Below, piece by piece: positions 1-64,000 of a stretch of 64,000 nucleotides of DNA (positions within the stretch are counted from its first letter, which is position 1; the number at the start of each line of letters is the position of its first letter). Source of the stretch: the human T2T-CHM13v2.0 reference genome, Homo sapiens; NCBI RefSeq assembly GCF_009914755.1, contig NC_060934.1, one strand, 5' to 3'. The notes below the pieces were generated by a model. It saw only the letters and a program-made list of their open reading frames with translations, was not told the DNA's origin and did no database searches. Position numbers and translations under genes: made by a program.

Positions 1-184
1 GACTTATAAAATGTTCTTCACAAATTAGACTAGATCCAAGATCAACCCTTTAATGGTATCACGCTCATTCTCTTGCATTGCAATAGGCTTTTCTGAGTGG
101 GACAGACGTGGGTGGCAAATCACTTGATAACTGCAATGGAAAATCGACGCCCTGGTATTCCTTCTCCATTTCCATACATTGCCA

Positions 185-365
185 TTAGAATCCCAGATGT
201 ACTAGCAATATGAACTTGGACAAGTTCATATTTACCCTCTCTGCATCTCAGTTGCCTCATCTAAAAATAAGGATTATAAGTGCTTACCTTACTGAGGGAT
301 TAAAACATCAATGTAAAGCTGTTAGAACAAAGCCGGCTACATAGCAAGTACAAGAGAAATTTGTA
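185..365 (+). mobile_element. MIR SINE fragment
   Basis: Resembles the MIR core (…cttggacaagt…ctctctgcatctcagttgcctcatctaaaaataagg…). Confidence 0.7.
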
Positions 366-410
366 TTATTAATTACTACCGTGACTATTGCTACTGCCAC
401 TGTACTATCA

Positions 411-735
411 TAGTAGTTCTCTCTTATCCGTGGTTTCACTTTCCTGGTTTTAGTCACTCATGGTCCAAAAATAGTTGAGTCCAGTATGAAGAGATATTTT
501 GAGAGAGAGATACTACATTCACATAGCTTTTATTACAGTATATTGTTATAACTGATCTATTTGATTATTATTGTTAATCTCTTACTGTGCCTGATTTATA
601 AATTAAACTTTATCAAAGGTATGCATGTATCAGAAAAACAGAGTACTGTTTTTCTAGGGTTCAGTACTATCTGCAGGTTCAGGCATCCACTGGGGGTCTT
701 GGAACATATCCCACACTAATGAGGTGGGAATATTG
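411..735 (+). mobile_element. MER44A/Tigger7-type DNA transposon (TcMar-Tigger)
   Basis: Matches the consensus tagtag…cttatccgtggtttcactttcc… through …caggcatccactgggggtcttggaac…; decayed terminal inverted repeats (TIRs). Confidence 0.8.
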
Positions 736-1167
736 TTTAAGAAAACAGATGAAAAGTAAGAACCTCTGATCCAGGAAAAGGATTTGATGAAGCATGGGAG
801 CTGACACCCAGGCTTCTAGCTGGTGGATGTATGAATGGTGGTGTCATCGACCTAAGCACAGAATTCAAGAGGAGTGGAGGAGCCCAACCTCAGGCCTGTT
901 ACAATGTGAGGTGCCTCTGGAACATGAAAGTGAAAATATCCACCAAGCAATAAGATTTATCATCTGGGGTATCAGGTGAGAGGTCTAGCTAGGTTGGGGA
1001 TATGGAGTTAGAACTCATGAGTGAAGAAATCCAAAATTAAAGTTAAGGATATTATGGGTCTACATAGCATTTACAGAAGGGCCAAATAGACAATATTCCA
1101 GACAACAGAGGTTAGAGAAAAGCAAGCTATCTGTCTTAAGAGCACACTTTTTATATAACTCAAACTA

Positions 1168-1552
1168 CATATGTGTATATCTGTATATATGTGTATGTGT
1201 GTGTCTATATACATATATACACATATATACATGTATACAGCCACATATATGTATATATACACACATATACATATATGTATATATACACACATATACATAT
1301 ATGTATATATACACACATATACATATATGTATATATACACACATATACATATATGTATATATACACACATATACATATATGTATATATACACACATATAC
1401 ATATATGTATATATACACACATATACATATGTATATATACACACATATACATATATGCATATAGACACAAACATACACACATATATGTATATGTATATAG
1501 ACATACACACATATATATCATGTGATATATATATATACACACATATATCATA
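1168..1552. repeat. Alternating purine-pyrimidine (TA/CA) minisatellite with a 26-bp unit, GTATATATACACACATATACATATAT
   Basis: Units start at 1251, 1277, 1303, 1329, 1355, 1381, 1407 (24-bp variant) and 1431, with degenerate flanks. Confidence 0.95.
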
Positions 1553-2394
1553 CGATTTGCTGTATTAGTTGGCACATAATTTGAGCTGGGAGAGCAAAGT
1601 CCATCGCAATGTGACTTCATTATTCTTATGAGTGTTTTCAACTGTGGGTACCATTTTGGTGAACTGGAAAGCAAAGATACAGTCAGACATAAAGGTTACA
1701 TTTCTCTTTAATTATATAAGATCCAACGTTTTTTCAACCTTCAGATAAAAAATTTTCTCAAAAATGTTGCTGTCACTTTAAATCTTAAACCTGTGTCTAT
1801 TTTTAAAGAGATACTGTTCCTTCTGTAAAGTTATGGCTCTGATCTGAAGGGGCTGCCATGTTGGCACCAAATTATACACATTATACACACTAGAACAAAA
1901 AGCACCTCCCTACAGTTCAGTCAAGCATTTGAGCAAGAGCTCCAATGGCAGATTCCAGATGCTTTTTGATGATGAATGAGATTAAGCTCATACTCAAAGG
2001 CAGTATAGAATAATTCTCCATTCGCTGATATTAAAAACCTATAAAGGAACATAAAGCTAGTCGCATACTATAGTTTACCCCCTCTGGTTAAAGCATTCTT
2101 CTGAGTTAATCAGCCTCCAAGAAGAATGGGAAGCTTCAGATGGCTTGGCAGGTGTCAGGGCTAACACAGGACAGTGGACAGCCAGGCCTGCAGGAAGATG
2201 GACTAGAGGGTGGAGGGCAGGACGCTGGGACAAATGAGGGGGAAGAAGGTGACTGAGATGGCCCCAAAAGGAAACTCAGTCCACCCGTGCAGAGATATAC
2301 CAACATGGTAAATATTCACCATGTTAGTAATCCTCACATTATCAGTCCTGGGTTGTTAAATGCACTTATTCCTAAGCTAATTTATGAGACATGC

Positions 2395-2696
<302 letters not shown>

Positions 2697-3289
2697 TGAG
2701 ACATGCAGTTAAACAGGAAGGAACAAAAACATTTCTGTATATTCTCCTTCCCTAAAATCTACTGTGAAAGAGAAAAGAATAAAATATAATAAAATGGTTT
2801 CATAAATAAATGGTTATTACTCCAACACCACAAACTATAATGAACATTAGCTGAATACAGGGAAACTGGACCAAAATGAGGGAGGGCATTAGCAATGAAC
2901 ACATGGCTCCTTGGAATGCAAGCATGACACAGATTTTTCTCCGTCCTAAAAGACCACTGAAATGAGCCATTGGCTAAAGGGCTAAGATCTGAGTGAGAAC
3001 ATACTAAAAGAAAAGGGGCAGCAGTGGGTATCCCCAGAGAAACCCTGCTAACAGCACGTGGCAGAAGAGGAGCAGAAGGGGGAATCACGAACAGTGACTT
3101 TACTGTCCGAGAAGGAGGTGACAGGAACGAGGGAGGGGACATAGTGCTCACTCATCAACCCACTGACAGCCTCTATTTCACTGCCAGTCCCAAAGTGGGG
3201 AATGACTCAAAAGTGACAAGGCTGTTGCTTAAGCCAGTAAGTAGCTCAAACGAGAACTAGGGCTGACACACAGATAATTCACATATCAT

Positions 3290-3640
3290 GGGAGCAAGGA
3301 AAATGAATGAAATACTGCTCTATGCAACAATCGGGATCAATCTCAAGAAGCAATGTTGAGTGAAAGAAGCCAGAAAGCATACTGAATGGTTCCGTTCATG
3401 TAGAATCCCAAAACAGCAAAAGTCAATGATATTAGAAGCTGAAGAAGTAGCTACCTTTGAGCAGAGAGGAAGGCCTGCCTAATGACTGAAAGGAGATCAG
3501 AGGAAACTCTGAAACTCCAGTGGTGTTCTATTTCTTCACCTGAATAGTTGTCGTGAGTTTTGGCATGTTGATCATTCGCTGAACTATAAGCTTATGTTAT
3601 ATGCGCTTTTGTGTACATGTACGATGCTTTAATAAATATA
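3290..3640 (+). mobile_element. Old L1 (L1MC/ME) 3' end fragment
   Basis: gaatgaaatactgct…atgcaacaa…atgttgagtgaaagaagccaga motif typical of L1M 3' UTRs. Confidence 0.65.
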
Positions 3641-3882
3641 GTAGAGATGGGAGAAGAGAGAGAGAATATGAATAAATAAAAATAAATAATCCTATGTACA
3701 TCCTAGCAGAGAAAGCAAGTCATCATTAAGTGGGCAACTCAAGTTAGCCCCCAGTATCACATTAAGGAAATTCAATGCCCAAAGACAGTATCTACAAGAT
3801 TCCAGTAAAAGAAAAGGTGACTTGAGATTTTTATACCTAGACGAATTATCTATTAAATGAGAAAGGAACAGATACTCTGAAG

Positions 3883-4286
3883 TGTTAGGTTCTGAATGCT
3901 TCTGTTCCCTCTACAATTCAAGTTCAAACTTAATTATCAACGAAAGCATCTTGAGCGGGGGGCCTTCAGGAGGTGATTAAGTCATGATGTTTACAAGCAC
4001 ACCTAAACCCCTGTGAAAGGTATTCGGTGCGCTTATAACAGGGCTTAAGAAGGGAAGTTCATTCCTCTTGCCCTTCTGCCTTCTGTCATGGGAGGACACA
4101 GCATTTCTCTTCTCCAGAGGATGCAGTGTCACCAGATGGAATGCAGCCCTCGCCAGAAAACTGAATCTGTCCGCTCCTTGATCTCAGGCTTCCCAGCCCC
4201 CAGAATGGTAAGAAATAAAGTTCTATTATTTATAAATTACCCAGTCTCAAGTATTTTGTGAAACCAGCACAAAATGGACTAAGGCA
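3883..4286 (+). mobile_element. MaLR solo LTR (MSTD/MLT1A-like)
   Basis: tgttaggttctgaatg…gaggtgattaagtcatga…agaaataaag…aattacccagtctcaagtattttgtg…ggactaag. Confidence 0.75.
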
Positions 4287-4645
4287 TCTAGTATGCAGGA
4301 ACAAAGGATATGTAACATAAACCATATTTGAAATAAACAAAAATAAAATTCTTGGCAATTAAATCTAGCCAAATAAGCAACAAATCAAAAAGCTATCAAA
4401 ACTATTTTGAAAATTACAGTTTAAAATACAGTTATATATGTATAAAACATACATAGAATGTAGATACATATGCACGTATATATGTGTATATACATATAAA
4501 ACTTCTCAATATTGTCAATAATTGTTATTTTTACTTTACAGTAATATTTTAGGAAGTAATAGCTTAATATTCTTGGACTCACATAGTAAAAGTTCAGAAA
4601 TTACTTCATCTGATTTTCCTTTCTTAGATTCAAATTTACATTTAA

Positions 4646-5019
<374 letters not shown>

Positions 5020-7021
5020 AAGAACGTATCTTGAATGATGGTCACCAAAACATACTTCTGATTATTTCAAGGTGGTGGGAATTTGACTGAAATGTTTTTA
5101 GCTTTCTGAATGTTTCAGTTGGTTGAAAACAATGAATATAAATTACTTTTATGAGAGCAATACCATCTTTTTTCTCATATTGAATTAGTTGCCAAAAAAA
5201 TGGCCCGGCTGCCTTCTGCCCACCACCCTCCTACTCTACCTCCCCTCCCAAAATTTGTAGTATTTAATGTACCTAAAAAAATGGACCTCTTTATTTACTA
5301 TCTGTAGGCATTGGATGAAGCGAGCCAGTAGGTTCAAGGAACAAAACAAAATCCACCATGCAGAAGGGCGTTGCATATGGTTTGACTGTTTTATAAACAA
5401 GATGACAGATTCTGATGACTAAACTTGTTTTCTCATTATCAAAAGCAACACTCTGAACTCCAGAACATTTGCTTTAACAACTTACCTGAAGTTAATGAGG
5501 GAAGAGTTTCAAGGAACTAATTAATGTGCATTCCTCACAACACAGGCTGCCAGTTGGTGGTTTTTGCCAAGATGCCTACCACAAGGGAACAGGATGTGGC
5601 CTCCCATCTTACCTATAGTGACAGGAGTCATTGACTTCAGAGTGGACTCACCTGGGCGGAAAGAGTGACGATGTTCCGCCTGGCTGCATCTTTTGTTATA
5701 ATTTCACAGAGGAGATAACTTGATTGGAGGCAAATGGACACAAATCCTCCCAAAGCACCCAATTCAACTTTTATATCAAACTTAAAAAACATGCTACCTT
5801 TTCTGAGATAAATACGTGTTTCTGGCAAATTCACGACCACAGTGAAGGCCAATTAAAGTTCAAACAGAAGCTGGCAGAAATTTCATTTCCCTCAGAAACA
5901 GCAGAAGGCTGTTCAATCATGGATTGCCGCTACCAATATGCAAGTATTACTGATCACGCGAGGTAACAACGGCTGGAATTTCAAAATCTGTGTCTCTAAA
6001 AATATACAAAATGTCCAACTCGGGCCACTGTTTTTGGCGCAAGTTCTGGGAAACTCTTAGGGAGAACATTTCGTATTTTTCACTCCGGATCCATAGTGTG
6101 AAGCAGGCCCTGAAATCTCCAGTGATGACATGAGTAAACAGTAACAGTAAAGTGATAAAATAAGAAAATTTTTAAAACAGCATTCAAGATACCACTAGCC
6201 AAACGGCATCGTGCTAATGACTTCTACTTTTAGATGACAAGTCGTGCTATTTAGACAACCAAATTTCATTGCAGACAGCCTTCAGGAACAGGTACCAAGG
6301 CAACCATACCGCTGCCAGGCTGTGGGTAGCCGTGGGGGGCTAGAGGAGGGAGAACACACGGATGAAGATCCGAAACACCACCACAAACTTAAAAAAATTA
6401 TCTACAGAAAAACTAAAAACTGGACTTCATTCAACACCCATCTGGCATCTCGGAGAGAGAAAGAAATCACTTAGGGCTCCCTGTCTTCAACAAATTGTAT
6501 CTTTCAAAACTGCCAGTAAGGCAGATTCCAACCCTCTGAATGAGACTATTTGCAAGAGATTTGGGTGGTTGACATTTTAGTGTTATTTCTGGACATGACA
6601 TCTTTGGTTGATTACTTGGGTATAAAATAATGAGCGAGTGGCCCCTGTCATTTACTCCTGTTACAACAGCGAAAAGCATGCCATTGCTGCTGTCAAAATA
6701 CGTCATAAAAGACTCATATTTCAAAATAGTTTGGTGTCAAAAGCTATTAATCATAATATCAATATATAGAATGAGGGAGGAGAGCAAAATAAACTTCATT
6801 TCTCCCCAATATGAAGAATAAAAATCAGTCACATATACACCTACACCCTTCATCATACCCAGACCCAAATCCCAGTGGAATCAGGATCAGGAAGTGAGGC
6901 AGAACCCTGCAGACCAGCCAGCTCATCCAGAAGATGACACATAGGCCCATCATGAAGCAGGGGAAAGAAACCACTTTCACAAACGCAACGGAACTATGAG
7001 GTTCATAGGTGTGTTACTATG

Positions 7022-7503
7022 TGTGGGAGGCGGGGTGATGGCTCCCCAAATATATTTCTGTCCCAATCCCTGGAACCTGCGCATATCAGCTCATGAGGCA
7101 AAAGGGACTTTGTCGAAGTGGATAAGTGAAGGATCTTGAGTTGGGGAGGTTATCTGGGTGGGCCTGATATAATTGCAGTGGTGCTTATAAGAGGGATGGG
7201 AGAAGAATCAGAGTGAGAGGAGAATGCAATGTGATGACGGTAGCAGAGAATGATGTGGTAGGTTCTGAGGATGAAGGAAGGGGCTGTAAGCCAAGGAATG
7301 CAGGCACTCACTAGAAGCTGAGAAAGGCAAGGAGCCATTCTCCTCTAGAGCCTCCTGAAGGAAGTGACTTGGGTGACATGTGGAGTCTAATTCAGTGAAA
7401 AAGATCTCAGACTTCCGCCCTCCAGAAGCATAAGAGAATAAATCGGTGCTGTTTTCAGCCACTGTTTGTGCTCATTGTTTATAGCAGCAATAGGAAACTA
7501 AGG
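7022..7503 (+). mobile_element. MLT1D-like MaLR solo LTR
   Basis: …ccctggaacctg…ggcaaaagggactttg…gcctcctgaagga…atagcagcaataggaaactaa. Confidence 0.8.
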
Positions 7504-8189
7504 CACTATGCAAACATATGCCGCGTATTTATCTCCATTAGCACTTTCAGCTACTCTGCAACTTATTTTTCTAGGCCTCAAAATACTATTCATAAAGCAT
7601 CTATGGAAGCTTTTGCCTCCTGTTACACAAAGTGAGAGTAGAATAATCTACTTTTGTCTTGGCACAGAAAATTTGCAATGAAATGCAACACATTTTAATT
7701 CTTACACAAGGCTAGGAAACATTATTAGCGATATTGCAAAAACAAAAATACACTTCCAATTCAGACCCACAAAATGAGCACTCTTCGATTATAATTCTAT
7801 TCACCTCCCTGTGAGTACCATGCTATTGGTTTTCTTCTGGGTGTGGCAGGAAGTTTCAGTGAAAGAGAAAGAAAAATTAACAGATAAGCCCAAGTACCTG
7901 GCCACTCAGGCTGAAAAGGGAGTGGTAGGGGAACTGAAGGCTAGATAGTCAAGGAAGGTTAACTGTATGCTAGATGGCCAAGGAAGGCCAAGGAAGGTGA
8001 TCACTGATCTGCCCGCCCCCGTCTTCGCTACTCCTTGTAACCACAAAGGCATGAAAAGATATGGAGACCTCTGAAGCAGTCAAAACATAAAGATACTATC
8101 ACTCTCAGAAGGCTCTGCACTAGGATTCAGATGGGTTAGGGGTTTATTTTTCTTTTTTATGGCATTGATATCACTGTTTATGTCAAAGA

Positions 8190-9110
8190 TTGTTTGCAAA
8201 AACAGCTGTGATCATCCCTCCCTCTCCTCTGTACCTTCCATGCCCCTGGTGTTTCCTTGTACACTGGCTCTGGGCCTAATCAAGTGAATTGCTTTGGTCA
8301 ATAGAGAGGGCATTAGCAAATGTGAATGTAACAGACTTGGAAAGTGCTTGTGTACCTGGGCTTATGTCTTAGTCCATTTTTGTGTTGCTATAATGGAATA
8401 CTTGAGGCTGGGTAATTTACAAAGAAAAGTGGTTTATTTGGCTCCTGGTTCCACAGGCTGCACAAGAAGCATGGCGCCAGCATCTGCTTCTTGTGAGGGC
8501 TTCAGGAAGCTTCCGCTCAAGGCAGAAGGGGAAGGGGAGCTGTTGTGTATAGATGACAGCGAGAGGATGGAGGGCAAGACGGAAGGGAGGTGCTAGGCTC
8601 TTTTTAAGAATCAGCTCTCCTGGGGACTCATAAAGCAAGACCTCACTGGTTACCATGAGGACACACCAAGCCATTCAAGAGGGATCCGCCCCAATGTCCC
8701 AAAGACCTCCCACCAGGCCCAACCTCCAGCACTGGGGATCAAATTTCAACATCAGATTTGGAGGGGACAAACATCCAAACTGTATCAACTTGCACCTCAT
8801 GCACGTGAGCTGTACCTTGTACTATCCCTGGAAGAGACCACCATGTGAACAAACCCAAGCTAGCACATCAGAAGGCGTGAGAAGCCACCCGGAAGAGAAG
8901 TGCAGTGTCTTGGACAACGGTCTGCCAACCACCACAGATGAGTGAGACCATCCTAGGGTACCCTATTAGCCAACCCCCCAGCTGACCCCACATTCAGGAG
9001 AGAGCCCAGTAAATATCAGCTTAGACAGTTCTGACAAAATTGTAAGATGGTTTTGTTTTAATCCACTAGATTTGGGGGGTTTTTTGGTGCAGCAAAAGGT
9101 TACTTGATAT
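8190..9110 (+). mobile_element. Old MLT1 (G/H-like) LTR interrupted by an MST LTR
   Basis: MLT1-like sequence on both sides of the 8365-8787 insertion, ending …gcagcaaaaggttacttgata. Confidence 0.55.
8365..8787 (-). mobile_element. MSTB-like MaLR solo LTR
   Basis: tgtcttagtccatttt…gttgctataa…catccaaactgtatca is the reverse complement of the MST consensus; minus-strand AATAAA at 8433-8438. Confidence 0.85.
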
Positions 9111-9277
9111 AATCTATAAAGCTAACACCAACACACTGGAGAAATTATAAAAAATAAAAAGTAGAAAAATAAAATCACTGAGAATCCCAACATACAGAGA
9201 CATTAACCAATAATTTTTTCATTTATTTATGCACCTATGTGAATATTCTCTGTAACTGGAATCACACTGTAAAGCAA

Positions 9278-9568
9278 TGTTGTTGTTTTTTTCAGCGAGA
9301 CTGAGTCTCACTCTGTCGCCCAGACTGCAGTGCAATGGCGTGATCTTGGCTCATTACAACCTCCGTCTCCTGGGTTCAAGCGATTCTTGTGCCTCAGTCT
9401 CTGAAGTAGCTGGGATTATAGATGCCCGCCACCACGCCCAGCTTATTTTTGTATTTTTAGTAGAGATGGGGTTTCACCATGTTGGCCAGGCTGGTCTAGA
9501 ACTCCTGATGCACCTGCCTTAGACTCCCAAAGTGCTGGGATTACAGACGTGAGCCATGGCACCCGGCC
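9278..9568 (-). mobile_element. AluS
   Basis: Two-arm Alu consensus. Confidence 0.9.
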
Positions 9569-9702
9569 TTGTAAATGCAATCTTATAATGTGCTATTATA
9601 AGTATTCTCGTGTCATTTTATGTTCCATCATCTACTAGTTAATTTAACCATTTTTATATCAAGGTGGCTCAAAGCTTCTACTGTTAAAAGTACTGTGGCA
9701 AA

Positions 9703-9979
<277 letters not shown>

Positions 9980-10748
9980 TTACTGCAACAAAAGGTTGGA
10001 AGCTTTTACGGTGCCTGGCATATACTCCAAAAATGGGTCTAGAATTAACACGCTAATTTACAATCCAACAGCAATGCATGAAAATGTCTATTGCACCAAA
10101 CCTTTACTATCACTTTGCATTATCATTTTTAAAATCTTCGTTAATCGATATTCTAAAAAATAGTAACTTGTTTTAATCTGCATTTCATTGACTGCTACTA
10201 AGGCTGACCAGTTTTTTATAGGCTTGGTCATTGATCTTCTCTTGTGAAATATCTGTTCTTGCTCATTTTTTTTTTTCTACTGAGGTATAAAAAGTAGCTT
10301 TCTGCCATTTATCTCCAACACTTTTGAGAGTGGTTAAGATAAGCCGATATTGTTGGGACAGGGCAGAGATATTTAATCCCAGGTCCCATGGTCAAGTATA
10401 TACAATTTTTCCTAGACAGAATCTATGGCTTTCATTGACTTCCTTAAGGGGCCAATGGACTTATAAACTCTGAGAACCAACTGGGCTAAATGAGGAAGTA
10501 CAGTATCAGTAGCTTCCACCAAACTGATGCCTCAGTATTACCCAACTAGTCACAGAAGACCTAACTGAATGAAAAGCAGGAGTTCTGATGAGTGCTCATG
10601 GGAAGTACACAAAGGGACAGAGACCATAGCCTAACAACAGTTTAAATTTATATTCAAGTCATGAAATGTAATATATACCACTGCTTTGCATTTTCTCTTA
10701 CCATTGTTGATTCTGCTATGTGCCAGCTAAAATCTCACCTCTACTTCC

Positions 10749-11106
10749 TGTGGACTGAGTATTTATGACCCCTCCAAATCCATATGTTAAAGCCCTAAGT
10801 GCTAATGTGATGGTATTTGGAAGTAGGGTCCTTGGAAGAGAATTAGGTCATGAGAGTGGAGCCCTTATAAATAGGATTAGTGCTCTTATAAGAACAGACA
10901 CAAGAAAAATGATCTCTCTGCCATGTGATGATACAGAAAGGATGTGTCACCTGGGACCAGAAAGAGAGCTCTTGCCAGGAAATGAATTAGCCAGCACTTT
11001 GATCTCAGATTTCCCAGCCCAAAGAACCATGAGAAATAAATTTCTGCTGTCTAAGTCACCCAGTCTATGGTATTTTTGTTATAGCAGCCCAAGCTGACTA
11101 AGATAC
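10749..11106 (+). mobile_element. MLT1A0-like MaLR solo LTR
   Basis: tgtggactga…ccaaatccatatgttaaagcc…agaaataaatttctg…atagcagcccaagctgactaagata. Confidence 0.8.
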
Positions 11107-11653
11107 TGCAGAAGCTTTTTTAGACTATCTCAAGCCATGATGATTTCTGCCCAGGCTACATTTCTACTGCAGTGACACCTGGTGTTCCAATTTAACAGGT
11201 TAACTATTCTTCAAGTTTCACTAGGTTAGTAGCTCTGTTAGAAACAGAACTGGGTCATACCTTTTGTGCCTTTCAGAAAGGCTTACGAAGATATTAGATA
11301 AGAATTTAATAAACATTTCATAGGTTCTTAACCACTTCTGCAGAAGTGGTTAAAAGCTCTTGGTTAACTTCCAAGGTTGGAAGCATGGATGGAGTTTGAT
11401 AAAGTCTACCTGCATGGCTTTGACAGGTTACTCTAAGCTTAAGGTTCCTCATCTGTAAAATGGGAAAAAAGTAACTCCAGCTCACAGAAATATCTTATTT
11501 AAGATGACCTATCTTAGGGAAGATAAGCACTCATAAATGGACTATTAGTATCATCAGCCATCATCATTACTAGGCAAATATTTTCACCTATATTCATTTC
11601 TAAAAACTGGTCAATTTAAGGCACTGAAATGCAAAGTTATATAAATCTTATTA

Positions 11654-11999
<346 letters not shown>

Positions 12000-13223
12000 T
12001 TATTCAAAGTGGTGTTTGCTATAGTTCAAGTAGTGATCAGCGAAAACTCTCATAGTCTGAAGCAACAGAAAGCTGTAATAAATTAGGGTTCAAAGAACTG
12101 TTATAAAGGCTATAACACGTACCCAAAAATTTTTGTGAAAGAAGTAGGTGAACAGCTAAAGTAAAAAACGTATATATACTGAACATGCAGAAATTCTAGA
12201 GTATCTATTAAAAGCTTGAATGAGCTTGAATGAGAAGAACAAGCTGAATCTTTTGGTCACTGTCCTAGGAACACAGCAAGTTGAGAAATAACAGTCTCCA
12301 AGATGTTATAAAGTTGGGCAACTAACTTTTCTGCATTCTCTTATAGCAAATTACAGCTGGCAAAGTCTTTTAGATAGCAATTGCTTTCAATTCAGTCAAC
12401 CAAAATGACCAAACAATGAACCTTTAACACTAACCATTGATCTTGCTAATTGCATCTGCCACTATATCAGCTTCTTTTGTTCCCAGTCAGCCCTCTTCCA
12501 ACACGACTCCAATTGCTAAACTGTCGGAACACACAAAGTGACAGATTTAGTGTTTCATTGGCAATTTATATAACTGACTGCAACACTGTTGTAGTGAATC
12601 ATGATTTGTCTCACATTGCAGCACATCACCTTTTAAATGCAAGGGGGAAGAAAGCCAACACCTCTTTAAAGTTTAATATGTGACCATCTACCACTACATC
12701 CTATGATCTGAAAGAGAGCAGATCAAATGAGTGATGTATTGCTTTTCCCTTTCAATACCTATAACTTCCTGCACTAGGCATTCATGAATCCTGTGCTCAC
12801 ACACTCTTCTTCATCTGCATGTGATTCAGGGGGAAATCTGGTAGTTATACATGAATGACATCTATACCAGTCAGTGGATGGAACCTAGAATAAAGGGTTA
12901 CAATGATGAATATTTGGGGCGGGAATTCTGCACTAAAGGGCACATGCGTGGATATGGGGGCATCTTAAAACTCTCCAAATTAGATGTAAAATGTCATATG
13001 TGAAAATATATATTGGGGGGGTTATCTCCATAGGTTTCACTTGTTTCTCAAAGATTTCTGAAAAGATGAAAAATAATGGCTTAAGGTAACTTGACTTATT
13101 GTTGCAATAATGAAAAAGAATGATGACATGAATAAGCAGGTGAACAATGCAACAGTATCACAGGATATCAAGTTTTACACCAAGGCTCAGCAGCAAAAAG
13201 TAAGAAACATGAGAAATGGTTGG

Positions 13224-13608
13224 TGTTATGGGCTGAATTCCATCCTAACCCTCAATATCTCAGAATGTGACTATTTGGAAATGGTGACTTCACAGAGATG
13301 ATTTAGTTAAAATGAGGTCATATGAGTGGATCTTAATCCAATATGACTGTTGTCCTTACAAGAAGGGCAAAGCTGAACACAGACAGGTACTGAGGGAAGG
13401 CACAGTGAAGACACAGGGAGAAAAGGGCCACCCACAAGCCAAGGAGTGAGGTCTAGAAAAAATCATTCCCTTAAACCCTCAGAAGAAACCAATTCTGTTA
13501 TTTTGACATTAGACTTCTAATCTCCACGAACACAAGAAAATTTATTTCTGTTGCTTAAGTCACCCAGTCTTTGGCACTTTGTTATGGCAGACCCAGCAAA
13601 CTAATACA
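13224..13608 (+). mobile_element. MLT1B-like MaLR solo LTR
   Basis: tgttatgggctgaatt…cagaatgtgactatttggaaat…gttatggcagacccagcaaactaataca. Confidence 0.82.
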
Positions 13609-13992
13609 GTTGGTCTCGGCTATAATAGTGCATTAACAGATAAGTTAAAAAGCAATAAAGACCAAGAAATTATTCTAGGGGTTAAAAACTTGTTAATACC
13701 AAGAATAAAGATGAAAATGGTCTTAAAGAACATGTGTACATAACATGAAGTCTGATATGCATCCTAATACCGCTATGTCTGCTATGGAATCCAGCCAGTG
13801 AATGCAGGGTTGAGGGAATGACCTGAGCAAAAATAACCTCTGGCGGTTGTGTAAATGGGTAAGAAAAGAGCAGAAAAATAATTATACCTTTCCACATTGG
13901 CAGTTATCAAAAATTAATCCAGACTTTTGCTTCTGGCATTCTGAAGTAACTGGACAAAATGTATAATAGAAATGCTTCTAGATATTGGGCAA

Positions 13993-14362
13993 TGTATTAG
14001 TCCATTCTCACACTGCTAATAAAGACATACCCAAGACTACATAATTTATAAAGGGAAGAGGTTTAATTGAGTCACAGTTCAGCATGGCTGGGGAGGCCTC
14101 AGGAAACTTACAATCATGGCAGAGGGGAAGCAAACATGTCCTTCTTCACGTAGCGGCAGCAAGGAGAGGTGCCAAGCAAAAGGGGAAAAACCCCTTTATA
14201 AAACCATCAGAGCTTGTAAGAACTCACTATCACAAGAACAGAAGCATGGACTAACAGCACCTATGATTCATTTGTCTCCCACTGGGTCCCTCCCACATGT
14301 GGAGATTATGGAAACTACAATTCAAGATGAGATTTGGGTGGGGGCACAGCCAAACCGTATCA
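13993..14362 (-). mobile_element. THE1 (C/D-like) solo LTR
   Basis: tgtattagtccattctcacactgctaataaagacataccc…cagccaaaccgtatca; minus-strand ATTAAA at 14062-14067. Confidence 0.9.
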
Positions 14363-16620
14363 GGAAACAAGCAGCACAGGACTATGATGCATGAGGGAAG
14401 GAAAATGAGTAAGGAAAACTCCACATTCACTCTGGTTTTCTCTGAGAAGCATTTCCAGACAGCTGTGCAAGAGTGGATCAAACAATACAGTGGCAATGCT
14501 GAATTGAAAGGACAGAAATCAGAGTTTGAGGCTACTCAAGGAGCTGGAATTTGTGGGGCAAGGAGGGCATAGCAGGAAAGGAGCTATGAAGAAAAAGAGG
14601 CCCAGAAAGCTGCACAGGAATTCCCATGAATCTTTGCCAAATATTAACTACAATGTTCAGGACAAGACTCCTAAAGGCTGGGAAAGAAAAAACAAAAACT
14701 ACCAGGGAAAGACCAACTACAAGGAAGATATAACTACCAGGGAAAGACCAATTACAAGGAAGATATAAGCTAAACAATCACTGGAGTTTTCACAGAACTA
14801 GAAAACACTCACACTCTGATCAGCCAGAGAGTAACGATGTTACTAAGCACCCTGGTCAAGAGGCAGTAATCCCAGAAGTCTTAAGATTAGGGTTAATCTA
14901 GCCCAGGAGTAAAGACTAGTAAGGACCAAGTCTAACAGGCATTAAAAACCAGCCCTGAAAGAATCAAGCTAACCAAAAATTAACGACCTGCTAGAATGAA
15001 ACCCAACAGACCATAAAAAAAGACAAAAAGAATTCATACAACCAAAAATGTACTATTCTTAATGTCTACGATACAGTAAAAACCAAAAACCAAAAAACAA
15101 AAAAACCCACAGAAAACTAGACATTCAGAGTAAGAGGAAAAAAGTGGCTTACAAACAAAAGAAAAATCCATCAATGCAAACAGAATCAGAAATTACATTA
15201 CCAGATAAAAATGTTAAAACAGCAATTTAAAATATGTGCAAAGATTTAAAGAAAAACATGAACATAATAAGGAAATAAATAGTATCTAAATTGAGAAATG
15301 AAATTATAAAAAGAGCTATACCTTGCATACACTTGGAAGTGAAAAATGCAACATCTGAAACAATAAATCTTACTGAATATGCTTATCAGGAGATTAGACA
15401 CTACAGAACAAAAAAAATCACTGAACTTAATGACAGTGCACAAGAAACTATCCAAACTGAAGCCAAAAGGGGGATGGTGGGGGAGGGGAGGGGGGAAGAT
15501 GATGAAAAGAAACAAAACAAGATAAAAAGTTTTGTATAAGTGACCTGTGGAAGATATCAAGTGATCTAACACAAGAGTAATGTAAGTTCTAGGAGAGGAG
15601 AGAGAGATGGGAAATCAATCAATCAATAAAAAAAAAGGCTGAAAATTACTAACCTACCAACCAATCAATTAATTTTAAAAAATGGCTGAAAATTTATCAA
15701 ACTTTATGAACACTATAAACCCATATATGAGACAAGCTCCATAAAACTGTCAAAAAGAAATAAAGAACATGTTACATGAGAAACTGCTAAAACCCAATGA
15801 TAAACAGAAAATTTTAAGAGGCCACAGAAAAATAGACACAGAGAACAATGTAAGAAAGACACTAAAACAATGCAAACCAGAGACAAGAAAACACCCTTGA
15901 AGCAAGGTAGAAGTAAAAAAAATAAAAAACCTGTCAACCTAAAATTTCATATCCTGAAAAAAAATTCCTCCAAAAACTGAAAACAAAATAAAAATATTTC
16001 AGATAAACAAAAGCTAATTAATGACCAAAAAGAACTGTACTACAATAAATACAAAAGAAAAAATTCTTCAGGATAAAGGCAAATGATACCAGATGGAAGC
16101 GCCTATCTACATCAAGGAAAGAAGAGCATCAGAAATGGTAAATAGAGAAGCGGCAGTCAATGTGAAAAACTTTTTCCTCCTCTCTAAAGTTATTTAAGAA
16201 AACTAACTTAAGGAAAAAAAAAAACAATATTACTGGGAGTTATAACATATCAACTAATGTAACCTAACATTTATGGAACACTGATGGGGCACATAAAACT
16301 TTTAAGTGTGCATGTAAAATTCACCAACTAGAGAATACGCAGGCCCATAAAACAAATCAACAAATTGTGAAGGACTAGAATTATATAGACTATGAATTTT
16401 GATCAGGACATAATTTAAATTAGAAATCAGTAACAAAATGTTTCGGATATCTCCGAATACTTGAAAACAAACAAATTCTCAATTTCTAAATAACAGGCCC
16501 CAGGTCTTACAAAAGAAAATATTTGAAACTGAATGATAATGAAATTACAGAATGTGTGAGATGCTGCTAAAACAACGGAGAAAAACTTCTAACTTGAAAT
16601 GCTTACACTAAAAAAGAAGA

Positions 16621-16920
16621 GGCCGGGCACGGTGGCTCACGCCTGTAATCCCAGCACTTTGGGAGGCCAAAACAGGCGGATCATGATGTCAGCAGATCGA
16701 GACCATCCTGGCTAACAGAGTGAAACTCCGTCTCTACTAAAAAAAAAATACAAAAAATTAGCTGAGCCCGGTGGCAGCCACCTGTAGTCCCAGCTACTCA
16801 GGAGGCTGAGGCAGGAGAATGACGTGAACCCAGGAGGCGGAGCATGCAGTGAGCCGAGATAGCGCCACTGGACTCTGGCCTGTGTGAAAGAGCAAGACTC
16901 TGTCTCAAAAAAAAAGAAGA
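16621..16920 (+). mobile_element. AluY/Sc-like
   Basis: Full-length Alu with gagaccatcctggctaaca. Confidence 0.92.
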
Positions 16921-17154
16921 AAAACTGAAAATCAATCACGTAAGCTTTCACCTAAACAAGCTAGAAAAATCACAGCCAGCTGTACTCAGAAGAAGAAAAG
17001 CAAATCATTGAAATACAAAACAAAGAATAAAATAACTCAGTGAAACTACAATCAGCTATTTGGACCAATCAATCAAAGGGGGGAAAAATGGAAAACATAA
17101 ATTAACAATAAAAATGGGGACAATACAGACTAACTCAGAAGAAATGTACTTTTT

Positions 17155-18068
<914 letters not shown>

Positions 18069-18078
18069 ACATTTTCTT

Positions 18079-18367
18079 TCTTTCTTTCTTTTGAGATGGA
18101 GTTTCACTCTTGTTGCCCAGGCCGGAGTGCAATGGTGTGATCTCAGCTCACTCCACTTCCTGGGTTCAAGCAATTCTCCTGCCTCAGCCTCCCGAGTAGC
18201 TGGGATCACAGGTGTGCACCACCACACTCGGCTAATTTTGTATTTTTTGTTGAGATGGGGTTTCTCCATGTTGGTCAGGCTAGTCTTGAACTCCCGAACT
18301 GAGGTGATCCACCCGCCTCAGCCTCTCAAAGTGCTGGGATTACAGGCGTGAGCCACCGTGCCCGGCC
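18079..18367 (-). mobile_element. AluSp/Sq-like
   Basis: Full-length Alu; TSD aaatgtacatttt at 17905-17917 and 18369-18381. Confidence 0.9.
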
Positions 18368-21300
18368 AAAATGTACATTTTTAAGACATGAGAATTACCA
18401 AAAGACTCTAGAGGAAACAGAAAATCTGAAGAGCCTTATATCAAAAAACTCAATTCATAATTCAAAACTTTCCCACAAAGAAAATTCAAGACCCAGATGG
18501 CGTCAATAATGAATTTTTTCAAACATTCAAAAAAGAAAAACTATCAAATTTTACTCATTTTATGAGACTCGATAGTCCTGAAACAAAAACTATACAAAGA
18601 TACTATAATACCAGAAGAAAACTACAAACTAATATCCCTCATGAACGTGGAAAAATTTTAAGTAAAATACTAACAAATGAAATCCAGAAATATATAAAAA
18701 GGAAGATACAAAAAATAAAAGCCACATAGACATAGAAAAGGCATTTGACACAATTCAACATTTCATGATAAATCATTCTGCAAACAAAAAATAGAAGGGC
18801 ATTTGTAAAATCTGACAAGGGTTACACAAAAAAATCTTACAGATAACATAATATTCTATGGTGAATGACTGGATGCTTTCCCCTTAAGATTTAAGACAAG
18901 GATGTCTGCTCTTGCCATCTATATTCCACACTGTACTAGAAGTTGCAGCCAAAGTAATTGCCAAGAAAATAAAATTAAAGACATCCAGATTGGAAAGGAG
19001 GAGGTAAAACAGCTCTCATAAAGAGAAAATTCTAAGGAATCCACTAAAAAACAATGAGAATAACTGAGTTCATAAGGTTGTAAAATATAAAATCAATACA
19101 GTATCCACTGTCTTCCCACATACTAGCAACCAACAACCCAAAAGTAAAATTAAGAAAATAATTTCATATATAATAGCAACAAAAGTAATAAAATGCTTAG
19201 GAAAAAATTTAGCAAAAGTATCAAAAACTCTGAAATCTACAAAACATTACTGAAAGAAATCGAAGATCTAAATAAATGGAAAAAATATCCCATGTTCATG
19301 GATCTGAACTGAAGCCTTCATATTGTTGAGATTATGATAATCCCTGAAATAATCTACAAATTCGGTGCAATTTCTACCAAAACACAAGTTGGCTTCTTTG
19401 TATAAATTAACAAGCTGATTCTAAAATTCATTTGGAAACTCACAGGCCTCAAAATAGCTAAAACAATCTTGAAAAAGAATAACAAAGTTGAAACTAACAT
19501 GCCCCAATTTAAAAACTTACTACAAAGCAACAGTACTAAAGATAGTGTGGTACTCGCATAAGGATAGACATATAAATAAGTGAAATAGCATTGAAAGTAC
19601 AAAAATAAAACTATATATCTGCTGTCAATTGGTTGTTGACAAGAGTGCCAAGACCATTTGATAAAAAGAGAACAGTCTTTTCTACACATGGTGCTGGAAC
19701 AACAGGACAGCCACAGGCAAAAGAATAAAACTGAATCCTTAGCTCATATCACATACAAAAATTAACTCAAAATGGATCAAAGATATAAATGTAAGAGCCA
19801 AACTATAAAACCCTTAGGGCTAGGAGAGATGGACGGATTGGAGTGGGAAAGAAAAGGGTATGGCATTTCATTTTGAGGTAACAAACGATGTTCTAAAGTT
19901 GTGGTAATGGTTGTACAACTCTGAACATACTAAAAAACACTGAATTGTACACTTAGAATGTATGAATTGTGTGGTATGAGCTGCAAAAATATTCAGGTGA
20001 AAATTCCAAGGAGAGAGCAAAGATCATGAAAAAGTGAGAGGAGGTTATTGACAGCGGCTCATGAGTGAGTGAGGGTGATAAGTAGCATGGAAACCATGGG
20101 TGCCAGATGGGCCTTAAATATTCCTAGGGAACATTAAAGAGCTCTAATTGACAAAGGCATACAATCCACTCTGTAATTTTCTAAGATCACCTTGACTACG
20201 GGGTGAAGAATGGATTGTAAAGGGAAGGTAGGAAGCAGGAAACCAGTTGAAAGGTTACTCTAGCAACCCAGGTGAGAGATGAGGGTGGCTTAAACCAATG
20301 TCTTGGGGAAGCTTACATTCTAGCAGCCATTTTGTAATGTTTATTTGTGCAGCTGTTTCTTTCTTTCAAAGATTTTCTTCATGAAGGTAAGGGTTATGTA
20401 TGTTTCATTTAACCAGTGCTCCCCAAACTGAACTGATTACAGAAATATAATGTATATGGGGTTGGAAGTCAGATTCTGGTATGGTTAAGATGGATTCAAT
20501 AGGGGCTGTCCAAGGAGAAGAGCCGATATTTTTAAAACAGCAAATATAAAAGGCAACAGAGAGTACTAGGCGTGTTAAAATCACTCTACGTATGTTGAAA
20601 AAATGAGCATAAGCTTATTTACTAATATTAGAATGCTATCACCCAAAACTTCACAGGAGTATAAATGGTACAATTAGATGCTTTTGTGTAATGGGTAGTC
20701 AACTTAGGGAATTAATACTCAGTTGAAAATGTGAAGAATTCTGGAAAGGTCTAAATATAAATATGAAAGACTGATCCATGATGTCACGGTAAGGCCTAGA
20801 TTTCAGGTGTTGACAACATGAGGGACAACTGTCACCCACTTCACTCCTTTCAAACTCCCACTGCACTCTGAAAGAAACTCTCACACTCACACACGCATGC
20901 AATACCATTTGGGTCTGACTCAGTATAACCTTGCTTTTTTTTTCTTTTAACATAGGAACACTATAATATATAGGAGATGCCTCAAAGGGAGAGGCTACAT
21001 AAATGTAAGATATTATATATGTATTGAGGTGATAACAACTGTATTTAGAGACATGCCTCTGGAATTTAAAAAAAAAAAAAATTAAATCCGGAACGTTAGC
21101 ACTGCCGGCATTTCTCCCAGGGCAAAATACATTTAGCATCCTATTAAATCAAAGGAAGTCCACTGCACACAGTGGCAAGCTTTTCCAGCTGGTGTTAACA
21201 CAGATTGATGCACATGTTCAATCACGCTGAACCTGACACTGGGCTTCCTGAAATTTATACTACAAAACGGAAACGCTTTATGTGTTGCAACTTCCCAACC

Positions 21301-22306
21301 CCTTTAAGGCAATAACTCACCAGGCAGAAATACAATTCACTTAGCATTTTAAAAATCCATGCTGAAAACATTTTCTGGGGCTAAAGATTTCACTGAAATA
21401 GAATATATAAAATGGAACTTGTTAAAAAATATCATGTAGGAGACTTGACGGGAGTCATTTTTGATTATCAGTGAAGGCCAGGGGAATCAAAGGATATGGT
21501 ATGATTTTTTGTGAAGTATGGCAAAAGAAATATTAATGCAGAATTAAAACGTAGGAGCATGCAATAAAATCCAAGTCAAAATTCAAAGTTGGGTACAAAT
21601 ATTCTATTCCCAACATTTTCTTTTTCAAATAAAATTAAGGCATATATTTGGAACCACAGCAATCTGTCACCTAATAATAAATTAGGCCTTTTTATTGGCT
21701 CAGTTTTGACACATTGATGGGTATACCATTGGGAGGAATGCTTATTTTTGAATTAGGAAGATCTGAACTAAAAACTGGATTCTGTCTATAATAAGCCATG
21801 TCAATAACGTGGCCTTAGGCAAGTCACAATCTCCCTTGGTCCCATCATCTTTAAAAAGAGGCCAGAGAGCTCTCCTTGCCTACATTATACAACTGAGATT
21901 AAGTGCATGAAACTCTTCTGCAAATTACGATATTCTGCACAAAAACTAAGATATGTCTGTAATTATATCTAGCTTAAAACTAATCTGAAAAATGTTAGTG
22001 ATCAATTGACAAAGTCAATCTTATTCATGCGAAAGTGGCACAGTTTACAATTCCATAAAGAACATCCTTGTCACTTACTGCTCTATCTATTAAGCTAGAC
22101 CTTCTTTTCATAGTAATAGGATTTAGGCAAGAAAACCAATTCTGTTAACAACATAAAGCTGCCTTGGGTTGGGGAAGGTAATTACCCCGAAACAAAAATC
22201 TAGTCTAAAAAAATTAACTTTTTTATTATGTATTTGGAGTCTGCTTATTCTAGACATAGTTAATAATCGCACTACATCTTTTCTTAAGGAAATAGTTAAA
22301 AGATTT

Positions 22307-22613
22307 AGCCAGGTGGGTGGCTGATTCCTGTAATCCTAACATTTTGGGAGGACAAGGTGGAAGGACGGCCTCAGCTCAGGAGTTCGAGACCAGCCTGGGC
22401 AACGTAGGGAGACTCAATCTCTAAAAAAGTTAAAAAATTAGCCAGGCATGGTGATGCATGCCTGTGGTCCCAGCTACTTGGAAGGCTGAGGTGCAAGGAT
22501 CACCTGGGCCCAGAAGGTCAAGGTTGTAGTGAGCCATGATCATGCCACTGCAAGCCAGTCTGGGTGACACAGAGCAAGACTCTGTCTCAAAAAAAAAAAA
22601 AAGAAAGAAAGAA
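22307..22613 (+). mobile_element. AluJ
   Basis: Diverged two-arm Alu (gagccatgatcatgccactg). Confidence 0.9.
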
Positions 22614-23833
22614 AAGATTTCATATAAGAGCTGAACTACTTTGTCGACCTCCAGAAGAGACTTCTTTTTCTATAATGCTTTTAATTGATAATAAAGATTT
22701 CAAAAGATGGATTTATATAGCATATGTTAAACATGAAATAAATTACTAATATGTAGACAAGTGACAAATGCATTATAGTGTAGGCACACAACTGATATAA
22801 CAAATGAAGCAATTGGTTCAGAACAGTGGTTGTTATCATGAATTCTGGGAGAATAAAAAAAATCCCCAATGAAATAAGCGCTGTCACAAAAGGTAATGTT
22901 AAGACAGTGAGAAATTAAACAATTAGAAAATAATGTTGTCACTTGCAGAGAGGTAGTTTAAGATCTTAATATGGATAAAGAAGTGAGTCTAATCAGTTAC
23001 TGCAAGTACTACAAAGTACCCAACACTTACTAGGAACAAGTTAATAATCATATAAAGGATGTCAAAAAGAAAGAATTGAATGAATGGGTGAATGAGTGAA
23101 TGAAACAACCAATGGTCCAACCAAAAAGCCAATCAGAGCTTTTTACACAGAACAACCAGAACTTGCTCCCAGCCTCAATATAAAACTCCCAAGAAAGGCA
23201 CAGACTTGGAAAATTGCTTGTAATTATAAAATTCTTAGGATGGATGGACTGCGGGCATACTCTTCTTGCTATGTCTTTTGTCCACCCTGAGTACTGGCCA
23301 TGCAGAATCCCTTCATCTGAGCTCCTCCCTCTTGCCCCTTCTTTTCCCTCGCTTTTCTCTTCTGACCCTTCCTATGTGCCTCAGTTTTCACACAGGAGGA
23401 TAATTCCCAGCCTTTCTTTTATCCACAGGATACACTGACCAATCCCACTGTGTGAGGTGAGACTTTGGCTTTGGATCTACTCTGTTGTTTCTTTCTCACT
23501 AGGCACTCGGTAACTAACTGCCTCTTCCCTGTCAAAAGGGTGGGGCTGGGGTGACCTCTCTGCTTAGACTGTTTCAGAAGAGCCCAGGTTTCAGAAAGCT
23601 GGTCTCTAAACAGTCAAAGTTTAATAGCATAAATATCCACTGTGCCCGTATGTGTATGTGCGTGTGTGTGTTCATTTACCTAACATTCACTGAGCAGCTG
23701 TACTCATTCCTGAATCAAGGCTAAATTCTTTAAGCAGATTATCCTTTTAATCCTCACAAAGACACCAGGAGGTGGGAGCTGTTATTACCCTCATTTTACA
23801 TGAGGTGTAGAAGGGAGGTAAAATAACGTTATC

Positions 23834-24198
23834 TGTTCTAGTCCGTTTTCACGCTACTCATAGAGACATACCCGAGACTGGGCAATTTACAAAAGAAAGG
23901 TTTAACTGGACTTATAGTTCCACGAGGCTGGGGAGGCCTCACAATCATGGTGGAAGGCAAGGAGAAGCAAGTCACATCTTACATGAATGGCAGGAGCCAC
24001 AAGAGAGGGCTTGTGTATGAGACCCCCATTTTTAAAACCATGAGATCTTGTGAGACCCATTCAGTATCACAAGAACGGCACAGGAAAGACCCGCCCCCAT
24101 GATTCAGTCATCTCCCACCAGGTCCCTCCCACAACGCGTGGGAATTATGGGAGCTACCAGATGAGATTTGGGTGAGGACACAGAGCCACATCATATCA
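23834..24198 (-). mobile_element. THE1A/B solo LTR inserted into a MIR
   Basis: tgttctagtccgttttcacgct…gagccacatcatatca; near-TSD ttatc/atatc; MIR-like sequence on both flanks (about 23680-24300). Confidence 0.88.
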
Positions 24199-26206
24199 AT
24201 ATCTGAAGGTCACAGAACAAGGCAGTGGGAGAGTGAGGTTTGAACCCAAGCCTAGTGATGGAGAGTCCAGCACTTAACCTCTATCCTCTACTGTTTACAT
24301 TTAAAAAACGTTTTAAACCTCTGGATAAAATAAATGGGAACCAGTTGACAGAATGACAGTAACAGAAGAGAAGATAAACAAGACACTTATAATCAGGGAC
24401 TTAATTGACCAAACAAATACTGGATTTTCTTCTTCCCTGCCTCAGAAAAGAAAGTTATTTTTCTTTAGCTTCTTAATGTCCACAGGAAAAGGATTAAGAG
24501 ATATAACAAGAGATTTTTGACTGTACATCCACTCATTGTTAATTCTGTTTATTCTGGAGTATATAATTGAGAGGAAATTCTCAATTCATAACATCCTTTA
24601 CTCTCTGAAGGGGATTAGTATTTGTTTCCACTCTTCACAAGTATGCTAGAAAATACTATGCTTCTCATAGTTACTGTAGTAAAAAATGTTATTGATTGTG
24701 GGCACATATTGCAGGGCACTAAGCTGGCTAGCCCCAGGTGTATGCAGCGTTGCAGACATACGTCCCATAGGCTGCTGGGATTGGTGCAAATTAAGGTTTT
24801 GATGTCTATAGCACTTTGTTTTGTTGCATGCCGAGCAGACCAATGTGATTTTTTTTCCCTCTTCTCCAAAGGCAAAATTATCTGGGTAACAAATGCGGGA
24901 CAAGAGGTCCCATTACTGCCTAGAAGCCAAGCAACCAGAAACGATTCCAATTCAGAACAAGCAGCAGAAACCATGGAATGCTCAGGAAAGAGAATTATGC
25001 AAAACACAGAATCCAGATCTTCAGCTCACACAACAGCGGTCTCATCGGCAGGTGAGAAAATGCAGAAATGGAATAGAAAACTGCTAACAAACCCCAGGTG
25101 ACGTCACCAGCTCCCAAATCACTTTTTTTTTTTTTTTTTTTTTTCCTGGGGCTGTTGACCTATTCTGAGGATTGTTCAGGGTATGCATTGAGTTTCCTTT
25201 CTTCACTACCAACGCAGGATTTTTATCCTCTCTACTAATTAATTCTTCTAAGAAATAATATATAAAAGAACAAAAAAGGGGTGAAAGTTCAGTTAGCCAC
25301 ACGGCTGGCTGCTTTTTAGGAGTCTGGATGCTGGCTGAAAATACTGGGCAAAAAGAGACTTCTGCATTCAGGCAGGCTCCGGAGGATATTTCAATTATGT
25401 GCATTCCACTGTCCTGTCCTGGCCGAGTTAACTGCATATGTCAGGAAAAAGAGAATAATCCCCCAACCCCCATCTGTCTCATAAGAGAACCCCTTTTTCC
25501 TATGAAGCTAAAACACACCACACAGCTCCAGCAATGGGGAGCCATCTGTGGTGTCAACCGAGGTGGCCACAGTCCCTGAATGGCCACGGATGTCTGCCTG
25601 GGAGTCAGCCCGACCCATTAACATCCTCGATCCTTCTGGCTTCAGTGTTTAGGAACCATAGTGCTTCAGGCTCAATCTTTCACTCTCTGCAGTCACACAC
25701 AAGGGATCTCATCCAATTTGTACTCTTAAATGTATGCTGATAATGCCCCAAACTATATATGCAGCCTAGACGTCTCTTCTGGACTCTAGATTCTTATACC
25801 CTATCGCCTTCTCAATGAGACACCCTTAAGGCATCTCAAATTTAAGATATCTGAGGCTCAGGTCAGGATGACCTCCTCTCCTCAATCCCTCTCCTAATCT
25901 ACTCTTCCTAAAATCTTTCCCAGCCTTCCAGTTGCTTAGACCAAAAACCTCACAGTTAACCTTAACTCTCTCACCCCTCATCTAAACTGTCACCAATTCC
26001 TGTTAGTTTTGCCTTGGAAACAGATCCAGTATCCGACCATTACTTCTACCACTACCAGTACCATCTGGATGAAGCCAGCATCTACTCCCACCAGGATTGC
26101 AATGATAGTCTCCTATCTCTCAGACTCTCCACTTCCACCCTTGCCCTCTGCCCTCCAGCCTATTTTCAGCACAGCAGCCAAAGAACTCCTCTGAAAAACA
26201 GTCAGG

Positions 26207-26501
<295 letters not shown>

Positions 26502-26549
26502 TCAGATCATGCTATGCCTTTCCTCAAAACCCTTCAATGTCTTCCCATT

Positions 26550-27020
26550 TGTATCAGTTTCCTTTTGCTGCTCTAACCAATGACTACAAGCAGTGGCTTA
26601 AAATAATAGAAATCTAGTCTCTTACTGTTGTAGAGTGCACAAGTCCAAAAACTGGATTTTATGGAGCTAAAATTGAGGTGCCAATAAAGCTGCATTCCTT
26701 CTGGAGGCTTCGGGATTGCAGGGGGGACATCCGGCTGCATGCCTTTCCAGTTTCTGGAGGCTGCCTGTACTTCTCGGCTCGTGGCCCCTTCCATGAGTGA
26801 CTCCAGCCTCTTGCTTCTGTCACCATGTCTTCTACTCCTACCTCTGACCCTCCTTCCTCTGTCTTAGGAGGCCCCTTGTGATTACACCGGGCTCACCTGG
26901 GCAATCCAGGATAATCTCCCCATCTCAAGACTACAAAGTCCATAAGCAAAGTCACTTTCCCTATATAAGGTAACAAATTCTCACATTCTGGTGATTAGGA
27001 CGGGAGCATCTATAGGAGTG
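26550..27020 (-). mobile_element. MLT1D/E-like MaLR LTR
   Basis: tgtatcagtttcct…gctgct…agtggcttaaaataatagaaat…ggataatctccccatctcaaga. Confidence 0.75.
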
Positions 27021-29163
27021 CCCATTTCACCCGGAGTAAAAGCCCAAGTTCGGACAATGTCCTACCAGTTCCCATGTGAACCAGACCCCATTTCCTGTCT
27101 AAGCTCATTGCTTACAACTCTCTCCCCTTCACTCACTCTGTTCCAGCCACACTGGCCTTGCTCTTCCTCAACACAAGCCCACCCAGGACCTTTGCACTTA
27201 CCATTCTCTCTGTCAGGGGACCTCCCTCCTTCCTTTAAGTCTCTGCATAAAGGGCACCACCCTATGAGTGAGGGTTTCTCTGATTACCCGTTCCCCAGCC
27301 GGGCTCTCCCTTCCATGCTCCATTTTTTTCCCAGAGCTCTTAATACCACATATCTGTCATTCATATTCTCTCTCTCTTTCTTCTGTCTTCTCCCGCTAGA
27401 ACATCATCAGTCACGCGTGTTCTGTCTCTTGTTCTAATCCCTAGCAAATACCAGGGGCTCAACAAACAGTTGTTGAGTAAGTGACTCTTACTTTACCGGA
27501 AAAGGCAAGTTCCTTGGACTCAAAGGTCTGCCCTCAAATAGGAACTTAACCTGAATGAATAAATGAATGAATGGGTACACGAGACTCAACTTACATCTCA
27601 TTTCTTATAGGTATATAGACTAATATGAAAGCAAGTGCTTTACTACTTAAGAACCAGACATAACAGTTTAAATGGCTTATTCAAAGACACACAGTGAAGG
27701 TAAAGTAACACAATCACGTATTAAACCTCCAGCCAAGCCCCTGACTTTATTTTGCTGTGTCCCTGTATGTTCTCAGACCTGATAAATCAGAACTCGCCTG
27801 GATTCTCTTGCTTGGCTCAAATACCAGTACCAAAAAGTTTACAAGTCAATAAACTCTGGATTTATTATGAAAGGAAATTTCACAGAAATCTCAAAAGCAT
27901 TTATCTCGTGTATTCAGATATGTAAAAAATATACAGCGAGAGATCATCATCCACACTTTAAAACACCCCCAGAAGCAAACCTGCAGCATAAGCTTCATAT
28001 GCATCACCAGTGCCCAGCACTGCCCATCAGCCAGCCCGGAGCAGCATCCAGATGGTCACCTCAGGCGTTGGGGACACAAAAAAACCAAAGACGATCCCAT
28101 CCTGGGGCATGTTTACTGAGGGGAAAGAGACACGGGGACAACGCAACTGGCTTGGAAAGGGCCAGCAATTTGTCTTGCAGAGGCCATCTCAGCTGCGTTT
28201 TGCAAAGTGTTATGCTAGCCTTGCTCACATGCCGGCAAAGCCCACGCCAACTCACCATCCAGCAACATCTCTCCGCCTGCCTTTTCGGGAGAGTGTGCTG
28301 GGGTTGTGTTTTGTTCAAACTTGGAAACTGCATTTCTAGGAATCCTCTTACCAGCATATGGGTGGGAAAAAGGACCTCACCGTGATCAGGAAGCTGGACC
28401 CAGAGGAGGGACTGTCAGGTTCAAATCTCACCTGACTCACTAGCTGTGTCCCCACAGACTTGTCAGCAACCAACTCTCTCTATGCCTCAGTGTCCTCATC
28501 TTTAAAAAGTCTCCTTATAATTCTTACGATAATTATAGGTGATATTGCAGGAAAAACATTTACAGTGCCTTGCAATTCCAGGCCTTAATAGATACTACCT
28601 ATTATTATAATAGCTGTTACTGTATTAGTAGTATACTAATCTTGACTTTTTAAAAAAAATCACCATTCAAAAATAAATAGTCCATTTGTCTTCATCTTGA
28701 GTTTTGCTTGTGACAGTGACTTCTAAAGGTTTATCACGTACTTACAACTGTTTGTCTATAATCAGGAAAAACTGCTATCAGGCAAATGTTAAGATTAAGC
28801 TTTTCTACATACGGCTCGCAAAAATAAAGTCATTTAAAGCCTTCCCCCTCAATTCTACACCTGAATAAAAATATACATGATTTGTTAATGGAAAGCCTTA
28901 CAGAAATGTTGAACAAATATGACCTCATGCAGTATTTAAATAAGATAAGCAAAATGAGTAAGATTTTAAAATATATACATAGGCATGCGTAGGTTCAACT
29001 AGACATTTTTGTGGCAAATTACTGTCTGATAAAATAATTGTTTAATATCCTACGTTGCCTCACTGCTTGAAAAATGAAATAAGATCAAATGACATCAAAA
29101 TACACATTTATTTTTCCGTTTCTACTAACCACACTAACCAAGCATACATGTCAGAGGCATTAA

Positions 29164-29682
<519 letters not shown>

Positions 29683-29708
29683 TGATTCTGTCACCCTGCT
29701 CCCAAAGC

Positions 29709-29878
29709 AACACGTGACTACTTGCAACTCAGTAAAGAGAAGTGTTGAGTTGCTCCTCAGCCCTTAAAAAATCATTAAATAATCCTCTAGGTGGATTTTT
29801 AACACTAGCAAGAGAGCTAAGGGAAATGGCAAGAGAGGAGGCGGGACTTCCCAGCTGGTCCACGAAATCACGTGACTG
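29709..29878. promoter_or_regulatory. Candidate intronic enhancer: two GTCACGTG E-boxes, an NF-kB site and a GC box
   Basis: CACGTGAC 29711-29718; GGAGGCGGGA overlapping GGGACTTCCC 29843-29852; TCACGTGAC 29868-29876. Motif evidence only. Confidence 0.4.
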
Positions 29879-30994
29879 CCTTCCCTTTAGACTAATATGG
29901 CTGCCAACAGAACTCAAGGTGCTGATAGGCGTGCTCTGTGTCTCAGTCTTCCTATGCGTAACCATTAGCCACATGAGCCTGCTCATAACCTTCCTAACGT
30001 CCTGTCATCCAAGGTCCTTGCTTCATTAATTCATTCAGTCAGTGTTTTCTGAGCACCTACTGTACCCGAGGGAACAAATACAAAAATGTCCCTGCCCTCC
30101 TGGTGATTGCATTCTAATTTCTAACAAATGGCCTCTTCAAACTGCCAAACTTGTTTAAAGAACTGCTTCCTCAATGTGTTTCTTAAAAATGATGGTATTT
30201 TGGAGTAGAAAAGCAAATAATCGCAGTTTGAGAAAACAATGTGGTTCAAAGGACTGAAGAAATGAGAGGCTATGGAGGGTCTGCACAAGAAAAGATAAGG
30301 GAACTCGTGAACCTTTTGCAGTGGAACGAAGCAGTAACAGAATTACTGGCTTGGAGGTTATTTCTGGCGGGGGACATAAACCCACCCTGGAAATAGGAAC
30401 GACCTGGCAGAGAAACAGGATTAGGATTCAGCGGCCAGGAGTAGGATCCATTCCCAGCAAGAACATATTTAACAATTCCTACTAGAGATGGGATCAGGAG
30501 AGAGGCAAATTCACGACCCGCAGAGGTATCAACATGTTCAAGTAGCCATAACAACTACTTTAACTATTTGGTAAAAGTTTTTCCAGGTCAATAAAAATTT
30601 AAGGGGTTAAAAAGTAAGAGTGATACTTAAAGTTATTAATAACCAACCAAGACCCAGAAAGCTTACCCAGCTAGTCAATGAGGAGCCAGGGATAAGGCTC
30701 TTACTACTAATCCCATGCTTTTCCCACTACATCACGCAGGGAGCTGAGCGGGGTCATCTTTCATCAGCAGTTTCTAAGACAGGGGACACTACAGCTGCAG
30801 AACACAGGATCCGGGAAGGTCAAACCTGTAACAGCTAACTCTGGTCAATGACAAATGGTTCTCAAATGATCAGCATCGTGTGCCTAGGTGGAGAGTAGTT
30901 GCCAAGAAGAGGACAGAGGTTGTTCAGAATTGCTACATTAGGATAATTGTTATTCATGAAACCCAGAACTAAGTTCATTCATCAGCAACCTTAC

Positions 30995-31109
30995 CTAGTT
31001 CTGGGGGCAGAACGGTGAGGCGGTTCCCCTGAATGTGGAGCTCTTTAAGCTGGGTAAGCTCCCCGATTTCCTTAGGCAGCGAGATCAGGTCGTTATCCCT
31101 AAGGCTGAG
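30995..31109 (-). CDS. RSU1: RSU1 coding exon 7 (115 nt): [38 protein letters not shown](G)
   Basis: Acceptor ttttcttctgtttag| and donor |gtaagg. Separated from exon 6 by a 264-nt intron; ends in phase 1. Confidence 0.97.
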
Positions 31110-31373
31110 CTAAACAGAAGAAAACAAGTTGTCAACATATTTACACATTAAAAGGTGCTCCACAGAAACTCTCATCCTCTATGTCCTCTCTTCTACTAAA
31201 GCTCAATCCTTTCCATGTATTTACAAGTGCCGGCGGATAATCAAGAAACACTATCAGGAGTAGTGGTTTATTCCCACAAAACAAACCTTACTCCTGCTCA
31301 AATTGACTTGATTCTACCCCTACAAGGCTGCAGCAGTGAATTGATTTTCTAAGAATTTAGATAAATTACTTAC

Positions 31374-31456
31374 TATCTGCAACTTTGTGAGCTTCCCAAT
31401 ATCTGGCGGCAGGATTTCAAAATCGTTGTCACTTAGATAGAGTGCACGCAGGGTGG
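31374..31456 (-). CDS. RSU1: RSU1 coding exon 6 (83 nt): (T)TLRALYLSDNDFEILPPDIGKLTKLQI
   Basis: Acceptor tttaatttgcag| and donor |gtaagt. Ends in phase 0; LRR pattern. Confidence 0.97.
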
Positions 31457-32231
31457 CTGCAAATTAAACAGCAATATATAAACAGGGTGGCATGGAACAC
31501 AACCATTTGAGGTCTGATCAATACGAGGGAGTCAGCTTTGATTAATAACCCTGGCTTGGTGAAAAGCCTTTGACATACCTAGGGCTCCCAATAATAACAA
31601 GCAGGTCAAACTTAGATTTACTGGCTTATTGTGTAGCTGGTGTGTCCAGGAAAACATCTATATCCAAGAGGAATGACGCAATTAACAACTGTGGGCGCCA
31701 GCATTTTGGGGCACAGAGTTTCAGCACATTTTCAGAAAAGATTGCTATACTTCTCATAGATTACTTTTGATTCACATTTATTTCTCCATTTGCATCCAAA
31801 GTAAAACAAAGAACACTACTGTGCCACTTTTATGGATACCTAGGGCAAAAGGGTTCTTTCAAGAGAATACAGCTCTGTTAAAATAGACCTTTTCCTATGT
31901 AAATAGCACTGTGTTACAAATTAATGGAAGGCTTTCTGGTGATGGAGGCTATAACCACAGCTCATCAGTTCCATAATCTGACTAATTATTACTACGTGTT
32001 TCTACAGCCTTAAGGACAAAAGTAAATGAAGACAAAGAGGCTAAAATAATGACATGAAGTTAACAGAGTAAATCCTAACTTAAGGAGAATATCAGTAGTC
32101 AGAAATTTGTTCATAATTATTACACAATGATAATACGATTCCAACCTACTGAAGGCTAAAATTCTAAAGCATCTGTTTATCTTCAACCAAAAAAGCTGAG
32201 TATAATTAGATACATGTTTTGTTTACCCGTA

Positions 32232-32461
32232 TTTATTTTTTAGAGACAGAGTCTCGCTCTGTCACCTAGGCTGGAGTGCAGTGGGTCACTGCAGCCTCAA
32301 ACTCCTGGCCTCAAGCACTCTTTCTACCTCAGCCTCCCAAGTAGCTAAGATCACAGGCTCATGCTACTATGCCTGGCTACTTTTTAAATTTTTATTTCTA
32401 GAGACAGGGTCTCTCTATGTTGCCCAGGCTGGTCTTGAACTCCTAGCCTCAAGTGATCTTT
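32232..32461 (-). mobile_element. AluJ (partial)
   Basis: Alu consensus, 5'-truncated. Confidence 0.85.
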
Positions 32462-33326
32462 GTAGCTCATACTCCCGAGAACTGCATGTTAATATAACAT
32501 AATAAAAATAGTTGCTCCACTGCCCAAGAAAATATTTTATAGTTGGTTTCATGTGCTTGAGAAAGTCATAGAAAGGTAATGTACGTAAGGTAAAAAATAA
32601 AATTTTAGAGATCAGCTCTGAAAATTCAGATTTTCTGAATGCCACACAAGTTACTATTTGAAGAAATAGAACACTGATTTAAGGGAAGCAAACCTTGTCC
32701 AAAATAGTGCATGAGTTCCCAGAAGAAATCATTTTTTAATTTTCAAAAGCATCTCCAGCAAGAAATTTGTTTGCATATGAAAGAATAAAGTGTGTTCACC
32801 TGTGGCCAATAATTTCTTAATGCCTGTGTACTGGATAAATAGGTCAATAAGAGTACTTTTTAAAAGGCTCAAAATAGGAATACTGGCTGGAAAATTTTAA
32901 AATTGTGTTACTGGTTTATTAATAAATATTTTTAATAAATAATTGGTTGGAATATCCTGGGCAAATATCCTACAAAGAATTAATAGCAACATAGGAAGAT
33001 ACTTTTTTTTTTTTTTTTGGCATGCTATTTAAAAAGAAAGTCAAGTCTCTTAGCTAAATGTGAGGCTTGATCTCATTTAGGTATATAATCTCTCTCAGAA
33101 TGTTAATATGACATTACTAAGTCCACTTCAGCCCAATGGTGTCACATAACGATCTATCAAATGCACATACTGCTGAGCTACGAAGGAATATTCAAAAGGA
33201 GTCTCTAAAGAAAAAATTATCTCTGTCCAATAATTTCTCTTGGAGTTTGGGTCCTGGCAAATAAATTTCCCTCTCAGAACGCAAAGTACAAGGTTGAGGA
33301 GATTTATAGAATTGAAAGTTTCTTAC

Positions 33327-33445
33327 TCAGGTAGAAGAAGTTTCCAGGAAGAGAATTTTCGCTCAAGTTGTTGTACGTCAAGTCCAGAACCTCAAGAGCT
33401 GGCAGGGAGCCGAAGCCTCGTGGCAAAGTGTTCAGCCTGTTCATG
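33327..33445 (-). CDS. RSU1: RSU1 coding exon 5 (119 nt): (G)MNRLNTLPRGFGSLPALEVLDLTYNNLSENSLPGNFFYL(T)
   Basis: Acceptor gtccccctgcaacag| and donor |gtaaga. Frame continues from exon 4 (GG|C) into exon 6 (A|CC). Confidence 0.97.
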
Positions 33446-33570
33446 CTGTTGCAGGGGGACAAAAATCTATGTCATGACACCAAAGACACATTCATACAGA
33501 CTATCAAGGGCACCTCTGTTTCAGACGCTGAAAGTGTAAGACAGTGCCATGATCCTAGAGTCACTTTATA

Positions 33571-33876
33571 CTTTATTTTTATTTTTTATTTTTTTGAGAC
33601 AGGGTCTTACTCTGTTGCCTAGGTTTTAGTGCAGAGGCATGATCTCAGCTCACTGCAGCCTCAACCTCCCCAGGCTCAAGCGATCCTTCCACTTCAGCCT
33701 CCCAAGTAACTGGGACCACAGATGCACGCCACCACGCCCTGCTAATGTTTGTATTTTTTGCAGAGATGGGGTTTTGCCATGTTGCTCAGGCTGGTCTCAA
33801 ACTCCTAAGCTCAAGCAATCCTCTCACCTAGGCCTCCCAGAATGCTGGGATTACAGGCGTGAGCCCCCATGCCCAT
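33571..33876 (-). mobile_element. AluJ
   Basis: Full-length Alu about 125 nt upstream of the exon 5 acceptor. Confidence 0.9.
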
Positions 33877-33879
33877 CCT

Positions 33880-34310
33880 TTTTTTTTTTTAATTAAAAAA
33901 AGCATTTATTTAATATTTACAATGACAAAGATTGTACATACTTATGGTGTACAACATGATACTTCTGATGTATGTATACTACATCATGGAATGGTTTAAA
34001 TCATACTATTTAACACACGCGCTGCCTCATATGCTTGTCATTTTTTTTGTCTTTTGTGGTGAGACTGCTTAAAATTCACTCTCTTAGCAATTTTCAATTA
34101 TACCACATATTGTTATTAACTGCAGTCACCATGATGTACAATCCATCTCTTGAACTTATTTCTCCTAACTAAAATTTCATGTCCTTTGGCTAACATCTCT
34201 GCAATTCCCCTCTCCCTCCAGCCTGTGGTAACCATTTTATTCCCTGTTTCGATGAGGTTTACTTTTTTACATTCCACATATAAGTGAGAAGGTGTGGTAT
34301 GTTGTCCTAT
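33880..34310 (-). mobile_element. L1MA 3' end fragment
   Basis: ttgtacatacttatggtgtacaacatgat…ctctcttagcaattttcaa…ccacatataagtgaga. Confidence 0.75.
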
Positions 34311-34609
34311 TTAGGCTAATAATTTCAGTCAGACAGCTTACATGATCTTGAAACACTTGAAAATTTCTTAGCTGTTATTTTCCTCCAACGGTGAAACTTA
34401 ATCACTGCTTTACACAAAAACTCAAACCATTACAAAATATCTTTCCTTGTAAAGAACAACTTCCCTATGAACGTAGTGATAATATCTCAAAATATACACA
34501 TGAAGCTTTGTAGTTTTCAGGCTTTTGCTTGATTTCATTCCATTTATTCCTTTTTTGGAGGGAAAATCATGTTTTTGTTCTACAACTGCTAACACTGAAA
34601 ATTATCTTC

Positions 34610-34800
34610 AATTAGAATGGTGATGGCCAGGGGCTGGAGGGAGGGGGAATGGAGAGGTGTGGTTTAATGGGCGTAGGATTCAGGTTTGCAAGATGAGAAA
34701 ATTCTGGGGATTGGCTGAACAACAATGTGAATACGCTTAACACCACTGAACTGTCTACTACAAAGACGGTACATTTTGTGTGCATTTTATCACAACCTAA
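34610..34800 (+). mobile_element. L1MB 3' end fragment
   Basis: ccaggggctggagggagggggaatggaga…ttgcaagatgagaaaattctgg…cactgaactgt. Confidence 0.75.
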
Positions 34801-34817
34801 AAAATTTTTAAATCATA

Positions 34818-35255
34818 CAATTGACCCTTGAGCAACATGGGTTTGAACTTCCTGGGTCCAATGAGACATGGATATTTTTCTTCTACCTCTGCCACCCCTG
34901 AGACCGCAAAACCAACCCTCCGCTTCCTCCTCAGCCCACTCAACATGAAGAGGACGAAGACCTTTAAGATGATCCACTTCCACTTAAAGCACAGTAAATG
35001 CACTTTCTTTTCCTTACGACTTTCTTAATAACATTTTCTTTTCTCTAGCTTACTTTATTGTAAGAATGCAGAATAGAATACATGTAACATACAAAATATG
35101 TGTTCATCAACTATTTCTAGTTTTGGTAAGGCTTCCAGCCAACTGTAGGCTATTAGGAATTAAGATTTTTCGGAGTCAAAAGTAATGTGTGGATTTTTGA
35201 CTGCATGAGTCATTGTGTTGCTCCCGCAACCCATGTGTTGCTCAAGGGTCAATTG
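34818..35255 (+). mobile_element. Tigger2a-type non-autonomous DNA transposon (438 bp)
   Basis: Perfect 20-bp TIRs CAATTGACCCTTGAGCAACA / TGTTGCTCAAGGGTCAATTG; TA on the left, TG on the right. Confidence 0.88.
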
Positions 35256-35590
35256 TGTGTGAGTGTGTGTGTGGGGTGTGTGCTGTGTGTGTGTGGTATT
35301 GTGTGTGATGTTATGTGTATGTGTATCTGGGTGTTTCGTGTGGTGTGTGAGGGGTGGGGTGTGGTGTGTGAAGGACGTGGGGGGCTGTGTGGGGGCGGGT
35401 ATGTGTGTGGTGTGGGGTAGGTATGAGTGTGGTGTGGTGTGTGTATAGGGTGTGTTTGGGGGTGTGGTGGTGTGTGTGTACGCAGTGTGTGTGTGGTGTG
35501 TGTGTGGGTGTGTTTGTACACGGTATGTGTGTGTGCTGTGGGTGTGGTGCGTGTGGGTATGTGTGGGTGTGCGTGTGTGTGTGTGGGCGT
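35256..35590 (+). repeat. Degenerate (GT)n/(GGT)n low-complexity tract
   Basis: About 335 bp of GT-rich sequence with several G3-G5 runs, abutting the Tigger right TIR. Confidence 0.93.
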
Positions 35591-36919
35591 GTCTCCAGTG
35601 AAGTCTAAGGGAATTTTTTTCTACACTATCTTTTATCCTTTCTTCAAGCCCCTTATTTTTCTTAACGCAGTTCCCTTTGAGCATACTTAAAAGCCAATTT
35701 TTAAAAAAAAAATTTAATAAAAGTTGACAGATACTGAAAGGTGGAAGGGACTGTGACAATAAAAATCATTCTAGCCATCGATCCTTCTCCTAACACATTC
35801 AGCTCCATCCAGCCCTACCAAGAGGGCCTCACCAGAAACAGCTGACAGCAGAGGGGGCAACCAAAAGGGAAACGCGGGTTCCCCCTGTCAGGCAGAAAAC
35901 TTCCCAGACAGACTACACCCAGCAAAACTACCTCCACGACTATCTACTGCCACGACAGCAAGAACAAACATTCTCCATGAAGTCACAATTTGTGAAGCAC
36001 ATTATGGCAAGGACTTCGCTTGTTCACTAAAACTACCTTGCAATACAGGTAAGATGGAGCTTGTCATTAATGCTATGTTGAGATGAAAAAACAGCCTAAG
36101 AGAGGGTGAGGAGCCAAGACTTCAGAAGTGACTGATGAAGGCGACATGTGTCTGGAAACACCCCATACCGCACGGAGGCCAAAGCTGCTCCGGACCCTTG
36201 GGCTCTGATACAAGGATTCTGAGAAGAATTGCAAGTCAAAGGAAGGACAGCAGAGAAGACCACACTAGGTGCTTCTGTCTTTAAACGCTGCTTTCGGTTA
36301 TCTCTTTTTGAAAACTGCTGATTCCTTAACATTTTTCTCTGCAAATAAATACACTTTTGCAATATTAGGTAGAGGAAATCCACGGTTAGACAGGCTTAGA
36401 GGGAAGAGGCATCTCACCTGAGAGAGAGCTCCCACTCAATCTTCAGCCCAGAGCAAGCCTGGAGCCCCTCCACCTCCTGGTGGCAAGAATCTACTTAATT
36501 GCAGATTCCTTTTTCCTTTGAGTGACAAACCAATACCCACAACATTTAAGGAACACAGCAGAGTCCCATGTGCCGCTGACAGCAGTAAGTAACAGTGGTA
36601 GGCACACCACCCTGGCGGGCAGAAAGAAGTCCTTAAACAAATGCTAAAACTTCAGAAGAATTGCTAGCAACAGCCCCAGCTACAAAGCGGCCAAGGAACT
36701 GCAGAGACTTCTGGCCACCTCTCCGGACACCAGTCCAGGTGGATGGTGACATGGTGGGTTCTCTCTCTGCAGAATGAAGGATGGAACATGCTGGCTGTCC
36801 CCCCTCCCTCCAGCAGGTGCTAACATCCATCTCCATCCATCCACATTTTGACACATAGGAATTCCATGCTCAGGGCCCCGCTCTGACACTGCTAGCAATC
36901 AAGGTTTCCATGAGAGGCT

Positions 36920-37160
36920 ACAGTGGCGGTAGGAAAAGTATGGAGCTTTAAGGTAGGAGACAGCTAGGTGAGGAGACCGGCTCCAGCACTTGCTAGCTGC
37001 GTGACCTTCACCAAGTTACTCAGCTTCTCTGAGACCCAGTTTCCTCAACTATAAAATGAGGCTGACAACACCTTCAGGGCAGGATCACTGAGAGGATAAG
37101 AGAGAAAATATCCGAAGCACCCAACACCCAATCCATGGCTCACACGTGGCTTCTCAGGGA
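36920..37160 (+). mobile_element. MIR
   Basis: …ggctccagcacttgctagctgcgtgacctt…ctctgagacccagtttcctcaactataaaatgagg. Confidence 0.78.
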
Positions 37161-37673
37161 ATGAGAGCTGTTGCTAGAATTATTTTTCAAAAGATTTGAG
37201 AGAAAATTTTGATTTAGCCCTAAGCGAGCAAGCTCACCTCATGACAAGCCACTCTGGATAGTCTCAACTATCAAGTGTGGTTTTCTATTTGTGCCACACT
37301 TGGTTAATCTCAGGTGACCTCAGGTGTTGAAACATAAAGCTTCGCAGGGCTCAGCTATGCCAAGTGGTATCAATTCTTTTGTTTGCATGGGAAGATTTTT
37401 CAAATGCGTGTTGGAAGTGGGCAAATGCCTGCATATGATGGAGAAGTTGATAAAACCAGGGGGTTTCAGGCTATTTCAGCATCTTTTTTCCTTGTCTTCT
37501 AAAGCCCCAGAAAGGTCTGTACTAATGCCTCCTTTTCAGAGCAGTTTCTTCTCCGCAGGTTGTCCTGAGCACCTCCAGCTTCAAAGAAACCTTCTTGTCT
37601 AAAGGCACTAATTTTTCTCACCTCCACAGTGACCTACTCACACTTATCAAAAATAAAAATTTAAAAAAATCCA

Positions 37674-38012
<339 letters not shown>

Positions 38013-38682
38013 TTAATAAAAACTTCTATGTGTTTATGAGACAAGCTCTAGCAACAAACGAGGTCAAACGTTATTCCCGAACAGTTGGGCACGGTGGTCC
38101 TGCAGTGAAGTTACCCTAGAAATAATCATCAACATGGATAATTGTTGAAGCCACATCAACCTATGTGGCTTCACACTTTTTGGAAAATAACTCTATGAAA
38201 TAAACCGCATTTAAGGAATTGAGAACAGAACTAAACTTTCTTTTACTTATTCAGGTGGCCTAAAATTCTCTCATGTCTTACAATCATCAGAATAAACTGT
38301 AAATACTATAAAAACTTTGAAAGCAAATTCTGATGGATCACACATACAAGTGGCTTCCCATCTCCACTTTGTGATCTCCTGTGTGTATGCTTTTCACCCT
38401 GGCTCCTTAGAATAAGGAGTCCTCCCTATAACTTGCCTCACTGTGTGAGTACAATTCTTTATGCCATTTGAGGACAGAGTATCCTTTAGTGAAACCCATC
38501 TTAGCTCCTTTCTCAAAGAACTGGGAGTTTTGTTCAAACTTTGACAACTCCGTCTATGTAGCTATGTAATTAAATACAAAAAGCTTTACACAATCAGTAC
38601 AGCACCGACAGCCAAAAATGCAAACAACTCCAAAGAGAACAAGAAGGCAACTAACATGCATTCATTGAAAAGGAAAAGTTTA

Positions 38683-39018
<336 letters not shown>

Positions 39019-39389
39019 TCAAACCAAAATGTTATTAGGAAAGTCAAAAAAGAACAAAATTTGAGCTTATTATCTTCTTCCCAAACCTGTCTCCATCTGT
39101 TGTATTTTTCAGCTGCCCAACACAGAAATGAAGGTATCATTCCATCCCATCAGTTACTGTCTGTCAACGTTACCGCCTGTATATTTTTCATATAAAATCC
39201 CCCCCACCTCCACTGTCACTGTCCTAGTTCACCTGGGACATGAAGCTCGTCTTCTTATTGGTCTCCTAACCTCTAGTTTACCTCCCTCCACCCTCTTCTC
39301 CATACTCTTTCATACGGAAATATGACCATATCTCCTATCTGCTACTCTGCTATGCAAATTTCTCAAGGGTCAGTATAAAATTGGAGCTC

Positions 39390-39694
39390 GTTTATTTATT
39401 TTTGTATGTATTTTTGAGATGGAGTCTCACTCTGTCACCTAGGCTGGAGTGCAGTGGTGCGATCTCAGTTCACTGAAACCTCTGCCTCCTGGGTTCAAAC
39501 GATTCTCCTGCCTCAGCCTCCCAGGTAGAGTAGCTGCGATCACAGGCACGTGCCACCACACTTAATTTTTGTATATTTAGTAGAGACAAGGTTTCGCCAC
39601 GTTGACCAGGCTGTTCTCGAACTCCTGGCCTCAGATGACCTGCCAGCCTCAGCCTCTCAAACTTCTGGAACTATAGCTATGAGCCACCACGCCC
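39390..39694 (-). mobile_element. AluS (within an L2 remnant at about 38990-39890)
   Basis: Full-length Alu; L2 3' end …tgcctggtacatggtaagga… follows. Confidence 0.88.
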
Positions 39695-40030
39695 GAGAGG
39701 AGCTGCTTTATTTAGCACAGAGTGCTTTTCTTAGCACTTTTTACTTCCTGTCATTATTATAAACATTTATTTGTTTATAGTTGGTTTCTCCAACTGTAAT
39801 GGAAGCTCCATCAGGGCTGGATGGCCAGCAGCTAGAACAATGCCTGGTACATGGTAAGGAACTTGGTAAATCCTCATTCACTGAACAACAGACATCCAGG
39901 ATTCCCTGTCTAGCCTGACCTCTGACCTGACAGCCGCCCGCCTCACACTTTATACTCAACAGTGCCAAAAAACTGACAATTCCCAGGCCCCAGGCAGGCA
40001 GTGCTGTGAGCGTTTAAATATGCCATTCTC

Positions 40031-40340
<310 letters not shown>

Positions 40341-41189
40341 TCACTCCATCTGAGATGCCTTCCTTCAACTTGTAAGTCTGAGAAATTCTCACGCATCAAG
40401 TCTCGGCTCCTGTGCTCCCTGCTGTGTTTGTGCTCCTGAAGATCTCATCTGTGGACTAAAGTGCTCCCCGGTCTTGCTGTTCCCCCTGTTGGTCCACAAC
40501 CGCCAGCATATCTGTGACCTCATTGGTCTGTTCCTGTTTATAACCAGCCTTGCCCCAATAGGTAAGGTCAGGGACCATAACCTTCACCTTGGCTCCCCGG
40601 TACTAGGAAGATTCCTGACATAGAATAGTCACTTACATAGTCATGGAATCAATGAAAACGTAAATAAGACAATTATGATGATAACAATAGCTAACTAATA
40701 CTAGGTACTGCTCAGTATGTGCCAAGCACTGTTCCTAGTGATTGAGATTTTATATATATATATATAAAATAGATATAATGTGTACATATATTTCATTTAA
40801 TAAATGAACAAATTAACAGTAAGAATATACATCTATATGTAGTTTTAGCTTCTTTCTCACATACAAATTAAAGATCAGGATAGAATAGCCTGTAAAACCA
40901 AGATATAAATGGAGCATCTTTTCATTTCTGCTTTGCCAGATGGGTATACAGGCTCCAAATTTGTAGGGAGAAAAAAAAAAAAACCATCTCATCTCAAGCG
41001 ATGTTCCTCCCTCCTTTTAACTTCACTTTCCCTCAGACATAAGAATAAAGGCTGCCCATGGATCTCATAAAGTTGGTCCCTAAGCCCAAGTGAACTTCAA
41101 AATAATGTGTCTGACCAAATTCCTTGTGGGAGCAATAAACTAAAAATCACTCCATGAATGAGATTTTTTTTCATGACTGCTCCCTATTA

Positions 41190-41478
<289 letters not shown>

Positions 41479-41671
41479 CCTGGGAAATACCTGGCCAGCA
41501 TCTATTGCCACTCCACGTCAATCACTAACTTAACTAGAGCATTTAGTGGCTACAAATTTAATGAACATATGACTTTGCACAGAGACTGCAGCATGAGTGG
41601 GCAGTTTCATCTGATAGCTGCGCCAATGAAGATGAAATTCTGATGCCGCAGTTCCGGTTGGGGTCTATGGA

Positions 41672-42085
41672 TCTATTTGTCTGTTCTCCCATTGCTATAA
41701 AGGAATGCCTGAGGCTGGGTAACTTACAAGAAAAGAGGTTTAACCGACTCGTGGTTCTACCGGCTGTATAGGAAGCGTGGCAGCAGCTGCTTGTGGGGAA
41801 GTCTCAGGGAGCTTTTACTCATGGTGGAAGGCAATGCAGGAGTATGCTTATTACATGGCAGGAGCAAGACAGCACAAGGGGGGAGGTGCTACGCACTTTT
41901 AAACAACCAGGTCTCACAGTAACTCACTCACTATCACAAGGACAGTACCAAGAGGGGATAGTGCTAAACCATTCAGGAGAGCTCCGCCCCCAGGATCCAA
42001 TCACCTCCCACCAGGCCCCACCTCCAACACTGGGGATTACAATTCCACATGAGATTTGCTGGGGACACAGACCCAGACCATAACA
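41672..42085 (-). mobile_element. MSTA/B-like MaLR solo LTR
   Basis: …cattgctataaaggaatgcctgaggctgggtaa…ggggattacaattccacatgagattt…cagaccataaca. Confidence 0.85.
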
Positions 42086-42845
42086 ATGGGGTCTGAAGGA
42101 GCCTTCAGACCCAGAACCATCTTCCCAGCTTGGCCGCTAACCTCAGGGGTGACCAGGAGCCAGGCCCTTAGCCCCTTTGAAAAGGCTTGGCTTCCTCTGT
42201 ATACAATGAAAGCACTAAAACCTGCCCTCCGTACCTCACAAATGTTGAGAGGGTCAAGTGCTGCAAAGCAATACACAAAAATAGATTATCATTATTATTA
42301 TTTACTGCTCCCTGGTTCTGCAACCTCAGCTGAATCAAAACTCCTCTCTTCACCTTTGCATAAAGAAAGACAGGACTGTCACCTCTCAGCTAAAGAGAAG
42401 AATTGCATAAATGAATGAAGCATCATTAGGGAAAATATTCTTCCCTCCACGGCACGAAGGTGCTTTGTAAACTATTCCAATTTAACACAGAGAGGAAAAA
42501 GAAATCAGCCATATTACCACTTGTCCGCCAGTTCATGCTATGCAAATAAGTCCCTTCTCGGTCAGCAGAACTGAGATAAAATTTTACTGGACAGAAAATA
42601 CAATAAAAATTTAACTTCCTTATTGCGCCAACAATTAGCCTCTCAATTAGCTCTCAAATATGCACTAATGTAGGCCACTGAAAGAATATATTAAAACAAT
42701 AAAATTTTTTTAAGACCCAAAACATAAAAAGAAATTAGAAATCCATTTCTGTGCAATAATATAAAAGGAATCCCTCCCCTGGCCTTACCCGGCATGCCCC
42801 TTCCACTCTCTTCCTCTCCATCCTTTCCGCTCCACTGATACTCAC

Positions 42846-42966
42846 CCAAGGTTCAGGTGTTTGAGTTTCTGAAGGCTACTGATCTGTGTGGGCAGCTCCT
42901 CGATTTGGTTATTAAAAAAGTTGAGCACCTCCAAATTCTTCAGTTCTGCGATGTTCGGTGGCACCA
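42846..42966 (-). CDS. RSU1: RSU1 coding exon 4 (121 nt): (M)VPPNIAELKNLEVLNFFNNQIEELPTQISSLQKLKHLNL(G)
   Basis: C-terminal part of ORF 42842..43066. Acceptor ttttgtttccatag| and donor |gtgagt. LRR consensus LxxLxLxxN; recognised RSU1 sequence. Confidence 0.97.
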
Positions 42967-43157
42967 CTATGGAAACAAAAATGCTGAGTGTGAATCTGGG
43001 AATGGAACTCCTAGCAAGGGATGGCAGCGGCACATTTTGTTTTTCTTTCAAAGCAAAGAAAGACATAACTTCAAAAGGGCCATCGAATTCACCTACCGGT
43101 CTTATTTATTTTTTACAGGTTTTTCATAAGCAGTCACTCACTTCTGAGTGGCTGCTT

Positions 43158-43605
43158 AAATGCTTCTTCATATATGGTTAGCTAAGTGCTTGGCATAGTT
43201 TGTTTCAGATGGACAATGAGGGGGGAAACAGAGCAAAAATGCACAACAGAGAATTTCTGTACCATAAACAGCCTATAAAAATGAATATTAAGAAGCATAT
43301 ATACTTATGGTTGTCATATACGATCTTCTAAGTGCAACTTTTTTTTTCCTTTTGGTTTTCTTGCATTGCCGTCAGAAGAAGAAATGCTTCTTCGTATATG
43401 ATTAGCTAAGTGCTTGGCACAGTTTGTTTCAGATGGCTAATGGGGGGGGAGAAACAGAGCAAAAATGCACAAAAGAGAATTTCTGTACCACAAACAGTCT
43501 ATAAAAATGAGTATTATGAAGCATATATACTTATGGTTGTCATATATGATCTTATAGGTGCAATTTTTTTTTTCTTTTGGTTTTCTTGCATTGCCACCAG
43601 AAGAA
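43158..43605. repeat. Head-to-tail tandem duplication, two copies of about 224 bp
   Basis: Copies start at 43158 and 43382 (aaatgcttcttc…); roughly 90% identical by manual alignment. Confidence 0.93.
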
Positions 43606-44639
43606 AGATGGAGATCTCCAAATCCCTTCCGGGATGATGTACATTGAAGCTGCTTAAATAACCCAGTATCTGAAAAGCTGTCCTCTTAACATTGCATTAA
43701 TAACAATATAAGCTCAATTTTAAATGATGAAATATTCACCCTCCCTAGTTTCTGATTTTGGCCTCTGGAGTAATTTAACTTGATCAGTAACACACACACA
43801 CATACATACATATACACACACAAAGGTTACATCAGATTAGCAAGAGATCGATACACTGTTATTATATAGAAATACAAAAAGTCAACTCAGTAGCATGCTA
43901 TGAATACTAGTATTCAGATCAAAGGTGAAAATCAGCCACTGGGGACCTGAAAGGTTCCTCCTTCCCTAGAATATATACATTTGAAAATACAAATGTAAAA
44001 GCCAAAGGCATCTTTATCTTAAAAGCACAAACTGTAAATTGGCAGCAGCAGGAGTTTCCATAGACTGTAATTCATCTATCCCACTTGCTATTCAGTCTTT
44101 CTACAAACATTTCTGTGGGTGATAAGCTTGGCCATGGTTCACGTAAACTCTGATACCAAGACTATCCAGATAACTAAGAACATGAACAGGGGCGTGGAAC
44201 TCAGCCTGAGAAAGTGTGATGTCTCTTATCAGTCAGGTTTACTTCCCATCCCATCTGCTTCCTCCAGGGGTGCCCCAGGAGGCTGGGAGACCAACCTGCT
44301 TCCTGCAGTCAGACCTAAACTCAGACCCGGGAGCACCTGTGATTAGAACCACCACAAAGGTGTGTGTAAAATGCCAAACATACATCTAAAATATTTAAGC
44401 AGCTAGCCATTTCAAGACGACCAATTGATAACTCCCAGGGGAACAAAAGTAAAGGGACAGGCACGTTGCTTATTATAGTTTTGAGTCATCATTTTGAGCT
44501 TTCTGAAATGTCTAAGGTATCACTGGCCTTTTAGAGGTAAGGCTTGGTGAAAGGTAAAAGAGATGCTTTCACTGGAAGAAGGGACTGTGAAGAATACAGA
44601 TTACTCTGAACTGGGGCACACGGGCAGGGAGCAGTGGTC

Positions 44640-44690
44640 TAGTGAGCGGCCCCTGCGCGAGCTCCGGAAGTGGCCGTTGATAAAAGAACA
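44640..44690. promoter_or_regulatory. Candidate ETS/GATA enhancer element
   Basis: CCGGAAGTG at 44664-44672 and TGATAA at 44678-44683 within a small CpG cluster. Motif evidence only. Confidence 0.35.
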
Positions 44691-44889
44691 AGTTTTCATC
44701 GGGTAATCTAGACAGCTCAAAGTTCCTCCAGAACCCTCCCTCTGGGATACCTGCAGGAATGCAAATGAACCCTACCTGTACAGTGTGGCTGCAAATGTAC
44801 ATTCTTTCTTAGGTGCACAGTCCATGGAACACTTCTGTGTAAATGAATGGTATTCACTGTGTGTAAGGGATTACCAAGAAAATCACCAG

Positions 44890-45496
<607 letters not shown>

Positions 45497-47739
45497 AAGA
45501 AAATCACCAGGCTGTGCCTTCTGGGTCACTGGATGTCATCTTCTCCCCCCAGATCATAAAGTATATACATTACAGCTGCCCACAGACCTCATCCCTCCCC
45601 TGTCCACCCTCCAGCTACCACTAAGCCTTCATCTGATTAGTTTGAAGAGCACATTCATCTGATTAGTTTGAAGAGCAATAAGGAAAGTTAGTGAAACCAG
45701 GAGAAAATGATGATCTCAATTTAGCCACAAACCAAGAATAATGCAGCCAGAATTACTGCCGTCTTCCCGAAGTTACTCTGCCAGTGCAATTAAATGCTGG
45801 TCTAAAGGTATCGCCTTTTTGACAGGATGAGAGATTATTTCACTCTCCTTGCTAAATCAGTCCAATTTAAAACCACAAATTATGCTAAATGTGATTTAGG
45901 GCTTTGTTTTGTGAACGCAAACAATAACCCCATATTCAATTTACAAAACCTCTCCCAGCCTTTTGGTGAGCATGTGAATTTTTCGTTTAAGACTCCATTC
46001 AAGCTAGACGAGGAAAAAAAAATAATACACAGCTAATAGTCTCCCTCAATATACGGAATTTTTTTTTAACCCCCAGCCATAGTGAAAATCTAAAGAAATT
46101 AACATGCAGACCCTTCTGGATGGGATGGTATTCACTCTTTGAACCAATATTTAGAGAATGCTGATTAGGTGCACAGTGCCATACTTTGCACACACAGCAT
46201 CTCAATACCTGGGAGATAAAATAGGAGAGGCATGTTATTTAAAGAAAGTAAGTTACAAAAGACAGGGTATCAAAGTCAATCAACTGAAACAGGCCTAGTG
46301 CTTGGAAAATAAACTACTCCCAACCAAACTCTCTGAAAAAAATAACCAGTTAGCAATATGAATTGTGCTATGACTAAATCCTATACATACGTGGCGGGAA
46401 CAATTTTAGGTATTCCAAAAAGGCCACTGCAATATTTTACCAGTCAAAATATTCTACTGGAATTTTCTAGATATCTACAGGATGCATGAGCAAGAAGCAT
46501 TTTAAAAGCTAACAGTGCACATCAGTATATTTCTTACATCTTTGAAACGATCCTTTTTCATCAATCTGTCCAGCTTCTGATCTATGACCCCAGCTGACCT
46601 ATGACACCAAAGGAACTAAAGAGCAACGTGGTCCCTGACCCTACAGTGCTGTGTGTGCCCTCACTCAACTCATAACCTCTCTGGGCCTCTGTAAAATAAG
46701 AAGGCTGGATTATGACCATTTCCAAGGTCTCTTCCACCTCATTTTAACATTCTAGGATTCTAAAAGGAGATGGATTATGAAAATCAATGATATGGCTTTA
46801 AATAATTCAACAAATGGGGCTCTCAATTAGGAAGCTTAGTCATGTAGAACTTCGCTTCTGACAGAGAATTGAGTATCATTTTCTGCCTAGCCAAAGATGG
46901 CTGCTTTAATTTTGAGACTTCAGTTGCTAGGTTTGCGGGAACAGTCCCAGAGGACTCAGATATCCCCTGGCTCCTCAATGTCCCATTTCGCTCTAGCCAC
47001 AGGATCACAGGACTGCTGGGGACGCTCTCATCCCAGAGCCTCTGCTGTTTTGGAAAGGTGACAAGGATGTGGTCACATCACCCCAGAGACAAATCTCAAA
47101 GTTTCTTCTGGACTTTGCAGCAGCAGTTCCGCCTAACACACCCGGCATGACCTTCTTTCCTTCAGGTCCTCCTAAACTGAAGAACTGAATGTGATTCAAG
47201 AGTTTTGTCCATCTGACGTGCCAGCCCAGACTTGGCAATTCAGCACTCCCATCTCCCCCAGCAGTTTCTGGAAGGTTCCACAAGCAGCCCAAAGTGCCTG
47301 AAGGGTTCATTAACTTCTCTTTGGCCAGAAGCACCTCCACTTTGCTGGACAGGCTGGAGAAACCAAAGTCCATCTGCGTGAAATACTGACACAGCCCCTT
47401 CCTGAGCAACAGCTTTACTCCTAAAAGGACATGTATCTACGGCCATCGGTAATACCTGCAACAGGCATGTGCCAGCCGGTACTGCACCACTGATGCACAT
47501 TCACAAAATCAACAATCAATCAGCTCAAGAATAGGCTTCCCCCAACTGGTCAGCAGCCCACAAACTGTCTCCCCTCCATAGGAAGAATCAAAATCACCTG
47601 TTGTAACAATCGCAGTTTCAATTCTGTTGAATAGAGTAAGGAAGATTCTGTTCTATGATCTAAAATTAATAATTCCACAACCAACAACTCAAAGCATTTT
47701 AGGAGTTTATACAATAATAATTAGCAGGGTATGTTCTGG

Positions 47740-47956
47740 GCTGGGCTTTCTGTTGGACAGCCACTAGTTATATGCAGCTGTTTGAATTTAAATCTAGATT
47801 AATCAAAATTAAATAAAATGATGAATGCTATTGTTGGTCACAGCAGCCCCATTTCAAGAGCTTGACAGCCACATGTGGTGACCAGTGGCTCCACTACTGC
47901 ATGGCAGGGATACTGACCGTTTCCATCACCGCAAAATGTTTTATTACACAGCCCTA
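47740..47956. mobile_element. MER3-like hAT-Charlie element
   Basis: …cagccactagttatatgcagct…aaattaaataaaa…cagccacatgtgg…tttccatcaccgcaaaa…. Confidence 0.7.
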
Positions 47957-47964
47957 CCCGATGG

Positions 47965-48135
47965 CAGTGGGTCTCAAACCACAGAGACGTCAGAATCACC
48001 AGATGGCTTGCTAAAACACAGATGGAGGGGTATCCCGGAGTTTCTGATTTAGCAGGTTTAGGGTAAAGCCTGAGACTCTGAATTTCCAACAACTTCCCAG
48101 GGGATGCCGATGTTGCTGGTCTGGGAACCCTCTTT
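47965..48135. mobile_element. MER5A-like hAT-Charlie element
   Basis: cagtgggtctcaaa…cagaatcacc…gagtttctgatttagcagg…gatgccgatgttgctggtc. Confidence 0.75.
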
Positions 48136-51100
48136 TGGCTCAGAAAACTTTTAATTCATTGGCAGCATCACGATTATCAATCCAACACATATGTCCCTTA
48201 CCCCATGCGATAATGCGATGAGTATAATAATCAATCTGATCCAAATAAAGATGCCTCTTGAGCCTGGGGAACTGATGACACGTGAAACAAATGATACTCT
48301 AGGTAGCTTAACACGTTCAACGTGGATGCTACAATCAAACCCTTTCTAGTCAACTTCTGCTTCCCCATACAGCATTTTATGGTAAGATCACTGTTGCTTA
48401 AGACGGACAACTTTCCAGAGGAGAAAAGCCTTGAATTCCCTAGCACACTGAATTAAGTCACTCAGTGGCAAATTCATCATGACCAAGGGTAGTCATACAA
48501 AGAGATGTCACCTGCTCTACTGCTTGGCTTCAAAACACTGAACCCTAATGGCAGGATGCTGGGTGGTAGTGACGGTACAGACAGATCGGCTTGGGTGCAG
48601 CTGATTTGGGGGCTTTTTGAGCAAAAGCATCTTGGGGCCCTTGAGGCAAAAAAAAATCAAAGCCGTAAGGAGCGACAGACTCTGGGAGCAGCAGGCACCA
48701 CGCAAAAAACATAAGGACAGGAGCTCTGCCTGGGTGCAGCCCACGGGAGGGTCAGGGGGTCACACTTTGGTCTTTAGAGCCATATGGTTACCACCGACAG
48801 CCAGGTCCTCTTCAGCTCCAGAAGGGCAGCACTAGACCCTGCACCATGCTAACACACACCCACGGCTGCCAGGAAGCCAGAAGCTGCTCCAAACACATGG
48901 CGCTTTCCCTCCGCAGCACAGGCATGAAATCTGGAGGTGACCTCCACCCACCATCTCCACCAAACTTCTGGGGAGTTGGGGGCTGCACTACACCCAACTG
49001 TTTTTGCAGAAGCACCAAAGGATGTTTTCAGAGCTGGTGATTCCTGAGCTAGGGCTGGCCCAGGGCATGAAAGCCAGGGGACCCAGCCTCTTTGAAACAA
49101 GTGAACTGATAGCTCAACCTCTGCCTCCAGTGATGGATTGTGAATTACAGCAAGGGGATGAAGAGGAGGACTTAAGGCAGGTACTTCGTGGGAGGCAACT
49201 GCTCACAGCCAGGGCCAGGACAGCAGGTGGCATCGCGGCATGTCCGCCCTTGTGCTGCAATGGAGGCAACGCTACTGTCTCGTGCCCATTTCCAGGAAGC
49301 AAAAGTGCCACCAATCCTTGGGCCAAAGAGTCCCCAAAGAAACTACATAGAATGAGTCACAGCAAAATGAAACTGAGTAGTATTGCTTCTAAAAACCTGA
49401 CATATTGCTATTTAAAAAAAAAAAAAAAAAAAAAAAGGAAGTTTTTGTCTGTTGTCATAACAAATGAAAATGCCTGGGCAGATGTTCACAATGTCATATA
49501 TTTCTGCAGCTTTTTTTATAAAGCATAGAAGGACAGAGGATGGCAGAGGATATTAAAATTAGCTTGTTATTTAGATAACTTAGTATGTTACATTACTACA
49601 ACCAAGTCACTAGAAAAATTACTAAAAACATGAGAATAGGTGAAAATGAGTGAGGCTCTTCATTATATATACGGGAGGGGAGGGATGGACCATTTATGAG
49701 AAAATGGTGAAAGCAAACATTTCCTTGCCCCAGCATTTGATGAATATGATAGTGAAAAACAAGTGTCCCCCTTTGGCCTGAATGAAGTAAGGGAGGAAAA
49801 AATCAAATTAGCAGAAACTAGATGAAATATGACATGGGGCATCCATGGTCAAAGTAAAAGCACAGCCTTTTTAATCTCTAGCTGTAATAACTGGAGAACA
49901 TGAGTCCATTCATAGCACAGAGGTGGTGTCTAGACTAATTACATACATGCCGATTCTTTCAGCAAATCATAGTTCTCAATGTCATTTTAATGATTATACA
50001 TAAAGAAGAATCTTCTCACTCTCGCGTAGGAATAATTACATTCTTCAGCACTTTATATGCCAAAAAAAAAGGTCATTTGTAGTTATAGTGATTAATTACC
50101 TTTGTTTTCTGGCCAAAAACACAAGGTGGACAATAATGAACTAATTACATATTACCACAAGACTCTGATGTTCAAAAGTATACTAATGATAACTGTCTTC
50201 ACAGATTTTATGGGATTTACCCCAAAGCAGCTATTAAAGCAGTGAATTACGGTAGTTCCAGGTTATTTAAAAACATAAAGTTTATGAAACAGTAAAGCAA
50301 ATTCTCATTTAAAAGGTTCTACATGTTCCTCAAGGTAAACATAAAATAGCAAAGTATCTAAGCATCTACGCCAAGAAAGGCCAACATCCTCCAATTATTA
50401 GCTTTATAAATAACAATGGTAATGTACTTTTGGTTAATAAACAACAAGTATTACTGGGGACCTGTGCCCCAAAAGCACACGCTCACTCTATGCTATCATG
50501 AGCTGCCTCAGGATTCTATAGCCTAAGTCATTTTAGTAAACAAAAATATCCCCTGGCTTAACTCACCGCAAAACAATGGCCCTACTCTTTCACCAGCAAT
50601 GTGAAAAATCAATTACGTGAAAATTAGAGGAAAAAAGGCATAAGCAAGTGATAAGGTCGATTTTAGAGGATAAAGCCAAACATGCAAAAATGTATGTTCC
50701 TGAGCTATAAAAAGTATGTATGCATAACCAAACAAATTTCCTAAAAAGCTGACAAGTATGGATTTCTTCTCCTCTGAGGATATAAAAATTAGTTAATGCC
50801 TGAATCTTGTGTTAACTCCCAAAGCATCTTCAGGAGGACGTATGAACTCTGAAATCTTGCAGGAACACCACTTCTAAATTGCACTACAATTCTGATGTGC
50901 GACCCCTCCAGCAAAGCCATACATCAATAAAGAGCTTTAATTGGGGAGCTGGGAGGGAGAGGCAGCACTGAGAGGAAAGGAAATGGCATTCAGTGGCCTG
51001 GGGAGGAAGTGACATCCAGCGAAGGGTAAGAAAAGGAAGGGTAGGAAAAATGCCTAGAAAATTCCAAAACACTGGAAAGAGAGAGGAGTAGAATATGAAA

Positions 51101-51313
51101 AAAAAAAAAAAAAAAAACAAGAAAAAAAAACTTCAATCCATCAATGGAAAAAAGCAGTCTCAGTGTTATAAAAGGACTGATCTAGGCTCTTTTATATGAG
51201 TACATGCCTTTACTATGTATAATATATATGGATGTATATCTACACATAAGCCTCGATTATTAACATTACAAGGTAGATAGTCAGCAAGTCACATTCTATC
51301 TTGCACTCTTTTA

Positions 51314-51680
<367 letters not shown>

Positions 51681-52790
51681 GGAATTAATCCATCAAATCC
51701 ATCAAGAGGCCACAAGTGGACTGCTTCTCTTCCTACCAGACCTTATGTTTAGGGTCACTGCATGAGGAGGGCAGGAAGGGGAGGAAAAGGAAGAGGCCCA
51801 GGGCTAGGAAAATCCACCAAATCCACATGGGAGCTTTGATCATTCCCTTCGAAATAACCCAACTATGGCTTTTAACCTTAGGAATTCTCCCGTTCTTCGA
51901 CTGGAAGGAGTAAGGATCCAGAGCCACAGGAACGCTTCGTCCATGGAGCTCCTACACTGACCTAACGGGACGTCAAGTGCACACACAGATCACTTGCAGA
52001 GGCAGCAGGGGACACGGCGGAGCAGCCACTTGGAAGCTGTACAGAAAGCTCTGTCGCCTCCTCATTCTGGTCACTTAATCACTTTACACCTGCCTCCTCC
52101 ACGTAATACAGAGTGGGGGTTCAACAAATTCACTCTTTTCTCTTTCACTTCCTGCTGAAGTTATTATATAGGTGTTGTTCTTGATGGTCCCACAGGCTGT
52201 GGGGTGCCTTGTATTTCTTTCCACACAGTGCTGGTTCAGTTGGATGAAAAGGAGGGCTTCACAGAGAAAGATGAGCATTCATCTCAACTTTCTGAAGGAT
52301 AAGCCAAATTCAGAGAAAGGGGTAGGAACATCAGTTTTTTTAAAAAAATCAGGTGACTAGAACAAAGAATAGATAGGCAGGGGAAAAAAGCTAAAGAACC
52401 AGCAAAAAATTAGACAAAAGAGGGTTCAGACTGAAAACAGCAAAACGCAAGGTCAATGAGTTTGTTACTGGTTATCAATTGTATCTGAGTGGTTTTGGTC
52501 TATGAGGCTGACTGATGAACAGAAAGAAAAATGGAAATGGGAAAGGTATTCCGTTAAAAAAAAAAAAAACTGCATATGCCCATATGCCCACACACGTTCT
52601 GTTCAACCCTGGGAGCTACAGGATTGCAAATTCTTATTTAACAAAATGTAAATTTAAGCAGATTAATAAGATGGCACTTATCAATATTTTTTAAAAAGTC
52701 ATCAAGAATGAGTTCTGTGATGCATTAAAAATCATCTAAAGTTTTATACAAATCTCCAAGGAGCATCTCCTTTAAGAAATAGCATCACTA

Positions 52791-53078
<288 letters not shown>

Positions 53079-53273
53079 CTAGTGTTATCTTCATCCGATT
53101 CTGGAGTTTCTAAATCTGAGCTGCATGGACCTCTAAAGAATTCATGGATGAACACAATGGGATCCACAAGCCTCTGCTGGAATTACAACCATCACGTGCA
53201 CTTCTCTACAGATCAGGGTTGTAGTTTTCACTCTATTATTTAAAAAGATCAGTGACTTAAGAAAAGTTAAGAA

Positions 53274-53520
53274 GGCTGGGCACAGGGGCTCACAGTGGCC
53301 TGTATTTCTGGTACTTTTGGAGGCCAAGGCAGGAGGACCACTTGAGCCCAGGAGTTTGAGTCCAGCCTGGGCAAATTAGCCAGGCGTGGTGGTGCACATC
53401 TATCTAGGAGGCTTGCTTGAGCCCAGGAGTTTCAGGTTACAGTGAGCTAGGATTGTGCCACTGTACTCCAACCTGGGTGATAAAAACACTATCTCTAAAA
53501 AATAAAAACATAAAAAAAGA
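53274..53520 (+). mobile_element. AluJ with deletions
   Basis: Diverged Alu. Confidence 0.85.
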
Positions 53521-55296
53521 GAAGAGATGCTCTACAAGAATGTATGTACCTAAGTATTGCACCTCTTAGTGTATCTCCTCTATCATTCTGCACACATACT
53601 CACATGTACACACACATCAAGTGATATAGGAGAGAGGGCATCAACTGAAAATGTACGTATAATATTTTGCTATTAAATCAATTCTGTTTGATAGACATTC
53701 TATCATCAATAGCAATAGAAACCTTTTTCAGGATCAGCCCCGCACATGGGCTAATTATGAGTTGGAAAGTGACAGGCTTACACTCCCCCGTCTTATTTTC
53801 TCCACAGCCTGCCACCGTTCTGAAGTTCTCACGATTGGGGTGGTTCCATTTAAAAATATATTGTGGAGGAATTAGCACGTTAGCTGGCTTCCGCTTAGCA
53901 CAAAACAGGACCTCTAGAAAAAGGATTCTAGAACAGGTACATTTTGGTTGGTGGGGCTGACAACAAAAGGAATGGGGGTGGGGGGTGGCCACAGTCTACA
54001 AGCTGAGGACAGATTAGATGCCACCGGCAGGACACGTCTTCGACTTCATTCGCTGGCCTTGGCTGCACTGGTTCTGGGTTCCTGGGTCAACAGACCCTCC
54101 CATAGCATGATCTCAGGTGCTCACTCACTACAGCCAAAAAATCGCAACACATGCCCAACTGCCAGTGCTTTTTTATGGTAACCTGACTACCGGTACCATC
54201 AGATAGATATTGTTTAATTAATAGCTGTTAGACTCAAAGATACTATGCATATTTTTTTAACTCTCATCTTTTAATGATGGCAGAGAAGCAAACTGATAAA
54301 TGTGCAGTAATTTAAAAAAATAAGTTATTGATCAAAGCCTCTGTATTATAAACACATTTACACTCTGTTAAAATGCGAACAGCAAGTTGTTTTGATATTG
54401 TCACAAGATAAATTCATGACACAGAGACCATTTATTTTACATATTCCCCCCTCATGGTTTAATTTCATACAAGCCATGCACAAGAACTTTTGCATAAAGC
54501 ATGACAAATAATCTATGAAGGAGGGAATAACTACAGACTTAAGAACAGCAAGGTCTGAGAAGAGTGGTGAAGGTCGTCCTCAGGAATTCAGACAGTTAAT
54601 TCTTCTCAATCATCCCAGCAATCTATTATGTCTGCATAAAAAGGTTTCAATGTATTATGCTTTTTAAAAACTGCTAAATTTTCTTCATTATAATTGGATC
54701 TACAAATTTTAAGAATGCAGTATTTTCATGTGAAATATGCTGCTTAATTTGTTTATAATATGACTTATGGTAGATAATCAATGTATACATCTGCATAAAA
54801 TTTAAAAGTATTAAATTCTATGTACTTAGAATATTATCTTTGATAAATAAATTATTGAAACCACCAAAGAAGGTATCTTAGTATTTCTTGTTTGTTATAA
54901 TTCTAAATTCATACATAAGCTGTAACTAATAGGAAATAGTGTATATTAAAAAAAAAAAACCCACATTTTGCCATAAAACTTAGGTTTACTACCTGCCTGG
55001 CCATTTCCGATGCATTAAATGATGAGATATGGTCACAGTGAAGACCTGAAATTGTAGGCAAAACTGCCAATACCTCAGGAAAAGGTTTTACATGGCAGTT
55101 AAAAGTATAAAACTAAACAATTACATTCAGAGACCCACACTTTTGAAAAGTTTTACATAAATGTCGGCTCCTCAATGTTTGCACAGAGCAAAAAGATATC
55201 CTTGGTTATTTCTTGCACAAAATGACGAATGTCTAATCCTCAACACACATGGGTCACAAAATTTAAAAAAAAAAAAAAAAACTACTGCCGTATTTA

Positions 55297-55436
55297 AGCC
55301 CATCATTCCTTGGCTCTATGATTGTAAAGATGAGATGGCCATCATTTACTGGACATAAGGTCATATTTTTATTTTTTTTTAATTTTTTTTTTGAGATAGG
55401 GTCTTGCCCTGTCACCCAGGCTGGAGTGCAGTAGTA
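55297..55436. repeat. Displaced direct copy of 56402-56538 (unique flank plus Alu 3' end)
   Basis: agcccatcattccttggctctatg…gagtgcagtagta is present at both positions, near-identical apart from the T tract. Confidence 0.93.
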
Positions 55437-56473
55437 GCTTGCAATGTTTACGTGTGGGTTTTGCTGTTGGAATAAAATTTTTTTAAAACTTAAGGAAAAC
55501 TTCACTTAAAAACGTAATGCCCAGAGCTTGTTTTATCACTGCTACAGAATGCAATTCATTTCCTGTTGTACATTCATTTCATATTCTCCCCAACACAATG
55601 GAATTGAGCAGTATACGAATCAGCATAAATATGCACAAAATACACATTTTCCTGATTTTTACAGTTATTTTTGAATTAAAATCTGGTTACATAAATACTT
55701 CAAACTTTCTTCCACAGATTAAAAAAAAAAACTCAAATATGCCCAATACAAAATACTATGGAAAGCAGTATAATTCTTTCAACGTAAGGATATTGGAGGA
55801 AGAGAAATGTTTCTAATTTGAGAAAGTAGCCATAATAAACACTAAAAAATGATACGTGAAACTGAATATTTTCATGGTAGGAGAACAAAAAACACAGCAT
55901 ACCTCCTTCTATAAGGATTTACCTTAAATGTGGTAAAAACTGCACTGTGTAAGCAGCAATAGCAACATGCCCTGTGGTGCAGGGCCGGAGAGCCTGCACA
56001 AAATTTATTCTCACAACAAAGGTGGTTTCTAATCTTTAGGTACAAAACCTGGAGGAGACATATGTGTCTCAACAGTGACCTCTAGTGGACAAGTCTTAAA
56101 ATGGTTGTCCCCAAAAGAAACTCCTTTTTAAAAACAAAAAACAAGTAGGAAAGCATTTACAAAGCTCACACTTCCAAAACACCATAAAACCTAGGGATTG
56201 GATTAAGGAGCAGACTAAAAAAGACTCAGCTGACAGTGGCTTGAAAGGGAGGGTAACCACAGAGGCCAGGGGCAGGAAGGAAAAGCAAAGAAACACAGGA
56301 AGATGACCTTCGGCATTATTGCTGCCTTCCCACGCATCTGAGCGGTCATGAAAACAGTTTCCCTGGCTGCGAGTCCTTTGTGTGCCTGAGTAACACATCA
56401 CAGCCCATCATTCCTTGGCTCTATGATTGTAAAGATGAGATGGCCATCATTTATTGGACATAAGGTCATATAC

Positions 56474-56666
56474 CTTTTTTTTTTTTTTTTTTTTGAGATA
56501 GGGTCTTGCCCTGTCACCCAGGCTGGAGTGCAGTAGTACAATCACAGCTCACTGCAGCCTCAAACTCCTGGGTTGAAGTGATCCTCACACTACAGCCTCC
56601 ACAGTAGCTGAGATGCCTGGCTCATGTTTTTTTTAAGAGATGGGGTCTTGCTATGTTGCCCAGGCT
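56474..56666 (-). mobile_element. AluJ/FRAM-like partial Alu
   Basis: Alu right-arm sequence with deletions. Confidence 0.82.
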
Positions 56667-58721
56667 GAAGGTCATGTATCTTTAGAGCATCACGCTCTAC
56701 CATGTTTGAAATGAGCACACAACGAGTAAGAAACAGAAGTCTGTGGCAGCCACATCTACTCAAGTCCCTATACCAGTTAATCCCAAAGAAACCATCTGAT
56801 CCCAATGTTCCCCACTTTCTCTCCAGCCAGCAGTTTCCTCTCTGCCCTTCCCTGTCATTCACATACCTCCTGGGAGCAATGAACACTCGGTTTATACAGG
56901 TAATTACTGCGAAGCCACTAAGGGCCCAGTCACAGGCATTCAGGAAGAATATGAAATGATCCATGCTTCCACAAAAGCTGACCATCTATTTGGAGAGAGA
57001 AAAAAAACACAAAGGAAGAGAAGGACAGGGAATGCCATGCTAGAGTTAAAGAGTCTACATGCAAGAGAGTTTGGGGAGGAAAGGCTTCAGATGGGCCAGA
57101 CCAGCCAGGGGGCCCCCAGGGGAGGATGGGGAGAGGCTGGTAGAGAGGAGGAGGGAGGAGGAGAGGCAGGCAAGAGTAGATCCTGGGCCCAGAGGCAGGG
57201 CTACGGGGGGACAGAAGATGATCCATCTTCCTAGAGCAGCAAATGGAGAGGAGAGGCTGGCATGGGATGTGGGGCAGATTAGGGCAGTTTCTGAAAGGCA
57301 GAGAGGGGCAGTGAGTGCATGAGAGTAAGCCAGCCTTCTGCCAGGTGCGTACTGCATCACAGGCAGGTGCTCAAAGAAAGCATTATTTCCGAAAGGATCT
57401 TCAATCTGAAACTCTTCCCATTGGGCCAGGATGGCTTTGCATTCTGACTTTGCCAATGACTTTGTTGCATTCAAAGTTAGTACCTGCCCATTCATAGCAA
57501 AAAGGCAGAAGAAAAAAATTCACTTGCAACTATTCTTCCCGTCTCCTTAAACACATCATGCATATATACATATCTAGGAAAGTTGCTACAGACAGATTAA
57601 GTCCCCCGCTGACTTCAAAAACCCATCAACGCTGCCCCAAGCTCCCAGGTTTAAATTCAAATAGGGGCACCATAATAGTCTTGGAGCATTAACAGCAATT
57701 AGCTTGACAATACATTAATATTTTTATGAACTGCAGTATTTAAAAGTTCAGGAATTTCTGCTCCCAGATTCTTGAGGAATTTCAGAATCACAGATCCCAC
57801 TTTCAGCTTCCTTGTCGCCTCACTTTTACTGCCCTGGGTAGACATGTCAAGGCCAAAACCACTGGCAAGAAAAGGCAAGTCAACCACGTGCCACACTGTT
57901 TCAATAACCCTGTAGATCTTAAGTCAGTGGAGTCAACAGTGTCCCCAAATCAATGTCCCAGTTTGAGTAAACCATTCATTCCTTCCATGAGTACATAAGT
58001 GGAAATGTCAGAGAACGGTGTAATTGGCATACTAAGAGAAAAACATGAATACTTTTGCAAGATAAAAGCAGTGCCGGGTGAGGGGGTGGGGGAGTTATCT
58101 TTTGAGTCCCTGTGGTTTTAATGTGGCGTTGTCAGCTGGTCCCTATTAAAAACAACAGAAAGTGAAAGACACTGATTACCATAAAAAGTGACAGCAGGGT
58201 GTGCCTAGCCACTTACACTTAATGCATATTTATATTTCCATCAAATGGACATATTTACTATAAACACTTGAAAAACCATAGCAAAGTCATTCATTTAAAT
58301 GCCAGAAAAATAGTAAAGGATGCTAATTTGACCTTACTGAAACAGATCGGGTGTCAGTGACGCTACTCAGGATGGCTTGAAACAGAATTTACCAAGACTA
58401 TTAATTAGAGTTTACTGGATTAGGTCAAGAGTGTCTCAAATGGAGTGAAGAAAAGGAAAAAAAAACTGGCAAGGCAGAAATATAAAGTTTGGATTCTTTC
58501 ACAGTCAGTCTCCTGAATGGCCAACACAATGTAACTCCACATATAAATATGCTCCTCTAAATTAACCTAATATTATAATGCCTGGAGGAAGAAACTGATC
58601 CATTGACTCCTGAGATTTCTATCTTTGTGAAGATGTAAAAAGAAATAAACTACAGTGATCTGAAAGATGTTTTTAAAGAAGAGATCAATGAATGATATAA
58701 TAGAAATAAAGGTTTTGCTTT

Positions 58722-58998
58722 CTTCCTGTTGGAGACAGGGTCTACCTCTGTCGTCCAGGCTGCAGAGCAGGGTCGTCATCATGGCTCACTGCAACCTCGA
58801 CCTACTGGGCTCAGCCTCTTCAGTAGCTGGGACCACAGGTGCTGGACCCACTATGTCCGGTTAATTTTTTGATTTTTGGTAGAGATGGGGGCCTCAGTAT
58901 GCTGCCTTGGCTGGTCTCAAACTCCTAGGCTCAAGCAATCCTCCTACCTCAGCCTTCCTAAGTGCTGGGATTACAGGCATCGGTCACTGATCCTGGCC
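58722..58998 (-). mobile_element. AluJ
   Basis: Diverged Alu; TSD gttttgctttctt. Confidence 0.87.
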
Positions 58999-60159
58999 AG
59001 TTTTGCTTTCTTGTGTAAACTGGTTTGCACAAGATAAGCAAAACAAGGTATCATTGTTGTAACAATGGTAAGCTTAGCAATTAAGAAATACTTTACTAAA
59101 CTACACAACAGAACATGTCAGTTATTACTGCTCACAAATCTTGGGGGATTTAGGAATCACGTGGTCCACGCTTCAAAACAGACCATGAATCCCTTCTGAA
59201 CTGAGAATCTGGTCTCTGTGGACCACGGGACCATTTCCCAGAAAAACAATGGAACCGGCAATAAATTACCTGTTACAACAATGACCACACATGACTTGTA
59301 GGTCTCACTTTTGGCTTCTGTGGCCACCACTACTTAAGTGTGACAACTGTGCCGTCACTCTGCCTTTGCCTTACAAATATACGCTTTGGCTAACAACGAC
59401 TAATCCACTTGTTTCTTGCACATGAGGGGACCCTGCTGCCACTCTTAATTCTCAATAATCAACAGCTCTGTGACATCGCTTCAAGCTGTATATAATGCAC
59501 ATACACACATAAATTCATGACACAAATCCCTCAACATGACATTCTGCTCAATTTCACTGGACTCGGAAAGCTCCTTCACAAATTCTTGCCACATGATTAG
59601 AAAATCATTCAAGTCTGCAAGAAAAATGGCAAGCAAAAAGAACTGAGTCATTAGGAATGGGAAAGGAGCGTGGGTCCCTGTCATTAAAATCTTTAAAGCC
59701 ACAGCTCTACGAAGAAAACGGCCCATCATGCACACAAGATAGTCATATAAAAATAGGCATTCATCTATGCTAAGCAGATACGTCTACTGTGGGGCTCTAT
59801 GGATACCCAGCAGAATTTTTCTTTTGGGGAAGCCAGACTCAAAAATTTGAAAAATGCAGATGTAAAGGTATATCATGTATACAATTTTGCATCTTTTCCT
59901 CCATCAAGCAGGGACAGAAAGTGTATTAAACAGTTAAAACTTTCCCTTTCGAGGAGGAAATATAAATGAAAACAAAGAACTTGTTCTAACAATTTCAAGT
60001 TTTCAATGCTTTCAAGTAAGTTTTGCTCATGAAATGCTCACCAATGGTCTGGCAATTCAGGTCAGCATAGCATTTACTATCTCTGAATGGAACCACTTCC
60101 AGAGCAACAATGTCATTTTTTTTCTCTTTGGTTTATAAACATGATAAGAAAGAATCTTC

Positions 60160-60288
60160 AGGCCAGGCGCCACGGTTCATGCCTGTAATCCCAGCCCTTT
60201 GGGAGGCCAAGGCAGGACGATCGCTTGAGCCCAGGAGTTCAAGACCAACCTGGGTAACACGGCAAGACCTTGTCTCAAAAAAAAGAAA
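60160..60288 (+). mobile_element. FLAM-type Alu monomer
   Basis: Single left-arm monomer with A tail; TSD aagaatcttca. Confidence 0.85.
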
Positions 60289-60489
60289 AGAATCTTCAAA
60301 GTAGAGCTAACTACAAAAGGACAAAATACAGGATGACAATATTCTCATCTTAGTGTCACCAAAGTAAACTAAGGTTTCTGCAAATAATCATTCTTCATTA
60401 GTTTCTCCCAAGGAAACAGTAACAGACTCAGCAGTGCCATAGGATTACCTAAATGTCAGAAACTGTAACAAATGAGAAACATCACTTAC

Positions 60490-60540
60490 TTGTTAGCTTG
60501 TTATGGCTGAGGACCAGTTGTGTGATATGGGATAAGGTAA
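60490..60540 (-). CDS. RSU1: RSU1 coding exon 3 (51 nt, phase 1/1): (F)TLSHITQLVLSHNKLT(M)
   Basis: Minus-strand acceptor ctgactgacc-T-rich-tag| (AG at 60542-60541) and donor |gtaagt (60489-60484). Translation matches the first RSU1 LRR and joins the next exon in frame (A|TG = Met). Not in the ORF track because it is too short. Confidence 0.96.
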
Positions 60541-61202
60541 CTAAAAAGAAAAGAAAAAAAAAAAGGTCAGTCAGTAAATGTATCACTGTATCCGGATTCT
60601 ACCTGTACTCCTACAAAGCAAACGGCAAAGTTATTTTCACAGGTTGAAGCACTATCGCTCACCAAAATAGAAGCTAGGATTCATGTAACACGATCTATTC
60701 AATGTTAAACCAAAGGAAGAAAAGGCATGCAACTAACGGTGCAATTAGCTCAGCAAGTTAGAGCTAATCAGATTAATGTCACAGAATCCAACATGACGAG
60801 GGCCAGTTAGCTCTGCGTGGCGCCCCGACCTGCTTGCCCAGCCATTAGTGATCCATTTCAATTATCTGTGCCAGTCAGAAAGACCAGCCAAGGGGGCAGA
60901 GGTGCACAGGGGCCTTACCTTGTGCTAAAAAATTTTAATTATTATTATTTTTGAAGCCACTTCATCCAAACAGAAACTTTATCTAGCAGAAGGCCGCCAG
61001 TGTTATTGCTTCAGCTATGTTCCGTGCCCATCCAGAAATTCTCCTCCATGGTATCAGATGATCAGAGTTGAAACCCTTCACAATTTCTTCTAAACATATT
61101 TTGGTTGACATTTCAAAGCACTGATTTGAAATGCAGATTGCTCTCTGGCTTCAAACATTATCATGGTGGTTTAATCTGCTCAGTAAGATTAGGTTTGCTT
61201 AA

Positions 61203-61665
<463 letters not shown>

Positions 61666-61782
61666 CTCCAATATTATTTCTTTAAGAACATTCTGTTAAT
61701 GCAGTAGAGGTTTTTCCTTAAACGGATAAGATAAAAATTTTTCTCAGGAAGGGTCTCGATGTTGGGGCTCAGCACGCTTTGA

Positions 61783-62109
<327 letters not shown>

Positions 62110-62543
62110 GCATGTTTTTTTTTTTGTTTTGTTTTTTGTTTTTTCAAACCATTGCAAACTTATAGAGAAGTTCAAAATGCAATACAAAAACCTGTTTTCC
62201 CAGCTTGAACCACTGAGATTAAGCTGCTGGCCTGATGCCCCATAAAGTCTATGGTATATCTCCTACAAGCAAAAATGGACATAACCACAATACAACCATT
62301 AAAACAGTTAACCCAGTACATGAGGACCATCTAATCCTAGCCCCCATTCAAGTTTCTCCAAATGTCCCAATCATTTATTTTAGGGAAGAAATAGGATCTG
62401 GTTGAGAATTCACGCTGCAGGTAGCTGTCAGGTCTTTGTCGTCTCCTCTAAGCTGAGAATTTCTCTTTCCTTGACTTTCGTGACCTTGGCAATTGTGAAG
62501 ATTGCAGGGGCAATTGTTTTGTATTATGTCCCTCTATGTACAA

Positions 62544-62773
62544 TTTTTTTTTTTTTTAACATGACCTTGCTCTGTTGCCCAGGCTGGGGTGCAGTAGTGC
62601 AATTACAGCTCATTGCAGCCTCAGCATCCCAGGCTCAAGCAATCCCCCCACCTCAGACTCCCAAGCAACTGAGACCACAGGCTCACAGCACCATTCTTGC
62701 TTGATTTAAATGTTTTTTTGTTTTATTTTGTTTTGTTTTTAGAAATGGGTTCTCATTCTGTTGCCCAGGCTGG
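62544..62773 (-). mobile_element. AluJ (partial)
   Basis: Diverged Alu within an L1MC-like remnant. Confidence 0.8.
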
Positions 62774-62808
62774 AGATTTGTCATTTGTTGATTCTTGATT
62801 CATTCATC

Positions 62809-63458
62809 GGTATTAGTCCATTCTGGCATTGCTATAAAGAAACACCTGAGACTGAGTAATTTATAAGAAAAGAAGTTTATATGGCTTATGGTTCTGCAGG
62901 CTGTACAGGAAGCACAGAAGCATCTGATTCTGGGGAGACCTCAGGGAACTTATGGTGGAAGGCAAAGCTGGAGCAGGCATCTTCACATGGGGTATTAGCC
63001 TGTTCTCACGCTGCTAGTAAAGACATACCCGAAACTGAGACTGCATAATTTATAAAGGAAAGAGGTTTAATGGACTCACAGTTCCATATGGCTGGGAAGC
63101 CTCACAATCATGGCAGAAGGCAAAGAGGAAGCAAAGGCACATCTTACATGGCAGCAAGTAAGAGAGCGTATGCAGGGGAACTCCCCTTCATAAAACCATT
63201 CGATCTCGTGAGACTTATTCACTATAACAAGAACAGCATGGGAAAGCCCCACCCCCATGATACAGTTACCTACCAGGTCCGTCCCACGACATGTAGGAAT
63301 TATGGGAGCTATAATTCAAGATGAGATTTGGATGGGGACACAGCCAAACCATATCACATGGCCAGGGCAGGAGGAAGTGGGGCTTTGGGAGGAGGTACCA
63401 CACACTCTTAAACAACTAGATCTCATGAGAACTCTATCACTATACAGTACAAAGGTGG
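62809..63458 (-). mobile_element. MST LTR (host) split by a THE1 insertion and cut off by an MLT2A
   Basis: gtattagtccattctggcattgctataaagaaac… resumes after the THE1 at 63357. Confidence 0.82.
62991..63356 (-). mobile_element. THE1 (C/D-like) solo LTR
   Basis: THE1 consensus; 5-bp TSD CATGG at 62986-62990 and 63357-63361. Confidence 0.9.
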
Positions 63459-64000
63459 TGTGATGGTTAATACTGAGTGTCAACTTGATTGGATTGAAAG
63501 ATGCTAAGTATTGATCCTAGGTGTTCCTGTGAGGGTGTTGCCAAAGGAGATTAACATTTGAGTCAGTGGGCTGGGAAAGGCAGACCCACCCTTAATTTTG
63601 GGTGGGCACCATCTAATCAGCTGCCAGCATGGCCAGGATATAAAGCAGGTAGAAAAAGGCTAAACTGGCTTAGTCTCCCAGCCTACATCTTTCTCCTGTG
63701 CTGGATGCTCGCTGCCCTCGAATGTTGGACTCCAAGTTCTTCACCTTTGGAACTTGGACTGGCTTTCATTGCTCCTCAGCTTGCAGATGGCCTATTGCAG
63801 GACCTTGTGGTAGTGTGAGTTAATACTACTTAATAAACTCATTCACTCTCTCTCTATCTTTCTATATATATATACATATATACATATATATATATACACA
63901 TATATACATATATACATATATATATACACATATATACATATATACATATATATATACACATATATACATATATATATATATAATATTAGTTCTTTCCCTC
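63459..64000 (+). mobile_element. MLT2A1/A2 (ERVL) LTR, 3' end runs off the window
   Basis: Starts tgtgatggttaatactgagtgtcaacttgattggattga; AATAAA near 63832; internal TA/CA tract. Confidence 0.9.
63863..63982. repeat. (TA/CA) repeat with a 30-bp higher-order unit, inside the MLT2A LTR
   Basis: tatatacatatatacatatatatatacaca occurs at 63901-63930 and 63931-63960, with a near copy at 63871-63900. Confidence 0.92.

What the first reader, a model, noticed from the sequence alone, without database searches (positions are those of the whole stretch)
30995..60540. An exon 3-7 circle would encode a stop-free, perfectly in-register endless LRR solenoid
Seen in sequence: the exon lengths sum to 51+121+119+83+115 = 489 nt = 163 codons. 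Exon 7 ends in phase 1 (G) and exon 3 starts in phase 1 (TT), so a back-splice makes GTT (Val) and the frame never meets a stop. The 163 aa are exactly seven LRRs (23+23+23+25+23+23+23): VTLSHITQLVLSHNKLTMVPPNI / AELKNLEVLNFFNNQIEELPTQI / SSLQKLKHLNLGMNRLNTLPRGF / GSLPALEVLDLTYNNLSENSLPGNF / FYLTTLRALYLSDNDFEILPPDI / [23 protein letters not shown] / [23 protein letters not shown]. The junction ...LPPEL-V-TLSHITQLVLSHN keeps the LRR spacing exactly. The exon 3/4 junction creates an in-frame AUG in strong Kozak context (ACA AUG G), and exon 5 has a second AUG and a GGACU (DRACH) motif. Established: stop-free circles can undergo rolling-circle translation; the RSU1 LRRs bind PINCH/LIMS. I recall a circRSU1 being reported, mainly as a miRNA sponge, but its exon content needs verifying. 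Inference: this circle could make a cap-less, multivalent poly-LRR protein, and the matching linear product (exon 2 joined to exon 8) would stay in frame with all LRRs removed.
Basis: partly seen in the sequence, partly recalled or inferred. Interest (0 to 1): 0.85.

Follow-up and report, generated by a model that had tools for sequence, protein, structure and literature searches.

The report
circRSU1: known circle, stop-free frame
These five exons make the already published circular RNA circRSU1; its endless reading frame is real but is a common by-product of circles made of coding exons, and nothing yet shows that it is translated.

Summary
The sequence facts hold. RSU1 exons 3-7 are 51+121+119+83+115 = 489 nt. 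The back-splice codon is G|TT (Val). The coding frame has no stop round the circle, and the 163 codons are seven whole LRRs in register.

The circle is not new. It is circRSU1 / hsa_circ_0006577: 489 nt, exons 3-7, junction confirmed by Sanger sequencing, RNase R-resistant, cytoplasmic. A 2026 paper noted its ORF "lacking a stop codon", measured very low IRES activity and judged it non-coding.

A stop-free frame is ordinary. On chr10, 43.8% of blocks of internal coding exons are multiples of 3. In one data set, 14% of human circRNAs had host-frame rolling-circle ORFs. The LRR register needs only introns 2 and 7 to share one repeat position and phase. Some pair among six boundaries does so by chance about 20% of the time.

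One inference is wrong. Joining exon 2 to exon 8 makes T|GA, a stop, leaving 36 codons.

Rolling-circle translation into a poly-LRR has not been tested directly. I found no junction peptide, footprint or tagged-circle experiment. It remains a low-probability hypothesis.

The parts
60490..60540 (-). RSU1 exon 3 (51 nt). Its 3' splice site (acceptor, AG before 60540) is the back-splice acceptor. Its first two bases, TT, finish the junction codon.
   Evidence: annotation
42846..42966 (-). RSU1 exon 4 (121 nt). Its first two bases, TG, complete the in-frame ATG begun by A at 60490. The published hnRNPA1 motif 1 (circle nt 70-75) maps to 42948-42943.
   Evidence: LRR_4 at 29.3 bits against a cut-off of 27
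33327..33445 (-). RSU1 exon 5 (119 nt), holding the second in-frame ATG (33444-33442), the one GGACT (33385-33381) and the 25-residue repeat (crystal LRR5).
31374..31456 (-). RSU1 exon 6 (83 nt).
30995..31109 (-). RSU1 exon 7 (115 nt). Its 5' splice site (donor, GT after 30995) is the back-splice donor. Its last base, G at 30995, starts the junction codon. TTAGGGA at 31102-31096 is the published hnRNPA1 motif 2 (circle nt 382-388).
61366..62120 (.). Two repeat-masked elements of about 300 bp in intron 2 (61366-61666 and 61822-62120), 0.8-1.6 kb upstream of exon 3. They have reverse-complement partners in intron 7 and are candidates for the intron pairing that favours back-splicing.
   Evidence: 10 of 27 blastn matches between the two intron stretches are in inverted orientation
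26207..26501 (.). The nearest inverted partner in intron 7, about 4.5 kb downstream of exon 7. Further inverted partners lie at 22327-22491, 16610-16923, 11667-11979 and 9703-9899.
   Evidence: 74-80% identity over about 290-310 bp; all within masked repeats

Best explanation
Window 30995-60540 (minus strand) holds the five exons of circRSU1 (hsa_circ_0006577), an abundant, cytoplasmic, 489-nt exonic circular RNA of the RSU1 gene.

Biogenesis (inferred): the exon 7 donor is back-spliced to the exon 3 acceptor. This is helped by the long flanking introns (34.9 and 57.4 kb), which carry inverted interspersed repeats.

The endless frame: the circle consists only of internal coding exons and its length is a multiple of three, so the RSU1 frame closes on itself without a stop.

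The circle is therefore LRR2-LRR8 of the solved RSU1 solenoid, in register. I read both properties as by-products of gene structure, not as a device for making protein.

Function: the published functions are at the RNA level, namely hnRNPA1 binding and miR-93-5p or miR-345-3p sponging.

Cost to the gene: each circle costs one RSU1 mRNA. The leftover exon 2-exon 8 join has a TGA at the joint. With the exon 8/9 junction 131 nt downstream of that stop codon, this mRNA should be a target of nonsense-mediated decay (inferred from the 50-55 nt rule).
For: - Exon lengths, splice sites, frame and peptide.
- Identity with circRSU1: exons 3-7 of NM_012425, 489 nt, hg19 span 29,546 nt equal to the window span. 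The junction was Sanger-sequenced in chondrocytes, retinal endothelial cells and HCC cells. The RNA is RNase R-resistant and cytoplasmic. The mouse counterpart matches at 431 of the 489 nt.
- RNA-level mechanisms: AGO2 and miR-93-5p, miR-345-3p, hnRNPA1 through two motifs. Motif 2 maps to a TTAGGGA in exon 7.
- Coding judged unlikely by the authors who looked: an ORF without a stop, a low IRES score and a very low bicistronic reporter signal.
- Base rates: 43.8% of internal coding exon blocks on chr10 are multiples of 3. 14% of human circRNAs have a host-frame rolling-circle ORF.
- Exon boundaries in the LRR unit fall at position 1 (phase 1), 18 (1), 12 (2), 4 (1), 9 (0) and 1 (1). There is no periodicity. 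The chance that some pair of six coincides is 0.20.
- Long introns and inverted repeats.
- TGA at the exon 2-8 joint.
- No special RNA fold: circular MFE -107.7 kcal/mol against -115.9 +/- 6.3 for 200 dinucleotide shuffles, z = +1.3. Rfam gave 0 matches in the window.
Against: - Translation was never tested directly. The published assay tried one predicted IRES fragment in a linear bicistronic reporter. It used no junction peptide, no Ribo-seq and no tagged circle, and it did not address m6A-driven or short-element initiation. Its data are in supplementary figures that I could not open.
- The circle is abundant, cytoplasmic and induced by oxidative stress. It carries an ATG in a strong context that RefSeq already annotates as a start codon (isoform 2).
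- Rolling-circle ORFs were over-represented among circRNAs with mass-spectrometry support.
- As numbered in the paper, the two hnRNPA1 motifs are 6 and 7 nt. The double-deletion mutant that lost function may therefore also break the frame (my inference). If so, that experiment does not separate RNA from protein function.
- The intron-pairing route is inferred from sequence only.
Confidence: 0.8

Rival explanations
1. Ribosomes start at the exon 3/4 ATG without a cap and run round the circle many times. This makes a continuous LRR solenoid that folds because the joint is in register, and it binds several PINCH1 (LIMS1) molecules.
For: - A stop-free frame, two in-frame ATGs and an in-register joint.
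- The PINCH1 surface spans LRR2-LRR9, and the tested contact residues all lie in the circle.
- RSU1 lacking residues 216-277 still binds PINCH1.
- Natural solenoids with the same 23-residue spacing run much longer. The 398-residue Leptospira protein 4u08 matches the exon 4 peptide in 13 stretches, and 494-585-residue SHOC2 chains also match. Their repeat counts of about 17 and 20 are recalled. Two or three laps are therefore geometrically plausible.
- Precedents: rtEGFR (seen only through a review) and circPSAP, circPFAS and circABHD12.
Against: - The predicted IRES showed very low reporter activity.
- No paper in the library links RSU1 to rolling-circle translation. Seven papers hold both terms; one was checked in passages and the rest only by title. 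Eight papers hold circRSU1 and 'open reading frame', and the only primary one argues against coding.
- RSU1 is not mentioned in the main text of the proteome-wide survey (its supplementary list is closed).
- The product lacks both caps that shield the hydrophobic core.
- Rolling-circle products are mostly degraded quickly by the proteasome.
- In a concatemer the next lap occupies the place of LRR9 and the C-cap, next to the PINCH1 C-terminal helix. An 11-residue extension there already disfavours PINCH2 binding. Multivalent binding is therefore uncertain (inference).
Confidence: 0.05
2. Occasional, unproductive translation. A few ribosomes start on the circle and make one lap or less before they drop off or shift frame. 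Both other frames hold 11 stops per lap. The capless LRR fragments are degraded and have no function of their own.
For: - General behaviour of circRNA-coded products: low abundance and proteasomal decay.
- A strong-context ATG, cytoplasmic location and a circle no more structured than shuffles.
- The reporter signal was 'very low' rather than reported as absent.
Against: There is no positive datum for this circle. It differs from 'not translated' only in degree.
Confidence: 0.15
3. The phase 1 / phase 1, seven-repeat block is a relic of an LRR cassette that spread by exon shuffling or duplication, so the register is inherited rather than coincidental.
For: Introns 2 and 7 lie at the identical repeat position and phase. 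Symmetric 1-1 modules are the classic form of shuffled exon sets (established knowledge, recalled). The mouse circle matches the human one at 431 of the 489 nt.
Against: The four inner boundaries sit at four other positions in three phases, so there is no periodic exon = repeat pattern. A chance coincidence of some pair has probability 0.20. Intron positions in other animals could not be read with these tools.
Confidence: 0.2

Closest known systems
circRSU1 / hsa_circ_0006577 (PMC7778608, PMC10344963, PMC13088275)
   Same: It is the same molecule: RSU1 exons 3-7, 489 nt, the same genomic span and the same back-splice junction. The absence of a stop codon in its ORF is already in print.
   Different: Nothing in the RNA differs. 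The published work read the stop-free ORF as 'incomplete'. It did not mention the LRR register or rolling-circle translation in the passages and section I read.
Rolling-circle ORF circRNAs: circ-EGFR/rtEGFR, circPSAP, circPFAS, circABHD12
   Same: An exonic circle whose length is a multiple of 3, the host frame, no stop and an in-frame ATG.
   Different: Those have junction peptides and/or tagged-reporter ladders. circRSU1 has none, and it has one negative IRES assay. In circRSU1 the repeat unit of the protein fold is in register with the joint, which was not reported for the others in what I read.
RSU1 isoform 2 mRNA (NM_152724.3, exon 2 skipped)
   Same: It uses the same ATG, formed at the exon 3/4 joint, as its annotated start. 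That gives a 224-residue protein without the N-cap, LRR1 and most of LRR2.
   Different: It is a linear, capped mRNA that ends at the normal stop and keeps LRR9 and the C-cap.
Solved RSU1-PINCH1 complexes (PDB 7d2s, 7d2t/7d2u, 7lt8/7lt9)
   Same: The circle encodes LRR2-LRR8 of this solenoid, including the 25-residue LRR5 and the mutated PINCH1 contact residues.
   Different: The native protein has an N-cap helix, LRR1, a ninth LRR or beta-strand and a helical C-cap. None of these is in the circle.

Membership tests
Exonic circular RNA made by back-splicing | The circularised block is bounded by a canonical 3' splice site upstream and a 5' splice site downstream | tested here: met
   AG before exon 3 and GT after exon 7; all five exons are AG|..|GT
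Exonic circular RNA made by back-splicing | A back-splice junction observed in RNA, with resistance to RNase R and no poly(A) tail | not testable with these tools
   Published: Sanger-sequenced junction and RNase R resistance in three studies, and failure to prime with oligo(dT) in one
Exonic circular RNA made by back-splicing | Long flanking introns with inverted repeats able to pair | tested here: met
   Introns 2 and 7 are 34,889 and 57,414 nt. 10 of 27 blastn matches between 60541-64000 and 1-30994 are inverted, about 300 bp, 74-80% identical and in masked repeats. Pairing itself was not shown.
Rolling-circle-translated circRNA (rcORF) | Length a multiple of 3 with a frame free of stops round the joint | tested here: met
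   489 nt; 0 stops in the coding frame over two laps; joint codon GTT
Rolling-circle-translated circRNA (rcORF) | An in-frame start codon | tested here: met
   ATG at circle nt 51-53 (A at -3, G at +4) and at nt 174-176. The first is RefSeq's start for isoform 2.
Rolling-circle-translated circRNA (rcORF) | Cap-independent initiation activity (IRES, IRES-like element or m6A) | not testable with these tools
   Published: low IRES prediction and a very low bicistronic reporter signal. DRACH count 16 against 10.9 +/- 2.8 says nothing about methylation.
Rolling-circle-translated circRNA (rcORF) | The product observed: junction peptide, junction footprints or a concatemer ladder | not testable with these tools
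   None found. RSU1 is absent from the main text of the proteome survey. Supplementary tables are closed.
LRR solenoid, SDS22-like class as assigned to RSU1 by its crystallographers | Tandem 23-residue repeats with the LxxLxLxxN core | tested here: met
   Seven units of 23/23/23/25/23/23/23. Pfam LRR_4 or LRR_1 is above cut-off for 2 of 3 exon peptides, and the third is below cut-off. RSU1 PDB chains match at E about 1e-24.
LRR solenoid, SDS22-like class as assigned to RSU1 by its crystallographers | N- and C-terminal caps shielding the hydrophobic core | tested here: not met
   The caps lie in residues 1-36 and 200-277, that is exons 2, 8 and 9, outside the circle

The most novel reading that the evidence does not exclude
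Under stress, when cap-dependent initiation falls and circRSU1 rises, ribosomes start at the isoform-2 ATG and translate the circle round and round. Because the joint keeps the LRR register, the product folds as one continuous solenoid instead of misfolding like other rolling-circle concatemers. It sequesters PINCH1 at several sites. Part of the phenotypes now credited to the RNA would then come from this protein. The double-motif deletion that abolished function may also break the frame.
Probability: 0.05. Interest if true: 0.75.

Novelty: already known. Interest (0 to 1): 0.22.

Why it matters
As it stands this is a re-discovery from raw sequence of a well-studied circular RNA. Three small points are useful.

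1. The published reading of the circRSU1 ORF as 'incomplete, lacking a stop codon' misses that, on a circle, this means an endless frame. The coding question was therefore closed on a weak test.

2. Because the joint is in register with the protein repeat, circRSU1 is a clean test case for whether a rolling-circle product can ever fold.

3. Making the circle leaves an exon 2-exon 8 RNA with a stop exactly at the joint. Circle output therefore trades directly against RSU1 protein. That fits the opposite trends of circRSU1 and linear RSU1 mRNA reported under IL-1beta and H2O2.

Tried and rejected
- Rfam scan of the whole window at gathering thresholds: 0 matches.
- Circular RNA fold of the 489-nt circle: no more stable than 200 dinucleotide shuffles (z = +1.3). 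The regions around the two ATGs and the joint are about half unpaired (0.52, 0.45, 0.57), so this argues neither way.
- DRACH count: not clearly above chance.
- A broad search for circRNA translation papers that also mention RSU1 (at least 4 of 6 terms): 127 papers, 20 listed, and none of the 20 held RSU1. The design did not force RSU1, so it was uninformative. It was replaced.
- RSU1P3 as a contiguous stand-in query for an orthologue search: its longest RSU1-like ORF pieces are 82 and 145 residues. That is too short to reach 277-residue proteins under the length rule, so the search for homologous proteins was not used at all.
- Intron positions and phases in other vertebrates could not be read, because the only animal genome available here is this human reference. 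The only cross-species datum is the reported alignment with mouse circRsu1, 431 of the 489 nt identical.
- No structure prediction of a two- or three-lap concatemer was run, because it needs a joined sequence that the tools do not accept. No fold search and no Atlas search were made.
- Supplementary files were not opened. They may bear on the claim, notably Figure S3 of PMC13088275 (ORF and IRES data) and Supplementary Data 4 of PMC9242994 (the list of 990 junctions with spectra).
- The review on RSU1 isoforms gave no exon content for the 29-kDa form, so I did not equate it with any transcript.


Full report
WHAT IS IN THE SEQUENCE.
On the minus strand the window holds RSU1 exons 3-7 of NM_012425.4, a 9-exon transcript. 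Their lengths are 51, 121, 119, 83 and 115 nt, and each is flanked by AG and GT. They sum to 489 nt. Exon 7 ends with a single G of a split codon and exon 3 begins with TT, so a back-splice gives GTT (Val). Over two laps the RSU1 frame has 0 stops and the other two frames have 22 each.

The ATG at the exon 3/4 joint has A at -3 and G at +4. A second in-frame ATG and the one GGACT lie in exon 5.

WHAT IT IS.
The circle is circRSU1, circBase hsa_circ_0006577.
- PMC7778608 (passages): made from exons 3-7 of NM_012425, hg19 chr10:16794537-16824083. The junction was sequenced. The RNA is RNase R-resistant, lacks a poly(A) tail, is cytoplasmic and is bound by AGO2. It sponges miR-93-5p. It rises with IL-1beta or H2O2 while linear RSU1 mRNA falls. 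The mouse counterpart is identical at 431 of the 489 nt.
- PMC10344963 (passages): 489 bp, the same coordinates, cytoplasmic, a miR-345-3p sponge.
- PMC13088275 (passages; section 2.3 in full): exons 3-7, 489 nt, junction sequenced in hepatocellular carcinoma cells, acting through hnRNPA1 by two motifs.

The hg19 span of 29,546 nt equals window 30995-60540. Motif 2 of that paper (circle nt 382-388) maps to TTAGGGA at 31102-31096, which confirms that the numbering starts at exon 3. Sixty-two papers in the library name circRSU1, of which 30 were listed. Six name the circBase id.

HOW UNUSUAL IS THE ENDLESS FRAME?
It is not unusual. Any circle made only of internal coding exons keeps the host frame open if its length is a multiple of 3 and the joint codon is not a stop.
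- In the 712 'select' mRNAs of chr10, 28,219 of 64,365 contiguous blocks of wholly coding internal exons (43.8%) are multiples of 3. For five-exon blocks the figure is 1,801 of 4,229.
- Within RSU1 exons 3-7, 6 of 15 blocks qualify.
- PMC9242994 (passages) reports that 14% of human circRNAs in its full-length set carry a host-frame rolling-circle ORF. It also reports that about half of the circRNA-coded peptides detected by mass spectrometry came from circRNAs with such ORFs, and that the products tested were mostly short-lived through the proteasome.

THE LRR REGISTER.
This is the more particular point.

| Boundary | Position in unit | Phase |
|---|---|---|
| exon 2/3 | 1 | 1 |
| exon 3/4 | 18 | 1 |
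| exon 4/5 | 12 | 2 |
| exon 5/6 | 4 | 1 |
| exon 6/7 | 9 | 0 |
| exon 7/8 | 1 | 1 |

 Only the two outer boundaries coincide, and there is no exon-equals-repeat pattern. With 69 position-by-phase states, some pair among six boundaries coincides by chance with probability 0.20. A named pair does so with probability 1/69, or 1/23 given equal phase. Of the 6 blocks that are multiples of three, only exons 3-7 make a whole number of repeats. So the register is real and mildly improbable, and I could not tell relic from coincidence.

The crystal structures count an N-cap helix, then LRR1 (25 residues, before residue 37), then LRR2-LRR8. After these come a ninth LRR (PMC7909951) or a ninth beta-strand (PMC8141872), and a helical C-cap. 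The circle therefore encodes LRR2-LRR8.

Exon peptides hit Pfam LRR families. Two of three are above the curated cut-off and one is below it. The exon 4 peptide matches RSU1 chains 7d2s, 7d2t/7d2u and 7lt8/7lt9 at E about 1e-24.

THE START CODON.
The ATG formed at the exon 3/4 joint is not a new find. It is the annotated start of RefSeq isoform 2 (NM_152724.3, exon 2 skipped), whose coding part begins at the last base of exon 3. It is the first ATG of that mRNA and opens a 224-residue frame.

THE EXON 2-EXON 8 PRODUCT.
Exon 2 ends ...CTC T before GTGAGT, and exon 8 begins GA AAC after AG. The frame is kept arithmetically, but the joint codon is TGA, so the ORF stops after 36 codons. None of the 3 RSU1 mRNAs annotated in this assembly joins exon 2 to exon 8. 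With the exon 8/9 junction 131 nt downstream of that stop codon, such an RNA should be an NMD target (inference from the 50-55 nt rule). Each circle therefore costs one productive RSU1 mRNA. That fits the opposite trends of circRSU1 and linear RSU1 mRNA reported.

HOW THE CIRCLE IS PROBABLY MADE.
Introns 2 and 7 are 34,889 and 57,414 nt. Two masked repeats of about 300 bp, 0.8-1.6 kb upstream of exon 3 (61366-61666 and 61822-62120), have reverse-complement partners in intron 7. The nearest is at 26207-26501, and others lie at 22327-22491, 16610-16923, 11667-11979 and 9703-9899. Of 27 blastn matches between the two intron stretches, 10 are inverted, at 74-80% identity. This is the usual setting for back-splicing driven by intron pairing. 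The pairing itself is inferred. Only 3.4 kb of intron 2 lies in the window.

IS IT TRANSLATED?
The only test in print is in PMC13088275. [quoted passage not shown] The predicted IRES scored low, and a bicistronic luciferase reporter gave very low activity against a HIF1A IRES control. The authors concluded that coding was unlikely.

That test is weak for the question asked here. It used one predicted fragment in a linear reporter, with no junction peptide, footprint or tagged circle. The data are in a supplementary figure I could not see.

- Neither that paper nor PMC7778608 mentions an RSU1 protein blot in its main text.
- Seven papers hold both 'rsu1' and 'rolling circle'. In the one I checked the two are unrelated (rolling-circle amplification); the other six I judged by title only.
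- Eight papers hold circRSU1 and 'open reading frame'. The only primary study among them is PMC13088275.
The double deletion that lost function may also shift the frame (my inference).

WOULD THE PRODUCT WORK?
For:
- The PINCH1 surface runs from LRR2 to LRR9 with 22 contact residues.
- F71, D115, Y140, R165 and D166 are all in the circle.
- RSU1 without residues 216-277 still binds PINCH1.
- Much longer natural solenoids share the same repeat spacing.

Against:
- Both caps, which shield the core of LRR1-2 and LRR8-9, are missing.
- Deleting the C-cap already disorders LRR9.
- In a concatemer the next lap takes the place of LRR9 and the C-cap beside the PINCH1 C-terminal helix. A short C-terminal extension there disfavours PINCH2 binding.
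- There is no stop codon, so release depends on drop-off or frameshift. Each other frame has 11 stops per lap. A review seen in passages reports a frameshift-mediated stop for natural rolling translation.
- Concatemer products are generally degraded.

I could not model a two-lap protein, because the tools do not take joined sequences.

VERDICT.
The object is already known, including the lack of a stop in its ORF. The endless frame is a common by-product of exon arithmetic. The exon 2-8 inference is refuted. The poly-LRR protein remains an untested idea with one weak published result against it. I rate it about 5% likely as a functional product, and about 15% likely as low-level, unproductive translation. 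What seems not to be in print, within the searches, is the exact LRR register of the joint and the TGA at the exon 2-8 joint.

Noticed in passing
window 60490 and 42965-42966 (minus strand): The ATG created by the exon 3/4 joint is the annotated start codon of RefSeq isoform 2 (NM_152724.3, exon 2 skipped). It is the first ATG of that mRNA and opens a 224-residue frame lacking the N-cap, LRR1 and most of LRR2.
   Followed up: yes
window 30900-31550; G000 chr10:43614061-43614717 and chr10:45987498-45988154: Exons 6-7 together with intron 6 are duplicated at 94% identity over all 651 bases at the RSU1P1 and RSU1P2 loci. These are therefore unprocessed (segmental) copies, and they could attract mis-mapped exon 6/7 reads.
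   Followed up: partly
L004 (G000 chr10:52168300-52169500), RSU1P3: This is a processed pseudogene. Exons 6 and 7 are adjacent, and the RSU1-like ORF pieces are 82 and 145 residues. It keeps the linear exon 2/3 and 7/8 joints, so it derives from the mRNA and not from the circle.
   Followed up: partly
chr10 annotation, XM_054366524.1 (outside the window for exons 8-9): The model transcript that skips the 133-nt exon 8 shifts the frame and stops exactly 133 nt later in exon 9. Its coding length is again 834 nt, with a different C-terminus (arithmetic). Whether this is the '29 kDa RSU1-X1' isoform of the review was not established.
   Followed up: no
window 42943-42948 and 31096-31102 (minus strand): The published hnRNPA1 motifs 1 and 2 of circRSU1 map to CAGAAC in exon 4 and TTAGGGA in exon 7. 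As numbered they are 6 and 7 nt, so a double deletion of 13 nt would also break the endless frame. This could confound the published loss-of-function result.
   Followed up: partly
window 1-16660 (minus strand): The annotated lncRNA LOC124902384 lies inside RSU1 intron 7 on the same strand. It overlaps three of the inverted-repeat partners (9703-9899, 11667-11979, 16610-16923). Its relation to circle formation is unknown.
   Followed up: no
window 42848-42964 (minus strand): The 39-residue exon 4 peptide scores higher against the Leptospira LRR protein LIC11098 (4u08, 13 matched stretches, E 2.9e-31) than against RSU1's own PDB chains (E about 1e-24). This happens because the many repeats of the bacterial protein add up, and it shows how generic this 23-residue LRR is.
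   Followed up: no
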